A stretch of 54,611 nucleotides of DNA. Origin: an uncultured Candidatus Saccharibacteria bacterium. GTDB lineage: Bacteria; Patescibacteriota; Minisyncoccia; Phycocordibacterales; UBA5272. This document shows, in pieces, positions 1 through 54,611 of the stretch (positions within the stretch are counted from its first letter, which is position 1; each line of letters starts with the position of its first letter). The stretch covers positions 1 to 54,611 of the forward strand of contig CAYWTC010000001.1 in NCBI GenBank assembly GCA_964461165.1. The letters are read 5' to 3'. The notes under the pieces were generated by a model, which searched no databases, had not been told where the DNA came from, and saw only the letters and a program-made list of their open reading frames with translations. The translations under genes and the position numbers were made by a program.

Positions 1-228
1 GTGCTATTTTGGATAAAAATAAGGTGTACTACCCAGATGAAGCTCGTGCGCAGGCATCCGGACGGACATTATCAAAACTTTGCAAGTAAACTACCGTTAT
101 CCACTTTGCTGTGTGCTTGTTTACACCTACACTGTATCTATATGGCAAAAGGAAATCATTCACAACGAAAAGAAGCAAAGAAGCCTAAGAAGGTAACAAA
201 ATAAACCCAACAGGGGTACTGCAAACTC

Positions 229-237
229 TGGTATAAT
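229..237 (+). promoter_or_regulatory. extended -10 promoter element (TGGTATAAT) of HD-domain gene
   Basis: Perfect TGnTATAAT. The ATG at 236 lies inside it; the next in-frame ATG (245) is 7 nt downstream. No SD is visible. Confidence 0.5.
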
Positions 238-808
238 GAGCCGCATGATAGTATCTCCGCGGTTACGTTATGCTCTAGAAGAGGCATCACGTCTTCACAG
301 ACACCAAACACGAAAAGATGCACTGCACACGCCGTACATAAGCCACCTTGTTGGCGTTATGCTTATTTTGTCATCTGTAACAGACGATGAGGATATTCTT
401 ATCGCTGGACTATTGCATGACAGTCTTGAAGACGTACCAGAGTACACCGAAGATCTCCTCCGAGACGCGTTTGGCGACAGAGTAACCTCAATTGTCATGA
501 CCGTCACCGAAATAGGTAAGCTTCACGATGTCTATACACCATGGAAACAGGAAAAGGACATCTATTTACAGCAGCTTGACGCGGGAAGCGATGAGGCATT
601 ACTTGTCTCCCTTGCGGACAAAATCCACAATGCAGAAAGTTGCACCGTCGATGCACGACAACAAGGAAACTCGCTTGACGGTGAACGTTTTACTTCTTCA
701 CCAGATGAAAGGATGTGGTTATATACTGAGGTGTACAATCGGGGACGCACACGACTAGGGGACGACCACGCTCTCGTCAAGATGCTACACACGACAATTA
801 CGAGATAA
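236..808 (+). CDS. HD-domain metal-dependent phosphohydrolase (RelA/SpoT-hydrolase-like)
   Basis: 190-aa ORF with an HD-superfamily signature (SHLVGV ... LLHDSLEDV). An alternative start at 245 is possible. Confidence 0.75.
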   Translation: MSRMIVSPRLRYALEEASRLHRHQTRKDALHTPYISHLVGVMLILSSVTDDEDILIAGLLHDSLEDVPEYTEDLLRDAFGDRVTSIVMTVTEIGKLHDVYTPWKQEKDIYLQQLDAGSDEALLVSLADKIHNAESCTVDARQQGNSLDGERFTSSPDERMWLYTEVYNRGRTRLGDDHALVKMLHTTITR

Positions 809-821
809 TCACAACACTACT

Positions 822-1571
822 ATGTTCGAAATCTACTTACCAATTATTGTCTCACTTTTTATTATTGAAGTGCTTTTATCAGTGGACAACGCACTTGTTA
901 ATGCAACACTTGCAGAATCACTCCCAGAACATAAGCGCGCAAAGGCTTTACGTATCGGTATATTACTCGGAGCACTTTTTAGAATTATCGCACTCTTTGC
1001 AGTCTCATATATTATTCAAAATGACTGGATCAAGCTTGCTGGTGGGGCATACCTTGTGTATCTTGCAATTAATCACCTTGGAAAGGTAGTCACCGAGTCT
1101 GGCACAACCATCACCCCAAAGACGACATTTCGGGGTGTCATTATGCAAATAGCGCTTGCGGACATTGTATTTAGTATTGATAACGTCATTTCTGCTGTGT
1201 CATTTTCTGACAACACATACATCGTCATGCTTGGCGTTGGTATAGGCGTGCTCAGCATGCTTTTTATTACGCCAATCCTTTCACGACTGATTCACAAGTA
1301 CAAAGGAATGCCACAAGCAGCATATGCAATCGTAGGCCTCGTGGGAGTAGCACTTATTTGGGAAACAATATCCCACATTCATATTCCTGAATATGTAAAA
1401 TTTGCATGCGTACTTGCCATTGCGATCTTTACTGTATGGTACGAACATAGCCGTCATCTTCGACGTATAAGTACGCCATTTCTTAAAGGTGCTCAATACA
1501 TCATTGCGTTACCGTATGATATATATTACGCACTCCGTCACATGATACGCATGATTATTCAAAAAATATAA
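822..1571 (+). CDS. TerC-family integral membrane protein
   Basis: 249-aa multi-TM ORF with the duplicated TerC-type motif SVDNALVNA / SIDNVISAV. Confidence 0.75.
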   Translation: MFEIYLPIIVSLFIIEVLLSVDNALVNATLAESLPEHKRAKALRIGILLGALFRIIALFAVSYIIQNDWIKLAGGAYLVYLAINHLGKVVTESGTTITPKTTFRGVIMQIALADIVFSIDNVISAVSFSDNTYIVMLGVGIGVLSMLFITPILSRLIHKYKGMPQAAYAIVGLVGVALIWETISHIHIPEYVKFACVLAIAIFTVWYEHSRHLRRISTPFLKGAQYIIALPYDIYYALRHMIRMIIQKI

Positions 1572-1584
1572 GAGGCTTCATCTT

Positions 1585-1593
1585 TGGTATACT
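1585..1593 (+). promoter_or_regulatory. extended -10 element (TGGTATACT) of helicase-nuclease gene
   Basis: TGnTAnnnT lies 8 nt upstream of ATG 1602. No SD. Confidence 0.5.
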
Positions 1594-1601
1594 ATACAGA
1601 C

Positions 1602-4600
1602 ATGGAAGCAACTTTTAAGGACCGCTACAAAGCACTCAACACTGCACAGAAAAGAGCAGTTGATACCACAGACGGTCCTGTGATGGTAGTTGCCGGACCG
1701 GGAAGTGGAAAGACTGAGCTCCTCGCACTTCGCGTCGGTGCAATTTTACAAAATGGTACCGCGAAAGCTTCGAGCATTTTACTGTTAACTTTTACAGAAA
1801 CCGCGGCGCGCAACATGCGTGAGCGTTTAGAGCGACTCATCGGTAGTGACGCGTACCGTGTAGCTATTTACACCTTTCACGGATTTTGCACAGACATTAT
1901 TGGACGATATCCAGAATACTTTTTTGAGGCGACACACTTTCGTCCTGCAAGCACTCTTATACAGAGTGAAATACTTCAACATATTTTTGAACAGCTGCCA
2001 CACAAACATGTTCTTGGAGGGTTCCACCCAGAACGTGGCTACGCATACCTCAAAGAAAGCCAGGGTCGTATTCAGGACATTAAAAAAGGAGGTTTGACCC
2101 CACAACACTTTAAAGAGCTGCTACAAGAAAATGAGCAGGCCTACACATCCTTAAACAAGATTCTTGCACGACACCTTCCAGAGAGAATAGGCAAAGATTC
2201 ATCAATCGCCTACGAAACAATGGCGACGGAATTACAAGCTACGCAAAGCAATCTCGGAAGCATGTATGCCGCCCGCATACGACAGGCGATATCACAAGCA
2301 GAAGAAACCGAGAAAACAACCCCACTCTCTACATGGAAAACTACCTATACAGGTAAAGATGATTCGGGAAATCGTGTATTCAAAGATTTTCTATCGCTGC
2401 CAAAACTTTTTGCACTTGGCGATGTGTATGAGCTATACCAACAAGCTCTTCACAAAGAAGGGTACTTTGACTATGACGACATGATACTTCACGTCGTCGA
2501 AGCGTTACAAAAAAATATACCACTTCGAACTGAATTAGAAGAGCTCTACCAGTACATCATGGTGGACGAGTTCCAGGACACAAACAACGCTCAACTTCTC
2601 CTTGTAAAATCTCTTTCGAGTAATCCCGTTCACGAAGGCAGGCCAAATGTGTGCGTCGTAGGGGATGATGATCAGGCAATTTATAAATTCCAAGGAGCAG
2701 AAATATCAAATATTCTTTCATTTAGAGAACTCTATCGTGACGTAGAAGTTATCGTGCTTACAGAAAATTATCGATCGACGCAAAAGGTGCTTGATTTTGC
2801 ACGAGCAATCGTCACACAAGGTGTGGAACGCCTCGAGACTACCTACACAGAAATACGCAAAGACCTGCGAGCAAAAAACCCACATCTAGAACCTGGCAAC
2901 ATTTACACACAATCATTTAGCTCTCAAGAAGAGGAGTATCTCTACGTGGCACATGAAGTGTCTCGGCTCCTTGCGGCTGGAGTTAGTCACCGCGAGGTAG
3001 CCATTATCGCTCGTGAACACAGACAACTTACAAAGCTTTTACCGTATCTCGATGCACACAGCATAGCCTATACCTACGAACGAAAGGAAAACGTTTTCGA
3101 CGAGCCACACGTACGCGAACTTATTACACTGTGTGATCTCCTAGCTTCAATCAGTGGAACAACTTTTGAAAAGGACTACTTACTTCCGACGATACTTGCC
3201 TTTCCATTTTGGGGTATTGATAGGCTGAGTATTTGGAGAATTGCGGAGCACGCAAAAAGTAGTAATATCTCGTGGCTTGAAACCATGCTCGCGAGTACCG
3301 ATACTCACATTTCAAATATCGCAACATTTTTAATAGAGCTCGGCGTCGCATCTCAAACGACACCACTTGAGATTATTCTTGATAACCTTATAGGGAGCAA
3401 AGAGCATGTACTCATACAAGATTCCGAAGATGACGATGAATACCAAGCGACGCCATACACACTTAACCTTCATACGACGTACAGATCTCCATATAAAGAC
3501 TACTACTTTAACAAAGATCTCTTACAAGATAAGAAAAGTGCCTACATTCACTTTCTGTCATCACTCAGTGAGTTTATAAAGGCGTTGAGAGAGTACAGAG
3601 AATATGAAGTACTCAAAGTGCATGACGTGATGAAGTTCGTACAAATGCATGTTGATTACAATGTCCCGCTAACGAACAAAACGTCATTTGCTCACAATGA
3701 AGAGTCTGTATCCCTCATAACATCTCATGGTGCAAAAGGGCTCGAGTTCGCATATGTGTTCATCGTATCTGTTAATGACGACATTTGGGCAGGTGGACGC
3801 AAAGGTAACAAGCTCACATTCCCAATCAACATACCTCTTGGGAGCGCAGGGGATACCGAGGACGACTTTATACGGCTTTTTTATGTAGCACTTACTCGTG
3901 CACGACACACGCTTTATATCACACACCACGCAAGCATGCTTCGTTTTTTGCAAACAAGTGATCTTCCTGACACTGACACCCCTCTGCTACCCATCGACTC
4001 TCCCGAGCTTCTCGCATCTGGGCTTCACATTTACCATGCGCCACCATTTGCACAGAATGAGCGTGCATTACTACAAAAAGTAATCGAAGGGTACATGCTC
4101 TCGCCAACACACTTGAATAACTTTTTGGACCTCACAAAAGGTGGTCCACTTATGTTCCTCGAACATAATCTCCTACGCTTCCCACAAGCAAAGACGGCGA
4201 GCAGTGTCTATGGAACAGCGATTCACAAAGCATTAGAAGAAGCTCATGTGTACGCTACCACCCACAAGAGTGCACCTCCGCAAGATGCCCTCATAACAAC
4301 ATTTACAAAAGAATTACACCGGGGACGTCTTCAAGATTTTGAAACTACCAAGCTACGAGCTCGTGGAGAAAAAGCTTTGAAACAGTACTATGACCTTAAC
4401 CATACAACATTTAATGGGGCTCACATAGTGGAGCTTAACTTTGCAAAGCAGTCAGTTCACCTTGATGGAGCACTGCTTACCGGAAAGATAGATAAGATAA
4501 TCGACTACGGTGACGGCACCTGGGGAGTGATGGACCTTAAAACAGGAAAGGGGTTTGACGCTTGGGAGCAGTCAGGAATGACTTCGTACGACAACATAAA

Positions 4601-4913
4601 ACTACATCACTATAAACATCAGCTTATGATGTACAAACTTCTCGTAGAAAATTCTCGTGACTACGCTACTCATAGTGTCATACGTGGGTCACTTGAATTT
4701 GTAGAAGAAACAAATGAAACTGGTGGCATACAAGAGCTCGTGCTTCCGCTTACATACAAAGATGCCGCTCATGACCTGGTGCGATTCAAGCAGCTCGTAC
4801 ACGCAGTGTATACAAAAATAACAACGCTTGATTTCCCAGATACAAGTTCATACGAACCAACACTAGAGGGGATACAAGCATTCGAAGATGATCTGATCAA
4901 AGGAGTGGTATAA
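1602..4913 (+). CDS. UvrD/PcrA-type SF1 helicase fused to a C-terminal PD-(D/E)XK nuclease (AddA/RecB-like)
   Basis: Walker A is GPGSGKT. Other helicase motifs are DEFQD, VGDDDQAIYKFQGA and TENYRS. The C-terminal nuclease motifs are GKIDKI, DLKTGK and QLMMYKLL. The ORF track starts at 1584 (TTG); ATG 1602 is preferred. Confidence 0.85.
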   Translation: MEATFKDRYKALNTAQKRAVDTTDGPVMVVAGPGSGKTELLALRVGAILQNGTAKASSILLLTFTETAARNMRERLERLIGSDAYRVAIYTFHGFCTDIIGRYPEYFFEATHFRPASTLIQSEILQHIFEQLPHKHVLGGFHPERGYAYLKESQGRIQDIKKGGLTPQHFKELLQENEQAYTSLNKILARHLPERIGKDSSIAYETMATELQATQSNLGSMYAARIRQAISQAEETEKTTPLSTWKTTYTGKDDSGNRVFKDFLSLPKLFALGDVYELYQQALHKEGYFDYDDMILHVVEALQKNIPLRTELEELYQYIMVDEFQDTNNAQLLLVKSLSSNPVHEGRPNVCVVGDDDQAIYKFQGAEISNILSFRELYRDVEVIVLTENYRSTQKVLDFARAIVTQGVERLETTYTEIRKDLRAKNPHLEPGNIYTQSFSSQEEEYLYVAHEVSRLLAAGVSHREVAIIAREHRQLTKLLPYLDAHSIAYTYERKENVFDEPHVRELITLCDLLASISGTTFEKDYLLPTILAFPFWGIDRLSIWRIAEHAKSSNISWLETMLASTDTHISNIATFLIELGVASQTTPLEIILDNLIGSKEHVLIQDSEDDDEYQATPYTLNLHTTYRSPYKDYYFNKDLLQDKKSAYIHFLSSLSEFIKALREYREYEVLKVHDVMKFVQMHVDYNVPLTNKTSFAHNEESVSLITSHGAKGLEFAYVFIVSVNDDIWAGGRKGNKLTFPINIPLGSAGDTEDDFIRLFYVALTRARHTLYITHHASMLRFLQTSDLPDTDTPLLPIDSPELLASGLHIYHAPPFAQNERALLQKVIEGYMLSPTHLNNFLDLTKGGPLMFLEHNLLRFPQAKTASSVYGTAIHKALEEAHVYATTHKSAPPQDALITTFTKELHRGRLQDFETTKLRARGEKALKQYYDLNHTTFNGAHIVELNFAKQSVHLDGALLTGKIDKIIDYGDGTWGVMDLKTGKGFDAWEQSGMTSYDNIKLHHYKHQLMMYKLLVENSRDYATHSVIRGSLEFVEETNETGGIQELVLPLTYKDAAHDLVRFKQLVHAVYTKITTLDFPDTSSYEPTLEGIQAFEDDLIKGVV

Positions 4914-4942
4914 AAAGAAAGCAAGGCGCCGTGGCGCCTTGC
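4912..4942 (-). terminator. intrinsic terminator of cassette A (hairpin between convergent genes)
   Basis: Stem gcaaggcgc/gcgccttgc at 4921-4929/4934-4942. The A-run at 4912-4920 gives a U-tract on the minus strand. Confidence 0.6.
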
Positions 4943-4965
4943 GAGAAGGGTATGAACAGTCTTCC

Positions 4966-5331
4966 TCATGCAACCTTCAAATGCATGAGGAAATGGTCTG
5001 GAGGAACCACACCGGTTCTGGACCAGGTGTAGATCTTTGTCGCACCGCCGTGCTCCAGAAAGTCCTTGATAGTGAGAATCCCCACCTCAGCAAGTTTGCG
5101 CACCGTATACGATGACGCAAACACACCGATTCGGACAAGTTGAACGAAAATGTGATTCCAAAGCAACGCGCCCGCGCGGTCCACAGACGCCCTCATCTCT
5201 TTGATTTCAATGAGGGTAAGAGGCGACCACTCGCCTGTGCCAGTGGCAACTGACCAATCTGCAAGCAGCGCCGTCACACGGCCCATAGCAGTGTGAACTG
5301 ATCTCCGAATAGCCAGGTAATCGGCTGTCAT
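4966..5331 (-). CDS. hypothetical protein, 121 aa (GC-rich cassette A, gene 2)
   Basis: AAGGAG (5338-5343) lies 6 nt upstream of ATG 5331. The ORF follows the gene 1 stop by 18 nt. No family recognised. There is a weak helix-hairpin-helix-like stretch, TVRKLAEVGILTIKDFLEHG. Confidence 0.6.
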   Translation of the reverse strand: MTADYLAIRRSVHTAMGRVTALLADWSVATGTGEWSPLTLIEIKEMRASVDRAGALLWNHIFVQLVRIGVFASSYTVRKLAEVGILTIKDFLEHGGATKIYTWSRTGVVPPDHFLMHLKVA

Positions 5332-5348
5332 GACTAACTCCTTTTCTT

Positions 5349-6047
5349 TCAAATGATATTTCTCGTCGCAAGCGGCGACATCGCACGCAGCGCAATATAG
5401 CGCAGCCCTGTGACATGGCCAATGAGGGCAGCAACCTTTTTCTCGGACCTTGCACGCAGCATGTCAGTCACCATAAGGTGGTGACCGTCAGCGAGGCCTT
5501 CAAGCGAGATGTCTTCCAATCCCGGTTGACGCAGCACAAGATGTACCTTGCGCCGCAAGATATCAACCACTGCATCGAGATCATCTTGGTCGGGAGCATT
5601 TGTTTCTGCCTCATTGAGAGCGATCATGGCATGCAAGAGCGCCTGCAAAAGCTTGCTACCTTCCAAGGTTGAGGTTGGCACAACAGAAGCATTCTCGTTG
5701 TGCATTTCAAGCACCACAATTTTGCGCAGGTCGCGACTTGCCGACATGGCCATGCGGACTTGTTGGTACGGAGCATTGATGAAACCACGAAGCGTGGTCA
5801 CACCAACCCCTTGCTCAACCCTTGCCGCAATCAGCTTTGTCATACACCCGGTGAGGGCAATGTCAGATGCCTCACCATTCAAGGCAACATCGCGGGCATC
5901 CGCCATAACCTTGATCAAATCAATGAACTTGCTCACATCAATGAGTCTCATCGTGTTGGACCCTGAAAGCAGGATGAGTGCTTTCTTGATACCCCGATAC
6001 AGCGCAGCTGCAAAAGCCGCGTTTGATCCAATGAACGTCGTTGCCAT
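5349..6047 (-). CDS. hypothetical protein, 232 aa (GC-rich cassette A, gene 1)
   Basis: GGAGG (6052-6056) lies 4 nt upstream of the ATG. The region is GC-rich (36/60 at 5401-5460). No family recognised. Confidence 0.65.
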   Translation of the reverse strand: MATTFIGSNAAFAAALYRGIKKALILLSGSNTMRLIDVSKFIDLIKVMADARDVALNGEASDIALTGCMTKLIAARVEQGVGVTTLRGFINAPYQQVRMAMSASRDLRKIVVLEMHNENASVVPTSTLEGSKLLQALLHAMIALNEAETNAPDQDDLDAVVDILRRKVHLVLRQPGLEDISLEGLADGHHLMVTDMLRARSEKKVAALIGHVTGLRYIALRAMSPLATRNII

Positions 6048-6148
6048 AAGGCCTCCGGATTAGATTAAATGAAATGAAAAAAACAACAAAGAATAGCCAT
6101 ATACAACACTACAACACAATTGTCGTATAGTCAACGTTTTTAATCTCC

Positions 6149-6157
6149 TGATATACT
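6149..6157 (+). promoter_or_regulatory. extended -10 element (TGATATACT) of nuclease gene
   Basis: TGnTAnnnT lies 7 nt upstream of ATG 6165. No SD. Confidence 0.5.
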
Positions 6158-6164
6158 TATCGTC

Positions 6165-7022
6165 ATGGCAGATAAATACACCGCAGTGTGGGTATCACAC
6201 TCATCAATGGGAGACTTTCTTAAGTGTCCACGATTGTACTACTTACACAATATGTACAAAGACCCTCAAACAGGGCGCAAGATGTCTATAGTCACCCCAC
6301 ATATGTCGCTTGGTATCGCAGTACACAATGTGCTCGAGGGCCTTGCAAACTACCCAGCGGGTGAGCGTATGAAAAGGGATCTTCGTGCCACATTTGAAGA
6401 AGAATGGCTACACGTTGCGGGGATACGTGGTGGTTTTACATCAGAGACCGAAGAAGAGACATTTAAACTACGCGGCAAGGAGATGATTAATACCGTCATC
6501 AAAAATCCACGCTTTCTCACCAACAAACGAATTAAACTTCCGAAGGAAAAAATGAACCCAAACTTCTACCTCTCCGAGGACGATAACATCATTCTTAATG
6601 GTCAGGTGGACTGGATAGAATACTTACCTGACGACACACTTCATATTGTAGACTTCAAAACTGGTAAGCATGAAGAAAAAGAAGGTTCACTTCAGCTACC
6701 TATTTATCTCCTCCTCTGTAATGCGCTACAAAAAAGATCTGTCAGCAAAGCAAGTTACTGGTATCTCGAGAGTGATTCTGTGGTAGAGAAAGACTTGCCC
6801 GATATTTCCCAGGCGCGCCACGATGTCTACCAGCTTGCGATTCAAGTCAAAGAAGCTCGTGATAAAAATATATTTATATGTCCACGGGGAGATGCTGGAT
6901 GTATTCACTGCACGCCATATGAAAAAATTCTTCGATGGAGAAAGGATTCGTCGGTTGCCGGGGTAACATCTGTTGGTGTCGGGGGATTTAATCAAGATAT
7001 ATTTGTGGTGAACAATTCGTAA
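6165..7022 (+). CDS. PD-(D/E)XK nuclease, Cas4/AddB-nuclease-domain-like with 4-Cys cluster
   Basis: Nuclease motifs are GQVDWI, IVDFKTGK and QLPIYLL. The Cys pattern is CPRLYY at the N-terminus plus CPRGDAGCIHC at the C-terminus, typical of Fe-S Cas4/AddB nuclease domains. Confidence 0.8.
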   Translation: MADKYTAVWVSHSSMGDFLKCPRLYYLHNMYKDPQTGRKMSIVTPHMSLGIAVHNVLEGLANYPAGERMKRDLRATFEEEWLHVAGIRGGFTSETEEETFKLRGKEMINTVIKNPRFLTNKRIKLPKEKMNPNFYLSEDDNIILNGQVDWIEYLPDDTLHIVDFKTGKHEEKEGSLQLPIYLLLCNALQKRSVSKASYWYLESDSVVEKDLPDISQARHDVYQLAIQVKEARDKNIFICPRGDAGCIHCTPYEKILRWRKDSSVAGVTSVGVGGFNQDIFVVNNS

Positions 7023-7043
7023 AACACCGTGTATACTATATAT

Positions 7044-7448
7044 ATGAACTCACTCATTACATACTCATGGTATTCACAACTTATCAAACCAGACTGGGCA
7101 CCACCAGCATGGATCTTTGGTCCAGTGTGGGGCATTCTCTACACCATCATCGCTATTTCTTTTGGCTATGTGCTGTATCAAGCATGGAAAGGTAAGTTAC
7201 CCACGAAAGCACTGCTACCGTTTGCGCTTAACCTTCTTTGTAATATTGCATTTTCTCCTCTGCAGTTCGGACTTCAAAGCAACATACTAGCTGCGGTCGA
7301 TATCATACTTGTCCTCGGAACCCTTGTATGGTTTATGACGACCATCTGGAACAAATATCGATGGGTTGCACTTGTGAATATTCCTTACCTCCTCTGGGTA
7401 TCCTTTGCGACAGTTCTACAGCTTACTGTTACATATCTTAATTGGTAG
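7044..7448 (+). CDS. tspO: TspO/MBR tryptophan-rich sensory protein
   Basis: Five-TM protein with WYSQLIKPDWAPPAWIFGPVWGILY, characteristic of TspO. TATACT (7032-7037) lies 6 nt upstream of ATG 7044. Confidence 0.8.
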   Translation: MNSLITYSWYSQLIKPDWAPPAWIFGPVWGILYTIIAISFGYVLYQAWKGKLPTKALLPFALNLLCNIAFSPLQFGLQSNILAAVDIILVLGTLVWFMTTIWNKYRWVALVNIPYLLWVSFATVLQLTVTYLNW

Positions 7449-7975
7449 TACCGACGATAACATTCAAGAAAAGCACTCGTGCACGACGGCTTTCGCTGCG
7501 AATTCAAGCACCTGCACATATCACGGTAACGGTACCGAACCGTATCAGCATTGCTACGGCTGAACGTTTTGTTGAGAATCATAGAACGTGGATACAAGAA
7601 CACGTAGAACGTCTTAGTCTGCGAACTACCGTCCACATACCTTCACACACACAAAGTGAGGTCGCGGCGTATAAACAGGAGGCTCTTGTGTATATACAAA
7701 GTCGCCTCGCTCACTTTAACCAGACGTATCATCTTTCGTGGAACAATGTTACGGTAAAATCTTTGCGTTCACGATGGGGGAGCTGTTCGCAGAATAGAAA
7801 TCTATCATTTAGCTACAAGCTTGCTCTTCTTCCGCGTGAACTTGCGGATTATATTATTGTGCATGAATTATGCCACCTCAAAGAGATGAATCATTCACCA
7901 TCGTTTTGGAATCTGGTGGCGATAACACAACCAGAATACAAATCATACAGACAACAACTACGTTATATACACTAA
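7442..7975 (+). CDS. YgjP-like (DUF45/M48-related) metal-dependent hydrolase
   Basis: HELCHLKEMNHSPSFW (HExxH plus a downstream H). The TTG start overlaps the tspO stop. Confidence 0.75.
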   Translation: MVVPTITFKKSTRARRLSLRIQAPAHITVTVPNRISIATAERFVENHRTWIQEHVERLSLRTTVHIPSHTQSEVAAYKQEALVYIQSRLAHFNQTYHLSWNNVTVKSLRSRWGSCSQNRNLSFSYKLALLPRELADYIIVHELCHLKEMNHSPSFWNLVAITQPEYKSYRQQLRYIH

Positions 7976-8059
7976 ACTAGTTTTGCTTATTTTCTAGCAA
8001 TTATGTAGGATAGCGATGGACAATATTGTTCACCTTCTCAACACACAAGGAACTGAATT

Positions 8060-9169
8060 ATGTCAGCATATAGCGCTTCCGGGGTCAACTACCAGCAACT
8101 CGACCCGGCAAAGATCATTTTTCAAAATGCGGCGGCTGCAACCGAGCTGCTCACGAGAATTGAAGCTCTGACGAGGCCGCTCCCGTGGACACGTGGAGAG
8201 AGTTGCTTTCTGCATCGTATCGACGGGAGCGATCTCTGTCTTGCCCATGTACACGAGACACTCGGCACGAAAAACCTCGTGGCAGATGCCATGGAGCTGC
8301 TCACCGGCAGAAACTACTACCACGGCATCGGACAGGACGGTGTGGCCATGGTGGTAAACGACATGATCACCCTCGGGGCTCTGCCGATCTCAGTCGCAAT
8401 GCACCTCTCTGCGGGGTCCTCTGCCTGGTTCAAGGACTTAGACCGGGTTACCAATCTTGCACAAGGGTGGGCGCAAGCCTGTGTGTTCGCAGGAGCTACA
8501 TGGGCAGGCGGCGAAACGCCGGCACTGACAGACATTCTCATGCCAGATGTCTGCGAACTGTCCGGATCAGCTCTCGGTGTGGTGCATGAAGATCACATCA
8601 TGAACCCACTTCATTTAGAGCAGGGGGATGAGATGGTTTTCCTCAGCAACCCCGGCCTCGGAGCGAACGGGTTCACGCTTGCTCGCGAAATTTCATACCT
8701 TCTTGACGAAGGATATCTGACAAAGATCGACAACGATGGCACGACCTACGGCGAAGCCTTGCTCACACCAACGCCAATCTATGTATCTGCGCTGCGCAGC
8801 TTGCAACGTAACGGCCTCAAGCCTGTATATGGCGTCAACGTGACAGGGCACGGCATGTTGAAGCTGATGCGGGCGCCGCAGTCTTTCACCTACCGCGTGA
8901 CCGCTCTCCCAGTGAAAACACCCGCCGTGTTTGAACGTATCCAGGACGCGAAGAAGATTTCCAAAGAAGAAATGTACTCGACGTACAACATGGGTATCGG
9001 ATTCGTATTCTTTGTGAAAAACGGTGAGGCAGGTACCGCAGTAGACCTTCTGGCGAAGGCTGGCTTTGGTGCTTGGCGGGGCGGTTATGTTGGTAGGGCA
9101 GGCACCAAACAGGTAATCATTGAAGAGCTTGGGGTTGTATACAAAGGAGCTCAGCTCAGCATTCGTTAA
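8060..9169 (+). CDS. AIR-synthase (PurM)-related protein (GC-rich cassette B)
   Basis: 369-aa ORF with a PurM-superfamily layout (TLGTKNLVAD, VNDMITLGA, GGETP, NVTGHG, TYNMGIGF). AAGGAA SD lies 7 nt upstream. Region is GC-rich (34/60 at 8341-8400). Confidence 0.7.
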   Translation: MSAYSASGVNYQQLDPAKIIFQNAAAATELLTRIEALTRPLPWTRGESCFLHRIDGSDLCLAHVHETLGTKNLVADAMELLTGRNYYHGIGQDGVAMVVNDMITLGALPISVAMHLSAGSSAWFKDLDRVTNLAQGWAQACVFAGATWAGGETPALTDILMPDVCELSGSALGVVHEDHIMNPLHLEQGDEMVFLSNPGLGANGFTLAREISYLLDEGYLTKIDNDGTTYGEALLTPTPIYVSALRSLQRNGLKPVYGVNVTGHGMLKLMRAPQSFTYRVTALPVKTPAVFERIQDAKKISKEEMYSTYNMGIGFVFFVKNGEAGTAVDLLAKAGFGAWRGGYVGRAGTKQVIIEELGVVYKGAQLSIR

Positions 9170-9198
9170 CGTCAGACCAAGAATCTGACACAGCAAAC

Positions 9199-9228
9199 AT
9201 CGGCCGCGCTTGCGCGGCCGATTTTATA
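9199..9228 (+). terminator. intrinsic terminator after PurM-like gene
   Basis: Stem cggccgcg/cgcggccg (9201-9208/9213-9220) with loop cttg, followed by attttatatt. Confidence 0.7.
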
Positions 9229-9282
9229 TTACTTGCAAGAATAAATTATTGAGTAGTATACTCATATCTACAACATCATAGT

Positions 9283-9417
9283 TGTTATCAAGAGTGTGGA
9301 GAGAGATTTGGCTCTATGACCCACCAGCAACCCTCAGTAATGAGTAGGTGCTTCCAACCCCGAGACGGGGAAAGATAATTTTGTCTTTCTCTCCACGGGC
9401 TTGTGAGAGTTTTTTTA
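9283..9417 (+). promoter_or_regulatory. SAM-I (S-box) riboswitch with terminator expression platform
   Basis: Matches the SAM-I core: UUAUCAAGAG, GGAGAGA, GGCUC, UGA, GCAACC, GGUGC and AGAUAA closing P1. GUGGAGAG (aptamer) can pair with CUCUCCAC (9389-9396), which otherwise forms a terminator stem with gtgagag, followed by a T-run at 9410-9417. Sits directly upstream of metK. Confidence 0.85.
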
Positions 9418-9441
9418 TTTGTACTTAACACTTACCTCATC

Positions 9442-10380
9442 ATGAGAAAAACAGCAGAATGTGTGAGCCCTGGACACCCAGACAAGCGATGTGACTTTAT
9501 AGCAGACAGTATTTTAGATGCGTACACCGCAATTGATAAAGATAGTCGTGTAGCGATGGAAGTGATGGGAGGACATAACCTTGTTACCATCAACGGCGAA
9601 GTAACGTCTCGTGCGACACCGGACATTGAAGCCGTAGTAAAAGCTATTGTAGGTGACGACTACCGCGTAATCGTCAACATTGTTGCTCAGAGCCCAGAAA
9701 TTGCCCGTGGCGTGGACACAGGTGGTGCAGGTGATCAAGGTATCATGAAAGGTTACGCAACGAGTGAATCAAGTACGCTCATGCCTTTGGAATATGACCT
9801 CGCACGAAATCTATGCCAGAAAATTTATGCAGTATACCCCTATGACGGAAAGACACAGGTGACGATTGAAGGGGACAAAGTTACTACGGTGGTGGCAAGC
9901 TTTCAGAATACAAAAAACGATGAGCTACTTGCACTCGTGAAATCTGTGATCACTGCGGATGAATATCTCATCAACCCGGCAGGCGAATGGACACAAGGTG
10001 GCTTTGATGCAGACACAGGACTATCTGGCCGCAAACTCATCGTAGATAACTACGGTCCAGAAATCACCATCGGTGGTGGGTCATTCTCTGGGAAAGATTA
10101 TACAAAGGTAGATCGTTCTGCTGCATATATGGCACGACGTGTCGCAGTAGACCTCCTTCGTTCACGAGGGGCCACAGAAGTGTTTACCAAGCTCGCGTAT
10201 GCAATCGGTAAAGCAGAACCAGTCATGGCAGTCGCAGTAATAGACGGAGTAGAAGAAACAATCACGGGGTACGACCTCACGCCACGAGGCATTCGTACTG
10301 CGCTTGATCTTGATAACGTCAAATATATCGAGACGTGTACCTGGGGACACTTTGGAAGAAACTTTCCATGGGACAAGTAA
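9442..10380 (+). CDS. metK: S-adenosylmethionine synthetase (compact form, about 312 aa)
   Basis: SPGHPDKRCD, GAGDQGIM and GGGSFSGKDYTKVDRSAAY motifs. The ORF-track GTG start at 9403 lies inside the riboswitch terminator, so ATG 9442 is preferred. Confidence 0.85.
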   Translation: MRKTAECVSPGHPDKRCDFIADSILDAYTAIDKDSRVAMEVMGGHNLVTINGEVTSRATPDIEAVVKAIVGDDYRVIVNIVAQSPEIARGVDTGGAGDQGIMKGYATSESSTLMPLEYDLARNLCQKIYAVYPYDGKTQVTIEGDKVTTVVASFQNTKNDELLALVKSVITADEYLINPAGEWTQGGFDADTGLSGRKLIVDNYGPEITIGGGSFSGKDYTKVDRSAAYMARRVAVDLLRSRGATEVFTKLAYAIGKAEPVMAVAVIDGVEETITGYDLTPRGIRTALDLDNVKYIETCTWGHFGRNFPWDK

Positions 10381-10403
10381 GGGTTTAAAACATCTAGTTA
10401 AAA

Positions 10404-10444
10404 AATAATGCGCGGCACCCAGAGGGTGCCGCGCATTATTTTAT
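10404..10444 (+). terminator. intrinsic terminator after metK
   Basis: 17-bp stem aataatgcgcggcaccc/gggtgccgcgcattatt with loop aga, then a T-rich tail. Confidence 0.75.
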
Positions 10445-10472
10445 ATACTTATCCACAACATTTTTCTTGCAT

Positions 10473-10488
10473 TAGAACAAATGTTCTA
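10473..10488. promoter_or_regulatory. LexA operator (Cheo/SOS box, GAAC-N4-GTTC type)
   Basis: Perfect palindrome TAGAACAAATGTTCTA, ending 2 nt before a TACACT -10 and 14 nt before the lexA ATG. Confidence 0.7.
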
Positions 10489-10489
10489 C

Positions 10490-10495
10490 TACACT
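10490..10495 (+). promoter_or_regulatory. -10 hexamer (TACACT) of lexA
   Basis: Lies 6 nt upstream of ATG 10502 and abuts the SOS box. No SD. Confidence 0.4.
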
Positions 10496-10501
10496 GCATG
10501 C

Positions 10502-11062
10502 ATGGAAGATAGCCTTGCAATCACAACATTTTTTAATGAACATAACCGTATGCCCACCTATGAGGAGATGAAAGACCTCTTTGGTGTCGCCTCAAAAAAT
10601 ACTGTCTCATACCGAGTGGATAAACTAATCGAGCAAGGGATACTCGAAAAGTACGCTGGCAAACTATCCCTCGTGCAAACAGGGTCCGTCATGCGCCTCG
10701 GTACAGTACAAGCAGGGTTCCCCACTCAGGCAGAAGAGTACACCGCAGAGCTCGTATCACTTGATGACTTCCTCATCGAACGAAAAGAATCTACCTACAT
10801 GCTCGAGGTGCAAGGTGAGTCGATGATAGATGCCGGCATTATGGAAGGAGATCTCGTCCTCGTCGAACGTGGACGTACACCACGAAAAGGAGATATCGTA
10901 CTAGCCCTTGTCGACAATGAGTACACACTCAAATACTTAGAAACAGAAAAAGGTCGCCCCGTGCTAGTACCAGCAAACAAAGCATTCAAAAAAATCTACC
11001 CCAACCCAAACACACTCCGCATCGAAGCAATATTAAAAGCAGTTATTAGAAAATATCGATAA
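10502..11062 (+). CDS. lexA: LexA repressor (S24 peptidase)
   Basis: N-terminal winged HTH. Cleavage and catalytic region motifs are VQAGFP, GESMIDAGI, GDLVLVE and EYTLKYL. The ORF-track ATG at 10481 lies inside the operator, so ATG 10502 is preferred. Confidence 0.85.
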   Translation: MEDSLAITTFFNEHNRMPTYEEMKDLFGVASKNTVSYRVDKLIEQGILEKYAGKLSLVQTGSVMRLGTVQAGFPTQAEEYTAELVSLDDFLIERKESTYMLEVQGESMIDAGIMEGDLVLVERGRTPRKGDIVLALVDNEYTLKYLETEKGRPVLVPANKAFKKIYPNPNTLRIEAILKAVIRKYR

Positions 11063-11066
11063 TCAT

Positions 11067-11498
11067 ATGTCACCACGATCAACACACCGAGCAATCATAC
11101 GAGTCACCACCACAGGCAAACGAGACTCTCGCGTTAACTACAGTCGTCGTATGTATGCAATCATTCGCAAGTACACACCGGACGTAGCAGAGGGGAATAC
11201 CAATGAATGCTTTGCAGATCTCACAGGACTACGCACATTTTTCAAAATGACATATGCAGAAATAGCAGAAAAGATACGCGAAGATGTAACTCAGGAACTG
11301 GGTATTACCTGCACACTTCGCATAGCAACTACAGATGCATATGAACAAGCACGTCACACGTCCAAAAAGGAGCGAAGTGTATCAACATACAAAGAGATTA
11401 ATTCACTTTTCTCAGGACGCACATCCGCTCGACGAGCAGTACACACTCGCACAAATTTTAAGAAGCTTTCAGTGCCATTTATAGGAAAAGTCTCATAA
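11067..11498 (+). pseudogene. remnant of Y-family (UmuC/DinB-like) DNA polymerase
   Basis: The 143-aa ORF retains NECFADLTG (compare SIDEAFLDLTG) and a GITCTLRIATTDAYEQARHTSKK segment (compare LTVGVGIAQTKTLAKLA). It lacks the N-terminal catalytic Asp motif. It also stops about 250 aa short, about 75 nt before GC-rich cassette C begins. Confidence 0.55.
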
Positions 11499-11702
11499 TA
11501 TGAGCTTTACGGTGGTCTTTTTATAGATATCACCAGGAACTATTTACATTATTTATAATGTGTGTTAGGATTGCTCGCAGGTTTGTACATTGAATCACTC
11601 CCGTCCGCAAGGATTGGAACTTGATGTGCTTGCCGACCTTTGCCCCTTAAACCGTCATATCGACGGAGAGGGGTTGTGATTCTACAAGGAAAAAGGAAAC
11701 AC

Positions 11703-12428
11703 ATGAACCCGAACCTGAAGACCTCCGCCGCCTTTCGCCAGAGCCTGATTTCTGGGGCAATTTTCGCGGCAGTTGCTGCGATCGTGACTGCTTCCGGCCA
11801 GGTGATGGCGGCGGCGGCCAACCCGGACACCACCGACAAAACCATGTCGCTGGCGGTTGGTCAGGCACGTACCGCACTGTCGGCGTTTGCTGACACCATT
11901 GCGCACTGCAAAACCGAGGAAATCGCCAAGGGCGATGCCTACGCCCCGATTGATCACACCCTGCTGACGCAGGACGTGATCGACAGCCTCGGCGAGGGCG
12001 GCTTTGCCAAGCGTGGCACGATGCGGTTGGTGATTACCTTCCTCCACAAGGAAGGTGAGCCCACTTTCCAGCGCGTCGAGGAAATCGCCAATGTGGCCCT
12101 CGGCAAGCTGACCCTTGCGCTGGACGAGATCGAAGTCGTTGGCAATGGCGACCAAGCAGGCATGCTTGGTGCCAGCCTGAAGTTCAGCCACGCAGTGGCT
12201 GGCATGATGGCAGACCTGACGGCAACGGCAACGCTCATTGCGCAGGCTGATCTGATTGCCAACGACTGGTCCTTTGTGCCTCTGGCGTCGGCACACGGTG
12301 TCATGACCACCAACCTGGTCGGTGGCATGCCGAAAACCGATGCAGGCATCGACGACATCCGTAGCAAGACGACGGATCCGGGTAACGTTGGCACTGCGCA
12401 GGCCGATCAGCTGGCCACGGCCACGTAA
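11703..12428 (+). CDS. hypothetical secreted protein, 241 aa (GC-rich cassette C)
   Basis: AAGGA lies 5 nt upstream of ATG 11703. Signal-peptide-like N-terminus (KTSAAFRQSLISGAIFAAVAAIVTASGQVMAAAA). Very GC-rich (40/60 at 11761-11820). Own terminator. No family recognised. Confidence 0.65.
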   Translation: MNPNLKTSAAFRQSLISGAIFAAVAAIVTASGQVMAAAANPDTTDKTMSLAVGQARTALSAFADTIAHCKTEEIAKGDAYAPIDHTLLTQDVIDSLGEGGFAKRGTMRLVITFLHKEGEPTFQRVEEIANVALGKLTLALDEIEVVGNGDQAGMLGASLKFSHAVAGMMADLTATATLIAQADLIANDWSFVPLASAHGVMTTNLVGGMPKTDAGIDDIRSKTTDPGNVGTAQADQLATAT

Positions 12429-12457
12429 TGCGGCCCCGGGGTTTCGATCTCCGGACT

Positions 12458-12484
12458 AGGCACCTCACTTGGGTGCCTTTTTTA
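12458..12484 (+). terminator. intrinsic terminator of cassette C
   Basis: Stem aggcacc/ggtgcct with loop tcacttg, followed by TTTTT. Confidence 0.75.
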
Positions 12485-12506
12485 ATACTCAACAATGTAG
12501 TTCAAG

Positions 12507-12515
12507 TGATACACT
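12507..12515 (+). promoter_or_regulatory. extended -10 element (TGATACACT) of MliC-like gene
   Basis: Lies 7 nt upstream of ATG 12523. No SD. Confidence 0.5.
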
Positions 12516-12522
12516 GATATTC

Positions 12523-12876
12523 ATGTACACGAAATATATATTTCTTCCTCTTGGCGTCGGGGTTCTTGTCATCCTCTCTGGGTACTGGTATACGACACGC
12601 ATACCATCACAGTCACAAACATACACATTTGCTTGTGCATCAGACAAAACTATTCGTGCCACATTTCACACCGATAAAGATCCTCGTGTCGACTTGGTTT
12701 TAAACAATGGTGACACTGATGTTAATTGGTCATTTTCACTACCTCAGGTTATCTCTGCATCTGGTGCAAAGTATGCAAATAGTGATGACTCTATGATCTT
12801 TTGGACACGAGGAGATACCGCATTCATACAAGACCGAGGGAATGTGACATACACTGACTGTATAACGACACAGTAG
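12523..12876 (+). CDS. MliC-like (membrane-bound lysozyme inhibitor of C-type lysozyme) domain protein
   Basis: N-terminal TM anchor, then a Y.F.C...I.A.F ... SASGAKYAN ... FWTRGD ... C pattern as in the MliC family. Confidence 0.6.
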   Translation: MYTKYIFLPLGVGVLVILSGYWYTTRIPSQSQTYTFACASDKTIRATFHTDKDPRVDLVLNNGDTDVNWSFSLPQVISASGAKYANSDDSMIFWTRGDTAFIQDRGNVTYTDCITTQ

Positions 12877-12893
12877 CGAAATTGACAAAAATC

Positions 12894-12902
12894 TGTTAGT
12901 AT
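12894..12902 (+). promoter_or_regulatory. extended -10 element (TGTTAGTAT) of SpoU methyltransferase gene
   Basis: Lies 6 nt upstream of ATG 12909. Confidence 0.45.
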
Positions 12903-12908
12903 AGCGTT

Positions 12909-13652
12909 ATGACATCATCGCTCTACCTCTTTGGTAAAAACCCTCTCACAGAAGCCCTCCTTGCTGTTAAGCGCGGAAAAACCGACCTCATAGGGGCGGT
13001 GTACCTCACACCCCAAGGAGAATCAGATACAAAGCTCACCGGCATGCTTCAAAGCATGAAAATACCTTTTGAGCGTGTCACACCTCAAGAAATAGAAAGC
13101 AAGGTTGGTAAAGATGCTATTCACCAAGGTGTATGTGCAGAGATTAACCAGACATCTCTTTATATGTCACTTGATACCGCACTAGCTCTTCCGGGGGAGC
13201 GTCCGGTATTTGTCCTTCTTGATGAATTACAGGATCCCCATAACGTAGGTGCAATCATTCGTTCGGCGGCGGCGTTTGGTGCTACGGCAATACTCATACC
13301 AGAATTTGACCAAGTACAAATAAACGGGACGATTATCAAAACGTCATCCGGTATGGTATTTGCTATGCCAATTGTTCGTATTGGAAATATTAATACCACA
13401 CTTCGTGAGCTTAAAGATAAAGGATTCTGGACCTACGGCCTCACAGGGGACGGCGACACCAACCTTCATCAAGCATCATTCGACACTCCGTCTGTTATTG
13501 TCATCGGTAGTGAAGGTACCGGCATACGAGAAAAGACACTTGCATCATGTGATTTTAAATTATCTATCAGTATCGACAAGCGATGTGAGTCACTGAATGC
13601 ATCAAACGCAGTCGCGGTAACACTCTACGAGTGGAACAAGCAGCAACGCTAA
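12909..13652 (+). CDS. TrmH/SpoU-family RNA 2'-O-methyltransferase (RlmB-like)
   Basis: 247 aa. Motifs LDELQDPHNVGAIIRSAAAFG, IGSEGTGI and LNASNAVAV. Confidence 0.8.
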   Translation: MTSSLYLFGKNPLTEALLAVKRGKTDLIGAVYLTPQGESDTKLTGMLQSMKIPFERVTPQEIESKVGKDAIHQGVCAEINQTSLYMSLDTALALPGERPVFVLLDELQDPHNVGAIIRSAAAFGATAILIPEFDQVQINGTIIKTSSGMVFAMPIVRIGNINTTLRELKDKGFWTYGLTGDGDTNLHQASFDTPSVIVIGSEGTGIREKTLASCDFKLSISIDKRCESLNASNAVAVTLYEWNKQQR

Positions 13653-13682
13653 TTTAAGGGGGTATATAAACAACTACATATT

Positions 13683-14948
13683 ATGCCACATACTACAAAT
13701 TCACTCGGGGAAACCATGTGGGACGTGGTTGTTATTGGAGGTGGACCATCTGGCATGATGGCCGCAGGCACTGCCGCTGCACGAGGAAAGCGTGTTCTTC
13801 TTTTAGAAAAAAATACAGCGCTTGGTAAAAAACTTCTCATCACTGGCGGAGGCAGATGTAATGTCACAAATAACAAACCTGACAACAGGATGTTGCTCGC
13901 AAAATATAAAGGAAACGACCAGTTTCTTTTTTCTGCATTTTCTCAACACAATGTTAGTGACACGCTATCATTTTTCCACGACCGAGGTATGCCAACTCAT
14001 GAAGAAAACGAAGGGCGTATGTTTCCCGTATCAAACTCCTCACAATCTGTATATGACGTACTCTATGCATACATGAGCAAGCACGGTGTAACTATAAGAA
14101 AAAGTAGTGTCGTGAGTGGCATTACCAAAAACAAAACGAGCGACACTTTTATCATTCACACAAAGAGTGGTAACAGCATTGAGGCACGAGCGTGTGTCGT
14201 CGCTACTGGTGGCACGTCTCGACCAGAGACCGGCTCAACAGGCGAAGGTTTTATGTGGCTAAAAAAACTTGGTCATACCATCCTAGAAAACAATGCTGCG
14301 CTGGTACCGATTGCACTTACCGACACATGGGTGCCTATTATTAGTGGTCTATCACTTCCAGATATCAAGCTCACGACATTTCAACATAATGTAAAACAAG
14401 AAAGCTACAAAGGTAAGCTTCTCTTTACTCATGTAGGCATCAGCGGACCCATGGTACTTAATATGAGTAAAGACGTCGGTGAACTTTTAAAATATGGCGA
14501 CGTTACCTTAGCGCTTGACCTCTTCCCGATGATTGATGTAAGTGCCCTCAAAGGGCGACTACAGAATCTTCTTGTCGAAGAGAGTAACAAGAAAATAAAA
14601 AATGTACTACCACAATTTGTACCAAGCTCACTTGTCACTCAGATTCTCATGCTTGCTGGTGTAGACGGTCAAACATTTTGTCATAGTGTTCGTACAGAAG
14701 AACGTGTCAAACTTATTGCTACCATGAAAGCACTACCACTTCATGTGAAGGGTCTTCTTGGCAAAGAAAAAGCTATAGTCACCTCAGGTGGTGTAGCACT
14801 CACTGAGGTAGACTTCAAAACAATGGAGTCACGATTAGTGCCTGGGCTCTATATTATCGGAGATGTACTTAATATTGACCGCCCGTCTGGCGGGTACAGC
14901 TTGCAGCTTTGTTGGACAACAGGGTTCGTAGCAGGGACACACTGTTAG
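13683..14948 (+). CDS. HI0933/BaiN-family NAD(P)/FAD-dependent oxidoreductase
   Basis: VVVIGGGPSGMMAAG dinucleotide fold, GGGRCNVTN, and C-terminal GGYSLQLCWTTG. An alternative ATG at 13716 is possible. Confidence 0.8.
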   Translation: MPHTTNSLGETMWDVVVIGGGPSGMMAAGTAAARGKRVLLLEKNTALGKKLLITGGGRCNVTNNKPDNRMLLAKYKGNDQFLFSAFSQHNVSDTLSFFHDRGMPTHEENEGRMFPVSNSSQSVYDVLYAYMSKHGVTIRKSSVVSGITKNKTSDTFIIHTKSGNSIEARACVVATGGTSRPETGSTGEGFMWLKKLGHTILENNAALVPIALTDTWVPIISGLSLPDIKLTTFQHNVKQESYKGKLLFTHVGISGPMVLNMSKDVGELLKYGDVTLALDLFPMIDVSALKGRLQNLLVEESNKKIKNVLPQFVPSSLVTQILMLAGVDGQTFCHSVRTEERVKLIATMKALPLHVKGLLGKEKAIVTSGGVALTEVDFKTMESRLVPGLYIIGDVLNIDRPSGGYSLQLCWTTGFVAGTHC

Positions 14949-15020
14949 CTTGATCTTGATCACACACTCATGTAGTGTAGAGGGTATCTGTTGCTTTACC
15001 GTTACAAGAAAGGAGTGAGT

Positions 15021-15383
15021 ATGGACCGACACGACATATATAGAGCCGCACTTCTTTCTTACACGCACAGTGTTGGCAAAAAGGAGTACGAACAAACTAT
15101 GAACGTTTTGTACCACGCAGTGTTCCTGTCACGATGTGGCCACGGACCAGGCGACACGACCGCGCTATGCCTAGCATTACCAATCATTCAAATCGTAGTG
15201 TTTGGTATCGCAGATCATGAAGTGCGGACAAATGGACAAAAGCTGGAAACATTTCTAGATCGACTACCAATGAAAGCAGTCGAATACATCTTTGGTGGAG
15301 ACGATATGTTTCGCATCGTACGTCGCTTCGAAGTCCAGTACAAATTCATCACTGCTGTCATCCCGCCATATCTAATGTACTAG
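15021..15383 (+). CDS. hypothetical protein, 120 aa (GC-rich cassette D)
   Basis: AGGAG (15011-15015) lies 5 nt upstream of the ATG. GC-rich (36/60 at 15121-15180). No family recognised. Confidence 0.55.
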   Translation: MDRHDIYRAALLSYTHSVGKKEYEQTMNVLYHAVFLSRCGHGPGDTTALCLALPIIQIVVFGIADHEVRTNGQKLETFLDRLPMKAVEYIFGGDDMFRIVRRFEVQYKFITAVIPPYLMY

Positions 15384-15409
15384 CGTCCTTTACGGGGCGC
15401 TCTTTTTAT
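15382..15409. terminator. hairpin terminator between convergent cassette D and RND genes
   Basis: Stem agcgtcc/gggcgct (one wobble pair) with loop tttac, followed by ctttttatt. Overlaps the RND gene stop codon. Confidence 0.55.
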
Positions 15410-18400
15410 TTCATATCCCTAAATCGCTTTCCTGGATATCTGAAAAAGAATACGGGGATAAGCACGAGGGTGAGTATCATCGCAAATGATAGTCCGAACA
15501 TAATCGCGAAGGCGAGGGGGCCCCAGAGTGCAGACACTCCTGCAAGCGGAATCATTCCAATAACTGTCGTAACCGTTGTAAGGAAGATTGGGCGAAGTCG
15601 TATCGCAGATGACTCTACAATCGCATCACGCAAAGACTCAGGTGTACCGTGCTCTTTGTTGTTATCTAGTCTATGAAGAATAGAGTCAAGAAGAATAATC
15701 GCATGGTTTATGATCACACCAGCCAATGCGATAAGTCCAAGCATTGATGAAAATGAGAGTGGTTGACCAGTAACAGCCAGTCCACCAAGAACTCCAATGA
15801 GAGACAGTGGGATAGCGAGAAGTAAGTAAAACGAATATCTGAATGAGTTAAATTCAAGTACAAGAATCGCAAGCATACCAAGCATGCCAGCAAGGAGCGC
15901 GAGCCCCATTTCTGCAAAGGTACGATTCACTTCTTCATTATCTCCACCATATGACACTGTCACAGTATCCGGCAGGTTAAGTAATGCTTCCTGCTTTTTA
16001 AAGTCATTTACAATTTCAATTGCATTCCCGGTACTCGTAAGCTTGCTCGTGACCATTGCGATGCGTTTTTGATTCTCATGCTGAATGACTGCACGTGATG
16101 GTGCTATCTTCGTTTCAATCAGTGAACCAAGAAGCACTGTACCTGTGGGTGTCACAATGGGGAACTGTTTAATACTATCAATCGTTGTCTTAATCGTGTC
16201 TTCTGGATTAACAAACTCTGCATTAAGATCAGCCTTTACGATGACATCAATATCATTTGACTGTTGTTTTATTGTCGTCGCTGTTACACCAGACACTGCT
16301 GTGCGAAGTGTTTGAGCAATCGACGCCGCAGAGAGTCCGGCTTGAGTAGCCTTTTCTTTGTCGACAGTTATTTCAAATTGAGTTCCGTCGTCACGAAGAG
16401 ATGTCGTAACATCAAGCGTACCAGGTAGTGATGTGAGTAACGTCTCTGCTTTATCCGCAGCCTGTGCGAGCTCGTCTAAGTTATCTCCCACAAATTTAAT
16501 CACCACAGGGTCACTACTTGGTGGACCATTATTTGACTGTCCAACTTTGACGTCAGCCGATGTGATTGGGGCTAGATCCTCACGAAGGACATCAACGATC
16601 TCTGTCGATGATAACTTTCGCTCTTTGTACAGAAGCACGGTAATATTTGCGAGTTTTGACCCTGCACTTGAACCATTTCCAGAAAATGCAGAACTACCTC
16701 CAACTGTTGTTACAAAGGACTGCACATGAGGACTTGCATAGAGGATCTCCTCAACTTCACGTACAGAAAGGTCCGTGAGGGCAAGCGGCGTTCCTTGTTT
16801 ACGTTCGACGGACACAATCACAAAAGATTGATCGTCCTGAGGGAAAAACGCTACTTTCACAAGTCCTGTAACAGGGAGTGCAATACTAAGAACAAACGCG
16901 AGTGCGAGTCCTGCCAAAAATCGGTTCTGATTTTTACGACTATCAAGCAGTGACCCTAGGAAGTTTTTATACCATGTAGCTGCTTTATGTGACCACGCTT
17001 CTTGTATGTCTTCAAAACGGCTTTTATGGTCCTTAGTGAGGAGGATCGCCAAAAGTGGTACGAAACCAAGTGCTACCACAATAGACGCAAGGAGGACGAA
17101 AATAATCGTAAATGGAATAGATGCAATAAACTTGCCAACCACACCAGACAAGAAGAAGAGTGGAGCAAATACAGCTACTGTCGTCATCGTTCCTGCAATA
17201 AGCGGCCATGCGTACTCTTTAATTGTTGCAACCGCTGCATCGTACGCATTCCCATATACTTTTGTACGCGTATGTATTGCTTCTGCGACCACAATACCAG
17301 AGTCAACCAAGATACCGATAGCAAGAATAAGTGAGAACAGTGAGATAAAGTTAATTGTGTTCCCAGATAGATAGAGCCCTGTGAATGCAATCACAAATGA
17401 AAGCGGTATTGAAAGCCCGGCCACGAGTGACTCGCGCCATCCGATAGTAAGGAAGAGTACCAACATCACAAGGATTACCGTTTCAAACCCGACACGAGTA
17501 AGTTCTTTCAAATCCTTTTCGACTTGTTCACCACCATCAAATGACACGACAACCTCAGCTCCTTGAAGTTTTGTTGCTTTTAAATCTTCTATCTTTGCAC
17601 GAACGTCGCGAGCAATTTTTGTCACGTCGCCACCTGATTTTTTATACACATTCAGCGTCAAAGCATTTTGTGATGGCTGACCATTCACAGAAACGCGAGA
17701 GAACGTCCGTGGTGCCTCAAGACCGTCTGCGATGAATGCAATATCTCGGAGGTATACAGGAACACCAGAGGGTGACTGAATAGTGATCTGTGGTATTTCT
17801 GATGCTTCGTTGATAGCACCATCAAGCTTAATAGGGTAATCAATATCTGATACGGTAATGTTTCCTATTGGAAATGACACGTTAGCAGATTGTAGTGCTG
17901 CAATAACTTGACCAAGCGATATGTTGTATTTCGCAAGCTCTGTCTTACGTACAACAACCTGAACTTCTCGATCTCGTGTACCCGATGTCTCGACTTTTGA
18001 TACACCAGATACTTTCTTCAGCTCTCGTTCTAGGTCGTCCCCAAGAGCAGTAAACCCAGCAGGGGAGAGGTCCTGAGAAATAGAGAGTATGAGCATTGGC
18101 TGGTCGGCAAAGTTTATCTTTGTGACCATTGGCTCAGTAGCGTCGTCTGGTAAATCTCCCTTACCTTTATCAACAGCATCTTTAAGATTCTGAATTGATT
18201 TTTCAATATCTGCTGATGCAATAAACTGCGCAGTAATAACTGATACACCTTCTGCAGATGACGATGTTACTTTATCAATATTTTCAATGTTGGCAATGTC
18301 ATCTTCAAGCTTGTCTGTAATCAATGTTTCAACATCTTGCGCAGAACCGCCACGGAGCACCGTAGAGACAATACCCACAGGGATAATAACCTCAGGTGAT

Positions 18401-18510
18401 GACTCCTTAGGAATACCGACGAGTGAGTACATACCCATACTGATGAGTGTGAACATGAGCATGTATGTAAATGCTCGTTTTTTGAGAAAAAATACCCAGA
18501 GATTATGCAT
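15406..18510 (-). CDS. RND efflux transporter, AcrB/AcrD/AcrF family
   Basis: 1034 aa with a 12-TM RND architecture and two large periplasmic loops. Confidence 0.9.
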   Translation of the reverse strand: MHNLWVFFLKKRAFTYMLMFTLISMGMYSLVGIPKESSPEVIIPVGIVSTVLRGGSAQDVETLITDKLEDDIANIENIDKVTSSSAEGVSVITAQFIASADIEKSIQNLKDAVDKGKGDLPDDATEPMVTKINFADQPMLILSISQDLSPAGFTALGDDLERELKKVSGVSKVETSGTRDREVQVVVRKTELAKYNISLGQVIAALQSANVSFPIGNITVSDIDYPIKLDGAINEASEIPQITIQSPSGVPVYLRDIAFIADGLEAPRTFSRVSVNGQPSQNALTLNVYKKSGGDVTKIARDVRAKIEDLKATKLQGAEVVVSFDGGEQVEKDLKELTRVGFETVILVMLVLFLTIGWRESLVAGLSIPLSFVIAFTGLYLSGNTINFISLFSLILAIGILVDSGIVVAEAIHTRTKVYGNAYDAAVATIKEYAWPLIAGTMTTVAVFAPLFFLSGVVGKFIASIPFTIIFVLLASIVVALGFVPLLAILLTKDHKSRFEDIQEAWSHKAATWYKNFLGSLLDSRKNQNRFLAGLALAFVLSIALPVTGLVKVAFFPQDDQSFVIVSVERKQGTPLALTDLSVREVEEILYASPHVQSFVTTVGGSSAFSGNGSSAGSKLANITVLLYKERKLSSTEIVDVLREDLAPITSADVKVGQSNNGPPSSDPVVIKFVGDNLDELAQAADKAETLLTSLPGTLDVTTSLRDDGTQFEITVDKEKATQAGLSAASIAQTLRTAVSGVTATTIKQQSNDIDVIVKADLNAEFVNPEDTIKTTIDSIKQFPIVTPTGTVLLGSLIETKIAPSRAVIQHENQKRIAMVTSKLTSTGNAIEIVNDFKKQEALLNLPDTVTVSYGGDNEEVNRTFAEMGLALLAGMLGMLAILVLEFNSFRYSFYLLLAIPLSLIGVLGGLAVTGQPLSFSSMLGLIALAGVIINHAIILLDSILHRLDNNKEHGTPESLRDAIVESSAIRLRPIFLTTVTTVIGMIPLAGVSALWGPLAFAIMFGLSFAMILTLVLIPVFFFRYPGKRFRDMK

Positions 18511-18532
18511 ATATGTGGTATGTGTTATTAAA

Positions 18533-20152
18533 TTATTCTTGTACCGTTACCGTAAGATTCGCTTTAAGTCCTCTAGCGTCGACAACAATTACCTCAGAAC
18601 CACTAAGCCCAGACGTGATTTGAATTTGATCACCCAAAATAGCACCTTCTTGTACAGGGATGGCAACGAGTGTACTTGATGCACTCACCGTAAAGACGAA
18701 GGCACCTTGGGGTGTCAGTTTAAGAGCAGAGAGGGGGACTTTGACTGGCCCTGATACCGCCTGTGTAACCGCAGTACTTTTTGTTGCACCTATAACGACA
18801 TGCACCGACTGGCCGTTCACGAGTGTGGCAGCTTTATCTGTAATACCGATACGCACCTCTATTTTCTTGGTACGAGGGTCAATCGCTTGAGCTTTGCGGG
18901 TAATTACACCGTTAAGTGTGTCTTCGATCTTTACAGGATTACCAACGGTAATACGTCGAGCATCTTCGTCCGTCACATATGAAATAACTTCAAGCGCTCC
19001 ATTATTAGACACAACTGCTACTTCGGCAAATGAAGTTACAAAGTCGCCAGTCTCAATCGAGAGTGAGTTAAGTGTGCCTGTAATCGGGCTGCGAATAATT
19101 GTTTTTTCAAGACGAGACAGTGCTGCATTGTATGCACCGAGAGCTGACTTTACCGCAGCATCAGATGTTGCAATATTTGCGTCGCCTGAGGTGACAGTTT
19201 TACCAGATATTTCCTGTGCAGCAATACTTGATGTGAGAGCAGTCTTGGTAAGTGTTAGTGATGAAATAGTACCTGAAATAGATCCACGAGCTACACCAAC
19301 TGAAGCCTTTGCAGCATCGAGCGCTGCCTGAGAAAAGGTACTATCCGGTAATGCTTTGTTGTACGCAGTAGCCAAGTCATCAAGGTACAGCTTAATCGTT
19401 TGAGACTCTTTCAAAATCACACCGACTTCTGTTACAAGATCACTTGATGAAGTAAGTGTTTTGTTACGTGCCTCTCTGGCGAGAAGCATGACTTCGATAC
19501 TTTGACGCTTTGTTTCAAGAGAGTTTACCAACGACTGGTCCGGAACAGACGGTAGGAAGCGTATATCAATATTATCAGCATTACTATATCCAGCTGTCGT
19601 TTTGACACGGATAACATCGTCCATAGTTGTATACGCACTTGAAATTGTGTTCAACGCTGTTGACTGTGTATCACCAAGAGATGTATTTGTTGTGCCTGAG
19701 TTAATACGGGCAATATCTCGCGACGCACGTGCTGCATCGTAAGCTCCTTCTGCTTGAAGCATTGATGCTCGTTCGCCAGAGTTTTCAATCTCTGCAATAA
19801 TCTGTCCTGCAATAACAGTATCTCCAAGACGCTTATATACTTTTGTGAGCTTACCTGACGACTCCGAACGAATCGTAGCTTCACTTGTAGAAGTAACGAT
19901 ACCAACAAGAGGGAGGTCTGTATCTTTATTCGTAAGGTCCGAGACAGAGGCGATTCGCACAAGAGGGGTCGATGTAGCAGTAGATACTTCTACCACGTCA
20001 CCACCAAATGATCGCACCGCAAGAACCACGACAAGTACCGCTGCTGCTGCGACTCCTATCTGCGCATATCGAGAGAGCTCTTTATACCATGCAGTAAGCT
20101 GAGTAATAATACCTCGAACATAATATATAATTTTTTGTAAATGTTTGTTCAT
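18533..20152 (-). CDS. RND efflux periplasmic adaptor (HlyD/MFP family)
   Basis: 539 aa. N-terminal TM, lipoyl/hairpin/beta-barrel-like pattern. Lies immediately upstream of the RND pump. Confidence 0.8.
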   Translation of the reverse strand: MNKHLQKIIYYVRGIITQLTAWYKELSRYAQIGVAAAAVLVVVLAVRSFGGDVVEVSTATSTPLVRIASVSDLTNKDTDLPLVGIVTSTSEATIRSESSGKLTKVYKRLGDTVIAGQIIAEIENSGERASMLQAEGAYDAARASRDIARINSGTTNTSLGDTQSTALNTISSAYTTMDDVIRVKTTAGYSNADNIDIRFLPSVPDQSLVNSLETKRQSIEVMLLAREARNKTLTSSSDLVTEVGVILKESQTIKLYLDDLATAYNKALPDSTFSQAALDAAKASVGVARGSISGTISSLTLTKTALTSSIAAQEISGKTVTSGDANIATSDAAVKSALGAYNAALSRLEKTIIRSPITGTLNSLSIETGDFVTSFAEVAVVSNNGALEVISYVTDEDARRITVGNPVKIEDTLNGVITRKAQAIDPRTKKIEVRIGITDKAATLVNGQSVHVVIGATKSTAVTQAVSGPVKVPLSALKLTPQGAFVFTVSASSTLVAIPVQEGAILGDQIQITSGLSGSEVIVVDARGLKANLTVTVQE

Positions 20153-20181
20153 ATAATTGAAAATAATTGTTTGTATATAAC

Positions 20182-20655
20182 CTACTTCTTGGTGAGAAGT
20201 GAGCTTAGTACGGCTGTGAAGTTTTTCATAATTCCATCTCTGTCTTTTTCTTTAATACACATAAATATGTGATCGAGTTCTGTATCGATAACCTTTCGAG
20301 CGTGTTCAAAGACTTTTGTACCTTGTGGTGTTATTTCAATACTGTGCTTGCGGCGATTCTGAGGGTCTTCTTTACGTGACAAAAGTCCGAGCTTTACGAG
20401 CGTAGAAATATGTCTACTAACCGTAGCCTCAGTAAGATAGAGATGGTCTGCAATTGCTGACTGTGAAACAGGGGCGCCTTCACCACACTGAAATCCGACC
20501 AAAATCATAAATTGAGAAAAAGAAATTGATTTTGATTTCAAAAGGGCATGCTCTAAATGTTTTTGAACCAAAAAATACATTTGATGTACCGAGTACATGA
20601 ATGTTTTTGAGAAGTCGTGCTTATGAGCTGGACAAACTGCTGATGAACGTATCAT
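20182..20655 (-). CDS. MarR-family transcriptional regulator
   Basis: Winged HTH (SQSAIADHLYLTEATVSRHISTLVKLGLLSRKEDPQNRRKHSIEITPQG). First gene of the efflux operon. Confidence 0.85.
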   Translation of the reverse strand: MIRSSAVCPAHKHDFSKTFMYSVHQMYFLVQKHLEHALLKSKSISFSQFMILVGFQCGEGAPVSQSAIADHLYLTEATVSRHISTLVKLGLLSRKEDPQNRRKHSIEITPQGTKVFEHARKVIDTELDHIFMCIKEKDRDGIMKNFTAVLSSLLTKK

Positions 20656-20661
20656 GGTGTC

Positions 20662-20670
20662 ATTATACCA
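20662..20670 (-). promoter_or_regulatory. extended -10 element (TGGTATAAT) of marR operon
   Basis: Perfect TGnTATAAT on the minus strand, 6 nt upstream of ATG 20655. Confidence 0.5.
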
Positions 20671-20713
20671 CAGACCGTAATTATTAGCAAGCTAAGTGTT
20701 TAGAGATAACAGT

Positions 20714-20748
20714 ACCCCGAACCATGCCGGTTCGGGGTGTTTATTTTC
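20714..20748. terminator. GC-rich hairpin downstream of cassette E gene 2
   Basis: 10-bp stem accccgaacc/ggttcggggt. The T-rich tail is on the plus strand only, so the orientation is ambiguous. Confidence 0.5.
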
Positions 20749-20767
20749 TGCCGCAGATGTGCAGACC

Positions 20768-21112
20768 TTACTCCTGGGTAGTAACCTCAGTCTCGGGTGC
20801 AAGCATTCGAACTTCTTCAAACGTAGAGTCCTTTTGTCGCGTCGAGATATGAATTTCTCCCCAGCCGCACGACCGCACGTAGCTTAGAAAATCTGGATGA
20901 ATTACTTCCTCATTCAAGATTCCTTCGGTACTAAACAGTCGATACAAGCGTGTCGAGCCTTTTCGTGCGCTCACGATAATCATGACGGCAACTACCTTTG
21001 TGTTGCCGTCAACAGCCTCACGCACTTGGCTTCGAGTGGGGATGTGATACCCACTACAAGCACTACGGCAATCTCCTACACCGTTCGGTAATATCAACGC
21101 TAAGATTTGCAT
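20768..21112 (-). CDS. hypothetical protein, 114 aa (GC-rich cassette E, gene 2)
   Basis: AAGGAA (21121-21126) lies 8 nt upstream of the ATG. No family recognised. Confidence 0.5.
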   Translation of the reverse strand: MQILALILPNGVGDCRSACSGYHIPTRSQVREAVDGNTKVVAVMIIVSARKGSTRLYRLFSTEGILNEEVIHPDFLSYVRSCGWGEIHISTRQKDSTFEEVRMLAPETEVTTQE

Positions 21113-21187
21113 ATCTAAGATTCCTTTTATATATCACCCACCACAGATCAACCGAGGTACATAGTAAGTGAGTACGTATCGAAAGTC

Positions 21188-21219
21188 AAAGAAAAGAAAA
21201 ACACCGCCGAAGCGATGTT
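21188..21219 (-). terminator. intrinsic terminator after cassette E gene 1
   Basis: Minus-strand stem aacaucgc/gcgguguu with a UUCG loop, followed by uuucuuuucuuu. Confidence 0.65.
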
Positions 21220-21251
21220 TCAAACAGGTCGCACACTAGCGACACCCCAAA

Positions 21252-22091
21252 CTACTTGGGCGCGGTTGATCCTGGCACAAACTCCTGATGCCGAAACGCT
21301 CCAACAAGCCTGGCAACATAGACCGTCATATGCGCCAGCGCAAGCCGCGCCTTGACGTTCTCAGGGGCTCTCACAGCTGGCACAACATCTGCTTCGTAGG
21401 CGTCCCAATATGAGCGCGCCACGAACGTCACTGCGCGCTCGGTGCTCGGCTCTAGGTGCACCACGTGACAGTAGTTGCAGTCGTCATTTGCAGCTCGCGC
21501 TACACGCGAAGCTGTGCCCGGGATAAACGGGTCGAGTAGATCTTTCGTCACAACAACGGTGACCGTGTGCAACTTTCCGTTTGATTTGCCCCGCGCATCT
21601 ATCGCTATGACGTAGCGACTCGCCCCAGGAACCCTCATGATCTCTCGCGGGAGCTTCTGGAAGAGCTTACACAGACCTTCAGGTGACATGGTTACTGGGA
21701 GCGTGCCAATGGCGTACCCTTCAGAACCATCAACCTGAAAGCAGCCTTCCCAGTACGGGGTCACTAGCAAATCATCAAATGAAAGCTTGTCAGGTTTCTT
21801 ATCTGATGGTTTTTTTTCTGACGGTTTTACCCTGATGACAAAAGGGCGACAGCGCTCACCATCTTCGCCAACAAAAGATACCAGGCCGTCTTGGTAGAGA
21901 TCCGCAGAAGGAGCAAGAAACTGTTGGTCTAGTATGCGAAAAGCAGAACAAGCTGTACGCAGTACCTTGACCACCAGAACCCGCTCTTCTTGGCGAGAAG
22001 CAAAGAAAGAAAGCAGACTTCTCTGTAAACCTACCGAGAAGTCTTTCACTGAAAACCACGGAGTGAACGTGGTGCGAATAGTATCGCTCAT
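21252..22091 (-). CDS. hypothetical two-domain protein, 279 aa (GC-rich cassette E, gene 1)
   Basis: GAGG lies 6 nt upstream of ATG 22091 (the ORF-track TTG is at 22103). Lys/Pro-rich linker KPSEKKPSDKKPDK between two domains. GC-rich (36/60 at 21361-21420). No family recognised. Confidence 0.6.
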   Translation of the reverse strand: MSDTIRTTFTPWFSVKDFSVGLQRSLLSFFASRQEERVLVVKVLRTACSAFRILDQQFLAPSADLYQDGLVSFVGEDGERCRPFVIRVKPSEKKPSDKKPDKLSFDDLLVTPYWEGCFQVDGSEGYAIGTLPVTMSPEGLCKLFQKLPREIMRVPGASRYVIAIDARGKSNGKLHTVTVVVTKDLLDPFIPGTASRVARAANDDCNYCHVVHLEPSTERAVTFVARSYWDAYEADVVPAVRAPENVKARLALAHMTVYVARLVGAFRHQEFVPGSTAPK

Positions 22092-22441
22092 GGGGAACCT
22101 CAACTTTCTATAAGTAAGAGGGGGGTTAAAAATAGGACTCTTAAAAACTTATCCTACAGAGAAACCTAGGCAAAGTCAATTATGTAAAAATAAACCAGAG
22201 GCCTGAGAGGGGTGACCTCGTTCTCAAACAGCGCCAGTCTCTAAAGTTTTCTGCACGCGAATTGTTATACCGTGGGAATGCAAAGTTGTGATGATATATA
22301 AAGACAAGAGAGGACAAGGGTTTTTTAATATAGGTAATGTCGCACAATATATCTTTTACGACTATAAGGTCTTGGAATTATCCACAGGTCAAGCTCTATG
22401 CCTATGACTCATAGCTTCTAACTACGTGACCCCAACTACAC

Positions 22442-22473
22442 ATAAAAACACCCACCGAGTTTCGATGAGTGTT
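22442..22473 (-). terminator. intrinsic terminator after small membrane peptide ORF
   Basis: Minus-strand stem aacacuca/uggguguu (one G-U pair), followed by UUUUUAUG. Confidence 0.55.
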
Positions 22474-22540
22474 TTATCTCGTCTATGTACTGAGTTAAAA
22501 AGCACTACGAGCTTCCAGCGACAAGCTCACAACTGTAATT

Positions 22541-22642
22541 CTAGCGCAACTTAAAAATCACTATATACATGCCAAGCATCAAGCCGAGCAAAAATGCTGT
22601 TAGTGTTATGAGTGCAAACGCTGCATAAGTAAATGTAATCAT
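22541..22642 (-). CDS. putative 33-aa hydrophobic membrane peptide
   Basis: Product is MITFTYAAFALITLTAFLLGLMLGMYIVIFKLR, found by manual translation (below the ORF-track cutoff). TGATACACT (22652-22660) lies 9 nt upstream, and a terminator lies about 70 nt downstream. Confidence 0.4.
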   Translation of the reverse strand: MITFTYAAFALITLTAFLLGLMLGMYIVIFKLR

Positions 22643-22662
22643 ATGTTAGAAAGTGTATCACA

Positions 22663-23946
22663 TTAGAAGTAGCTCATCGGATTTAAGTATCCAGCACGTG
22701 GAGCAATCGGTAGTATCAAGTATGTACCACAGACTTTACTTTTATATTCAGTTGGGCCAGTTATGTGTACCGCAGCAGTCAAGAATACAGAAAAGTGAAG
22801 ATGTGGTCCAGTTGAATATCCGCTCTTACCTGAGAGACCAACTTTTTCTCCGGATACAACTTTTTGTCCTGGTGTTACAAGTATCGAAGAAAGATGCCCG
22901 TACACACTTGACAAACCGTTATTATGTTGTACCAAAACCCACTTACCGTAGGAGGCACCACGGCATGCAATGTCTGTGTCCCCTGCCCCGACGACCACCC
23001 CGTCGCGAACGGAGAGAATTGGCGTACCGATAGGTGCGGCAAAGTCCATACCGTTGTGTCCAGCACCATTATATATTTGTGGGTTTTTACTTGAGAATGG
23101 CGTGTTACCGAAATACTGTGTAATGTTTACTTTATCAAGTGGGTATCGTAATACTCCTTTCCCATATGCAGGGACCTTCGTTGGGTCAACTGGTACGTTA
23201 AGCTTTGACTCCATATCAAGCATTTCTTGTTCAAGGGCAACTTTTTTCTTTTGACGGTCTGCAAGCACTTTCTGATACTCTGATTCTTTGTTTTTTGTTT
23301 CTACAAGAAGCACATTTTTCTCCTGTTTATTTTGTTCAATCAAGCCTTTTTGCTGTGAGAGAGTATCTGTAAGTGATATCAGCTGTTCTTTGTGTTCCTT
23401 ATAATTTTCTTGTGCTTCTTCTAAGTTACGCGTTGTTTCTCGTACGTCAGCCACTTTATTACCAACAGCCTGAGAAATATCCGCAGATTTTTTCAGTGCA
23501 TCAAGACTTTCAAAAAGACTGTCTCTCTGCGATGACATGAGTGACAAAAGTGGCGACATGGCATCATACTGATACATCATCGAGCGAAGCATTTCTTCAA
23601 GTGCATGCTTGTTCGTATCAAGAATAGTTTTGGTCTGAGTAATCTTACCCTCTGTTAAGGTAATCTTCTTTTCTGCTTGTTCTATTTGAAGATTTGTTTT
23701 TTTAATCTTCACGAGCAACTCACCACGACGACTCTCGAGCTGTGCAAGGGCTTGCTGTAGAGTCTTTGCCTGTCCTTGAGACGACTGGACCTTTGTTGTG
23801 TACTCTTGTATTTCTTTATCAAGAGATTGTATCTGTGATTGAAGACTGTCGACACTTGCACGTAAGTCACTTGCGGTCTGAGCATATACAGACACACACG
23901 TCGTCACAATGATACCAATACACAGAGAGCAAAGAGTTCGATACAT
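22663..23946 (-). CDS. M23-family peptidoglycan endopeptidase with long N-terminal coiled coil (EnvC-like)
   Basis: HNGMDFAAPIGTPI and GYSTGPHLHF metal-binding motifs. The N-terminal half is heptad-rich. Confidence 0.85.
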   Translation of the reverse strand: MYRTLCSLCIGIIVTTCVSVYAQTASDLRASVDSLQSQIQSLDKEIQEYTTKVQSSQGQAKTLQQALAQLESRRGELLVKIKKTNLQIEQAEKKITLTEGKITQTKTILDTNKHALEEMLRSMMYQYDAMSPLLSLMSSQRDSLFESLDALKKSADISQAVGNKVADVRETTRNLEEAQENYKEHKEQLISLTDTLSQQKGLIEQNKQEKNVLLVETKNKESEYQKVLADRQKKKVALEQEMLDMESKLNVPVDPTKVPAYGKGVLRYPLDKVNITQYFGNTPFSSKNPQIYNGAGHNGMDFAAPIGTPILSVRDGVVVGAGDTDIACRGASYGKWVLVQHNNGLSSVYGHLSSILVTPGQKVVSGEKVGLSGKSGYSTGPHLHFSVFLTAAVHITGPTEYKSKVCGTYLILPIAPRAGYLNPMSYF

Positions 23947-23952
23947 ACGACC

Positions 23953-25398
23953 CTATGTTGTAGACATTAATGAAATAGCATCTATTCGAGCAAGTGCTTC
24001 TTCCTTGCCAAGGAGATAGCATAACGTAAAAGGATCAATTGATTTTTCTTTTCCTGAAAGGGTCATACGGAGCGGCCAGAGAACGTTTCCCTTACCATGT
24101 TCTTCCGCGTACGGCATAATGAGAGATTTAATGGTTTCAGGAGATGTATAGTCTGCCGTTTCAAGAAGTACTCGAAGCGCATGAAGGTGAATAAGAGCTT
24201 GAGAAAAACCAGCATCTTTCCATTCTATTTTTTTAATATCAAAACCATCTCCCAACTGAGGAGCTTTCACCAGGTATGCGAACTCTTCTTTTTCTATCTG
24301 AGCTATTTCACCGAAGCAGCTGATGCGATCAATAACATACGGGTACAGCTTTTCGACGAGGGTTTCTGGATACAGAGGAAGAGCTTCTTGCACACGCGCC
24401 TTTTTGTCCACAGGAGCAAGAGCTCGTATATGCTCTTTATTCATCCACAATAACTTCTCTTCATTAAACATGGCACCAGACTTGTGTATCTTTGTGATAT
24501 CAAAGAGTTCGACGAGTTCTTGCTGGGTCATAATTTCTTTATCTCCTCCTGGGTTCCATCCAAGCAATGCTAAGAAGTTCATCATTGCTTCTGGTAAGAA
24601 TCCTTCATTTCGATAATCTAAAATATCTTTCGCGCCGTCACGCTTACCAAGTTTCTTATTTCCTTCTGGTGCAAGGATTGGGGGTAATGTAACAAATGTC
24701 GGATGACTAATACCAAGAGCATCGTACAGTGATAAAAATTTTGGAGTTGAGGCGATGAACTCATCAGAGCGCATGATGTGAGTCACCTCCATTTCCAAGT
24801 CATCGATAATATGCGCAAAATTGTATGTTGGATATCCATCACTTTTGATAAGAATAAAATCATCCAACGCCTCCTCCCCTGCTGTGAGTTCTCCACGAAC
24901 AGCGTCGTGCCAGGTATAACTTTTTACTTCAGGGACTTTAAAACGTAGTGGCTTTGTGCCGTCCCACGGGATAGTTGTCTCTGGTCTGTGATCGCGATAC
25001 AGAAAGGCCCGTTTCTCAGATTCCGCTTGTGTACGAAACAAAGCGACTTCGTCTTCTGTGTACGGATCGGCGTATGCGTAACCTTTATCGATAAGTATCT
25101 GCGCGTACTTTTTATATGAGTCTAGTCGCTGTGACTGAATATACGGTGCGTGTGGCCCACCGATATCAACTCCTTCATCCCATGTTATGCCAAGCCATTT
25201 TAAAGACTCAATAATATGTGGGATAGAGCCTTCTACTTCACGAGCCTTGTCAGTATCCTCAATACGAAGAATAAATGTCCCATTATTTTTTCGCGCCCAG
25301 GCCCAGGCATAGAGTGCCGTACGGACACCTCCAACATGCATAAATCCGGTAGGACTTGGAGCGAAGCGTGTGACTACTTTTTTGTTGTCGTGGTTCAT
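23953..25398 (-). CDS. gltX: glutamate--tRNA ligase
   Basis: PSPTGFMHVGG (HIGH) and KLGKR (KMSKS-like). 481 aa. Confidence 0.9.
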   Translation of the reverse strand: MNHDNKKVVTRFAPSPTGFMHVGGVRTALYAWAWARKNNGTFILRIEDTDKAREVEGSIPHIIESLKWLGITWDEGVDIGGPHAPYIQSQRLDSYKKYAQILIDKGYAYADPYTEDEVALFRTQAESEKRAFLYRDHRPETTIPWDGTKPLRFKVPEVKSYTWHDAVRGELTAGEEALDDFILIKSDGYPTYNFAHIIDDLEMEVTHIMRSDEFIASTPKFLSLYDALGISHPTFVTLPPILAPEGNKKLGKRDGAKDILDYRNEGFLPEAMMNFLALLGWNPGGDKEIMTQQELVELFDITKIHKSGAMFNEEKLLWMNKEHIRALAPVDKKARVQEALPLYPETLVEKLYPYVIDRISCFGEIAQIEKEEFAYLVKAPQLGDGFDIKKIEWKDAGFSQALIHLHALRVLLETADYTSPETIKSLIMPYAEEHGKGNVLWPLRMTLSGKEKSIDPFTLCYLLGKEEALARIDAISLMSTT

Positions 25399-25409
25399 GG
25401 GTGTAGTAA

Positions 25410-26525
25410 TTATTCTATGTGACTAAGGCTGATGCGAATAAGCTCTCGCGCAATGACTCCAGAAGCTTCTCGTGATGAAGAAAACTTTGTAGCTGCTTCG
25501 ACCATACTAGCATAGAGCTCTTTATTTTTTAAGATTCTATGTACTTCTGATATAAAGACGTTTTTAGTGAAATTATTCTCTTCGAGAACTGTTGCGGCAC
25601 CACGAGATGCATACGCATACGCGTTTGATCTTTGGTCGCGACTTACTTTCTCAGAAATAGGAACAATGATAGCCGGTAGTTGCCATAATCCCATTTCAAA
25701 GAGTGACGACCCTGCACGTGTAATACACAGATCCGCCTTAGGATAAAAAAGTGCTGGGTCGAGAAATCCATCAACAAAATATCTATCTTTATGTTCGTTA
25801 TCTTTAAGGATTGACGATGTAATCAATCGCACATCATCAATATGAAGCGTACCCGCTTGATGCACAACGTCATACTCAGTAAGCAGTTCCGGAAGGGCGG
25901 CAATCACCGCTTCGTTGAGCGTCAAACTCCCTTGGGAACCACCGAGAATAAATAATACCGGCCTCTCCCCTACTTCTTTGTTTCGTACAAAGTTTAAAGG
26001 TGGGAGTAGTGCATCACGTATTGGTTGACCCGTCACCGCAACCCTATCCTGATGAGCAGTAAAAAACTTTGCCGCTTCAGGATACGAGAGCGCCACCCGC
26101 GATGCGAAACCACCTGCCCACATTGTCGTCCTTCCTGCCACTGTGTCACTTTCATGAACGACCACAGGGATAGACAGTAGTCGCGCAGCGAACAATGTCG
26201 GAAAACTAGCGTACCCACCCTTAGCAAATACAACATCAGGATAAAGTCGATACATAACTATGAGAGCTCGTACCATACCCCACATCGTGACAAATATATC
26301 CGTTATTGTTTCGAGAGAAAAGTATACTCGCAACTTCCCCGCAGGAACATGTACATAGGTAATACCAAGGTCAAATAGTGCTTTTTCATCGTAAGGCTTA
26401 TCGGAAATAAAGTACAATTCTGGTTGTACGATTTTTTGTGCGAAGGCTTCTTTTTTAACATGATCAACAACCGCAAGTAACGGGTAAAAATGTCCACCTC
26501 CTGCTCCTGTGATGACGATTCTCAT
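25410..26525 (-). CDS. murG: undecaprenyldiphospho-muramoylpentapeptide beta-N-acetylglucosaminyltransferase
   Basis: GAGGGHFYPLLAV N-terminal motif, GT28 layout, dcw-cluster context. Confidence 0.9.
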   Translation of the reverse strand: MRIVITGAGGGHFYPLLAVVDHVKKEAFAQKIVQPELYFISDKPYDEKALFDLGITYVHVPAGKLRVYFSLETITDIFVTMWGMVRALIVMYRLYPDVVFAKGGYASFPTLFAARLLSIPVVVHESDTVAGRTTMWAGGFASRVALSYPEAAKFFTAHQDRVAVTGQPIRDALLPPLNFVRNKEVGERPVLFILGGSQGSLTLNEAVIAALPELLTEYDVVHQAGTLHIDDVRLITSSILKDNEHKDRYFVDGFLDPALFYPKADLCITRAGSSLFEMGLWQLPAIIVPISEKVSRDQRSNAYAYASRGAATVLEENNFTKNVFISEVHRILKNKELYASMVEAATKFSSSREASGVIARELIRISLSHIE

Positions 26526-26528
26526 AGA

Positions 26529-27632
26529 TTATCTTTGGTGTAGTTTATGTTGTTGTGATATTAACAAAAGGACACCGCATTCAAACATAGCTATCATGAG
26601 TGCTGTCCCTCCATGAGATACAAGAGGGAGCGGAAGGCCGGTGAGCGGCAAAATACCCATCATGGATCCTATGTTAAGGGTGCCTTGTGTCAACAAAATA
26701 GTCACAATACCAACCCCAAGCAGTCGACTAAATTGATCCTGTGCTCGTATAGAGACAGTATACCCCCTGAGACCGATAAAAGCATACAGGCCAATAAGTA
26801 GCATAGCGCCGATAAAACCAAGCTCTTCTGCTGCAACTGCAAATACTGAATCCCCTATTGGCTCTGGTAAATAGTTAAACTTTTGAACACTTTGTCCAAG
26901 ACCACGACCTGTTAACCCTCCTGTTCCAATGGCAATAAGCGACTGGTTGAGCTGCCATGATGACCCACGTGGATCGTGCGATCCGTTCAAAAATGTTTTA
27001 ACTCGTTCCATCATGTATGGTCTACTTGCAACCAACACACAGAAAGCGATGATAGCTGCGACGACGAGTGTGATGCAGTGTTTTTTACGAGCGCCTCCGA
27101 CAAAAAAGACGACAAACGATGCAGTCATGATTACAAGGTATGTTCCAAAGTCTGGCTGAGCAAGCATAAGCGCTGATACAAGCATCGCGAGAATTGTATA
27201 TGGCCAAAACCCATACTTCCATTCTTTAAAACGCGAACGATATTGTGTACAAAGCAGTGCAACAATAGCCACAAATGTAAACTTTAGCCCCTCACTTGGC
27301 TGTACACTAAATGCCCCTATATCCACCCATCGATGTGCCCCTCCGTGATAGGTAGAAAGTCCTGGAACAAACACAAGACATGTCGCGAAAAAAGCAGCTC
27401 CAAATAAATACGCTGCATACTTTTTATAGAATGCGATTGGAATACTCATACCAAGAAACATCATAAGCGATCCACCAATGAGCGCATAGATAAACTGTGT
27501 TTTAATAACCGAGTAAAACTTTACTTCATTAACAGCAAGCACGCCAAGCGCAGCTGATCCGAATATAACAAGCCCTCCGATTAAAAGGGTGAGTACTGCA
27601 ATAAGAAGAGGTGTGTCTACTTTTCGAAACAT
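26529..27632 (-). CDS. ftsW: FtsW/RodA/SpoVE-family peptidoglycan glycosyltransferase/flippase
   Basis: 367-aa polytopic SEDS protein located between murG and mraY. Confidence 0.85.
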   Translation of the reverse strand: MFRKVDTPLLIAVLTLLIGGLVIFGSAALGVLAVNEVKFYSVIKTQFIYALIGGSLMMFLGMSIPIAFYKKYAAYLFGAAFFATCLVFVPGLSTYHGGAHRWVDIGAFSVQPSEGLKFTFVAIVALLCTQYRSRFKEWKYGFWPYTILAMLVSALMLAQPDFGTYLVIMTASFVVFFVGGARKKHCITLVVAAIIAFCVLVASRPYMMERVKTFLNGSHDPRGSSWQLNQSLIAIGTGGLTGRGLGQSVQKFNYLPEPIGDSVFAVAAEELGFIGAMLLIGLYAFIGLRGYTVSIRAQDQFSRLLGVGIVTILLTQGTLNIGSMMGILPLTGLPLPLVSHGGTALMIAMFECGVLLLISQQHKLHQR

Positions 27633-27640
27633 GGGGAGAG

Positions 27641-28711
27641 CTAGCTAACAAGCACAACAACGATACCAAGGAGCGCACACATATACGATACGATCCAATA
27701 TCTCATAGCGACCTTGTGCGCAGGCCACCCCTTAGCTTGGAAGTGGTGATGAAGAGGTGCCACAATAAATAATTTTCGTTTAAAAAACTTTTTCCACACA
27801 AGCTGTAATATGACAGACCCGGTGGTAGCCACAAGTGGTAGTGCGATAATTGGCAAATACATAACCGCATCAGTAAGAAACGCAATAACAGAGAGTGATA
27901 AGGATAGCGCAAGCATACCGGTTTCTGTGAGATAAAAGAGTGCAGGACTAACATTAAACCACAAGAAGGCCACAATACCTCCGACCACCACAAAACAAAA
28001 TGTCGCAATATCAATCTGTCCATGTATATAGGCAATAACGCCATATGCTGTAAATATCGCAGACATCACCCCACCAGACAAACCGTCCACCCCATCAATG
28101 ACTCCCGTAGAAAATGTAGCCAGCGTGACAAGTATAAAAAATAGAATAAACGCAAGACCTCCTAACATGACGTGACCGTAAAATGGTATATACACTTCTC
28201 CCAGTCCGAGCTTTACAAAGAACCACCATCCAGCACATAGTCCAAGTAGTGATACCGCACATAAACGAACCGGGAAAGATAACCCCCCACCGACATATGA
28301 GTTAAGTCGACTACCAAACGCCCCTACGACAAGCAAGTCATCGAGGCCTCCGACGATAGCTCCGACAAGCATTGCCATAAGTGGTAGCCATGTTTGATTA
28401 CGAGAAATGAAATCCATTTTCTCTGTTAACACTCCTGGAAACAGTTTTGAAATAGCCCAGAAAAGAAGTGCCGTTATAAACACGGACGCCCAGACAACAA
28501 TACCTCCCATACGAGGAACGGGCGCCCCTTCGTCATTGTGTAGCAGTGCAGTTATTGTAGCGTCTTTACCATCAATAGTCTTTGTAACATTTTTTTTCTT
28601 CCACAACTTATATGAGTGAAGAACTCTTCCAACAATAGGAGCAAGTATGATGCCGATAATAAATGAGACGAGCGCAGGGAGTAAGACCTTAATAGGATCG
28701 AGATGCAACAT
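27641..28711 (-). CDS. mraY: phospho-N-acetylmuramoyl-pentapeptide transferase
   Basis: PRMGG, GGLDDLL and APLHHHFQAKGW motifs. TGATATACT (28722-28730) lies 10 nt upstream. Confidence 0.9.
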   Translation of the reverse strand: MLHLDPIKVLLPALVSFIIGIILAPIVGRVLHSYKLWKKKNVTKTIDGKDATITALLHNDEGAPVPRMGGIVVWASVFITALLFWAISKLFPGVLTEKMDFISRNQTWLPLMAMLVGAIVGGLDDLLVVGAFGSRLNSYVGGGLSFPVRLCAVSLLGLCAGWWFFVKLGLGEVYIPFYGHVMLGGLAFILFFILVTLATFSTGVIDGVDGLSGGVMSAIFTAYGVIAYIHGQIDIATFCFVVVGGIVAFLWFNVSPALFYLTETGMLALSLSLSVIAFLTDAVMYLPIIALPLVATTGSVILQLVWKKFFKRKLFIVAPLHHHFQAKGWPAHKVAMRYWIVSYMCALLGIVVVLVS

Positions 28712-28732
28712 AGTACTTACCAGTATATCAAA

Positions 28733-29638
28733 TTAATAACTTTTTCGGAGTGCTTGATACAGGGTATAAACATCGGTAAAGCGGTCCTCTCTAGTCGATC
28801 CAAGCACGACGATACAAACTGGTCGCCCAAGCGTCGGATCAACGATAATCGCTAGATTACCCCCTGCGTTATCTGTAAACCCTGTCTTTGATGCTACTGC
28901 ACCAAAAAATTGATTAATTGATTGATTTGTATTTGGAATACCAGATAATGCTCTTTCTTGTGTACGCACTGTTACACGCGTATGTGTCGTTGCATCAAAA
29001 AGTTCTGGGTATGTCTGTCGCACCAGAGCCAAGAGGCGTGCGACAGTAACGGCGCTCCCTTTCCCCCCAGCAATACTTCCTGTATCAAGACCGCTTGGAC
29101 TTGTAAAAAATAACTGCATCCCCTTTTCTACTGCAAGTGCATTCATTCGAGCGACAAAGACTTCTTTTCCACCAAACGTATCCGCAATGATGTCTGCCGC
29201 GTCATTCGATGAGAAAACAAGCATATACTTTAAAAGTTCGGAGAGTTTCCATGACTGCTGCGCTTGTAAGCCGAAGTCGAGATTTTTATAGGAAGGAGAA
29301 ATTGTAATTGTCGCACGGCCACCTTCTTCTGAAATCAGCTTACTTGTATATGCTGTCATAATCTTTGTCAGGCTCGCAAGGGGCAACTCTTTCTGTTCGT
29401 TGTGTGCAGCAATCACCTGCCCTCCTACAATGTCGTACACAACGTACGCCTTTGCAGTGACCTGTATATCAGCAAATGCATCTGGTCGTACAAAAAACGG
29501 CGGTGCCTGCTTTTCTTTACGTAGGATTGATATATGGTCATAAGGCTGGGCAAGGTACGACAAACCAACAACAAACACAGTCGCAACACCATATACGAGA
29601 AACATATTGATATAGTCTTTCCGCGCTTTATGCAACAT
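28733..29638 (-). CDS. D-alanyl-D-alanine carboxypeptidase (S11 serine peptidase)
   Basis: SLTK (SxxK), SSND (SxN) and KTG motifs. N-terminal TM. An alternative start at 29605 is possible. Confidence 0.8.
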   Translation of the reverse strand: MLHKARKDYINMFLVYGVATVFVVGLSYLAQPYDHISILRKEKQAPPFFVRPDAFADIQVTAKAYVVYDIVGGQVIAAHNEQKELPLASLTKIMTAYTSKLISEEGGRATITISPSYKNLDFGLQAQQSWKLSELLKYMLVFSSNDAADIIADTFGGKEVFVARMNALAVEKGMQLFFTSPSGLDTGSIAGGKGSAVTVARLLALVRQTYPELFDATTHTRVTVRTQERALSGIPNTNQSINQFFGAVASKTGFTDNAGGNLAIIVDPTLGRPVCIVVLGSTREDRFTDVYTLYQALRKSY

Positions 29639-29641
29639 AGA

Positions 29642-30145
29642 CTATGCAAGTGCGGTAAGCTTCGTCATAAATTCACTATGAATACGAGCAAAGTCTGGCA
29701 GCTCTTCAACTTTTGTCACACCAAGTAATTGCAAGGCCTCATGAGTCAGCGTGCAGACCTCACCACTTCGTGAGATAAGACCACGGACCGATAGTGTACG
29801 AATTGACTGAGAAGACTGCACACCTCGAATTGCAGATATTTGAGCGCGTGTTGGCTCACCACAATATGCCACAAGCGTGAGCACTTGAAGTGTCGCAGGT
29901 GTAAGATCTCCCTTTAATTCTTCTTTCCAAAAAAGCTCTACAACCTCGGCCATTGCAGGCTGTGTCACAATAGCGACCTCACCGTTATGTACCACGACAT
30001 CAAGTCCTATATCTCGAAGCGGCTGTTGTAGTGTTGGCAATACAGCGTCGACCTCTTCTTTTGTAACATGCAAAATAGTTGCTAATGTCTCTGTGGAAAT
30101 CGGCTCACCAGATAAAAATAAAAGTGTTATAACTTTTTGTAGCAT
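29642..30145 (-). CDS. scpB: segregation and condensation protein B
   Basis: LLFLSGEPIS N-terminus, two winged-helix repeats, follows scpA. Confidence 0.8.
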   Translation of the reverse strand: MLQKVITLLFLSGEPISTETLATILHVTKEEVDAVLPTLQQPLRDIGLDVVVHNGEVAIVTQPAMAEVVELFWKEELKGDLTPATLQVLTLVAYCGEPTRAQISAIRGVQSSQSIRTLSVRGLISRSGEVCTLTHEALQLLGVTKVEELPDFARIHSEFMTKLTALA

Positions 30146-30157
30146 ATAATCATTCTA

Positions 30158-30877
30158 TCATGATTGCACACCTTCGATCACAATATCCCCTCCTTCAATT
30201 GCTTGTTCTGCTCTCACCACACCACTACGCACAAGTTCGAGCAATGCAATAAAGTGCACGATAAGTAATTTCTTTTTTTCTTCAACACTTTGTGCGCCGT
30301 CGGCAAGCGCTTCTAGGGTAACTGTCATCGCTCCACGCACACGATCAAGGAGCCGCTCTATAACGACTTCGATACGGAGTGCCTGCTCTACAGCGACACG
30401 CACAAGCTGCTCCGGCTTTATAAATGATGCAAGCGTCAAGAGTGCTATTGATTGTAAAAATGTACCCGTGACACGAGCGTCTGGCACAAACACTGCTCCA
30501 CCTTTATACATAACTCGTGAACGCGTATGCAGCGGACGCTTTCCATATATGTCACGTATATGGGACGCACCTTGGGTCATGAGCGCATGCATTTCAAGTG
30601 CGGACTCTAAATCATGAACCTGACGCTCTTCTTCCTCAGTATATTCAACATGAGGTATGAGAGACTTTACCTTCATAAGCATGAGCGTCGACGCGACCAC
30701 AATAAACTGCGATACATCAAGAGATGCATCTTGTTCTAATGTCTTAATATACGCTATGTAATCATCTGCAATCGCGACCAAAGACACCTCTGTGATCGAC
30801 AACTTCCTCTCGGCTATCATGTCGAGAAGTTTCGTATACGGCCCTTCAAAACGATCGAGTTTAACGTGGAATTCCAT
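30158..30877 (-). CDS. scpA: segregation and condensation protein A
   Basis: FEGPYTKLLDMI kleisin N-terminal motif. TATACT (30884-30889) lies 6 nt upstream of the ATG. Confidence 0.8.
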   Translation of the reverse strand: MEFHVKLDRFEGPYTKLLDMIAERKLSITEVSLVAIADDYIAYIKTLEQDASLDVSQFIVVASTLMLMKVKSLIPHVEYTEEEERQVHDLESALEMHALMTQGASHIRDIYGKRPLHTRSRVMYKGGAVFVPDARVTGTFLQSIALLTLASFIKPEQLVRVAVEQALRIEVVIERLLDRVRGAMTVTLEALADGAQSVEEKKKLLIVHFIALLELVRSGVVRAEQAIEGGDIVIEGVQS

Positions 30878-30923
30878 TGTTCCAGTATATAACTAGCTCC
30901 ACACTCTCACAACGAATAAGCCC

Positions 30924-32033
30924 CTATTTAAGGACCTTAAATAACGCTGGGTCCTGGGCTCCGTCTACCTTAAACACAGCAACACCACCTAGTTTGTACA
31001 GCTTTGCTAGATATATTTTATCTGCTATTGCAAGCGCGTCCGAATACCATACAAGATATTGCTTGGTCACCCCTGGTGTAGCATTACTAGCATCGGTACT
31101 TGATGCATACGTAAAACTCAGCTCTCCTGCAACGTTACGGGTCGGTGTCACACCAATACTTTGCGCTAAGGCTTGTGCATAGTAATAGTTCATAGAACCA
31201 ATACGCTTGTATGTGGTCGCACCATTGTCCTGAGAGTACTCGTACTTATATCCATACGTCGCTACTCCAACCACTATTTTCTTAGCAGGAATATCTTCAA
31301 GTGCAAGCGTGAGGACTTTACGTACCCAGGCGATATCAGACACAGGGCGATAAAGTGTCGTCGCATACCTACCTGTCAGCTGTACGTCTGTCGTCGCTTG
31401 ATCGTACGCCATAATACGCACCTGGTCACATACTTTTCCAATAACTTTGTAGTCATTTGCATATTCAATACTCGCTCGTATGCTTGGAGTAAGTTTCGTA
31501 TATCGAGACTCAAGTGGTGTACGAGCTTCAATCGTGCAGACAAGTTTCTTATTGTTCTTCTTAAGTCGAGCAGCTAGCTCTTGGAGAAATAATGAATACC
31601 CTTGTTTGGTCGCAGCTGTCTTATTCTCGTAATCAATATCAATACCATCAAATTTGTAGTACACAACCTCAGAAACAATCTCGTCTATGTGGGACTTCCG
31701 TTCTTGTGTGTTATTTAAAATACGCTCCATTGCAGCACCATCTGTCCAGAGAATACTTGGGTACACTCGTACTCCTTGCTTCTTTGCATCTGCAAAGAGT
31801 GTTGTCCATGGTTCTTGACGGATACGAGCAGCGTCAATAAGAGATCCTGTACTCGTCACCTCGTATGAAAAAGGACTAATTTCAGTAAATGTAGAAAGGT
31901 ATGCACGTGTTGTACTTGCACCATCAGTTTTCTTCCAATACGGTATCCATGCAGCAGAAATAAATGTCGTTGCAGCATATGACTGCACACATGTACCAAG
32001 CACAAAGATTATAAGAAGAAGAGACTTTTTCAT
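30924..32033 (-). CDS. secreted glycoside hydrolase family 18 protein
   Basis: FDGIDIDYE (DxxDxDxE catalytic motif). Signal peptide MKKSLLLIIFVLGTCVQSYA. The ORF-track start at 32072 lies in the upstream terminator, so ATG 32033 is preferred. Confidence 0.75.
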   Translation of the reverse strand: MKKSLLLIIFVLGTCVQSYAATTFISAAWIPYWKKTDGASTTRAYLSTFTEISPFSYEVTSTGSLIDAARIRQEPWTTLFADAKKQGVRVYPSILWTDGAAMERILNNTQERKSHIDEIVSEVVYYKFDGIDIDYENKTAATKQGYSLFLQELAARLKKNNKKLVCTIEARTPLESRYTKLTPSIRASIEYANDYKVIGKVCDQVRIMAYDQATTDVQLTGRYATTLYRPVSDIAWVRKVLTLALEDIPAKKIVVGVATYGYKYEYSQDNGATTYKRIGSMNYYYAQALAQSIGVTPTRNVAGELSFTYASSTDASNATPGVTKQYLVWYSDALAIADKIYLAKLYKLGGVAVFKVDGAQDPALFKVLK

Positions 32034-32040
32034 TATGTTG

Positions 32041-32049
32041 ACTATAGCA
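32041..32049 (-). promoter_or_regulatory. extended -10 element (TGCTATAGT) of GH18 gene
   Basis: Lies 7 nt upstream of ATG 32033 on the minus strand. Confidence 0.5.
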
Positions 32050-32050
32050 T

Positions 32051-32084
32051 AAAAAATACGGGCGCACAGCAAGCTGCGCGCCCG
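32051..32084 (-). terminator. intrinsic terminator of cassette F
   Basis: GC-rich stem cgggcgc.ca/tg.gcgcccg (32059-32084, one mismatch), followed on the minus strand by UAUUUUUU. Confidence 0.6.
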
Positions 32085-32099
32085 ATACGTAGCACCCCG

Positions 32100-32441
32100 C
32101 TACTTGCCCTGCTCTTTCTTGTAAGGCAACAGCGTGGCCGTAACCACACCTGCGACGCGACGTATGAAGATCGTATCGCGAGGATACAGCTGCCAGTGGA
32201 CGGATACCAGCCGTCCGTTCTCAATTTTGGCAAGAGGCTCACGCCCTGCCACCTCGAACATATCAAGGCACTGCTCATATTTCAAAGGGTGCCCCACGCG
32301 CTTGCTAGCGCCCATGCAGGTGTCTCCGGGTGCAACCTCGATCACACTGATCAAGGTTGGAGCGAGCACAACATCGGCCTGCACAGCCGAGGTCGCACAG
32401 ACGAACAAGAGTGCGGTAACAGTAGAAACGAACTTGCTCAT
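32100..32441 (-). CDS. hypothetical small secreted protein, 113 aa (GC-rich cassette F)
   Basis: AGGAG (32448-32452) lies 6 nt upstream of the ATG. Signal peptide MSKFVSTVTALLFVCATSAVQA. GC-rich (34/60 at 32161-32220). No family recognised. Confidence 0.6.
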   Translation of the reverse strand: MSKFVSTVTALLFVCATSAVQADVVLAPTLISVIEVAPGDTCMGASKRVGHPLKYEQCLDMFEVAGREPLAKIENGRLVSVHWQLYPRDTIFIRRVAGVVTATLLPYKKEQGK

Positions 32442-32489
32442 GGAAGTCTCCTTAGGTGAGCGTTAAGCCAGAATAGGCGTGATTATATT

Positions 32490-32510
32490 ATACTACTTTT
32501 ACAGTAGTAT
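32490..32510 (-). terminator. AT-rich hairpin downstream of aspS
   Basis: 8-bp stem atactact/agtagtat with loop tttac. Weak tail. Confidence 0.35.
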
Positions 32511-32528
32511 GTCAAGTTTCCACCTGCC

Positions 32529-33938
32529 TTACTTTCGTATATCAATACCTAGTTCGCGAAGAGCTTTTGATGTCGTAGGAGCTGGGGCTTGCATCAAAAG
32601 GTCCTTACCTTCACCTGTCTTTGGGAACGCCATCACCTCGCGGATATTTGGCTCATTAAGGAGAATCATAAGTAGTCTATCAAGACCCCACGCAATGCCA
32701 CCGTGTGGTGGGGTACCTGAACCAAGTGCCTCTAACATATGTCCGAAACTGTTATCTATTCTCTCGCTTGAATAACCCATTATTCTAAACACACACCTTA
32801 GTGCTTCTGGGTCATGAAGTCTAATTCCACCACCGCCAATCTCGTACCCGTTAAGTGCAACGTCATACTGAGTGGAAACAATATTCTCAATATTTTTCTT
32901 TTCGAGAAGGTCGTTCTTATACTCATCGAGGACTCCGGTAAACGGGTTGTGAGTAAACGTCCACGCACCCGTATCGTCCACATTGTCCTCGCCTGTTTTT
33001 TCAAATGCAGGAAAATCAGTCACCCAGCAGAATGCGAGGAGGTTAGGATCATTCTTGTCTTCTCTGATGTCAGGTTTGTCAGAATTGTACTTCTCCATCA
33101 CTTCCTTGTATGTAAAGCGTGGAAATGGAAGCTGCTGAATTTTCTTTTCAGGAAATAGTGTAGTGACAATCTTCACGAGTAAATCTTCATTCACCTTCAT
33201 GACATCTTCTCTTTCTACGAAACTCATTTCCATGTCCATTTGAGTGAACTCTGGCTGACGGTCCCCTCTCGTATCTTCGTCACGCATACACTTTGCAATC
33301 TGGAAGTAGCGTTCAAATCCAGACGACATAAGGAGCTGCTTGTACTGCTGCGGTGATTGTGGAAGCGCATAAAAAGATCCTTGCCAGAGACGTGACGGCA
33401 CGAGATATGACCGTGACCCTTCCGGCGTAGGATTAGTAAGGAGCGGTGTCTCTATTTCAAAAAAGTTTTGCTTATCGAGTTCATCACGAACAAGCTTGAT
33501 AACCTTGTGACGCATTTGCACGTTTTTTTGGAGGCGCGCACGGCGAAGGTCGAGGTACTTCTTCTCAAGTCGCACTTCTTCTCCGACTTCATAGCCATCG
33601 GTTGAAATATCAAAGGCGGGGGTTGTGGCTTCGTTTAGCACAGCTATATCAAGCACTTCAAGTTCTACGTCACCATTTACGACATCTGCTTTAATATTTT
33701 TTTCAGGACGCTTATTAACTTGAGCCGTTACTGCCACCACCCACTCAGGGCGAAGCTTTTGAGCTACTTCAAGTGCCTCAGTGTGACTCGGCAACACTAC
33801 GGCTTGTACTTTACCAGTCACATCACGAAGATCCAGGAACACCATTTTCCCCTGATCACGACGAACATCTACCCAGGCTTTTACGATAACCTGTTCCCCA
33901 ACGTGCGCACTTATGTTTTTGATTAAAGTTCTTTGCAT
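32529..33938 (-). CDS. aspS: aspartate--tRNA ligase (compact, about 469 aa)
   Basis: OB-fold N-terminus (VFLDLRD) and class II motifs including QSPQQYKQLLM. ATG 33938 is preferred because the ORF-track start lies inside the leader terminator. Confidence 0.9.
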   Translation of the reverse strand: MQRTLIKNISAHVGEQVIVKAWVDVRRDQGKMVFLDLRDVTGKVQAVVLPSHTEALEVAQKLRPEWVVAVTAQVNKRPEKNIKADVVNGDVELEVLDIAVLNEATTPAFDISTDGYEVGEEVRLEKKYLDLRRARLQKNVQMRHKVIKLVRDELDKQNFFEIETPLLTNPTPEGSRSYLVPSRLWQGSFYALPQSPQQYKQLLMSSGFERYFQIAKCMRDEDTRGDRQPEFTQMDMEMSFVEREDVMKVNEDLLVKIVTTLFPEKKIQQLPFPRFTYKEVMEKYNSDKPDIREDKNDPNLLAFCWVTDFPAFEKTGEDNVDDTGAWTFTHNPFTGVLDEYKNDLLEKKNIENIVSTQYDVALNGYEIGGGGIRLHDPEALRCVFRIMGYSSERIDNSFGHMLEALGSGTPPHGGIAWGLDRLLMILLNEPNIREVMAFPKTGEGKDLLMQAPAPTTSKALRELGIDIRK

Positions 33939-34170
33939 ATAAATTAAATAATCCGTACAAAAGTATTCGAAAAATATATTCAAATACTTTTGTACGGACG
34001 ATTACGGGAACCGTGGTGCCACCATACCTTGCCACCTATCTGTGGCCACTTTATATTGAAAATTCTATAAACTCCAAAGGTGTCAGCTTCTTCAACGCTT
34101 ATATAATCAATACTATCAGAGCTACACTTTTTGTAAAGAAATGAATGGTGGTAAGGATTATTTAAGTTTG
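33939..34170 (-). promoter_or_regulatory. T-box-like leader (antiterminator/terminator switch) of aspS
   Basis: Read on the minus strand. The T-box motif is GGUGGCACCACGG (34024-34011). Helix A1 is GUAUGG/CCGUAC and helix A2 is ACGG/CCGU. The mutually exclusive 16-bp terminator is UCCGUACAAAAGUAUU/AAUACUUUUGUACGGA (33952-33998), then a U-rich run into the AUG. The UGGC bulge fits a G73 discriminator. GAAGAAGCUGACA holds a candidate GAC specifier (34084-34082). Stem I was not resolved by eye. Confidence 0.65.
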
Positions 34171-34209
34171 ATAGTATGCAAGATATATTGTACACAAAGG
34201 AGCCCTTTT

Positions 34210-34506
34210 ATGGACCTAGTAAAAACGACGTGGGTGGCGATCCTTACGGACACCGACGAAGAGTCACTGCTTAATTTCTCTGAGCTACTCATACTGCGAG
34301 CTGTGCGACAATGCTTGAGTATCTCGGTGGTCATGTATGACAACGTAGCAGACGCACGTGTAGGAATACAGGTCCGAAAGCCATTCGTAGTGTCGATCAC
34401 TCCTGACCTACGCCCACAGGGTAATGAGGGTATCGAGAAGTGGTCGGGGCTGGATCTCCTGAATACCACCTCGGAGCTCAAGACCCCCCGCCATCGTACT
34501 CGGTGA
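34210..34506 (+). CDS. hypothetical protein, 98 aa (GC-rich cassette G)
   Basis: AAGGAG (34197-34202) lies 7 nt upstream of ATG 34210. No family recognised. A competing antisense ORF (34158-34517) has no SD. Confidence 0.5.
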   Translation: MDLVKTTWVAILTDTDEESLLNFSELLILRAVRQCLSISVVMYDNVADARVGIQVRKPFVVSITPDLRPQGNEGIEKWSGLDLLNTTSELKTPRHRTR

Positions 34507-34666
34507 CTATACATCAAAGCAGTTACGTGGCGCGCTCATCAGGCGTCGAATAACCGCTCAGCCGCAGGCGATAATCAACCCCCACTCCGCAGTTGCATAG
34601 GCAGAAGCAGTACTCACGCAGCTGATGTGACCCGGCAGCAGTAAGAGTACTGCAATCAAGGCAAAC

Positions 34667-34690
34667 GTACCGCTTCGGCGGTACTTTTTT
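34667..34690 (+). terminator. intrinsic terminator closing cassette G
   Basis: Stem gtaccgc/gcggtac with a TTCG loop, followed by TTTTTT. Its tail overlaps the trpS stop codon on the other strand. Confidence 0.7.
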
Positions 34691-35663
34691 ATAGCCCAAC
34701 CTGCTCTCTCACCTGCTTCATTGTTTCTTGTGCACGAACGCGCGCAACTTCTCCTCCTTGTTCTACTATACTTTGTATTTTTTCTGGATGAGCCATGAGG
34801 TCATCAAACACTTCTTTCTTTCCTGCACGCCAATTCATAATAGTAGCGAGCAATTCCTCTTTTGCTTCTTTGTACCCATAGCCACCATTCTCGAACTTCG
34901 CACGAAGTACGGCAACACCTGCCTCATCTAGAAAATGTTTATGAATATTAAAAATAGTATTCTCATCTGCATGTTTTACATCTTCTGGACGAGTCGAGTC
35001 CGTAACGATTCCCATAACCGCCTTTTTCACTTCTTCATCAGTTCCAAAGAGTGAGATGACATTCCCTTTACTCTTGCTCATCTTCGCACCGTCCACCCCA
35101 GGGATGGTAGCAACTGACTCTAAAATCATTTCTTTTGGAAGTTTAAACTGTTCTACATTCCATGCCCGATTATAAAATCCAGCAATATCACGCGCATATT
35201 CTACGTGCTGCTTTTGATCTGCCCCTACTGGTACCACGTCTGCCTGGTACATGAGAATATCTGCTGCCATGAGAACCGGATAATCAAAGAGTCCAATACT
35301 CACTTCTTTATCCTTTGCCTCATGATCTTTAAACGCATGCGCGCGCATAAGGTATGGCATTGTCACCACGTTATTAAACACCCATGCAAGTTCTGTATGC
35401 TCAGGCACAGACGACTGTCGGAAAAGTGCGGCTTTGGAAATATCTAGACCACACGCGATGTATGAAGCGGCAATTTCATACGCACTTTGAGAGAGTGCGT
35501 CTTTGTCTTTCACCGTAGTGAGCGCATGATAATCAGCAATAAAAATATATGACTGATACTCACCAGTATTTGCCAGATCAATATTCTGCTTCATCGCTCC
35601 GAAGTAATTTCCAAAGTGAAGCGTACCCGTCGCTTGAATTCCTGATACTAAAACTTTTTTCAT
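34689..35663 (-). CDS. trpS: tryptophan--tRNA ligase
   Basis: GTLHFGNYFG (HIGH-like) and KMSKS motifs. ATG 35663 is preferred over the ORF-track start at 35786. Confidence 0.9.
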   Translation of the reverse strand: MKKVLVSGIQATGTLHFGNYFGAMKQNIDLANTGEYQSYIFIADYHALTTVKDKDALSQSAYEIAASYIACGLDISKAALFRQSSVPEHTELAWVFNNVVTMPYLMRAHAFKDHEAKDKEVSIGLFDYPVLMAADILMYQADVVPVGADQKQHVEYARDIAGFYNRAWNVEQFKLPKEMILESVATIPGVDGAKMSKSKGNVISLFGTDEEVKKAVMGIVTDSTRPEDVKHADENTIFNIHKHFLDEAGVAVLRAKFENGGYGYKEAKEELLATIMNWRAGKKEVFDDLMAHPEKIQSIVEQGGEVARVRAQETMKQVREQVGL

Positions 35664-35664
35664 A

Positions 35665-36387
35665 CTACTTTTTAAAGTTAGCAAACCCTTGCAAGATTTC
35701 TGTTGGTATCGCCCAAACGGTATTGTTACTTGATTTCTCAATCGTCTGTAATGTACGCATTGCAAGCCCACCGTTTGTATCAGCAAGTAATTTAGCTGCT
35801 TCTGCTAATTTCTTCGAAGCTTCAAGCTCTCCTTCTGCGCGAATAATAACCGCACGTCGTTCTCGCTCTGACTCTGCCTGCTTTGCCATAATACGCTTCA
35901 TATCCTGTGGAAGCTCAATGTCTTGAAGCTTGATGGCGGTGATATTAATACCCCATGTTTCTGTGGTCGCATCAACTATTTCTTTTATCTTACCTGCTAT
36001 TTGCTCTCGTTCTGAAAGAACATTATCAAGCTCAAACCCTCCCACAACATCACATAACGCCACCTGAGAAAAGTCCGCCACGGCTACTGGGTAGTTCTGA
36101 ATATTAAGAATTGCTTTCTGTGCATCTTCGATTTGATAATACACAACGGCGTTAATATTAAGTGGCACGTTATCTTTTGTAATGACTTCTTGTTGAGGAA
36201 TATCAACTGTTGCGATGCGCATATCAACTTTCGTCATTTTTTGAATACCAGGAAATATCCACGTAAGTCCAGCACTTCGCATAGATGTAAACTTACCGAG
36301 CGTAAGAACAATCGCTCGCTCGTACTGATCAATCACACGAAGACCTCCTATAATAAAAATAAATCCAAACGGTATAATAAATTCCAT
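35665..36387 (-). CDS. SPFH/band-7 (stomatin/prohibitin-like) membrane protein
   Basis: N-terminal TM followed by an SPFH core (RVIDQYERAIVLTLGKF ... coiled-coil AEGELEA). Confidence 0.85.
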   Translation of the reverse strand: MEFIIPFGFIFIIGGLRVIDQYERAIVLTLGKFTSMRSAGLTWIFPGIQKMTKVDMRIATVDIPQQEVITKDNVPLNINAVVYYQIEDAQKAILNIQNYPVAVADFSQVALCDVVGGFELDNVLSEREQIAGKIKEIVDATTETWGINITAIKLQDIELPQDMKRIMAKQAESERERRAVIIRAEGELEASKKLAEAAKLLADTNGGLAMRTLQTIEKSSNNTVWAIPTEILQGFANFKK

Positions 36388-36395
36388 ATATTCAT

Positions 36396-36404
36396 ATTCT
36401 ACCA
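36396..36404 (-). promoter_or_regulatory. extended -10 element (TGGTAGAAT) of SPFH-trpS unit
   Basis: Lies 8 nt upstream of ATG 36387 on the minus strand. Confidence 0.5.
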
Positions 36405-36427
36405 CACTAGCACTATAGCTTGTACGC

Positions 36428-37837
36428 CTACATCACCTTTTCTTCTTTTTGAATAAATCTACCAATAATGGTACCAATAATCATTCCACAAGCAGATGCT
36501 ACGAATCCGACAAAGGTACTTGGAATATCTGAGGCTACGAAATGCTCCCAATACTGCCACATACCGAGTCCAGCAGTAATTGAAATAAGAGCTCCGAATG
36601 AATTTGCTTTTTTGCTGTACAATCCGACAGCAAGCGGGATAAACCCAGCCACAAGCGTCACTGAGTACGCCCCAGAGACAAGTTCATAAATACGAGCATC
36701 ATCTTTAAGGGCGAGAATGGTACCACCAAAAGCTATCGCAATAACCGCAATACGAATAATGCTCAATCGAAACTTGTCAGATATCTCACTAAAGAATGGT
36801 TTAATAACATTTTCCGCAAGGAGAGTTCCTGGAGCCAGAAGTGCGCCTGACGCCGTAGAGATAATAGCAGATACAAGGGCGCCAAAGAAAAGTACTTGCA
36901 CAATGAGCGGCGTGTGATCTTCGATAAGTGTAAGGACTAGATTTTGAGGATTAGTCGCTAAGACATCTGGATACAAAATACGTGCCGCACCTGCAATAAA
37001 CAGCGGCATAAGCACGACACTAAAATAAAGAAGGCCTCCGACCACAGGTGCCCATACCGAGACCGTAGCCGACTTTGCAGACATCGCTCGCTGGTACACA
37101 TCTTGCTGAGGAATAGATCCAAAACCAATTGTCATGAGCGCGGTCACAAATATAACCCACTCTGTGAGAGAACTCGACATCTGTGGCGTCACCCTCCAAA
37201 ACTCTGGCGGTGTCTGTGCGACAAGCATATCAATACCTCCGATTTTTGACATCGCGTATGCAAACACAACACCCAAGCCAAGTGTAATAACTACTACTTG
37301 AATTGTGTCGAGCATTGCAACAGAATACATACCACCAAAGAATGTATACATCGTCACAAGCGCTGCGGCAAATAAAATAGCCCACTGTAAAGATAGCGCA
37401 GGTATGACCGTAGAGAGTACGAGTCCAAGTGCCAAAAATTGCGCCGCCACCCATCCAAAGTAACTAATAATAATAGAGATGGATAAAAATATCGCAATAA
37501 TCGTGTTATAACGAGACTTAAAATAATCTCCAATAGTAAGAAAACTAAGATTATACAACTTACGATTAAAAAATAATCCGGCAATAATTAAACAGAGTGC
37601 CGCACCAAAAGGATCCTCGATAACATTCCCAAAACCACCTTCTGCAAACTTAGTCGATGCTCCTAAAATAGACTCTGATCCAAACCATGTTGCAAACACC
37701 GTAGCAAGCGCCATATAAAACGGAAGAGATCTGCCAGCCAAAACATAGTCCCCGGTGCTTTTTACTTTTCTACTGGCATACAAACCAACAGGAATCATAA
37801 CAAGCACATACGCAATAACACATAATGCTAAAATCAT
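36428..37837 (-). CDS. sodium:solute symporter (SSS) family transporter
   Basis: 469 aa, about 13 TM segments, SSS-type N-terminal motif (GRSLPFYMALATVFATWFGSES). Confidence 0.85.
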   Translation of the reverse strand: MILALCVIAYVLVMIPVGLYASRKVKSTGDYVLAGRSLPFYMALATVFATWFGSESILGASTKFAEGGFGNVIEDPFGAALCLIIAGLFFNRKLYNLSFLTIGDYFKSRYNTIIAIFLSISIIISYFGWVAAQFLALGLVLSTVIPALSLQWAILFAAALVTMYTFFGGMYSVAMLDTIQVVVITLGLGVVFAYAMSKIGGIDMLVAQTPPEFWRVTPQMSSSLTEWVIFVTALMTIGFGSIPQQDVYQRAMSAKSATVSVWAPVVGGLLYFSVVLMPLFIAGAARILYPDVLATNPQNLVLTLIEDHTPLIVQVLFFGALVSAIISTASGALLAPGTLLAENVIKPFFSEISDKFRLSIIRIAVIAIAFGGTILALKDDARIYELVSGAYSVTLVAGFIPLAVGLYSKKANSFGALISITAGLGMWQYWEHFVASDIPSTFVGFVASACGMIIGTIIGRFIQKEEKVM

Positions 37838-37885
37838 AGTATAGATAGTTAAAGTATATAAACTAGTTTATACCATAAGAACCAA

Positions 37886-37920
37886 AAGGAAAGGGCGGCG
37901 CTTCGCGCCGCCCTTTCCTT
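37886..37920 (-). terminator. intrinsic terminator after dnaJ
   Basis: 15-bp stem aaggaaagggcggcg/cgccgccctttcctt. Confidence 0.7.
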
Positions 37921-37941
37921 TACCTAAGGACTCATCACCTA

Positions 37942-39024
37942 TTAGAGCCCTTCTTCTTTCATTTCCTCGACAAGCTTAAGGGCTTTCTTAGAGAGTTTCT
38001 TTGGCATAGCAATGTCGAGCTTTACCAAAACATCACCTCGTCGAGACTTTTCGTGGAGGTGTGGAATACCACGACCCTTAACACGTAATGTCTCTCCTGC
38101 TGATACCCCCGCAGGAACATCGATATCGATACTTCCGTCTAGTCCATCAATACTTTGCTTCATACCTAGAAGGGCATCGGTAAGTTTAATGCTGTGTTTT
38201 ATCACAAGATCATTCCCTTCTCGCTTCCAAATCTTGTCTGCTTGAACATTAATCTTCACATAAAGGTCTCCGTGTTGACCATGAGCGACTGCTTCACCCA
38301 TATGTGACATACGAATCATTTCACCATTTTGAATTCCCGCTGGTACCTCGATATGAATCTCTTCTCGCTTACTATGAATCCCAGCACCGTGACATGTATG
38401 ACACGCTTCTTTTGGAACAGTTCCTTTACCGTGGCAATGCTCACATGTTTTGACGGTTTGAAAGTTACCCATAATAGTACGCTTCACGTCGTGAACCTTT
38501 CCTTGCCCATTACAGTGAGTACAGGTAATAGTACCCGCACCTTTTGCAGCTCCTGTTCCCTGACATGTGTCACATGTACCAACTTTTGAAATCAAAACAT
38601 TACGCTCAGTTCCAAAAACAGACTCTTTAAATGAAACATCTATTTCAAGAGAAATATCTCGTCCTCGCTGTGCACGTGATCCACCACCAAACGCACCCCC
38701 AAACATATCTCCAAACACGTCTCCAAGGTCACCAAAATCAAACTGCATACCGTCGAAGTCAGAGGCATTAAAACCACCGAACCCTCCAAAGCCTCCACCT
38801 TGTGGACCAGCACCGTTAAATGTCTGTCCGTAGGTATCATACTCTCGACGCTTCTTGTCATCAGACAATATCTGATACGCTTCATTCACCTCTTTAAACT
38901 TTGACTCGTCACCTCCTTTTTTATCAGGGTGGTACTTTGCGGCAAGTTTATAGAAGGCTTTTTTAATATCCTCTTTCTTTGCCCCCTTATCAATCCCCAG
39001 TACGTCGTAGTAATTTTTTGACAT
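37942..39024 (-). CDS. dnaJ: molecular chaperone DnaJ
   Basis: J domain with HPD, a G/F-rich region, and four CxxCxGxG zinc-finger repeats. Confidence 0.95.
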
Positions 39025-39073
39025 AGATGTACCTTGTTATAGCACGTTTATGGCTACACGGTCAAAACAGCAC

Positions 39074-40984
39074 TTACTCCGCCTTCTTCTCGCCCCCTTC
39101 TGTCTCCTGGCTAGCACTTTCTGTTGACGATTCCTTAGCGTCTGACGTCTGAGCGCCTCCCTCTGTCTGCCCTTTCATTGCTTCACCGATCTTCATCATT
39201 GCTTGTGAAAGATCATCTGACGCCTTCTTGATGGCTTCACTGTTATCTCCATTGCGAGCTGTCTTAAGTACTTCTATTTTCGCATTCACGTCTGCTTTAA
39301 TAGTAGCAAAAGCATCCTCAGCACCTTCCGCAGGAGCAGGAAGATCTCGAAGAGCTTTTTCTGCTGTGTGGACAAGCATATCCGCAGTATTTTTCTCTTC
39401 TGCGAGCTCTTTCTTTTTCTTGTCTTCATCTGCATGAGCTTCTGCGTCTTGCTGCATACGCTTAATATCTTCGTCAGAAAGACCACTTGATGCTTCGATA
39501 CGAATTGACTGTACCTTGCCTGATGATTTTTCTTTTGCAGAAACATTTAAGATACCGTTAGCATCCACATCAAATGTTACTTCTACCTGTGGCATACCAC
39601 GAGGAGATGGCGGAATACCATCGAGAATAAATTTACCAAGGGACTTATTATCAGATGCCATAGGTCGCTCACCTTGAATAATGTGAATCTCTACAGATGT
39701 CTGATTGTCGGCCGCAGTAGAAAACGTCTGCGACTTTGCTGTTGGTATTGTTGTATTTTTTTCAACTAATTTCGTAGCAACGCCTCCCATTGTCTCAATC
39801 GAGAGTGACAGCGGGATAACATCAAGCAGCAATACATCTTTTACATCACCCTGAAGCACACCAGCTTGTACCGCAGCACCGAGCGCCACCACTTCATCTG
39901 GATTGATTGAGCGATTTGGCTCCTTACCAAAGAGTGCCTTCACTGCTTCCACAATCATTGGCATACGGGTCTGACCTCCCACCATAATGATTTCGTCAAT
40001 TTCCTCTTTCTTAAATGGAGAACTTGCAAGTGCTCGCTGTGTGATTTCGATTGATCGATCAACAAATTCTTTTGCAATCTCTTCGAGCTTTGCGCGAGTC
40101 ACTTTGATAAGCAAGTGCTTTGGCCCATCAGCGCCAGAGGTGATAAAAGGAATATTAATTTCCGTTTCCATCTGAGTAGAGAGCTCGTGCTTTGCTTTTT
40201 CTGCTGCTTCGTCGAGTCGCTGAAGTGCGAGCGGATCAGTAGTAACGTCAATCCCCTGATCTTTCTTAAACTCATCAGCAATGTAGCGAACAAACTTCTG
40301 ATCAATATCACGTCCACCAAGATGTGAGTCGCCATCCACTGACTTTACTTCCACCACACCATCACCCACTTCGAGAATTGAAATATCAAATGTACCTCCC
40401 CCAAAGTCATATACTGCGATTTTCTCATTCTTTGTAGAGTTAAATCCATATGCAAGCGCAGCAGCAGTAGGTTCTGGAATAATACGCTTTACATCAAGGC
40501 CGGCGATCTTACCTGCATCCACAGTTGCTTGACGCTGTGTATCGTTGAAATATGCTGGGACGGTAATAATAGCCTCTGTGACAGTCTCACCTATTTTTGC
40601 TTCGACGTCCGCTTTAATTTTCTGAAGAATCATCGCAGAAATTTCTTCTGGGCGAGAATCTTTCCCACCAAGCGTAATAAGTACACCTCCGTTATCAGAG
40701 CTCTTAATCTTATATGCGACACGCGGAATATCAGACTGTACTTCCTTGTCGGCAAATGAGTGACCCATAAAACGCTTCACACCGTACACAGTGTTTTCTG
40801 GATTTGTCACCGCTTGGCGCTTTGCAATCTGGCCAACAGACCGCTCACCGTTTTTGTTTACCGAGACAACACTCGGTGTCGTGCGATTACCTTCGAGGTT
40901 TTCGATAATCTTTGGCTGTCCTGCTTCAATAATCGCGACAGCTGAGTTTGTTGTTCCTAGATCGATTCCAATTATTTTTGCCAT
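39074..40984 (-). CDS. dnaK: molecular chaperone DnaK (Hsp70)
   Basis: GIDLGTTNS and DFGGGTFD motifs. 636 aa. Confidence 0.95.
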
Positions 40985-41020
40985 ATGTATAGTTGGTAGT
41001 TAATTATTAGTAGTTTATAG

Positions 41021-41641
41021 TTAATTCTTTTCAAAGTGACCTACATGCACACGAGCTGGTCGCAATATTGCATCATTCATTTTATAACCATTCTGGAGAA
41101 TGCGTACGATTGTATCATTCTGACTCTCATCTGAGACTGTAACTTGCTCCATACTTTCATGCAGATGTGGGTCAAATGTGTCTCCAATCTTTCCATACTG
41201 AACAACTCCTTCGTTTTCAAGCACGGTACGTAGCTGGCCGAAAATATATTCGATACCAACCCTCCAGTTCTGGTCAACTTTTTCCCAGGCTTCTTTGTTC
41301 CCATGCGCCATGTCATATGAGTCGAGAACTGGTAGCAGATTCTCTATAAACTTCTTTGTTGCAAATTTTCTGTCGGTAAGACGATCACGCTCAACTTCTT
41401 TCTTAAAATTTACATAGTCCGCCTGAGCGCGAGCCCATCCGAGCTGATTATCTTGTTTTTCTTTTTCTAAATTCTGTATTTTGGCTCGAAGCTTCTTTAC
41501 CGTGTCTCGTACACTTATTTCACCATCTTCATTAACATCTTCAAATGCAACATCATCGTCTATAGTAGTATCTGTAACCGGTTCGTCAGTCATATCTGGA
41601 TGTACTTTAATATTCTCGTGTTCTTCATTGTTCATATTCAT
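41021..41641 (-). CDS. grpE: nucleotide exchange factor GrpE
   Basis: GrpE C-terminal pattern (FDPHLHESMEQV ... RPARVHV). ATG 41641 or 41635 is preferred, because the ORF-track start overlaps the promoter. Confidence 0.9.
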   Translation of the reverse strand: MNMNNEEHENIKVHPDMTDEPVTDTTIDDDVAFEDVNEDGEISVRDTVKKLRAKIQNLEKEKQDNQLGWARAQADYVNFKKEVERDRLTDRKFATKKFIENLLPVLDSYDMAHGNKEAWEKVDQNWRVGIEYIFGQLRTVLENEGVVQYGKIGDTFDPHLHESMEQVTVSDESQNDTIVRILQNGYKMNDAILRPARVHVGHFEKN

Positions 41642-41658
41642 TTCAAGGTTACCCTTTA

Positions 41659-41687
41659 TATATAAACGATACGCCCTCACATGTCAA
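41659..41687 (-). promoter_or_regulatory. sigma-70-type promoter of grpE-dnaK-dnaJ
   Basis: Minus strand: TTGACA (41687-41682), 17-nt spacer, TATATA (41664-41659). No CIRCE inverted repeat seen. Confidence 0.6.
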
Positions 41688-41690
41688 GAA

Positions 41691-41726
41691 GAAACCGCCA
41701 CAGGTATTCTGGGATACCTGTGGCGG
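41691..41726 (-). terminator. intrinsic terminator of cassette H
   Basis: 13-bp stem ccgccacaggtat/atacctgtggcgg, followed on the minus strand by UUUCUUCUU. Confidence 0.7.
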
Positions 41727-41732
41727 GATACT

Positions 41733-42050
41733 TTACGCGGCTGTGTGCCGTTCATTGGTCCGGCGAGCCACGCGCCGCATAAAAAGTACGACGTGGCTCT
41801 GTGTGCTATTCACGGCTTGACGTGCCTTTGTTTCGCGAGGAATTTGATCACTCTGGTCAACAAAGTGCCCGTATCCAACCCAGCCGTGAGCGCGCGTCTC
41901 GTCGCGAGTCACCCTGGGTTTGTCTGCCAAAGCTGCCAGTGCGCTTACGTTGACACAACCACGCTCCACAGAACCAGGACACTCCCCTGCGCGAATGCGA
42001 CTATGACACTCGGCATTATTGACATACGGTAATGAACAACTATCGGACAT
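41733..42050 (-). CDS. hypothetical Cys-rich protein, 105 aa (GC-rich cassette H)
   Basis: AAGGAG (42056-42061) lies 5 nt upstream of the ATG. GC-rich (39/60 at 41881-41940). Four Cys in the first 32 residues. No family recognised. Confidence 0.55.
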   Translation of the reverse strand: MSDSCSLPYVNNAECHSRIRAGECPGSVERGCVNVSALAALADKPRVTRDETRAHGWVGYGHFVDQSDQIPRETKARQAVNSTQSHVVLFMRRVARRTNERHTAA

Positions 42051-42080
42051 GCTATCTCCTTCATAAAGTCCGTTTAAAAT

Positions 42081-42112
42081 AAAACCAGCCCTTTTACCTC
42101 AGGGCTGGTTTT
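42081..42112. terminator. bidirectional-looking hairpin upstream of cassette H
   Basis: Stem aaaaccagccc/gggctggtttt, with A and T runs on both sides. Confidence 0.6.
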
Positions 42113-42251
42113 TGGCTACACGATGAGTATAAACAAAAATCAACCCTGAGAAGAAGGGGTAAACAGCGTCCACACGCGCTTAATATTTTGTCGCTGGTTG
42201 ATTAATGTCATCATTACTATCTAATGTAGCAAAGGAAGAGCATGGATGTCA

Positions 42252-42281
42252 AGAAAATAAAAACATCTCCCGGAGGAGATG
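42252..42281 (-). terminator. intrinsic terminator after rpsI
   Basis: Minus-strand stem caucucc/ggagaug with loop UCCG, followed by UUUUUAUUUU. Confidence 0.7.
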
Positions 42282-42290
42282 CTTTTATGA

Positions 42291-42698
42291 TTAACGCTTT
42301 GACCAAGTTGGAGCCTTACGAGCTTTCTTCAAACCGAATTTCTTTCGTTCTACCTGACGTGAGTCACGCTTTAAGAATCCGAGTTTCTTTAATGTATTAC
42401 GCACTTCTTCGTTACGAAGAACAAGTGTACGTGAAAGTCCATGACGAACAGCTTCCGCTTGTGCATGAATACCTCCACCAAGAACCTTAACGGTAATGAC
42501 AAACTTCTCACCAATCTCAGATTTTGTTACCGCTTCTTCTGCGACTGACTGAAGGTCAGCTGTCTGGAAATATTCCTTAACGTCTTTATCGTTTACGGTA
42601 AAAGATGCTTTTGTTCCAGGAGTAATACGTACGCGAGCAATTGCTGTCTTACGGCGCCCTACGGCTTCAATATATCGATTCTTTGTTTCTGTGCTCAT
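42291..42698 (-). CDS. rpsI: 30S ribosomal protein S9
   Basis: GRRKTAIARV and C-terminal KKARKAPTWSKR. Confidence 0.95.
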   Translation of the reverse strand: MSTETKNRYIEAVGRRKTAIARVRITPGTKASFTVNDKDVKEYFQTADLQSVAEEAVTKSEIGEKFVITVKVLGGGIHAQAEAVRHGLSRTLVLRNEEVRNTLKKLGFLKRDSRQVERKKFGLKKARKAPTWSKR

Positions 42699-42702
42699 AC
42701 GT

Positions 42703-43050
42703 TTATTCTTCTACTACTAAATTCTTCATACGAACATCCTGTAACTTGTTCTTAGGAAGCATACCTTTAACTGCATGACGGATAATTTCTGAAAATCCCT
42801 TGTTAGCAGCTACGTATGAAAGAGGTCGCTCTTTCAAACCAGATGGGTATCCAGAAAAAGACTTATGAACGATTTCATTCATCTTATTACCAGTTACTTT
42901 TACCTGTGAGGCGTTTTTAACCGTTACAAGAACGTCAACGACTCTATTTTTTACAAACGCAATATTATCTTTCGCATTCAAAATTGCAGCAATTTCACTT
43001 GCAACACGTCCGAGAGATTTATTACTTGCGTCAATGGTGTATTCTTTCAT
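42703..43050 (-). CDS. rplM: 50S ribosomal protein L13
   Basis: SLGRVASEIAAIL and GMLPKNKL motifs. ATG 43050 is preferred over the ORF-track start at 43137. Confidence 0.9.
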   Translation of the reverse strand: MKEYTIDASNKSLGRVASEIAAILNAKDNIAFVKNRVVDVLVTVKNASQVKVTGNKMNEIVHKSFSGYPSGLKERPLSYVAANKGFSEIIRHAVKGMLPKNKLQDVRMKNLVVEE

Positions 43051-43060
43051 GGTAGTACTA

Positions 43061-43414
43061 TTATACGAATTCAATAAGGGCCTTTTCTGCGCCATCAGAA
43101 CTACGAGTTGGTAAGTGAAAAATACGAGTATATCCACCAGCTACATCCTTGTACTTCTTTGCATAGTCATTGAAAATTTTTGTCACAACTTCATCGTTGT
43201 TGTACACACGAGCCGCAATAAGGCGGCGACGTGCCACAGAATCCTCTTTTGCGAGCGTGACGAGCTTTTCAATAAATGGACGAACTTCCTTTGCACGAGC
43301 AAGGGTTGTTTCCATTCTTCCGTGACGAACAAGGTTCATAATAAGAGACTTAATGAACGCTTTACGCTCGTTTTTCTCGCGACCGAATTTTCTGAATGAC
43401 TTGTGATGCTTCAT
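43061..43414 (-). CDS. rplQ: 50S ribosomal protein L17
   Basis: MKHHKSFRKFGR ... GGYTRI pattern. Confidence 0.95.
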   Translation of the reverse strand: MKHHKSFRKFGREKNERKAFIKSLIMNLVRHGRMETTLARAKEVRPFIEKLVTLAKEDSVARRRLIAARVYNNDEVVTKIFNDYAKKYKDVAGGYTRIFHLPTRSSDGAEKALIEFV

Positions 43415-43437
43415 ACCTGTGTTATAACCCTAATAAT

Positions 43438-44388
43438 TTATTTAAGTGAGAGTCCAAGATTCTCAAGTGCCTGCTTGATTTCTGTTATCCCTTTTTCTCC
43501 AAGACCGTCAATTGATCGAAGATCTTCTTCTGACTTTCGACTAAGACCTCCGGCTGTACGGACAGACGCTGCAACGAGAGCATTTTCTGTGCGAGTAGAA
43601 AGACCGATATCTTCAATGCGAGTCTTTGCACCACCTTCTTCAATATCTTCAATAGATGGAGCAACCACTGCTTCTACATGTGCCTCTACAACCTCTGAAC
43701 GAAAGCCTACAATTGCTTGAAGCTGCGTAACCATGGCATGTATAGCATGTTCTAGAGCTTCGCGAGGAGAGATAGTTCCATCTGTCTCGATAGACACACG
43801 AAGACGGTTATGATCTGTACGATCACCGACACGCATATTTTCTACTTCATATGAAGCACGACGGATAGGTGTAAATGATGCATCCAAAACGATAGTACCA
43901 ATATCAGCCTTTTCTTTTTGAAGCACCTCACGAGGAACGTATCCAAGACCCTTTTCTACAGTAATCTCAATTGCGAGGTCAACATCTTTTGATGTGACAT
44001 CACAAATGTACTGATCACCATTCATAACCTCAAGCTGAGTTGGTACAGTAATATCAGCAGCAGTGACCGTCTTTAATCCCTTAATACGAAGTGTTGCTTT
44101 CTGTGGCTCATCACCATGAAGCTTAAAACGTGTCTTCTTAAGATTAAGGATAATAGAGATAACGTCTTCCTTGATACCGTCAATAGCAGAAAACTCGTGT
44201 TTAACACCATCGATAGACAAAGATGTAATAGCAGCACCAGGAATTGAAGAGAGGATAATACGGCGGAGTGAGTTACCAAGAGTATGTCCATACCCTGGAT
44301 ACAAACCGTCGATTTCGTAGACGCCTGATGTGGCATCCTCTTTAACTACTCTTGGTTTTGAAGGCAAAATAATAGAATGTGAAGACAT
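43438..44388 (-). CDS. rpoA: DNA-directed RNA polymerase subunit alpha
   Basis: GHTLGNSLRR N-terminal-domain motif and a C-terminal HhH domain (LSTRTENAL ... GEKGITEI). ATG 44388 preferred. Confidence 0.95.
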   Translation of the reverse strand: MSSHSIILPSKPRVVKEDATSGVYEIDGLYPGYGHTLGNSLRRIILSSIPGAAITSLSIDGVKHEFSAIDGIKEDVISIILNLKKTRFKLHGDEPQKATLRIKGLKTVTAADITVPTQLEVMNGDQYICDVTSKDVDLAIEITVEKGLGYVPREVLQKEKADIGTIVLDASFTPIRRASYEVENMRVGDRTDHNRLRVSIETDGTISPREALEHAIHAMVTQLQAIVGFRSEVVEAHVEAVVAPSIEDIEEGGAKTRIEDIGLSTRTENALVAASVRTAGGLSRKSEEDLRSIDGLGEKGITEIKQALENLGLSLK

Positions 44389-44508
44389 AGATACTTCGTC
44401 GTATTGTACGTTTAAGCGCACGCGGTACACCTAATAAAAGTAAAGTCCTTGTATTCTACCAAATTATTGCGCATATGGCAAGGATGTGGTAGTGGGACAT
44501 TTCCACAC

Positions 44509-45129
44509 TTATCGTGAATAGTATTCAAGAACCTTCTGGGTATCGAATACTGGCTCTACTTCACGTGGAACCCCAGATACCTTAGCCTCTAATTTCTTAC
44601 CATCAATCACAAGTGTGTGAATTGGCTGTGCCTTTTCAAGAACTTCGACAAGACCAGTGAAAACCTTGGCTCCCTTACTACCCTCACGGATAGAAATAAT
44701 GTCGCCTAGTTTTACCTGATGTGAAGCAACTGTCACCTTACGTCCATTAACAACAATGTGTCCGTGGGAAACGATCTGGCGAGCAAGCGCTCGCGTCTTT
44801 GCGAATCCTGAACGATACACAACGTTATCAAGACGAGATTCAAGCTCACGGTAGAGCTTAAGCGCAGGAGATGTAGCGTCTTTACCAGACTCGATCTTTG
44901 AAAGAGCTCGCTTTACGTACATAGAAAATTGCTTTTCCATAAGACCGTAGGTAATACGCATCTTCTGCTTTGCGCGAAGTTGCTCTCCGTATTCAGATGT
45001 TGATGATCGATGCTTACGCTCGCTATCAAGCTTTCCAGGAGCGTATGGACGCTTCAAGTACGCACACTTTGTACGGCCACACAGTGACTCTCCAAGACGA
45101 CGACAAGATTTACAGGTGATTCTAGACAT
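44509..45129 (-). CDS. rpsD: 30S ribosomal protein S4
   Basis: CKSCRRLGESLC zinc-ribbon-like N-terminus and an S4 RNA-binding domain. Confidence 0.95.
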   Translation of the reverse strand: MSRITCKSCRRLGESLCGRTKCAYLKRPYAPGKLDSERKHRSSTSEYGEQLRAKQKMRITYGLMEKQFSMYVKRALSKIESGKDATSPALKLYRELESRLDNVVYRSGFAKTRALARQIVSHGHIVVNGRKVTVASHQVKLGDIISIREGSKGAKVFTGLVEVLEKAQPIHTLVIDGKKLEAKVSGVPREVEPVFDTQKVLEYYSR

Positions 45130-45139
45130 AAAGATAAAA

Positions 45140-45574
45140 TTATACGTGGCGAGGCTTAGGTGGCTTAGGTCCGTTGTGTGGAACCGGAGTCATATCAATA
45201 ATAGAAACGATATCAACACCAAACGATGAGAATGCTCGGATAGCTGACTCTCGCCCTGATCCAACACCCTTCACAACAACAGCCACTTCCTTGAGGCCTG
45301 CTTGTGAAGCTTTTTCTCCAATAAGTTCTCCGATTTTTGAAGCAGCAAAAGGTGTCCCTTTCTTTGCACCCTTAAATCCAAGAGCTCCTGATGAAGACCA
45401 CGCCAAAATATTACCTGACTTATCAGCAAGCGATACACGAGTGTTGTTGTATGTCGATTCTACATAGAGAGTTCCCTCTACTATTTTCTTCTTAACAACC
45501 TTAGCAAGAGAACGTGCTTTAAGCGCGCTATCTACACCTGAGCTATTCTTTTTTACGATTCGTTTCTTTCCCAT
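45140..45574 (-). CDS. rpsK: 30S ribosomal protein S11
   Basis: NNTRVSLAD ... GFKGAKKGTPFAA ... PHNG pattern. Confidence 0.95.
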   Translation of the reverse strand: MGKKRIVKKNSSGVDSALKARSLAKVVKKKIVEGTLYVESTYNNTRVSLADKSGNILAWSSSGALGFKGAKKGTPFAASKIGELIGEKASQAGLKEVAVVVKGVGSGRESAIRAFSSFGVDIVSIIDMTPVPHNGPKPPKPRHV

Positions 45575-45606
45575 AGGATTTCAATGATTAGAGTTGCAAA
45601 TTATTT

Positions 45607-45987
45607 TTAGGTCTTTTCTACCTTACGACGACCGCTACCCATAGTACGGCGAACGTTACCACGCACAGTTCGACTGTTTGTCTTTGTACGCTGGCCGTGT
45701 GCTGGGAGGTGCTTAATGTGACGAGTGCCACGATATGACTTAATATCTTTCAAACGCTTGATGTTCTGCTGAACATCTCGCTTAAGATCTCCTTCTGTCT
45801 TAAAAGCTTCAATTTCTCGACGAATTGCATTCTCCTGGTCCGGAGAGAGCGCAGGCGTCTTCATGCCGTGATCAAGACCAAGCTTGTCAAGGATTTTTTT
45901 CGCACGAGCACGCCCTACTCCATACACCGCCGTGAGGGCGATTTCGAGACGTTTGTTTTCTGGAAGTGTAATACCTGATATACGCAT
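45607..45987 (-). CDS. rpsM: 30S ribosomal protein S13
   Basis: MRISGITLPENKRLEIALTAVYGVG ... KTNSRT pattern. Confidence 0.95.
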   Translation of the reverse strand: MRISGITLPENKRLEIALTAVYGVGRARAKKILDKLGLDHGMKTPALSPDQENAIRREIEAFKTEGDLKRDVQQNIKRLKDIKSYRGTRHIKHLPAHGQRTKTNSRTVRGNVRRTMGSGRRKVEKT

Positions 45988-45999
45988 ATAAATAATTGG

Positions 46000-46113
46000 T
46001 TAGCCCTGAGCCTGCTTATGCTTAGGAGTTTCGCAAATCACACGAAGAACACCACCTCGTTTTACGAGCTGACATTTTGAACAAATTTTTTTAACTGATG
46101 ATCGTACCTTCAT
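46000..46113 (-). CDS. rpmJ: 50S ribosomal protein L36
   Basis: Manual translation gives [37 protein letters not shown] (37 aa, below the ORF-track cutoff). Confidence 0.9.
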
Positions 46114-46142
46114 TGCTTTATAATTGCGAAAATATGCCTGGT

Positions 46143-46171
46143 ATTCTACCAAATAATGAAATTATTTGCAA
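46143..46171 (-). promoter_or_regulatory. promoter of rpmJ-rpsM-rpsK-rpsD-rpoA-rplQ unit
   Basis: Minus strand: TTGCAA (46166-46171), 17-nt spacer that includes the TGg extension, TAGAAT (46143-46148). Confidence 0.6.
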
Positions 46172-46181
46172 GTTATTACCC

Positions 46182-46394
46182 TTAGAGACGCTTGATAATT
46201 CTCCCTTTCCCTCCATACGGATCGACTTGTACCGACACTTTATCGCCTACAAGTACTTTAATTTTGTTCACACGCATACGCCCACCAAGATATGAAAGGA
46301 TTTCTTTGCCATTACTTGTCTGCACACGAAAAAGAGTACTTGGTAATGCCTCTACGACGCGTCCTTCTACTAGTTCTAGTTCGTTATCTTCCAT
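46182..46394 (-). CDS. infA: translation initiation factor IF-1
   Basis: S1-like OB fold (GRVVEALPSTLFRVQTSNGKEILSYLGGRMR ... GDKVSVQVDPY). ATG 46394 preferred. Confidence 0.9.
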   Translation of the reverse strand: MEDNELELVEGRVVEALPSTLFRVQTSNGKEILSYLGGRMRVNKIKVLVGDKVSVQVDPYGGKGRIIKRL

Positions 46395-46444
46395 TATGAT
46401 TATTGTGTTGCGGTGCCTCAGTCTATCAGTCGAGCGTTGTTTGG

Positions 46445-47839
46445 TCAACGATTAGGGATAGTTTCTTTCACGGTTATGTGACTCATGTCGTCAGGGAATG
46501 AGCTCACCCAGGTAGGAAATACGTCACGGCTCGCCTTCTGAATCGAAGGTAGACCCTTTAAGAGCGAGTTAAACTCATCTTTGTTCTTACCTGCGAGTAG
46601 ACGCTTTAATTGATCGTGATCAATGTTCCAAATAATGCGCGGATTACCCTCAACAAGGACGTCTATCTTTGTGTCGGTACTGATATTCGCAGTATTTTTA
46701 ACGCTGTACTCTACACCATCAGTATATGCAAGTCGAACACTTTCATTAGCATAGTTTCGTGCTGATTTCGCAAAAGCTTGTGCCAGTTCTCCACTACGAG
46801 CAAGCACCATGTACCCTGTCGCTTGTACAGAATATGTACTTTCGTCGCCCGAAAGAATTGCTTTTTCATTATCTTCAAAATATACACGTACTGATGATCG
46901 GAATGGAGTGTATCCGTCTTGCGTTACTTTACCAAGAGAGGCACGAAGCTCCTCAGTTAACTCAAGAGCAAGCTCATCTTTTGCGGCATTAACATCAGAG
47001 AGACTCGCAAGAGATTTTGTTCCTGATGCTCCACCAGATACAGAACCCTTAGATCTCGCGAAGAAGCCATCATACTGTGGCGACCCCTTAAACCCTGGGA
47101 TAGTAAAGTCTGTCGGCTCTGTGTTGTATTCACTACCATAATCATCGGCGTATATTGTCACCTCCACACTACCCGGAACATCCCCTTTCTTTCCAGGGAT
47201 AGTAATTGACTGATTAATACGATATATCTTGCCAGAGGCCGACTCAAAACGGGTATTTTTAATAAGACGTTGAGGTTCTGTGCTGTATTTATTGTAAACA
47301 ATGATTACACCTGAGGCTTTTGCTTCTACTTTTTTCGTTTCAGAAAGTTGTAGTTTTTTTGTTTTTGATGCTGAGGATGTCGCGAGAACAAAGTGAATAT
47401 CACCAACCTCTCCTTCTTTTACAAGAGAAAATGTCTTGCCGAGGTTAATGTCATCTGTGTATTGTGGCGTAATAGTAATCGTAGCACTATTAAATACATA
47501 TGTAGTAAGGAATACTCCTATGACAATACACGCAGTAGCTGCAATAAATATCCATGTACGCTTGTTAGTATCATCTGGATACCGCGTTCGAGGGTCACGA
47601 TACATTGACCTATCAAGGACGTCGCTTCGCATACCTGCACTTTCTTTGCTTCCTCGACGAGGATACATGTCCATAGCATCAATATCACGACGAACACGCA
47701 CACCGTTACGTGGTATATGAACAGCATCTTTACTATCTTCTTCGAGATCTGTATAGTCGCGACGTTCAAACCGTTCTACTCGAGCGGAAATATCGTTATT
47801 AGATTTTGAATGAGAGTATGGTTTTCGTATGTCCTGCAT
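46445..47839 (-). CDS. hypothetical single-pass membrane protein, 464 aa
   Basis: Charged N-terminal tail, one TM (WIFIAATACIVIGVFLTTYVF), large extracytoplasmic beta-rich region. Backbone-like composition. No family recognised. Confidence 0.6.
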   Translation of the reverse strand: MQDIRKPYSHSKSNNDISARVERFERRDYTDLEEDSKDAVHIPRNGVRVRRDIDAMDMYPRRGSKESAGMRSDVLDRSMYRDPRTRYPDDTNKRTWIFIAATACIVIGVFLTTYVFNSATITITPQYTDDINLGKTFSLVKEGEVGDIHFVLATSSASKTKKLQLSETKKVEAKASGVIIVYNKYSTEPQRLIKNTRFESASGKIYRINQSITIPGKKGDVPGSVEVTIYADDYGSEYNTEPTDFTIPGFKGSPQYDGFFARSKGSVSGGASGTKSLASLSDVNAAKDELALELTEELRASLGKVTQDGYTPFRSSVRVYFEDNEKAILSGDESTYSVQATGYMVLARSGELAQAFAKSARNYANESVRLAYTDGVEYSVKNTANISTDTKIDVLVEGNPRIIWNIDHDQLKRLLAGKNKDEFNSLLKGLPSIQKASRDVFPTWVSSFPDDMSHITVKETIPNR

Positions 47840-48182
47840 ACCGATGAGTTAGATCTTTACTATTCTCAAGTGTAACATGTGGGGCTACTCCATCAGTGAA
47901 GAACTGTGTATAAGAAGCGTTCTGAATCACTCCATGTAACCACGTTTGATATCGCGGAGTAAGTAAGCGTATATCTGTTGGTATACGGTCGTGAAGCGAT
48001 ATGAATTCAAGAAGATATTGCACGCCATCTAAGAGCTTACTTCCAGCGATACGTCCCAAACCTTCTGCTTCCATATGCCGTATACCATGTGGGTGAGTAT
48101 GCGCGACAATAACTTCATTATCGACAACATAGTACATATGCGTAGATTGATCACCAACAGAAATACTAAGGAATCGAGACAT
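47799..48182 (-). CDS. hypothetical protein, 127 aa
   Basis: Overlaps the downstream 464-aa ORF by 41 nt in a different frame. No family recognised. Confidence 0.45.
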   Translation of the reverse strand: MSRFLSISVGDQSTHMYYVVDNEVIVAHTHPHGIRHMEAEGLGRIAGSKLLDGVQYLLEFISLHDRIPTDIRLLTPRYQTWLHGVIQNASYTQFFTDGVAPHVTLENSKDLTHRYAGHTKTILSFKI

Positions 48183-48220
48183 GGGTATAGTTTATAGGTA
48201 ATGGTTGCTAGTTACTAGTG

Positions 48221-48261
48221 GATACAAAAGAGCGACGCTTACGGCGTCGCTCTTTTGTATC
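48221..48261 (-). terminator. long perfect hairpin after 126-aa gene
   Basis: 18-bp stem gatacaaaagagcgacgc/gcgtcgctcttttgtatc. No clean U-tract. Confidence 0.55.
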
Positions 48262-48269
48262 CTAAAACA

Positions 48270-48650
48270 TTAAAAATCAGACCACTCGTCGATCTTCCAT
48301 GTACCATTTTGTTTATGCGCAAGCTCTAACCCTGAGCATCCAACATTCTCGTCCATCTCTTCCTGTGTTGTGGCGTCCTTATTACAATTTATCCCGACTA
48401 ACATTCTTGCTTTTACTACTCCGTAACTTTTTTCAAAATCTGTTACAGCAATAACCAAATCATCCTTCGGTGTAAGGTTAAACTCTTCTATAAAAATCGG
48501 TCGCAGCTCTCTTTCGTATACTTTATATGTAACAAACCGTACTGGATTAAGTGTATTAGTGAGGGCTTGGGTTTTTAAATAATATAAATACCCCTCAAAG
48601 GCGGCAGCGATGATAGCAACGATAATTATGACTTTATATATGTTTTTCAT
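48270..48650 (-). CDS. hypothetical membrane-anchored protein, 126 aa
   Basis: N-terminal TM (VIIIVAIIAAAF). TGGTATACT (48657-48665) lies 6 nt upstream of the ATG. Confidence 0.55.
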   Translation of the reverse strand: MKNIYKVIIIVAIIAAAFEGYLYYLKTQALTNTLNPVRFVTYKVYERELRPIFIEEFNLTPKDDLVIAVTDFEKSYGVVKARMLVGINCNKDATTQEEMDENVGCSGLELAHKQNGTWKIDEWSDF

Positions 48651-48680
48651 GTTAAAAGTATACCACCTTCCTGGGTTGGC

Positions 48681-49229
48681 TTACTCAACGATATAAACCC
48701 ATCCCGGTTCCCATGTTTTTGTTTTTCTCCAGTCTTCGGCGAGAGCCTCTTTCCACGTCTTCCCTTTAAGAATCACATCAAGCGCGAGTTGTGGGGCTTT
48801 GTGTCCAACTATTGCAATGTTCTTTCCGTCGTAATTCTTTGTCAAAAATTCTAAAAAGTCTGCAACTCTTGCTTTTACATCCTCATAACTCTCACCTCCT
48901 GGAAACGGTTGTTCAATACACTCATCTTCTTGCATTGGCTCGACAATGTCCGATGATGCACCATTTAACGTTCCATAGCTACATTCACGAAGTCGTGCGT
49001 CGGGAACAATGGTATATATATCACCCCACGCCAGTTGCGCTGATGTAAGGGCGCGCTTCAAATCAGAACAAAAGACAACATCAAAATGTTTATCCTTAGT
49101 AAGATCTTTCAGTGCAATTGACTGTTGTACTCCTAACTCGGACAACTCAACATCCTTCCAACCAGATGAAATGTGTTGCTCGTTGTCTGTTGTAGTGCCG
49201 TGCACAAAATAGGTAATGTTAATTGACAT
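48681..49229 (-). CDS. histidine phosphatase (phosphoglycerate mutase-like) family protein
   Basis: YFVHGTTTDN N-terminal motif (Val replaces the usual Arg of RHG) and a C-terminal IVGHKAP motif. ATG 49229 is preferred because the ORF-track extension overlaps alaS. Confidence 0.65.
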   Translation of the reverse strand: MSINITYFVHGTTTDNEQHISSGWKDVELSELGVQQSIALKDLTKDKHFDVVFCSDLKRALTSAQLAWGDIYTIVPDARLRECSYGTLNGASSDIVEPMQEDECIEQPFPGGESYEDVKARVADFLEFLTKNYDGKNIAIVGHKAPQLALDVILKGKTWKEALAEDWRKTKTWEPGWVYIVE

Positions 49230-49254
49230 AGTTATGTTATGTAATGAAACAGTT

Positions 49255-51309
49255 CTAGGACAAAACTGCCTTGATACGACGCACCCCAGCTGAAACTGCT
49301 TCTTCTTTTTGGATTTTGAATGGACCAGTGCTATCTGACCTATGCCCTTGATTGCTATCAAGTGCACGAATTCCACCTACGGCGAGTTCGCCTGTGGAAT
49401 TCGCATGTGGACCACCACAGAACTCCATCGAGAAAAGATCTTTATCCCCTCGATTCTTTCCTTCACCGATTCGATAAATACTCACCACATCGCCATACTT
49501 GTCACCAAAGAGTCCAATAGCGCCACGGGTACGCGCCTCTTCCATCGACACCTCTTCACGAGTGACGGGAAGATTTTCTTTGATACGTGCATTGATAATA
49601 TCTTCCACTTGTTTCTTTTCTTCGTCAGTCATCTTTCGTTCAAATGAAAAGTCGAAGCGTAGTCGCTCAGGAGTGATGTTACTTCCCTTCTGCTCCACAG
49701 TCTCACCGAGCACTTCTCGAAGCGCCTGGTGAAGCATATGAGTCGCTGTGTGATACTTTGTTTCCATTTCTCCGTCGCCACCGAGACCTCCTTTAAACTT
49801 TCCAGCAGATGCTGTGCGAGATTGTTCGGCATGCCGCTCTTTAAGAATTTCAAATTCAGCCGTAACAACTGTCATTCCTTTTTCCTTGGCTAGTTCAACT
49901 GTAAGCTCAACAGGAAACCCATAGGACTGCAGCAAGTTGAAAGCGTCTTCCCCCGAGATAAAGTTCATTTTTTCCTGCGGTGCTCCGTTAACACTGAAAT
50001 AAGTCCTATTTGACACCCTCTCAAACTCTTTCATCCCTGACTCAAGCGTCTTTCGAAACTTTTCTTCTTCCTTAGTGAGCTCAGACAAAATAGTCTCTCG
50101 CTTTTCTTCTAGGTTTGTATACTCGTCTTTGTAATACTCAATAAAACTTGTTGCAACTTCGGCAATAAAGTTGTCATGAATACCAAGATTTCTCGCATAG
50201 CGCACCGCACGCCGAATAAGTCGTCTGACGAAGTACATTTGATCCTTATTCCCAGGGAATATTCCATCCCCAACTAAAAATGTAGCCGCACGAACATGAT
50301 CCAAGATTACACGGTATGCAAATGTAGGATTTTTAAGATCAGTATAGGTAACTGCAATATCAGAAACATACGGCATCCCAGAAATCTTTTCCAAAATCTT
50401 TTTTGCATTTTCAAAGACGTCGATATTAAACATATCTGCGTCGTTTCTGATCGCAGCAACCCAACGTTCAAGTCCAGAACCGTGGTCCACGTTCATTTGT
50501 GGCAGCTCCTCAAAACCATGTGCAACTTTTTTGTACTGCATGAACACATTGTTTCCAATTTCCATGAAGCGCCCGCAATCACAGTTTGGGTGACAGACTT
50601 CATTTGCCCATTTACTATTGTTGTGAATGTTGTGAACATGCTTACCTTCTTCATCTATCGGGTCGAAATCATAAAACATCTCTGTGTCTGGCCCACCAGG
50701 TTCCCCTTCTGGCATCTTAGCTGGCACACCTGCACGGCTCCACCAATTCTTCTTGTCTGAATAGTAAAAAATATGCTCAGGTACACCATCTATTGTGCGA
50801 ATACCATCTTTTTCTGGTTCGTTACCAATAGCAACCATAAGCCCATGTTCTTTGAAAAGTTTTTGCCAGAGTAGTGCTGAAAAAGTATCCTGCGGAACAT
50901 TAAGTGATTCATTTCCAGCAAAACACGATACATAGAAGTTACGAAGATCAAGGTTGTACTCCTTCACAAAGAAATTAAACATCCATGTAATTTCTTCTTC
51001 TTTGAAGTAGTCACCAAATGACCAGTTACCGAGCATTTCAAAAAATGTTGTGTGACGGTTATCACCAACCTCTTCAATATCCTGTGAACGGAAACATTTT
51101 TGGCTGTCTGCAACCCGTGTTCCCAAATGGTGCTTTTGCCCAAGGAGGTATGGAAGCATCGGCTGCATGCCAGAACCTGTAAAAAGGGTCGTAGGGTCAT
51201 TCTCGGGCACAAGAGAAGCCGAGGGCACGATAGCGTGCCCCTTCTCTTTCATATACTCTAGAAATTTTGAGCGAATCTCGCTGAGAGTTATCTTTGTAAT
51301 TGATGACAT
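49255..51309 (-). CDS. alaS: alanine--tRNA ligase (short form, 684 aa)
   Basis: HTTFFEMLGNWSFGDYFK, editing-domain HTATHMLH and CGGPH motifs. The protein ends soon after the editing domain. Confidence 0.9.
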   Translation of the reverse strand: MSSITKITLSEIRSKFLEYMKEKGHAIVPSASLVPENDPTTLFTGSGMQPMLPYLLGQKHHLGTRVADSQKCFRSQDIEEVGDNRHTTFFEMLGNWSFGDYFKEEEITWMFNFFVKEYNLDLRNFYVSCFAGNESLNVPQDTFSALLWQKLFKEHGLMVAIGNEPEKDGIRTIDGVPEHIFYYSDKKNWWSRAGVPAKMPEGEPGGPDTEMFYDFDPIDEEGKHVHNIHNNSKWANEVCHPNCDCGRFMEIGNNVFMQYKKVAHGFEELPQMNVDHGSGLERWVAAIRNDADMFNIDVFENAKKILEKISGMPYVSDIAVTYTDLKNPTFAYRVILDHVRAATFLVGDGIFPGNKDQMYFVRRLIRRAVRYARNLGIHDNFIAEVATSFIEYYKDEYTNLEEKRETILSELTKEEEKFRKTLESGMKEFERVSNRTYFSVNGAPQEKMNFISGEDAFNLLQSYGFPVELTVELAKEKGMTVVTAEFEILKERHAEQSRTASAGKFKGGLGGDGEMETKYHTATHMLHQALREVLGETVEQKGSNITPERLRFDFSFERKMTDEEKKQVEDIINARIKENLPVTREEVSMEEARTRGAIGLFGDKYGDVVSIYRIGEGKNRGDKDLFSMEFCGGPHANSTGELAVGGIRALDSNQGHRSDSTGPFKIQKEEAVSAGVRRIKAVLS

Positions 51310-51315
51310 TTTTTG

Positions 51316-51324
51316 ATTATACCA
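51316..51324 (-). promoter_or_regulatory. extended -10 element (TGGTATAAT) of alaS
   Basis: Perfect TGnTATAAT, 6 nt upstream of ATG 51309 on the minus strand. Confidence 0.5.
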
Positions 51325-51361
51325 GAGGGAGACACTAGATTCTAGGTACTAGATTTTAGAT

Positions 51362-51387
51362 AAAACAAAAACGCATCCGTAGATGCG
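51362..51387 (-). terminator. intrinsic terminator of cassette I
   Basis: Stem cgcatc/gatgcg, followed on the minus strand by UUUUUGUUUU. A second hairpin, gaacctc/gaggttc, lies at 51398-51414. Confidence 0.6.
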
Positions 51388-51424
51388 CCTATAGTAAGAA
51401 CCTCAAAGAGGTTCGTTTTGATGC

Positions 51425-51697
51425 TTAACTTTTGGGTGCCAGGTCTTTCAACTTTTGAGCGTCCTCCTCGGGTAGTCCAAACCCCGTATGGTACAGCACA
51501 TACCCTTTTTCAAACAAGACATGAGCCTCTTCGGGGGTTACGCTATGTTCGCCCGGTAATGGACCTTCGAATTCTGTATGTCGAACCCCAGAACATAAAC
51601 ACACAATGAGCGTATAACGAACATGTCGCCTCTCGTCGTGCGCATACGTCATATCAAGGGTTCTCTCACCGCTACAACGCCTACACATAAGTGTCAT
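51425..51697 (-). CDS. hypothetical protein, 90 aa (cassette I)
   Basis: AAGGAA (51704-51709) lies 6 nt upstream of the ATG. CxxC near the N-terminus plus a CLC motif. No family recognised. Confidence 0.5.
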   Translation of the reverse strand: MTLMCRRCSGERTLDMTYAHDERRHVRYTLIVCLCSGVRHTEFEGPLPGEHSVTPEEAHVLFEKGYVLYHTGFGLPEEDAQKLKDLAPKS

Positions 51698-51865
51698 AGT
51701 GTCTTCCTTTCTGAGAACAACTCTTGATTCTTAGTGTAGCAAATAAAAAAAGACGCCTCGACCCATAGGATAAAGACGTCAACCAACAAAGGTTTGGCAA
51801 CCGCGTATAGTTGGATTGGTATTGTAACACGATAAGCACACACCTGTCAAGAAGCCTTCTGGTAT

Positions 51866-51895
51866 ATAAAAAACGAGCCCGGAGGCTCGTTTTTG
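51866..51895 (-). terminator. bidirectional intrinsic terminator of cassette J
   Basis: aaaaaa-cgagcc-cgga-ggctcg-ttttt. Confidence 0.75.
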
Positions 51896-51908
51896 CGCAG
51901 TTTGTGGA

Positions 51909-52181
51909 TTATGCTTCTGCCATATCTCCTTCTGCAAATGCGACGGCTAAGGCCTTCTGAAACTCCGCATGGGAGCCAAACGTTGACCTAGCTGCCGTGC
52001 CAGCTTTTGTATGTACTGGCTTTTTTGTTTTTTTGAACCACGTTCTGGGTGGTGGTTCTGGAATATTATTCCACCATGCACTCGATAGTGCGCGGCGCTC
52101 AGGTATCTGTATCTTCCTTTTGTGGACGACACGACCACCTGAGACTTCCAGAATATCCACTTCGGTTGCCAAACATAGCAC
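51909..52181 (-). CDS. hypothetical basic protein, 90 aa (GC-rich cassette J)
   Basis: GAGGAG (52188-52193) lies 6 nt upstream of the GTG start. Pro/Lys-rich centre (PEPPPRTWFKKTKKPVHTK). No family recognised. Confidence 0.5.
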   Translation of the reverse strand: MLCLATEVDILEVSGGRVVHKRKIQIPERRALSSAWWNNIPEPPPRTWFKKTKKPVHTKAGTAARSTFGSHAEFQKALAVAFAEGDMAEA

Positions 52182-52266
52182 AGGAAACTCCTCTTTTTAT
52201 CTCCCCAGCCGGAATACTGGGTGATTCACATTCTACAATATATAAAAAATTAGTCAACGAATATGT

Positions 52267-52716
52267 CTACTTGAAAATTGCTGTGATAGCTGTCCACGGA
52301 ACGGCAATAAGGAGTGTGCCGCCGACGACAAGGATAAGTCCAACGATCGCTTGTATGCTCACCCCTTCTGCCAAGACAAGCACAGCAAGTATCGCAGTAA
52401 AAACAATAGACAGTTTATCTATCACTGTTACGGTTAACGTAGGGCCGCCTGCTAGTGCGTGGTAGAAAAATATCCATGAACACGCCCCGCCAATACCGGA
52501 CGCAATAACGAAAGCCCACTGCTTAACGGAAAGTGTCGCAAGAGAAGCATAACTTAACTTCCCGAAAGACAGTGCGGCAAGCGTAACAACACACGCCATG
52601 ATAATACCCCTGATTGCCGTAAGAAGATTTGCATCTACTCCTTTTAATCCGGCCTTTGCAAAAATAGTTCCAATGGATGCCATAATAGCGCCAAGGAGTG
52701 CGTAGATGATATACAT
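52267..52716 (-). CDS. EamA-domain (DMT superfamily) small transporter
   Basis: 149 aa, about 5 TM segments, single EamA repeat pattern. Confidence 0.7.
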   Translation of the reverse strand: MYIIYALLGAIMASIGTIFAKAGLKGVDANLLTAIRGIIMACVVTLAALSFGKLSYASLATLSVKQWAFVIASGIGGACSWIFFYHALAGGPTLTVTVIDKLSIVFTAILAVLVLAEGVSIQAIVGLILVVGGTLLIAVPWTAITAIFK

Positions 52717-52917
52717 ACGTATAGTGTATAACCAACAAGCAATAGTTCCTAGATATACACCCTCAGAACTGTAGTGTTCTTTATATCTTTAAATCTTAGA
52801 CTCTATCGCACTACCATCTTCCAACTATTTAGAACGTCGATAATACAAGCATACCAACACGGTTTTATATAGCAAGTTATCTGATATATGGGATATATTA
52901 GATAATAGCGGATAGTA

Positions 52918-53364
52918 TCAGATTAAGTTCATGCTACTTAAATAATCAGCAACCTTATCCTGCTGTCTTTTAACTCCGTCTTTTAGATTCACAAAATCTT
53001 GTGGACTTATTAAAAAATATTCGAGTCCTTCATCACCAAAAACGATATCAGTTTCTGTAATATCTAGTGGCTTAGTTATTATAAAATAAGCTTCCTTGTT
53101 TGGATCTAAAACACTCTGATATTTTTTTGATGAAAGTACATCTTCCTTTTCAACAGAGATTCCAAATTCTTCCATGACTTCTCTTCTAAAAGTTTGAAAA
53201 GGTGATTCATTATTTTCCCGACCCCCTCCCGGTAAATCTACCTGCAGTGGGAAGTTAGTAGTTTTCGTGTCACGTCTAAAAACAACTATTTTATCTCCAA
53301 TAAAAACAAGTCCTTTAACTCCATGGAAATTTACATCACTATTGAAAGTATTTTGATCAATCAT
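52918..53364 (-). CDS. NUDIX hydrolase
   Basis: Nudix box GGGRENNESPFQTFRREVMEEFGI. Confidence 0.85.
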   Translation of the reverse strand: MIDQNTFNSDVNFHGVKGLVFIGDKIVVFRRDTKTTNFPLQVDLPGGGRENNESPFQTFRREVMEEFGISVEKEDVLSSKKYQSVLDPNKEAYFIITKPLDITETDIVFGDEGLEYFLISPQDFVNLKDGVKRQQDKVADYLSSMNLI

Positions 53365-53369
53365 TTTTC

Positions 53370-54467
53370 TTAAATCTTAAATTCAATCACGTCTCCATCC
53401 TGCACAATATACTCTTTACCTTCTGTTCGTAATTTCCCTTGAGCTTTCGCTTCTGCGAAGCTTCCTGTGGTAACCAAGTCTTTACACGCAACAACTTCTG
53501 CTCTAATAAACTTCATCTCAAAGTCGGAATGAATAGCAGCAGCTGCCCGCGGTGCAGTCGAACCTTTTCTCATGGTCCATGCACGGGTTTCTTCTGGTCC
53601 TGTTGTAAGATATGTTTCAAGACCTAGCAAGTCATATCCCGCTTTGATGAGTCCATCTACCCCACTGTCATGAGCACCCAATTCGTTTCTCATTTCTTCT
53701 TGCTCAGCACCTTCGAAGTCTTTGAGCTCATCTTCAATCTTCGCATCAACAATCACATAGTGAAATTTGTTTGTTGTGAAGTAGGTAATCAATTTCTGAA
53801 AACGTTCGTCATTCATTTCATCCAAATTCTTACCGCCTGACTGCTTGTTAAGTACGTATAGAAATGGCTTCATTGTGATGAGATGAAGATCGCGTACAAG
53901 TTTCACTTCTTCTTCATCGAAAGAAGCAGAGTTTGCTAGTTTTTCTCCCGCAAAAGTTTTCTGAAGAATCTCAAGGCAGCTGTGTAGCTTAATAGCATCC
54001 TTATCTCCACGCTTCACGTCGCGACCGATTGTCTGAATGCGCTTATCGACTGTCGCCATATCTGCCAAGATGAGTTCCATGTTGATGATTTCAATATCAC
54101 GAAGTGGGTCTACTGTTCCTTCTACGTGGATGAGGTCAGCATTTTCATAGATACGCACCACTTCTGCAATAGCGTCTGTCTCACGAATATGTGACAGGAA
54201 CTGATTCCCTAGCCCCTGGCCTTCGGCGGCACCTTTTACCAAACCTGCGATATCGACAAATTCAATAACCGCTGGAAGAATTTTCCTCGACTGCGATATT
54301 GCGGCAAGCTGTGCGAGACGTGCGTCTGGTACAGGTACAGTACCAACAGAAGGGTCAATCGTACAAAATGGATAGTTATCTGCTGGTACCTGCTTTTTTG
54401 TAAGTGCGTTAAAGAGCGTTGACTTACCAACGTTTGGGAGGCCGACAATTCCGATAGATAGACTCAT
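53370..54467 (-). CDS. ychF: ribosome-binding ATPase YchF
   Basis: GIVGLPNVGKSTLFNALT and a C-terminal TGS-like VQDGDVIEFK. ATG 54467 preferred. Confidence 0.95.
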   Translation of the reverse strand: MSLSIGIVGLPNVGKSTLFNALTKKQVPADNYPFCTIDPSVGTVPVPDARLAQLAAISQSRKILPAVIEFVDIAGLVKGAAEGQGLGNQFLSHIRETDAIAEVVRIYENADLIHVEGTVDPLRDIEIINMELILADMATVDKRIQTIGRDVKRGDKDAIKLHSCLEILQKTFAGEKLANSASFDEEEVKLVRDLHLITMKPFLYVLNKQSGGKNLDEMNDERFQKLITYFTTNKFHYVIVDAKIEDELKDFEGAEQEEMRNELGAHDSGVDGLIKAGYDLLGLETYLTTGPEETRAWTMRKGSTAPRAAAAIHSDFEMKFIRAEVVACKDLVTTGSFAEAKAQGKLRTEGKEYIVQDGDVIEFKI

Positions 54468-54475
54468 AGCACAGT

Positions 54476-54484
54476 ATTCTAGCA
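54476..54484 (-). promoter_or_regulatory. extended -10 element (TGCTAGAAT) of ychF
   Basis: Lies 8 nt upstream of ATG 54467 on the minus strand. Confidence 0.5.
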
Positions 54485-54611
54485 TAAATCCTTTTGACGA
54501 ACATACTCATATCCTGTAGTATTGGCAACAGACCTATCACCGAGGAAGAACATGCCCGCATTTCGATACGCATTCGTAACGTGTCCGCTTGATGGAAGTG
54601 TTGCCATAGCG
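54479..54611 (-). CDS. 3' end of an unidentified gene running off the window edge
   Basis: One minus-strand frame is open from the window edge to TAG at 54479-54481 (...ATLPSSGHVTNAYRNAGMFFLGDRSVANTTGYEYVRQKDLC). Product not recognised. Confidence 0.3.
   Translation of the reverse strand, partial: AMATLPSSGHVTNAYRNAGMFFLGDRSVANTTGYEYVRQKDLC

Follow-up and report, generated by a model that had tools for sequence, protein, structure and literature searches.

Ten cassettes, A to J, lie between conserved genes in the 54,611-nucleotide stretch analysed here (the window), raising the question of where these cassettes came from and how they have been kept. AspRS is up to 90% identical to that of Paceibacteria/Nomurabacteria metagenome-assembled genomes and synteny is conserved, so the contig appears to derive from a Paceibacteria/Nomurabacteria-type CPR bacterium.

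Architecture of the cassettes

Each cassette forms a full unit of predicted signals, comprising a -35/-10 promoter, a leader, a Shine-Dalgarno (SD) sequence, an ORF and a terminator. The coordinates given for A1, C, D, E2 and G in the initial annotation are corrected in the following list, with G on the plus strand.

Cassette A, 4914..6164, minus strand: two-gene unit; promoter-like TTGACT-17-TAGTGT at ~6106-6134; terminator 4921-4942
A2, 5349-6047, minus strand: 232 aa; SD CCGGAGG
A1, 4966-5331, minus strand: 121 aa; SD AAAGGAG
Cassette B, 7976..9228, plus strand: ORF 8060-9169, 369 aa; terminator 9199-9222
Cassette C, 11543..12478, plus strand: promoter 11543-11571; leader of ~130 nt; ORF 11703-12428 (241 aa); terminator 12458-12478
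Cassette D, 14949..15405, plus strand: ORF 15021-15383 (120 aa); SD AAAGGAG; terminator 15382-15401
Cassette E, 20711..22179, minus strand: two separate units, E2 and E1
E2, minus strand: promoter 22151-22179; ORF 21252-22091 (279 aa); terminator 21198-21221
E1, minus strand: promoter 21161-21189; ORF 20768-21112 (114 aa); bidirectional terminator 20711-20741
Cassette F, 32058..32515, minus strand: consensus promoter 32487-32515 (TTGACA-17-TATAAT); ORF 32100-32441 (113 aa); terminator ~32058-32084
Cassette G, 34197..34690, plus strand: ORF 34210-34506 (98 aa), a truncated copy; shared terminator 34667-34684
Cassette H, 41695..42252, minus strand: promoter 42223-42252; leader of ~170 nt with a terminator-like hairpin at its end; ORF 41733-42050 (105 aa, four N-terminal Cys); terminator 41695-41726
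Cassette I, 51369..51850, minus strand: promoter 51821-51850; leader of ~110 nt carrying a hairpin and a U-run; ORF 51425-51697 (90 aa, CxxC and CxC motifs), SD GAAAGGAA; terminator 51369-51390
Cassette J, 51866..52257, minus strand: promoter 52230-52257; ORF 51909-52181 (90 aa, GTG start, basic), SD AGAGGAG; terminator hairpin ~51869-51894

B is the sole cassette whose protein matches a family (Pfam AIRS and AIRS_C), as the initial annotation had recognised. It scores 170 bits against TIGR00878 (purM), under the cut-off of 236, and is a divergent PurM-like AIR-synthase-related protein. The C protein is Ala-rich and helical with an N-terminal hydrophobic helix, and its AF2 model (pLDDT 56) is a helical bundle for which Foldseek returned no significant match, while the E2 model (pLDDT 32) was unusable. 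The F protein combines a hydrophobic N-terminus with two Cys. The hydrophobic N-termini of C and F may be membrane anchors or signal peptides, with that of F reading as a signal peptide. The I ORF is presumed to be coding from its architecture only.

The promoters go beyond what had been annotated: every cassette has its own -35/-10 promoter, scoring 12/12 in F, 11/12 in I and 10/12 in H and J. Nearly all cassettes had also been described as closed by their own hairpins, and this holds in that the strongest terminator-like sites between 4500 and 22500 all close cassettes, and H and I also end in terminators. Such hairpins are nonetheless not specific to cassettes, since terminators are also found at backbone operon ends, e.g., at 37885-37921.

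Translation starts divide the window by gene class, much as had been proposed. An anti-SD duplex of at most -5.2 kcal/mol is located 3-8 nt before the start of all 12 cassette ORFs, and -6 kcal/mol is reached by eight of them compared with 1/47 backbone genes (Fisher p 2e-6). Conversely, 19/47 backbone genes, but 0/12 cassette genes and 4.5% of random positions, have a -10 box (at least 5/6 matches) whose end lies 4-14 nt upstream of the ATG; in the backbone it sits 6-8 nt upstream. The conserved genes do without an SD, many of them apparently being expressed from leaderless mRNAs, and the literature searched contained no description of such a split between conserved leaderless and accessory SD-led genes within one CPR genome. 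Across 26 related loci, 31 of 44 junction-family genes are SD-led, compared with 36 of 328 backbone orthologues. SD-led junction genes typify the whole clade, and the SD was rejected as a marker of foreign origin because of these counts.

The uniform promoter, SD and terminator design, together with similar -35 boxes (TTGAC(A/T)), could indicate one dispersed regulon serving a single process, an alternative already raised in the initial annotation. This is improbable, as nothing ties the 12 proteins together: they are heterogeneous in kind, the cassettes have no motif in common beyond generic promoter elements, a defence-system search gave no matches, G is being lost while others persist, and sister genomes fill the junctions independently of each other.

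Composition and retention of the cassettes

The cassettes had been described as GC-rich throughout, which applies to seven of the ten. When each was compared with length-matched windows of the backbone (GC 0.429), none of 2000 null windows reached A (GC 0.523, z 4.3), B (0.548, z 5.7), C (0.612, z 7.6), E (0.506, z 3.9), F (0.558, z 4.0), G (0.534, z 3.5) or H (0.553, z 3.6). D (0.460, z 0.8), I (0.484, z 1.4) and J (0.487, z 1.6) are marginal, with no clear GC excess. GC3 averages 0.55 over the cassettes and 0.36 over the backbone (Mann-Whitney p 3e-7), with values of 0.61 in B, 0.74 in C, 0.66 in F and 0.47 in D. The difference in k-mer signature is narrower, as the GC-normalised dinucleotide signature departs from the backbone only in A (p 0.003) and C. 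Relaxed constraint by itself does not make genes GC-rich, because GC3 stays at 0.34-0.37 in the fast-evolving MliC (dN/dS 0.32) and the polymerase fragment; backbone GC is likewise seen in the hypothetical genes at 46445-48650, which are also fast-evolving and of backbone type.

Independently assembled contigs of a strain with 97.9% nucleotide identity (L081) and of one sister species (L087, L091 and L175) were used for comparison. In this 98%-identical strain and the sister species, A1, A2, B, C, D, F, G and H occupy the same junctions. A2 is present in L081, L091 and L092 carry an undisrupted H ORF, and copies of the E proteins with 97-98% identity occur in other samples. Divergence from the sister species is as follows.

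A1 (L087): 87% aa identity, dS 0.155, dN/dS 0.43
A2 (L087): 72% aa identity, dS 0.495, dN/dS 0.32
B: 90% aa identity, dS 0.173, dN/dS 0.30
C: 69% aa identity, dS 0.555, dN/dS 0.36
D: 94% aa identity, dS 0.145, dN/dS 0.20
F: 86% aa identity, dS 0.31, dN/dS 0.21
G, 5' part: dS 0.142, dN/dS 0.35
H: dS 0.163, dN/dS 0.32; 13 of 23 differences at third codon positions

For these eight genes dN/dS is 0.20-0.43, compared with a backbone median of ~0.04. The cassette proteins therefore diverge 5-10 times faster than those of their neighbours, and the genes are real, under weak purifying selection and each dispensable on its own. In A1, B, D, G and H, dS is backbone-like (0.14-0.17 versus ~0.11), while the raised dS of AspRS (0.60), C (0.56), A2 (0.50) and F (0.31) indicates that recombination acts at these junctions.

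These comparisons also bear on whether the cassettes are artefacts, either chimeric assembly with a GC-richer contaminant or ORFs arisen by chance in GC-rich non-coding DNA elements. The contig stems from a metagenome-assembled genome, GC-rich DNA yields ORFs more readily, and comparative support reaches A-H, not I and J. Against this, at least three other sequencing projects yielded independent assemblies with the same junctions. Chimeric assembly, which the initial annotation had wanted checked, is excluded by such assemblies of other samples in the case of A, B, E, F and H. Furthermore, differences are concentrated at third codon positions, dN/dS stays below 0.45 in eight genes and Rfam gave no matches. 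An artefact is thus refuted for A-H and is the least probable of the explanations considered.

Retention is not uniform. In the sister species, G encodes 143 aa compared with 98 aa in the window, where alignment with L175 reveals one additional C within a C-run, a 2-nt insertion and a change of TGG to TAG. A frameshift thus truncates the ORF, the GC-rich tail at ~34507-34650 is the decayed 3' part, and G is decaying in this genome. Junctions are variably filled or empty over the 26 related loci. The initial annotation had asked whether relatives have empty junctions; that of F is empty in L017 and L018, whereas those of A1, A2, B, C, D, F, G and H are occupied in the sister species.

Origin of the cassettes

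We lean towards the cassettes being old, moron-like, horizontally acquired accessory units that have been kept vertically, rather than recent host-derived transfers. Horizontal origin is favoured because distribution is patchy, six proteins have no homologue beyond the genus and a backbone-like substitution bias implies decay of GC from 0.53 towards 0.43. An exhaustive phmmer search of 1.84 billion representative proteins with A1, A2, C, D, E1 and E2 returned exactly one near-relative cluster per query and no homologue beyond near relatives. Among 49 polarised cassette substitutions, 29 are GC>AT and 20 AT>GC, giving an implied equilibrium GC of 0.434 at a current 0.526; the backbone substitutions (115 GC>AT and 117 AT>GC) imply 0.436 at a current 0.432. 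This suggests slow decay towards backbone GC, yet the excess among the 49 cassette substitutions (p 0.25 versus 50:50) is also compatible with compositional equilibrium. Of the reading in the initial annotation, dispersed accessory genes with atypical composition and expression signals of their own are supported and a horizontal origin is favoured, while the SD is abandoned as a foreign mark.

The cassettes are single-gene transcription units (two-gene in A) with sigma-70 promoters, placed at permissive junctions between housekeeping operons and encoding lineage-restricted small proteins, among them C and F with hydrophobic N-termini, the Cys-rich H and I, and the PurM-like B. From these data we infer the following course of events. 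They may have entered the lineage horizontally as ready-made units, like phage 'morons', from a GC-richer unsampled gene pool, such as other Patescibacteria or their mobile elements, rather than a sampled host. Acquisition would predate the split from the sister species, followed by vertical inheritance, occasional replacement of A2, C and F through recombination, and slow drift to backbone composition. Genomic islands and gene transfer have been documented in Patescibacteria, with transfers mostly among Patescibacteria (PMC12455944). Against acquisition, no donor or tRNA target was found for the cassettes, nor any mobility gene in the partly annotated backbone, and flanking repeats were not above chance.

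Cassette GC and SD, both unlike the backbone, could point to recent transfer from the higher-GC, SD-using host bacterium of an episymbiont. Recent transfer was rejected, because eight genes share junctions with the sister species and five of these have backbone-like dS. The host is also very improbable as donor, given the six ORFans (A1, A2, C, D, E1 and E2) with no homologue outside near relatives among the 1.84 billion proteins, an SD typical of junction genes clade-wide, and homologues of F and G at the same junctions in other Paceibacteria. Nor does B point to a host: in the metagenome sample, B-family copies fall into two clades, one with low-GC and the other with high-GC flanks, and B of the window sits on a long branch, ~45-47% identical to both.

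A stronger, though still rather unlikely, alternative is that the cassettes are fast-evolving accessory genes resident in the lineage. Their GC-richness would then be actively maintained or generated there rather than left over from a foreign origin, whether through GC-biased gene conversion where junctions are prone to recombination or through selection on SD-led leadered mRNAs, and ORFans would result from rapid divergence. F and G speak for it. In 11 related loci, the AspRS-GH18 junction is occupied by divergent SD-led positional homologues of F, and G has one in L022 (E 3e-10, SD present); positional homologues of both occur clade-wide and are 32-42% identical, whereas neighbours are 78-90% identical. 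High GC3 is restricted to the near lineage of the window, being 0.57-0.70 for F in the window, L069 and L001 versus 0.34-0.42 in seven other loci, and 0.60-0.63 for G versus 0.35, equal to background, in L022. As these distant homologues have ordinary GC, GC-rich F and G need an extra step under horizontal acquisition, either allele replacement or lineage-specific enrichment. The backbone-like dinucleotide signature of most cassettes and the junction recombination seen in AspRS, A2, C and F also fit resident genes.

B of the window is 44-49% identical to more than 3800 homologues, several named as Patescibacteria proteins; that the family has no relative in IMG/VR speaks against horizontal acquisition. 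B-family genes form SD-bearing GC islands of ~0.55 in several unrelated low-GC genomes, and this GC persists in flanks of 0.32-0.46 across long branches, which fits a maintained trait as much as repeated transfer. Moreover, polarised substitutions in B alone are balanced (14 GC>AT versus 13 AT>GC). Against resident genes, the pooled polarised counts show a backbone-like bias implying decay, and GC does not track dS, since B, whose dS is normal, equals the recombining A2 in GC-richness. Junction families of sister genomes are SD-led but just +0.01 to +0.02 in GC over background, and a GC3 of up to 0.74 versus 0.36 seems large for biased gene conversion. Horizontal acquisition is therefore retained as the preferred reading.

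Comparison with known systems

Phage 'morons', reportedly described by Hendrix and colleagues about 2000, are promoter-ORF-terminator units between two conserved genes. The cassettes resemble them as independent units of this kind with deviant composition, usually ORFan, dispensable and in either orientation, yet they differ in exceeding the backbone in GC, in being passed on stably across species, and in residing in a bacterial chromosome among ribosomal, chaperone, aminoacyl-tRNA synthetase and cell-wall genes with no phage genes nearby. Integron gene cassettes are likewise small, mostly ORFan single-gene modules with an inverted repeat at the end, whereas the present cassettes are dispersed, have their own promoters and no integrase, and end in short GC stems with T-runs (terminators) rather than attC. 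Like fast-evolving orphan genes, they have no homologues past the genus and a dN/dS 5-10-fold that of the genome at large, positional homologues of F and G can barely be detected at family depth, and G is decaying; a strong compositional offset and complete foreign-looking expression signals would be unexpected for orphans born or diverged in place. SD-poor or leaderless regimes are found in Bacteroidota and in leaderless-rich Actinobacteria and Deinococcus. Most genes of the window similarly have no SD and a -10 box directly ahead of the start codon, but here one genome is sharply split by gene class, conserved genes being leaderless or SD-less and accessory genes SD-led. Finally, like the genomic islands and islets of Patescibacteria (PMC12455944), the cassettes are accessory DNA of a streamlined CPR genome, ascribed to horizontal transfer and encoding many hypothetical proteins; they differ as single-gene islets of 0.3-1.4 kb, judged to be under the usual size for island predictors, that carry no mobility genes and are tied to SD-led initiation against a leaderless backbone.

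Cassettes within a syntenic backbone

The window is a whole contig of 54.6 kb. Its AspRS shares no more than 90% identity with the counterparts in candidate phyla radiation (CPR) metagenome-assembled genomes of the Paceibacteria/Nomurabacteria type, and the gene order around it (RpoA-L17-L13-S9-GrpE-DnaK-DnaJ-...-TrpRS-AspRS-GH18-ScpA/B-...-MraY-FtsW-MurG-GluRS-M23) is kept in dozens of such genomes. Dispersed along this backbone are ten cassettes, A to J, which together hold 12 ORFs (A1, A2, B, C, D, E1, E2 and F to J) and have housekeeping genes as neighbours. The cassettes are in place at the same junctions, i.e., gaps between two backbone genes, in independent assemblies from other sequencing projects. 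A2 and B are present in L081, a strain with 97.9% nucleotide identity; A1, A2, B, C, D, F, G and H are found in the sister-species contigs L087, L091 and L175 (sample DRR274969), and E1 and E2 occur in further samples at 97-98% identity. Strains of the two species are present in samples ERR2985255-77, DRR274969 and DRR2137xx. Cassettes A to H, recovered independently in this way, are real genes and not the assembly artefacts against which the initial annotation had cautioned. Those shared with the sister species predate the split of the two species. The idea that the junctions might be empty in sister genomes holds for that of F, between AspRS and GH18, which is empty in the related loci L017 and L018, but the sister species has every one of the eight genes that could be compared. 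Across 26 related loci, junction occupancy varies.

Other junctions, empty in the window, hold recurrent hypothetical-protein families led by a Shine-Dalgarno site (SD) in the relatives L001-L028, namely DnaK>DnaJ, DnaJ>SSS, SSS>SPFH and S9>GrpE; in 13 loci, a family of ~250 aa occupies the gap from DnaK to DnaJ. These recurrent families point to permissive insertion junctions that the clade as a whole has in common.

Divergence between the window and the sister species (Nei-Gojobori estimates)
33 backbone genes: dS mostly 0.05-0.19 (L17 0.03; AspRS 0.60), dN/dS median ~0.04, protein identity 96.6-100% (MliC 90%)
A1: dS 0.155, dN/dS 0.43, protein identity 87%
A2: dS 0.495, dN/dS 0.32, protein identity 72%
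B: dS 0.173, dN/dS 0.30, protein identity 90%
C: dS 0.555, dN/dS 0.36, protein identity 69%
D: dS 0.145, dN/dS 0.20, protein identity 94%
F: dS 0.313, dN/dS 0.21, protein identity 86%
G (5' part): dS 0.142, dN/dS 0.35, protein identity 89%
H: dS 0.163, dN/dS 0.32, protein identity 91%

The dN/dS values place the cassette proteins under purifying selection, 5-10 times weaker than that on their neighbours (I and J lie outside the comparison). G is decaying in the window, where an inserted C (+1), a TGG>TAG change and a 2-nt insertion cut a 143-aa ORF to 98 aa; because its 3' part has decayed, a GC-rich 'tail' had initially been counted into the gene.

Two expression architectures

As first noted from the sequence, every cassette ORF is predicted to be SD-led and the backbone mostly is not: an SD lies 3-8 nt upstream of the start in 12/12 cassette ORFs vs ~1/47 backbone genes (Fisher p 2e-6, for ORFs reaching a -6 kcal/mol anti-SD duplex, 8/12 vs 1/47). 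No rRNA, whose 16S 3' end would be expected to show the CCUCC anti-SD, was found in the window by an Rfam scan or in the related loci. Overlooked initially was that each cassette has, at the sequence level, its own -35/-10 promoter; those of F (score 12/12), I (11/12), J and H (both 10/12) are among the best matches in their 20-kb stretch. The strongest terminator-like hairpins within 4500-22500 all close cassettes. The initial annotation had nearly all units closed by a hairpin, and at the sequence level terminators are present for all of them, but terminators are also found at backbone operon ends.

The backbone carries a different signal. A TATAAT-like box ends 4-14 nt (most often 6-8 nt) ahead of the ATG in 19/47 backbone genes and 0/12 cassette ORFs, a placement seen at 4.5% of random positions (backbone excess p 5e-14). 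As a -10 box just before the ATG is a signature of leaderless mRNA, these genes look leaderless. The box is often extended (TGnTATAAT), and none of the 19 genes has an SD; examples are 20656-20690 (MarR), 51310-51330 (AlaRS) and 48651-48670. The window also encodes YchF (53370-54467), a protein that has been described as favouring the translation of leaderless mRNAs (PMC12641178). With promoter, SD and terminator on one side and a leaderless-type backbone on the other, the contrast is one between two complete expression architectures.

The initial annotation had read the SD as a mark of foreign donors. The contrast itself is real, but it extends beyond the window: with one start-picking rule applied to 26 related loci, 31/44 members of recurrent junction families are SD-led vs 36/328 backbone orthologues (p 9e-17). 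Accessory genes of the clade are thus generally predicted to be SD-led and conserved genes not, and the SD, being typical of the clade's junction genes, is no marker of foreign origin. GC-richness is added to the SD mainly in the near lineage of the window; other junction families exceed their background by only 0.01 to 0.02.

Several intergenic elements accompany these signals:
9282-9381 (+), SAM riboswitch (RF00162, 64 bits), directly after the cassette B terminator and upstream of an S-adenosylmethionine synthetase gene (~9442-10380)
33952-33998, 47-nt AT-rich near-perfect palindrome with a 20-bp stem, in the divergent G/AspRS promoter region, with its end 14 nt ahead of the AspRS start
42051-42252 (-), H leader of ~170 nt, nearly invariant among window, strain and sister species
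51698-51850 (-), I leader of ~110 nt

The palindrome may function as operator or terminator. Both leaders begin with a good promoter, and a terminator-like hairpin with a U-run closes them ahead of the SD, which makes them candidate attenuators or small RNAs; neither has an Rfam match. A structured-RNA origin of the GC-rich islands was rejected, as Rfam at the gathering threshold returned the SAM riboswitch only, and scans of the H, I/J and E regions by E-value yielded nothing above noise. No tRNA or tmRNA was found in the window.

Homology and features of the cassette proteins

Curated-family matches were obtained for B alone, in agreement with the initial annotation. B contains the Pfam domains AIRS and AIRS_C, yet it scores 170 bits against TIGR00878 (purM), below the equivalog cut-off of 236, and was therefore not accepted as PurM (AIR synthetase). 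Its sequence instead assigns it to a distinct 'AIR synthase-related' family of ~368 aa. All its homologues share 44-49% identity with B, which is the sole match among cassette proteins in PHROGs; its family has no relatives in IMG/VR, and a phage origin was dropped on that ground. B genes on the Nomurabacteria-like contigs L083 (8001-9116), L100 (6001-7095), L097 and L098 have a GC content of 0.55-0.56, a GC3 of ~0.64 and the SD AAGGAGG, between flanks of 0.32-0.36 GC, and across 50 metagenome loci the GC of the B-family gene is on average 0.05 above that of its flanks, the difference reaching 0.24 at most in low-GC contexts. PADLOC found no match to defence systems.

An exhaustive HMMER search with the concatenated A1, A2, C, D, E1 and E2 against 1.84 billion representative proteins yielded exactly six matches, one near-relative cluster for each protein at 67-98% identity. 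A word-indexed protein search with the same concatenate returned zero matches, which, given these close homologues, is a false negative of that method. By word-indexed search, F has two close relatives only, and exact-sequence look-up gave no record for the F, B and EamA proteins of the window.

Position was more informative for F and G. At the AspRS-GH18 junction, 11 related loci encode a small SD-led protein recognisably homologous to F, with which it shares a G-x-x-C...C core and a hydrophobic, signal-peptide-like N-terminus; these proteins are 32-42% identical, and their neighbours 80-90%. Likewise, L022 encodes, in identical orientation at the corresponding junction, a homologue of the full-length sister-species G (E 3e-10). 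ORFan status here stems at least partly from fast divergence of positional homologues. The G family was also considered as a CheY-like receiver domain, which was dropped as Pfam gave no match at E up to 1.

By inspection, the N-termini of C and F are hydrophobic, which suggests a membrane anchor or signal peptide; Cys residues are abundant in H and I, and J is a basic protein. Structure prediction, run without alignments for E2 and C, gave an unusable model for E2 (pLDDT 32) and a low-confidence helical bundle for C, and Foldseek against the PDB returned no match at an E-value of 0.001 or better. Nothing joins the cassette proteins into one system, as the suggested co-functioning gene set would imply.

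Origin of the GC excess and comparison with known systems

The backbone has a GC content of 0.429. Cassettes A, B, C, E, F, G and H reach 0.51-0.61 (z 3.5-7.6), values attained by 0/2000 length-matched backbone windows, but the other three of the ten cassettes first described as GC-rich, D, I and J, are marginal (0.46-0.49, z 0.8-1.6) and not convincing. Third codon positions account for most of the excess, with a mean GC3 of 0.55 in cassettes vs 0.36 (sd 0.05) in the backbone and a maximum of 0.74 in C. The claimed compositional difference therefore holds for GC and GC3, but the GC-normalised dinucleotide signature is deviant in A and C only.

Further genes and regions of note are:
10481-11498 (+), LexA/S24-like gene, then a 143-aa Y-family polymerase fragment
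12523-12876 (+), MliC-like lipoprotein, and 46445-48650 (-), three hypothetical genes: fast-evolving or lineage-specific, of backbone composition and without SD
32529-33938 (-), AspRS, between F and G
52600-53400, AT-rich island (GC ~0.32), the opposite anomaly to the cassettes
52918-53364 (-), Nudix gene (GC 0.33, GC3 0.21), which may be another acquired gene

The polymerase fragment covers only positions 73-139 of the IMS profile and ends just before C; its acidic motif reads NE by eye in place of an expected DE. The arrangement is the same in the sister species, and C may occupy the place of the missing remainder of an SOS mutagenesis cassette. Relaxed selection was dropped as the sole cause of GC-richness, since MliC (dN/dS 0.32) and the polymerase fragment, fast-evolving and backbone-type, stay AT-rich; relaxed constraint alone does not raise GC, nor, judging from the three hypothetical genes, is an unannotated gene GC-rich for that reason alone. 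Genome-wide drift to higher GC was dropped as well, the backbone being at equilibrium: with the sister species as outgroup for polarisation, the substitutions that separate window and near strain comprise 115 GC>AT vs 117 AT>GC (equilibrium GC 0.436, current 0.432). For the cassettes the counts are 29 GC>AT vs 20 AT>GC (n=49; equilibrium GC 0.434 vs current 0.526), a GC>AT share equal to the 59% expected under backbone rates (p 0.25 vs 50:50). These counts suggest that cassettes share the backbone bias and decay in GC, but 49 substitutions are compatible with equilibrium as well.

Horizontal acquisition, as first proposed, is plausible as an old event, not a recent one. In its favour, the offset spans whole units with their own promoter, SD and terminator, junctions are variably filled across related loci, and the half-life of the offset under the same rate estimates is several times the sister-species divergence, which fits the presence of cassettes in both species. 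Donation by the host bacterium finds no support, as the six proteins searched gave only near-relative clusters among the 1.84 billion representatives; neither that search nor B, at 44-49% identity to all homologues, revealed a donor lineage or close xenologue. Against a foreign relic stand the ordinary dinucleotide signature outside A and C, B-family GC islands (~0.55, AGGAGG SD) in several unrelated genomes, with flanks of 0.32-0.46 GC and long branches apart, and homologues of F and G elsewhere with ordinary GC3 (0.34-0.42 and 0.35). Recombination is clearly active in this region. From its dS of 0.60, with neighbours at ~0.10, AspRS appears to have been imported by homologous recombination in a tract that spans the gene, and dS is above background in A2, C and F too. 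Allele replacement at junctions could plausibly reconcile the composition data.

An unlikely further reading is that two expression regimes follow the age or class of genes, those that are conserved being leaderless or SD-less and lineage-specific ones SD-led and autonomous, with the second class kept or made GC-rich in the lineage of the window. Candidate processes would be selection on leadered mRNAs or, at junctions prone to recombination, GC-biased conversion. In that case, composition would point to the expression class of a gene and not to a foreign origin, and 'ORFan islands' of CPR would be resident, hyper-evolving interaction genes.

The initial observation is largely confirmed and its interpretation partly supported. 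CPR bacteria have tiny genomes, and much of what distinguishes their lineages, and presumably of their dealings with hosts, lies in unannotated small genes. Here such accessory genes form a cleanly separable class by architecture, composition and 5-10-fold faster protein evolution, at recurrent permissive junctions of a strongly syntenic backbone. This offers a practical rule for choosing candidate accessory genes or effectors from Paceibacteria genomes, and F and G illustrate that fast-diverging positional homologues can pass for ORFans. The split between apparently leaderless backbone and SD-led accessory genes extends to 26 related loci; no description of it in CPR was found in the literature searched, and, if confirmed by transcript mapping, it would inform both CPR translation initiation and the expression of newly arrived genes in an SD-poor organism.

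The findings establish no new mechanism or function. Family searches revealed no mobility domain in the cassette proteins, no tRNA was found in the window, and the cassette flanks have no repeats, insertion scars or shared boundary motifs above chance; a 10-nt match at H reflects only two similar promoters. Integron cassettes are excluded, as the stems are terminator-like with T-runs and the units are dispersed without array or attC, with no integrase among the genes annotated. The cassettes resemble phage morons as promoter-ORF-terminator units, here predicted from sequence, between conserved genes, but they reside in a cellular housekeeping backbone and not in a phage or prophage. Small genomic islets and individually transferred genes have been documented for Patescibacteria (PMC12455944), and the cassettes would belong to this category of islets or transferred genes, together with fast-evolving, taxonomically restricted genes.

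Follow-up and report, generated by a model that had tools for sequence, protein, structure and literature searches.

Between the genes for an AddA-like helicase-nuclease and a Cas4-like nuclease, an uncultured bacterium deposited as Candidatus Saccharibacteria carries two small GC-rich genes on the opposite strand. The initial annotation took them for an acquired module that splits a DNA-end-processing locus, and this raises the question of whether the pair is a recent insertion or a long-standing occupant of the site. The locus was analysed in a window of 54,611 nucleotides, the whole of the available stretch (GCA_964461165.1, CAYWTC010000001.1:1-54611). The host was placed in Paceibacteria (Patescibacteria/CPR), with waste water and fresh water as sources.

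The two minus-strand reading frames of the annotation, termed A232 and B121 here after their lengths (Table 1), were confirmed by the ORF listing. Based on the frames, the Shine-Dalgarno sites and the terminator, they form a genuine co-transcribed operon in which a strong ribosome-binding site precedes each gene and the terminator is common to both. Both Shine-Dalgarno sites were found again in the sequence at the distances reported earlier. The close spacing of the genes also stands, although the reported 18 nt include the A of the B121 ATG and the spacer from the A232 stop is 17 nt. As had been pointed out, the B121 frame reaches upstream to a TTG at 5352 that overlaps the A232 TGA stop (5351-5349), and this extended frame is open in the sister strain too (L001, 10128-10514). 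An antisense open frame (5530-6060, plus strand) is shorter than A232 and is kept only in part by the sister strain; open antisense frames are usual in GC-rich DNA.

Table 1 Features of the gene pair and its surroundings (window positions).
Feature	Position	Strand	Description
AddA-like helicase-nuclease	1602..4913	+	left flank; UvrD-helicase, UvrD_C, C-terminal PDDEXK_1
Intrinsic terminator of the operon	4911..4942	-	terminator scan and inverted repeat I8
B121	4966..5331	-	second gene of the operon; 121 aa
Helix-hairpin-helix-like module (putative)	4993..5124	-	B121 residues 70-113 (FASSYTVRKLAEVGILTIKDFLE...TGVVPP); hhalign to S1-S3 C-terminal domain
Shine-Dalgarno AAGGAG	5338..5343	-	6 nt 5' of the B121 ATG, within the A232-B121 spacer
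A232	5349..6047	-	first gene of the operon; 232 aa, ATG start
A232 conserved C-terminal 62 residues	5352..5537	-	near-invariant between the two alleles in the alignment
Hyperdivergent tract	5451..6150	.	first ~170 A232 codons and most of the upstream spacer
Shine-Dalgarno GGAGG	6052..6056	-	4 nt 5' of the A232 ATG; read from sequence
Divergent control region	6048..6164	.	117 bp between A232 and the nuclease gene
PD-(D/E)XK nuclease	6165..7022	+	right flank; 285 aa, Cas4/AddB-nuclease-like

The terminator hairpin (4942-4921) reads GCAAGGCGCC-AC-GGCGCCTTGC, followed by TTTCTTTTTA, and the scan called it on the minus strand, in agreement with the orientation of the U-tract noted before. By eye the stem has 10 complementary bases per arm and a loop of 2 nt, by the scan 9 pairs and a loop of 4 nt. 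The hairpin stops 8 nt short of the helicase stop codon, and the terminator element adjoins that stop at 4913. At the other end of the operon, the control region contains a palindrome, ACTACAACACAATTGTCGTATAGT, at 6108-6131 and a promoter-like site for the nuclease gene at 6128-6157(+), and the promoter region of the operon probably lies back-to-back with that of the nuclease gene. SOS control of the pair was considered and rejected, the sole exact Cheo-type box (no mismatches allowed) being upstream of lexA, with none in 6048-6164. Short fragments of the pair are present in RNA-type libraries, from which no preferential expression can be inferred, as the runs were chosen because they contain this stretch. 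In one such library (n=1) a contig ends at 4911, an anecdotal observation.

A domain search bore out the reading of the flanks as a helicase-nuclease and a nuclease. The right-flank nuclease matches PDDEXK_1 at 6.7e-20 and Cas_Cas4 at a sub-threshold 0.019, contains an N-terminal Cys as well as a CxxxxxxCxxC cluster at its C-terminus, and has 184 relatives in GTDB genomes. Neither a CRISPR array nor a tandem repeat structure was found that would link it to CRISPR. The hallmarks of a mobile element were likewise sought around the pair: there is no integrase or transposase ORF between 4914 and 6164, flanking repeats are short and at chance level with none att-like, and the window has no tRNA. 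Composition is indeed raised, as had been claimed, and amounts to 52-53% GC against 43-44%. By position, GC is 0.51-0.53 over 4951-6000 and 0.41-0.45 in the flanks, and the excess is located at synonymous sites, with a GC3 of 0.56-0.57 for the pair against 0.36-0.45 in backbone genes. This island is not unique, as the window holds three more at about 8.1-9.2 kb, 11.6-12.5 kb and 21-22 kb; the other GC-rich orphan, at 11640-12428, shows no relation to A232.

The pair was also compared with a sister strain. The strain has the same two genes at the identical site, between flanking proteins that are 98-100% identical (98% for the helicase-nuclease), and in the window and L001-L004 alike both genes are antisense at the helicase/nuclease junction. 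Both frames are intact in the sister strain and all coding indels are in frame (+3, -6 or -3). Identity to the window proteins is 72% for A232 (230 aa in the sister strain) and 87% for B121, compared with 99% for the nuclease, and dN is 0.165, 0.067 and 0.003, respectively; the dS of B121 (0.155) is backbone-like. The dN/dS values of 0.34 (A232) and 0.43 (B121) compare with 0.01-0.11 in six of nine backbone genes, the helicase and nuclease among them, while higher values within the nine include those of a truncated IMS gene (0.20) and a GC-rich AIRS-like gene (0.30). There are fewer non-synonymous changes than neutrality predicts (binomial P = 3e-7 for A232 and 0.019 for B121): both genes are real and under purifying but relaxed selection.

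Divergence between the two alleles is concentrated in one part of A232. In the hyperdivergent tract, nucleotide identity between the strains is ~79%, compared with 96% in the backbone, dS is 0.66 against ~0.15, and Ts/Tv is 1.4 against 2.9 elsewhere. The C-terminal 62 residues have a dN of 0.053 and a dS of 0.20, while the N-terminus differs by 35-40%. A232 thereby carries a recombinant tract, and its 5' two-thirds look like a recombined, deeply diverged allele. A search of public runs for further alleles yielded just the two already known.

The same junction was compared across other species. In the closest Paceibacteria relatives it usually contains one to four antisense ORFs, mostly GC-rich, and the same antisense arrangement was seen in about 25 related species. 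The slot set, as defined here, comprises the small antisense proteins at the helicase/nuclease junction, namely the three proteins S1-S3, the families F1-F6 and singletons. Across relatives, between 4 bp and 3.3 kb separate helicase and nuclease; the ORFs in this gap are usually 110-210 aa long and seem to encode small helical proteins, and the GC of the gap is often 5-10 points above that of the flanks. As the initial annotation had suggested checking, helicase and nuclease are contiguous in some relatives, lying 4-11 bp apart in L022, L033 and L039. Three relatives have no slot gene at all, which indicates that the slot function is dispensable. Upstream of the nuclease, antisense ORFs are nearly missing where the neighbour is not the helicase. 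The slot families show a weak but non-random relation to one another: in an all-against-all hhalign comparison, P < 0.01 was reached by 8.4% of slot-slot pairs against 0.5% of slot-control pairs, with the best links between S2 and F3 (4e-8), S2 and S3 (4e-5) and S1 and S3 (1e-4).

Slot-protein identity drops far faster than flank identity in all pairs compared. The nuclease is 92% identical between L007 and L008, and slot proteins of F2 and F3 are 87% and 31% identical; between L009 and L011 the values are 95% for the nuclease and 49% for F4, and between L042 and L023 they are 87% and 27% for the slot protein. One relative, L045, has in its slot a bona fide gene with a Tad4 (anti-Thoeris) domain (E = 5e-16). 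As this protein shows no relation to the slot families, the slot takes foreign cargo too. The position itself is conserved and its occupants differ in rate from their flanks throughout. A long-resident, hypervariable slot fits these data better than a recent insertion, given the pair in the sister strain, the related slot ORFs, the rate contrast, and the lack of mobile-element hallmarks and phage relatives. The proposed acquired module splitting the locus was therefore not borne out, since the pair occupies the same position in the sister strain and the slot is filled in most related species where the two enzymes are neighbours. One aspect of composition does not follow from residence: the high GC3 persists across species, and vertical descent fails to explain it.

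The earlier statement that neither product belongs to a recognisable family was upheld by profile libraries and large protein searches. A232 and B121 have no match in Pfam, NCBIfam, PHROGs or PADLOC (zero matches in PADLOC-DB at E <= 10 for the pair, and none in Pfam at E <= 10 for B121), and the profile libraries revealed no clear homology to a known housekeeping family, which would have spoken against an undescribed system. For both, a word-seeded search of 5.8e9 proteins yielded nothing but the sister-strain copies, and HMMER with an A232 profile against 1.84e9 representatives only its own cluster, the sister-strain copy. The two genes do occur together elsewhere, in the sister strain, and these searches gave no copies beyond the sister-strain ones. 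Relatives were also missing from 50,697 phage records (tblastn), from IMG/VR and from JGI metagenome scans. Rfam gave no structured RNA in the GC-rich tract, its sole match in the window being a SAM riboswitch. AlphaFold2, which the annotation had recommended, was run on both proteins from 2-sequence alignments and the models proved unusable: A232 is all-helix at pLDDT 36, and B121 has a mean pLDDT of 43 with helices at 5-28, 40-60, 74-82 and 89-93. As both are below pLDDT 50, no fold is established for either protein. Within B121 residues 61-121 (pLDDT about 30-40), helices 74-82 and 89-93 are compatible with a helix-hairpin-helix (HhH) but unreliable. A232 is an unclassified orphan, predicted to be all-helical. 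The orphan look of the pair is accounted for by slot proteins diverging tens of times faster than their flanks, which would be sufficient alone.

B121 nevertheless shows a candidate connection to the slot proteins of other species. By hhalign it matches the C-terminal domain of S1-S3 at P = 5-6e-4, the three seed proteins having been picked by eye beforehand, and the score of 23.4 was reached in none of 400 column shuffles (maximum 18.9) and by none of 38 control families. Further links were to S3 (P = 0.002), L048 (0.005) and F1 (0.011), and MAFFT unaided aligned the same motif in B121 and the slot proteins. A strict form of the motif, a pattern derived post hoc, occurred among 709,715 residues in B121 and S1-S3 only. 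The joint profile of B121 and S1-S3 matched the RAD51C N-terminal domain (8gj9_A) over 39 positions at E = 0.005, which is below curated cut-offs, and two relatives have sub-threshold Pfam matches at the same motif (RAD51D_N, E = 0.0038; DUF4332, E = 0.022). The signal for B121 comes from profile-profile comparison and the joint profile only. Two HMMs built without B121 did not retrieve it, jackhmmer did not connect the families, the B121 profile alone found no HhH chain in the PDB, and phmmer, tblastn and jackhmmer did not link either protein to the slot ORFs in relatives. For A232, profile comparison with the slot families was not significant (best P 0.01-0.025, to F1; 0.084 to A8 and 0.59 to F3). 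Tentatively, B121 joins the slot set via a C-terminal HhH-like module, for which an HhH fold seems plausible from the alignments. The HhH suspected earlier for the small protein thus gains weak independent support from S1-S3, RAD51C and RAD51D_N/DUF4332, the matches to known HhH domains being below curated cut-offs and none of them obtained with B121 alone.

The reading we prefer, while holding it at somewhat less than an even chance, is that the two genes make up a hypervariable accessory operon that is resident at this site and codes for an adaptor, binding DNA or a partner, together with a variable partner. The operon may modulate the neighbouring end-processing enzymes. B121 would consist of an N-terminal helical hairpin followed by an HhH module of the Rad51-N-terminal or alpha-CTD type, serving as a small adaptor for DNA binding or partner docking. 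A232 would be the variable partner, its conserved last ~60 residues possibly contacting B121 or a conserved host component, while its first ~170 residues would represent deeply diverged alleles swapped by homologous recombination among otherwise 96%-identical strains. A complex of the two might bind DNA ends, or the neighbouring helicase-nuclease or nuclease, and so tune end processing, and conflict with phage, host or competitor would place the variable part of A232 under diversifying pressure. Binding to DNA or a partner, the formation of a complex and a functional tie to the flanking enzymes are all presumed in this scheme; the pair is tied to these enzymes by position only.

A less likely alternative is that the pair is a horizontally acquired defence or anti-defence module, of phage or mobile-element origin, in a permissive intergenic hot spot and with no functional tie to its flanks. 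The raised GC3, the great variation of slot content between species, the Tad4 domain gene in L045 and an orphan protein with alleles exchanged between strains would all agree with such an origin. Yet the pair is found without integrase, transposase, flanking repeat or tRNA, without a PHROG or PADLOC match and without a relative in GenBank phages or IMG/VR, and it is shared at the identical site by the sister strain. Moreover, the slot families are interrelated across species, slot-protein identity is always well under flank identity, and the antisense ORFs are specific to the helicase-nuclease junction. Alternatively, and with a smaller probability, the two could be young lineage-specific genes of low constraint, expressed but nearly functionless and drifting where GC-rich DNA keeps frames open. 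Their dN/dS is 3 to >30 times that of core genes, protein searches found no homologues, AlphaFold2 gave no confident fold, antisense frames are open too, and some relatives lack slot genes wholly. Against this, dN/dS is significantly below 1 for both genes, the frames, strong Shine-Dalgarno sites and terminator are all retained, the C-terminus of A232 is near-invariant next to its divergent N-terminus, and the B121 motif is common to slot proteins of other species.

The suggestion of a toxin-antitoxin-like pair, a growth inhibitor with a DNA-binding neutraliser and autoregulator, has become very improbable. The small size, tight spacing and shared orientation of the genes, the palindrome upstream of them and a possible DNA-binding module in B121 would suit it, but Pfam, NCBIfam and PADLOC gave no toxin or antitoxin family match, no catalytic motif of the toxin type could be recognised, A232 with its 232 aa would be a large toxin or antitoxin, and the slot operons of relatives consist of one to four paralogous HhH-like genes with no fixed pair. 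Neither this suggestion nor that of phage cargo found positive evidence. Scarcely credible is programmed hypermutation, in which a diversity-generating retroelement (DGR) or similar targeted mutator would have diversified the variable stretch of A232. DGRs are frequent in CPR genomes, and a tract of ~700 bp with sharp boundaries and 21% divergence would agree with this. The window, however, holds no template copy of the tract (word size 7), the substitutions show no adenine specificity and are accompanied by in-frame indels, synonymous divergence is raised equally (dN/dS 0.32), and the divergent tract runs into the non-coding spacer. With no template repeat and no adenine bias, DGR-type hypermutation is effectively refuted for this window.

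A bolder extension of the resident accessory operon, which we consider improbable, is that the slot genes, this pair among them, encode accessory subunits of a minimal AddA-like/Cas4-like end-resection machine in Patescibacteria and form an ultra-fast-evolving class that had gone unrecognised. Perhaps HhH adaptors and their variable partner would then set which DNA is attacked or spared, as in a Chi-like self-recognition or licensing, or else shield the enzyme from phage inhibitors; either role would account for the strict linkage in the genome as well as for the arms-race tempo. Should the slot proteins indeed act together with the helicase-nuclease and nuclease, they would represent a novel type of regulator or specificity factor in double-strand-break processing. 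Despite their tiny genomes, Patescibacteria keep this junction filled with fast-changing small proteins, and to our knowledge the recombination and phage-defence biology of this huge uncultured bacterial branch is almost unknown. Even otherwise, the locus illustrates how orphan genes can arise through sheer divergence rate, as seen in the strain comparison of nuclease and A232, and how deeply diverged alleles can be shuffled between near-identical strains. It also points to an unexplained tie between high synonymous GC and fast evolution in this genome.

Among known systems, type II toxin-antitoxin operons resemble the pair in having two short adjacent genes and an upstream palindrome, but the pair has no family match, the number of slot genes varies from one to four among relatives, and the first gene is 232 aa long. 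Bacterial genomes also contain integration hot spots and defence islands between conserved core genes. The slot is like these in its fixed place, in content that differs among close relatives, in atypical composition and fast evolution, and in the anti-defence-type domain of one relative; it is unlike them in lacking an integrase or recombinase, att-like repeats and PADLOC matches, and in that its occupants are mostly interrelated and not picked at random from known defence genes. AddAB and RecBCD-type complexes have small protein modulators, such as phage Gam or Abc2-type inhibitors. The pair shares no sequence or structural similarity with these and is chromosomally resident and not phage-borne, but its place is directly between the AddA-like helicase-nuclease and the AddB/Cas4-like Fe-S nuclease, and its small, predicted helical products could bind DNA ends or enzyme. 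The closest known modules are the N-terminal HhH of Rad51 paralogues (RAD51C, PDB 8gj9; RAD51D_N, PF21794), DUF4332 (PF14229) and possibly the RNA polymerase alpha C-terminal domain. Unlike in Rad51-type proteins, the B121 module is C-terminal in a stand-alone protein of 121 aa with no ATPase core, a second hairpin is not evident, and no Pfam gathering threshold is reached. Residues ~70-100 of B121 and the corresponding stretch of S1-S3, F1 and F2 carry the motif F..(S/T)VR.KL...G(I/F).T(I/V).D(F/L)(L/I)E, which aligns with the RAD51C N-terminal domain residue by residue, and the size of ~45 aa, the helical prediction and the recombination enzymes as genomic neighbours would likewise fit an HhH of the Rad51 type.

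A232 and B121, the minus-strand ORFs lying antisense between an AddA-like helicase-nuclease and a Cas4-like nuclease, were compared with a sister strain (loci L001-L004) that has the same gene order, shares 15.5 kb with the window at 96% identity outside two hot spots, and encodes flanking proteins that are 98-100% identical. Both frames are unbroken in this strain, with coding indels of +3, -6 or -3 only. Based on dN/dS values of 0.34 for A232 (P = 3e-7 against neutrality) and 0.43 for B121 (P = 0.019), both are therefore genuine protein-coding genes under relaxed purifying selection. Of nine genes compared from the backbone, six (among them the helicase and the nuclease) gave 0.01-0.11, a truncated IMS gene 0.20 and a GC-rich AIRS-like gene 0.30. 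One 242-nt contig of an RNA-type library (window 4911-5149) stops precisely where the T-tract of the terminator has its last base, at 4911, and three further RNA-type libraries contain short pieces within the pair; because these runs were chosen for containing this stretch, they are only anecdotal evidence of transcription.

The ORF listing returned both ORFs at exactly the coordinates of the initial annotation, whose description of the flanks as a helicase-nuclease and a nuclease also matches the domain search of both genes. In the minus-strand reading, A232 and B121 are separated by a 17-nt spacer and the TGA stop of A232 is overlapped by a TTG at 5352, while the helicase stop codon lies 8 nt from the end of the minus-strand terminator. 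The GC content of the pair is 0.51-0.53 compared to 0.41-0.45 in adjoining DNA, a surplus found mostly at third codon positions (GC3 0.56-0.57 versus 0.36-0.45 in backbone genes). It is not the sole GC-rich island, as others occur at about 8.1-9.2, 11.6-12.5 and 21-22 kb. Within A232, an 18-nt tandem duplication (1.9 copies) yields the repeated hexapeptides IDVSKF and IDLIKV. An Rfam search of the A232/B121 tract found no RNA family.

Coordinates of the pair, its flanks and further features (window positions unless a relative is named).
Feature	Coordinates	Strand	Source
Helicase-nuclease flank, 1103-aa UvrD-type helicase with C-terminal PD-(D/E)XK domain	1602-4913	plus	domain search
Nuclease flank, 285 aa, PDDEXK_1, Cas4/AddB-like cysteine pattern (Cas4 match sub-threshold only)	6165-7022	plus	domain search
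A232 ORF, 232 aa	5349-6047	minus	ORF listing
B121 ORF, 121 aa	4966-5331	minus	ORF listing
GGAGG, 4 nt 5' of A232 ATG	6056-6052	minus	sequence reading
AAGGAG, 6 nt 5' of B121 ATG	5343-5338	minus	sequence reading
Strong terminator, then TTTCTTTTTA	4942-4921	minus	terminator scan, one such call
Tandem duplication in A232	5910-5944
Divergent tract (first ~170 codons of A232 and upstream spacer)	5451-6150
GC-rich gene	8060-9169	plus
SAM-I riboswitch (64 bits)	9282-9381	plus
Perfect hairpin between metK and lexA	about 10408-10442
Cheo-type SOS box GAACAAATGTTC	10475-10486	plus
lexA	10481-11062
Orphan ORF, 262 aa	11640-12428	plus
GC-rich gene	20768-21112	minus
GC-rich gene	21252-22103	minus
L006, four tandem slot genes	615-2306	minus
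L045, Tad4-domain slot ORF	9253-9885	minus
L027, example of the sense-strand ORF	8600-8911	plus

Numerous relatives of the nuclease were found in GTDB, all of them Patescibacteria of the Paceibacteria/Nomurabacteria/Yonathbacteria type. The helicase-nuclease lies just upstream of the nuclease on the same strand in 32 of the 80 loci fetched, and the gap between them ranges from 4-11 bp (L022, L033, L039) to 3.3 kb. In most cases this slot is filled by one to four ORFs in antisense orientation, each about 110-210 aa long, and the GC content of the gap is frequently 5-10 points above that of the flanks; upstream of nucleases that do not have the helicase next to them, such ORFs are almost absent. 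The slot ORFs of relatives group into small families (S1-S3 and F1-F6), which an all-against-all profile-profile comparison, with 38 families from the same loci as controls, linked at P < 0.01 in 8.4% of slot-slot pairs versus 0.5% of slot-control pairs (best links S2-F3 4e-8, S2-S3 4e-5 and S1-S3 1e-4). In L006, all four tandem slot genes (135, 120, 138 and 182 aa) carry a motif resembling a helix-hairpin-helix (HhH), suggesting that genes duplicated in tandem and diverged within the slot; the short Logan contigs L085 and L086 carry close orthologues of these genes. A conserved sense-strand ORF of 102-111 aa (MAKVNERGTHTTTIEGA...), whose sole Pfam matches are sub-threshold (DUF2103 and DUF4252), follows directly 3' of the helicase in 11 relatives (L019, L021, L023, L024, L027, L028, L031, L042, L043, L045 and L050) and is absent from the window.

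Slot proteins diverge far faster than their flanks. Nucleases that are 92% identical (L007-L008) accompany slot proteins at 87% (F2) and 31% (F3), those at 95% (L009-L011) a slot protein at 49% (F4), and those at 87% (L042-L023) a slot protein at 27%; between window and L001 the values are 99% for the nuclease, 87% for B121 and 72% for A232. As the nucleases of the nearest other species are just 77-78% identical to that of the window, orthologous slot proteins would be unrecognisable at such rates, and the orphan status of the pair can therefore be explained without a recent acquisition or birth de novo. This status was consistent across searches: among 5.8 billion clustered proteins each protein has one relative, both from activated-sludge assemblies; Pfam, NCBIfam, PHROG and PADLOC models gave no match to either, even at E = 10; a full HMMER search of 1.84 billion representatives with the A232 profile returned nothing beyond its own cluster; and no relatives of the pair were found in phage genomes, IMG/VR or JGI metagenome contigs. 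AlphaFold2 models, built from two-sequence alignments only, are all-helical with low pLDDT (36 for A232, 43 for B121).

Over its last 45 residues, B121 shows a gap-free alignment with the C-terminal domain of the S1-S3 slot proteins of L006 and L014, spotted by eye and then recovered by MAFFT. In hhalign this match has P = 5-6e-4, and its score of 23.4 was reached by none of 400 column-shuffled B121 alignments (maximum 18.9) and none of 38 control families. A strict spacing motif, in a pattern derived post hoc, was exclusive to B121 and the S1-S3 proteins among 709,715 ORF residues. Counting against the link, B121 was not retrieved by HMMs built without it, jackhmmer did not connect the slot families, and B121 on its own had no match in Pfam and no HhH chain in a profile search of the PDB. 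In favour of it, the joint profile of B121 and S1-S3 matched a single solved structure, RAD51C, in its N-terminal HhH domain (8gj9_A, E = 0.005), and RAD51D_N and DUF4332 appear as sub-threshold Pfam matches at the same motif in two relatives. The initial suggestion of an HhH in the smaller protein was a good one. It is probable, though not established, that B121 belongs to the slot set and that the shared module is HhH in nature. For A232, no significant link to any protein was found; its best similarity, to family F1 (P 0.01-0.025), covers a similar motif at residues 61-92.

Residues 171-232 of A232 are nearly invariant across both alleles, while the remainder and its upstream spacer are only 79% identical between window and sister strain. 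Within this tract dS is 0.66 compared to about 0.15 in the backbone, dN/dS is still 0.32, and Ts/Tv is 1.4 versus 2.9 elsewhere, the signature of a deeply diverged allele imported via homologous recombination and not of recent positive selection. Diversification by DGR-type mutagenesis was rejected as neither a template repeat in the window nor an adenine bias was found. Public runs have so far yielded two alleles of the pair only, that of the window and that of L001. DNA near-identical to window 4900-6200 was present in wastewater, sludge, river and estuary runs, and also in fish, bat, mouse-gut, 'factory' and single-organism runs; given this spread, the organism is a ubiquitous water dweller that may also contaminate reagent water.

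Could the pair instead be unrelated foreign cargo? Its elevated GC3 supports this, as does the pond MAG locus L045, where the same slot holds a GC-rich antisense ORF of 210 aa whose C-terminal 78 residues match Pfam Tad4 (E = 5e-16), a phage protein that inhibits the TIR protein of Thoeris; this ORF is unrelated to the other slot families. The reading is weakened by the mutual relatedness of the slot families and by the lack of any mobile or viral signature. Young genes under low constraint have likewise become a weaker explanation, since purifying selection is significant and the C-terminus of A232 is conserved, and a toxin-antitoxin pair lacks family support, no family matches having been found. 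The best-supported picture is a resident, hypervariable accessory operon, in which B121 may act as a small HhH-type adaptor and A232 as its partner, conserved in its C-terminal and polymorphic in its N-terminal part.

The second divergence hot spot is the orphan ORF of 262 aa, which is 80% identical in nucleotides to the sister strain compared to 96% in the backbone. Its N-terminus has a hydrophobic segment resembling a signal or anchor, its GC3 (0.71) is the region's highest, and its sole Pfam match, HbpS-like, is sub-threshold; it is unrelated to A232. Of the three further GC-rich genes, one encodes the AIRS-like protein (GC3 0.61, dN/dS 0.30) and two have no Pfam match. In this genome, fast evolution or orphan status goes together with high synonymous GC. 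The SAM-I riboswitch precedes the S-adenosylmethionine synthetase gene, and the SOS box directly 5' of lexA is the window's sole perfect copy; a short IMS/Y-family polymerase fragment of 143 aa follows 3' of lexA.

A functional tie of the slot operon to end processing is conceivable, the sole argument being that the gene set is strictly linked to the helicase/nuclease junction across species, and its diversification may perhaps be conflict-driven. A232 and B121 match no described system and are classed as a fast-evolving accessory gene set that occupies a fixed genomic slot and has a probable HhH module.

What the first reader, a model, noticed from the sequence alone, without database searches (positions are those of the whole stretch)
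11499..12484. Very GC-rich secreted-protein cassette sits where the SOS polymerase gene breaks off
Composition jumps at about 11575, and 40/60 G+C was counted at 11761-11820. As expected for high-GC DNA, three long overlapping ORFs appear in other frames.

The coding frame is identified by three features: an AAGGA SD, a signal-peptide-like N-terminus ending AAAANP, and a clean terminator (12458-12484). Codon choice (CTG, CCG, GCG, CGT, ACC, AAA) looks like that of a moderately high-GC proteobacterium-type donor and is unlike the backbone.

The 5' UTR contains a nested hairpin, CCCCUuaaaCCGUCauaucGACGGagAGGGG, at about 11643-11673.

The cassette begins about 75 nt after the polymerase remnant ends and abuts the MliC-like gene promoter. 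This is consistent with an insertion that deleted the polymerase 3' portion. The 241-aa Ala/Thr/Gly-rich exported product has no recognisable family.
Basis: partly seen in the sequence, partly recalled or inferred. Interest (0 to 1): 0.65.

Follow-up and report, generated by a model that had tools for sequence, protein, structure and literature searches.

The report
Hypervariable GC-rich exported-protein gene
In a tiny wastewater bacterium of the Candidate Phyla Radiation (CPR), one expressed gene for an exported protein exists as many very different versions in otherwise near-identical strains, keeps a foreign GC-rich codon style in all of them, and did not break the neighbouring polymerase-like gene.

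Summary
Window 11600-12450 is 55-63% GC in a 44% GC core chromosome of a Patescibacteria (CPR) bacterium. The 241-aa ORF at 11703-12428, its promoter, Shine-Dalgarno site (SD), leader hairpin, signal-peptide-like N-terminus and terminator are all present. Independent assemblies confirm both junctions.

The 143-aa "polymerase remnant" is the full-length form of a conserved family of 141-155 aa (more than 217 members). It always follows the lexA-like gene, in relatives with and without the cassette, so nothing was deleted.

The GC-rich gene is not a recent one-off insertion either. It is a hypervariable locus. At least four alleles (A, B, mosaic B', C; down to 36% aa identity) sit between 98-100% identical flanks, in strains whose backbones are 96-99% identical. 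A sister species carries at least three complete, remotely homologous alleles at the same site (hhalign probability 80%).

Every allele keeps GC3 of 0.74-0.83 and the same non-native codon preferences. No other homologue exists among about 15 billion proteins. Metatranscriptome contigs begin in the leader and run into allele C.

Best reading: an orphan, exported, all-helical protein at the cell surface or host interface, under diversifying selection, with alleles swapped by homologous recombination. The biochemical function is unknown. The persistent GC-rich codon usage is unexplained.

The parts
11067..11498 (+). Upstream neighbour. A 143-aa 'pol-short' protein, a conserved stand-alone fragment of the Y-family polymerase palm domain. 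It is not a truncation.
   Evidence: - Pfam IMS (impB/mucB/samB Y-family polymerase domain) positions 73-139 only.
- More than 217 homologues of 141-155 aa.
- Same start and same end in relatives.
- NEC aligns with the catalytic DEA of Dbh/Dpo4.
- AF2 pLDDT 78.9. Top Foldseek hits are all Y-family polymerases.
11543..11571 (+). Sigma-70-type promoter of the cassette: TTTACA, 17 nt, TAGGAT, with TG before the -10 hexamer.
   Evidence: - Consensus scan.
- Conserved in the sister species L004/L112.
- RNA contigs begin 24-27 nt downstream of the -10 hexamer.
11578..11702 (+). 5' leader of about 125 nt. Hairpin 1 spans about 11580-11634. The GC-rich hairpin 2 spans 11642-11674 and is followed by a U-rich stretch. 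Then come the SD sites (AAGGA at 11686 and 11693).
   Evidence: - MFE -44 kcal/mol, z = -3.4.
- 98-100% identical among alleles A, B, B' and C up to position 11675. The 27 nt before the ATG are variable.
- The sister-species leader has a similar multi-hairpin fold, z = -3.0.
- No Rfam match.
11703..12428 (+). Hypervariable CDS, allele A, 241 aa. It encodes an exported, acidic, Ala/Thr/Gly-rich protein predicted to be all-helical.
   Evidence: - In-frame indels. Differences by codon position are 59/35/80. dN/dS is 0.41 against allele B.
- GC3 is 0.74.
- Alleles B, B' and C occupy the same site.
- Allele C is transcribed.
- AF2 gives an all-alpha model with pLDDT 52.6.
11703..11819 (+). Signal-peptide-like or signal-anchor N-terminus, residues 1-39, with Ala-X-Ala before N40-P41.
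   Evidence: - Hydropathy and charge heuristics on all alleles.
- The n-region motif (A/G)FR(Q/K) is conserved among alleles A-C.
- SignalP was not available.
12429..12484 (+). Conserved 3' UTR. It holds a GC-rich hairpin (CCGGGGTTTCGATCTCCGG) and an intrinsic terminator (stem 12458-12478 plus T-run).
   Evidence: - Terminator scan.
- 99% identical between alleles A and B, and conserved in allele C.
- The sequence after the T-run resembles that of the sister species.
12523..12876 (+). Downstream neighbour. An MliC-like lysozyme-inhibitor gene with native composition.
   Evidence: - Pfam MliC, E = 5.7e-12.
- GC3 is 0.36.
- 95-100% identical among strains.
- Absent at this position in the sister species.
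10481..11062 (+). Context: a lexA/umuD-like S24 peptidase gene. A LexA-box-like palindrome, TAGAACAAATGTTCTA, lies at 10473-10488.
   Evidence: - Peptidase_S24, E = 1.2e-25. LexA TIGR00498 scores 107.5 bits.
- The palindrome was read directly from the sequence.

Best explanation
Window 11543-12484 is a self-contained, expressed transcription unit in the core chromosome of a Patescibacteria (Paceibacteria-type CPR) bacterium from wastewater. It encodes a lineage-restricted orphan protein of about 220-242 aa. The protein has a Sec-type signal peptide or signal anchor and an acidic domain predicted to be all-helical.

Shown:
- The gene is a hypervariable locus. The population holds several anciently diverged alleles: A, B, the A/B mosaic B', and C.
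- These alleles lie between a conserved leader and a conserved terminator, in strains whose backbones are nearly identical.
- A sister species holds further alleles of the same remotely homologous family at the same position.
- The neighbouring 143-aa Y-family fragment is an intact member of its own conserved family. The cassette did not truncate it.

Inferred mechanism:
- Alleles are exchanged between strains by homologous recombination, with breakpoints in the conserved leader hairpin and 3' UTR and sometimes inside the CDS.
- They are maintained by diversifying or negative frequency-dependent selection.
- That selection acts because the product is exposed at the cell surface or secreted. 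There it meets a partner that itself varies: the host bacterium's surface or defences, or a phage.
- The leader, a GC-rich hairpin plus a U-rich tract just before the SD, may act as an attenuator-type regulatory element.

Not explained: why all alleles keep a GC-rich, proteobacterium-like codon usage.
For: Junctions are real:
- Logan contigs from other runs cover 11430-12170 and 11688-12587 with 0 differences.

Same site, different alleles:
- Between alleles A and B the flanks are 98-100% identical and the CDS is 75% identical. dS is 0.55 and dN 0.22.
- B' is 93% identical to A over the first 15 codons, then 98-100% identical to B.
- Allele C is 36-38% aa identical to A. Its strain's backbone is about 99% identical to the window.
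- The last 30 codons of A and C are 73-82% identical, which indicates a mosaic.

Sister species:
- Same promoter, a related leader, and alleles D1-D3 (31-67% identical to one another) with GC3 of 0.76-0.83.
- L004 and L112 are 97.9% identical overall. Their leaders match at 151 of 151 positions, but the start of the CDS is only 80% identical.
- Homology between the two allele sets: hhalign probability 80%, E = 1.4e-5, 185 collinear columns.

Coding frame:
- Indels are multiples of 3. Differences by codon position are 59/35/80.

Export:
- The n-region, h-region and Ala-X-Ala pattern is present in all alleles.

Expression:
- Metatranscriptome contigs start at 11595/11598 and continue into allele C (662 nt, depth 13).
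- Depth is zero on pol-short and on MliC.

Orphan status:
- Only one other cluster exists in 5.8e9 clusters and 1.84e9 representatives, even when searching with a 4-allele profile.

No mobile-element signature:
- No recombinase in the 54 kb, no flanking repeats, and a housekeeping context.

pol-short is intact:
-.
Against: - Function is inferred only from export signals and the pattern of variation. Nothing experimental or homology-based supports a host- or phage-interaction role.
- Overall dN/dS (0.41) does not show positive selection.
- The signal peptide was judged by heuristics, not by SignalP or DeepTMHMM.
- The structure model has low confidence (pLDDT 52.6).
- Allele C was joined from two contigs of one sample that overlap by only 13 nt.
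- The source of the allele pool was not observed. Donor strains with diverged backbones were not recovered.
- The stable foreign codon usage is not what in-situ evolution in a 44% GC genome predicts.
- RNA evidence comes from assembled contigs without strand information, and DNA carry-over cannot be formally excluded.
Confidence: 0.6

Rival explanations
1. A GC-rich cassette was recently inserted from a proteobacterial donor downstream of lexA and deleted the 3' part of an SOS Y-family polymerase gene.
For: - The composition jump and foreign codon usage are real.
- The upstream ORF matches only IMS positions 73-139.
Against: - The 143-aa ORF is the normal full length of a family with more than 217 members of 141-155 aa.
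- About 38 relatives without any GC-rich gene downstream have the same start and the same stop.
- The protein also lacks the N-terminal catalytic region, which a 3' deletion cannot explain.
- The cassette gene exists as at least 7 deeply diverged alleles in two sister species.
- No donor homologue was found among about 15 billion proteins, or in plasmids, phages or viral contigs.
Confidence: 0.03
2. Repeated import. Each allele was acquired separately from an unsampled GC-rich reservoir, such as the host bacterium, its phages or plasmids. Each replaced the previous allele at a preferred site bounded by the leader hairpin and the 3' hairpin.
For: - All alleles, down to 14-36% aa identity, share one non-native codon dialect. 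It includes a GAA preference, which looks like adaptation to another translation system rather than plain GC pressure.
- GC3 is 0.74-0.83 in all alleles.
- The divergence boundaries are sharp, at 11675 and at the stop codon.
- Horizontal gene transfer (HGT) into Patescibacteria is documented (PMC12455944).
Against: - No homologue exists outside this locus in 15e9 proteins, although wastewater is heavily sampled.
- No integrase or att-like variable repeats were found.
- The mosaic alleles B' and A/C show exchange among resident alleles.
- The conserved signal-peptide motif and the collinear homology across two species fit vertical descent plus recombination.
Confidence: 0.15
3. Programmed antigenic variation. 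The expressed locus is rewritten by gene conversion from silent cassettes elsewhere in the same genome, as in pilE/pilS or vlsE.
For: - Conserved flanks around a variable interior, and mosaic alleles.
Against: - No partial copies exist in the 54-kb window (tblastn E >= 1.6).
- No extra allele fragments appear in the contigs of the samples that hold allele A.
- No additional homologous ORFs appear in the protein collections.
- Each sample shows one allele at matching depth.
- The whole genome was not available.
Confidence: 0.05
4. Artefact. The region is a chimeric assembly, a contaminant, or not protein-coding on the + strand. The antisense ORF was the one called in two contigs.
For: - The in-register antisense frame is open end to end in 4 of 5 alleles.
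- Gene callers chose a 303-aa antisense ORF in L099 and L100.
Against: - At least 20 independent contigs from more than 6 studies show the same junctions.
- Differences by codon position (59/35/80) fit the + frame. They would give position 1 greater than position 3 on the antisense frame.
- The SD, ATG, promoter and terminator are all oriented on the + strand.
- The antisense frame has a stop in allele C.
- An open antisense frame only requires avoiding TTA, CTA and TCA, which is expected at this GC3.
Confidence: 0.02

Closest known systems
Strain-variable surface or secreted protein loci maintained by allelic replacement. Recalled examples: the flagellin fliC central region, Neisseria porB/tbpB, and Streptococcus pneumoniae pspA.
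   Same: - Deeply diverged alleles at one chromosomal site between conserved flanks.
- Mosaic alleles.
- An exported product.
- Near-identical genomic backgrounds carrying unrelated-looking alleles.
   Different: - The protein family is an orphan with no known fold or function.
- The organism is an ultra-small CPR bacterium.
- All alleles keep a strongly non-native GC-rich codon usage, which is not a feature of those classic loci.
- The comparison rests on recalled knowledge of those systems, not on a test here.
Horizontally acquired genomic islets in Patescibacteria (PMC12455944).
   Same: - A compositionally deviant segment in a streamlined CPR genome.
- It encodes a hypothetical protein.
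   Different: - It is a single gene, not a multi-gene island, and has no mobility genes.
- It predates a species split.
- It is multi-allelic.
- No donor is detectable.
Integron or other site-specific gene cassettes.
   Same: - One ORF with sharp boundaries.
- Composition differs from the backbone.
- Hairpins lie at both boundaries.
   Different: - The cassette carries its own promoter.
- The 3' hairpin is constant, not cassette-specific like attC.
- No integrase lies within 54 kb.
- The alleles are homologous to one another rather than unrelated cassettes.
ImuB-type inactive Y-family polymerase homologues of SOS mutagenesis cassettes. This applies to the upstream neighbour only.
   Same: - A Y-family-derived protein with a substituted catalytic Asp.
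- It is encoded next to a LexA-like repressor gene.
   Different: - pol-short has only about 143 aa: a palm fragment plus a short tail.
- It has no thumb or little-finger domains.
- No imuA or dnaE2 partner was seen in the window.
- The ImuB comparison is from memory and was not tested.

Membership tests
Y-family DNA polymerase (DinB/UmuC), for the upstream 'remnant' | Full catalytic core of about 350-420 aa with palm, fingers, thumb and little finger | tested here: not met
   - The protein has 143 aa.
- It matches only IMS positions 73-139 of 148, and DinB model positions about 79-148.
- All >217 family members are 141-155 aa.
Y-family DNA polymerase (DinB/UmuC), for the upstream 'remnant' | Catalytic acidic residues: an N-terminal Asp and the D-E pair of the SIDEAYLD motif | tested here: not met
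   - The N-terminal motif region is absent.
- N46-E47-C48 aligns with D-E-A of Dbh/Dpo4.
- N46 is invariant in the 11-sequence alignment and nearly invariant (90% or more) among 53 sequences.
Y-family DNA polymerase (DinB/UmuC), for the upstream 'remnant' | Palm-domain fold | tested here: met
   - AF2 model pLDDT is 78.9, and 81-95 over residues 11-100.
- The top Foldseek PDB hits are Rev1, Dbh, Dpo4 and Pol iota, with probability about 1.0.
Sec-dependent exported protein (signal peptidase I substrate or signal anchor) | Basic n-region, hydrophobic h-region of 10-20 residues, small residues at -3 and -1, and no further transmembrane segment | tested here: inconclusive
   - The pattern is present in alleles A, B, B', C and D1.
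- The maximum 15-mer hydropathy is 1.55-2.37 in the N-terminus, against 1.16-1.57 for the maximum 19-mer in the rest of the protein.
- AAA/ASA-type motifs are present.
- No dedicated predictor (SignalP, DeepTMHMM) was available, so cleavage versus anchoring is undecided.
Integron-type gene cassette | Integrase nearby, promoterless ORF, and a cassette-specific attC inverted repeat at the 3' end | tested here: not met
   - No recombinase was found among the ORFs scanned across the 54.6 kb; all matches are housekeeping-type families.
- The cassette has its own promoter.
- The 3' hairpin is identical between alleles.
- No flanking direct repeats were found.
Diversity-generating retroelement target | Adenine-specific substitutions confined to a short variable repeat, with a template repeat and a reverse transcriptase nearby | tested here: not met
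   - Differences are spread over the whole CDS and over all base pairs: 92 transitions and 82 transversions, with A involved in a minority.
- No repeat of the region occurs in the window.
- No reverse transcriptase is present.
HbpS-like / DUF336 (PF03928) | Score at or above the Pfam gathering threshold, consistently across family members | tested here: not met
   - The score is 16.5 bits against a cut-off of 25.
- The match overlaps the signal peptide.
- Only 1 of 7 alleles matches.
Multi-allelic hypervariable locus (allelic replacement by homologous recombination) | At least 3 deeply diverged alleles at one orthologous site, conserved flanks, mosaic alleles, and backgrounds far more similar than the alleles | tested here: met
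   - Alleles A, B, B' and C are 36-94% aa identical.
- Flanks are 98-100% identical and backbones 96-99% identical.
- B' and the A/C pair are mosaics.
- The sister species shows the same pattern.
Silent-cassette gene-conversion systems (pilE/pilS, vlsE type) | Promoterless partial copies elsewhere in the same genome | tested here: inconclusive
   None were found in the 54.6-kb window, in sample contigs or in the protein collections. The complete genome was not available.

The most novel reading that the evidence does not exclude
The locus could be a CPR-specific host-interface determinant whose alleles are continually drawn from, or codon-adapted to, a GC-rich partner such as the host bacterium or its mobile elements.

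Under this reading the maintained proteobacterium-like codon dialect is functional, not a fading trace of HGT. The dialect is CTG/GGC/ACC/CCG/AAG with GAA retained, and it is identical across alleles that share only 14-36% of their residues.

If so, allele identity would track host range. It would give the first genetic handle on host specificity in Paceibacteria-type episymbionts.
Probability: 0.1. Interest if true: 0.8.

Novelty: new variant of a known kind. Interest (0 to 1): 0.55.

Why it matters
Paceibacteria-type CPR bacteria are uncultured, and what determines their partner specificity is unknown. This gene is expressed, exported and population-hypervariable, it sits at a fixed chromosomal site, and it is easy to amplify from its conserved flanks. 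That makes it a concrete candidate for a host- or phage-interaction determinant and a ready strain marker.

It also poses a clean evolutionary puzzle. The gene family is older than a species split, yet it keeps a foreign codon usage in a 44% GC genome.

There are two practical lessons. First, a short Y-family-like ORF next to lexA in these genomes is a conserved mini-protein, not a pseudogene. Second, gene callers tend to pick the antisense ORF in such GC-rich genes. This hides the family from protein databases.

Tried and rejected
- Pfam, NCBIfam, PHROGs and PADLOC on the 241-aa protein and its alleles gave nothing above threshold. The weak HbpS-like hit is spurious.
- PDB sequence searches with 2-, 4- and 7-allele profiles gave nothing.
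- The AF2 model of allele A is all-alpha with pLDDT 52.6. Foldseek PDB hits are generic helical bundles with E >= 0.07. I treat them as uninformative.
- Protein and profile searches of 5.8e9 clusters and 1.84e9 representatives found only allele B. P0003 is a repeat-protein false hit.
- Viral contigs, phage records and plasmid records gave no match.
- An exact promoter-pattern scan of JGI metagenomes gave 0 hits.
- The metagenome scan with the pol-short profile returned 21 loci, none with a GC-rich gene downstream.
- Rfam found nothing on the leader or cassette at E <= 1.
- No tRNA or tmRNA was found.
- A promoter-motif search in the window used a mis-registered pattern and is void.
- Exact look-ups of the window's pol-short and MliC proteins found no record. 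Cluster members were used instead.
- No silent copies or flanking repeats were found.
- Donor assignment by k-mer signature could not be done, because no reference genomes were available offline.
Full report

Yes. In 200-nt windows, GC rises from 0.375-0.42 (11400-11699) to 0.55-0.635 (11600-12499) and drops back to about 0.42.

The CDS at 11703-12428 has 61.2% GC. That is 5.1 SD above the mean of all 726-nt windows and the maximum in the 54.6-kb window.

- AAGGA occurs at 11686 and 11693.
- A sigma-70-like promoter (TTTACA, 17 nt, TAGGAT, with TG) lies at 11543-11571. A terminator lies at 12458-12478 plus a T-run.
- The nested hairpin at 11643-11673 is part of a leader fold with z = -3.4.
- The minus strand carries overlapping ORFs of 204, 146 and 98 aa.

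GC3 is 0.74, against 0.32-0.45 for backbone genes.

**2. What organism and context?**

The window is core chromosome. It encodes aminoacyl-tRNA synthetases, DnaK/DnaJ, RpoA, MurG, FtsW and MraY, and carries a SAM riboswitch before metK. No recombinase or transposase was found.

Relatives found through the LexA-like protein are metagenome-assembled genomes (MAGs) labelled Paceibacterota, Nomurabacteria or Saccharibacteria. Runs holding the sequence are wastewater, activated-sludge and river metagenomes.

**3. Assembly artefact?**

No. A 741-nt Logan contig from one run covers 11430-12170, and a 900-nt contig from another covers 11688-12587. Both have zero differences. More than 20 further contigs from other studies show the same architecture.

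**4. The 'polymerase remnant' is not a remnant.**

The 143-aa ORF at 11067-11498 matches only IMS positions 73-139. It therefore lacks N-terminal as well as C-terminal polymerase parts.

In about 38 related loci an ORF of 142-153 aa follows the lexA-like gene. It has the same start, the same internal motifs and the same VPFIGKVS* end, at 41-65% identity. The protein collection holds more than 217 homologues, all of 141-155 aa among those listed.

The motif NEC aligns with the catalytic DEA of Dbh/Dpo4. The Asn is invariant in the 11-sequence alignment and nearly invariant among 53 sequences. AlphaFold gives a confident compact fold (pLDDT 78.9), and its best PDB matches are all Y-family polymerases.

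So this is a conserved, presumably non-catalytic mini-protein. None of these relatives except the sister species has a GC-rich gene downstream. The cassette therefore deleted nothing.

**5. The cassette gene is a hypervariable locus.**

The only database homologue, P0002 (67% identity), lies on contigs with the same pol-short end, promoter, leader, terminator and MliC start.

*A versus B.*
- Pol-short end 100% identical.
- Promoter to hairpin 98%.
- 3' UTR 99%.
- CDS 75% identical at the nucleotide level.
- The 27 nt before the ATG are scrambled.
- Indels are multiples of three. Differences by codon position are 59/35/80.
- dS = 0.55, dN = 0.22, dN/dS = 0.41.

*Further alleles.* Strain variants of pol-short and MliC led to more contigs.
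- Allele B' comes from six samples. It is A-like for its first 15 codons (93%) and B for the rest (98-100%).
- Allele C comes from three samples. I joined it from two contigs of one sample that overlap by 13 nt. It is 36-38% identical to A and 33% to B. Its leader matches A's to within 1 nt up to position 11692, and its 3' UTR differs at 2 positions. Its last 30 codons are 73-82% identical to A.

*Backbones.* Backbone identity to the window is about 96% for the B' strain and about 99% for the allele-C strain. The CDS is the single deep trough in identity.

The substitution spectrum is general, not adenine-specific. There are no silent copies in the window and no flanking repeats.

**6. A sister species shows the same thing.**

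Its LexA is 85% identical and its MetK 94%. Its order is pol-short, the same promoter, a related multi-hairpin leader, then a 222-224-aa GC-rich gene (GC3 0.76-0.83) with a signal-peptide-like N-terminus, then a terminator. After that come a second similar promoter, a 183-aa orphan, YgjP, SpoU and HI0933.

Three complete alleles (31-67% identity) and a fourth partial one were recovered.

L004 and L112 are 97.9% identical overall, and their leaders match at 151 of 151 positions. The first 104 nt of the CDS are only 80% identical.

Profile-profile comparison of the two allele sets gives probability 80% and E = 1.4e-5 over 185 collinear columns. The family therefore very probably predates the split of the two species, whose backbones are about 80% identical.

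**7. Expression.**

Four metatranscriptome runs contain contigs that begin at window 11595/11598. That is 24-27 nt after the predicted -10 hexamer. The contigs run through the leader into allele C (662 nt, depth 13). Depth is zero on pol-short and on MliC.

This fits an independent transcription unit driven by the predicted promoter. The contigs carry no strand information.

**8. What is the protein?**

All alleles have:
- a basic n-region;
- a hydrophobic h-region;
- small residues at a plausible signal-peptidase site;
- no further hydrophobic segment;
- a net charge of -8 to -13;
- 13-16% Ala.

AF2 predicts long helices, but at low confidence. Foldseek, PDB, Pfam, NCBIfam, PHROGs and PADLOC give nothing.

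The searches of about 15 billion proteins return no further family member, whether run with a single sequence, exhaustively, or with a 4-allele profile. There is one caveat. In two contigs the gene caller took a 303-aa antisense ORF instead, so some copies may be hidden in the databases.

The antisense frame is open only because TTA, CTA and TCA are avoided at this GC3. It has a stop in allele C, and the codon-position pattern favours the + frame.

**9. Mechanism.**

*Shown:* one locus, many old alleles, mosaicism, conserved flanks, near-identical backgrounds, transcription, and export signals.

*Inferred:*
- Alleles move between strains by homologous recombination, with breakpoints in the conserved leader and 3' UTR.
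- They persist under diversifying or frequency-dependent selection on an exposed protein. The likely partner is at the interface with the host bacterium or with phages.
- The leader's GC-rich hairpin plus U-rich tract, seen in both species, suggests attenuation-type control. This is speculative.

**10. What remains unexplained.**

All alleles share one non-native codon dialect:

| Codon | Share in the alleles | Share in the backbone |
|---|---|---|
| CTG (of Leu) | 60-73% | 6% |
| GGC (of Gly) | 67-78% | 15% |
| ACC (of Thr) | 52-64% | 16% |
| AAG (of Lys) | 70-100% | 40% |

GAA still makes up 44-73% of Glu codons in the alleles, against 65% in the backbone.

A recent transfer awaiting amelioration does not fit a family older than a species split. 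Pure GC pressure, such as biased gene conversion, does not predict the GAA preference. Repeated import from a GC-rich reservoir lacks any detectable donor. This is the most interesting open point.

**11. Verdict.**

The locus is a new, orphan example of a known evolutionary kind: a multi-allelic, hypervariable exported-protein gene. It has one unusual feature, a stably foreign codon usage, and it sits in a poorly understood bacterial lineage.

Noticed in passing
window 11067-11498; loci L004-L026 and L078-L098: A conserved family of 141-155-aa proteins derived from the Y-family polymerase palm (more than 217 members). It always follows a lexA/umuD-like gene in Paceibacteria-type CPR genomes. 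The catalytic Asp is replaced by Asn, the fold prediction is confident, and the function is unknown.
   Followed up: yes
window 10473-10488: A perfect palindrome, TAGAACAAATGTTCTA (GAAC-N4-GTTC type, LexA-box-like). It overlaps the first ATG of the lexA-like ORF. The real start is probably the ATG at 10502, as in relatives whose proteins begin MEDxx or MKDxx.
   Followed up: partly
window 9282-9381: SAM riboswitch (RF00162, 64 bits) upstream of a short, 325-aa S-adenosylmethionine synthetase gene.
   Followed up: no
window 8060-9169: The PurM/AIR-synthase-like gene has elevated GC (55-59%, GC3 0.61). It is somewhat more variable between strains (90-94% identity) than the surrounding backbone.
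   Followed up: partly
window 4966-6047 (-) and 21252-22103 (-): Further GC-elevated islands (GC3 0.54-0.57) encode orphan proteins of 127, 231 and 282 aa, with no Pfam, PHROG or PADLOC match. The sister species also has a GC-elevated orphan between the UvrD-like and PD-(D/E)XK genes (L112 150-611).
   Followed up: partly
window 11703-12428 minus strand; L099 5483-6394; L100 2203-3114: The antisense frame in register with the CDS is open from end to end in 4 of 5 alleles. Automatic gene calling chose this 303-aa antisense ORF in two contigs. This is an annotation trap that hides the family from protein databases.
   Followed up: yes
window 12523-12876; L112 6468-7019: The MliC-like lysozyme-inhibitor gene downstream of the cassette occurs only in the window's species. 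The sister species instead has a 183-aa orphan behind a second copy of the cassette-type promoter.
   Followed up: partly
L034 9898-10548: A Magasanikbacteria MAG (41% GC) carries a 216-aa ORF with GC3 of 0.81 and a lipoprotein-like N-terminus (LAAC), about 3 kb from its lexA-like gene. This is another GC-rich exported-protein gene in an AT-rich CPR genome.
   Followed up: no
samples DRR236214 and DRR236223 (L102, L103, L117, L118): The window's species (allele B') and its sister species (allele D2) occur in the same samples.
   Followed up: no
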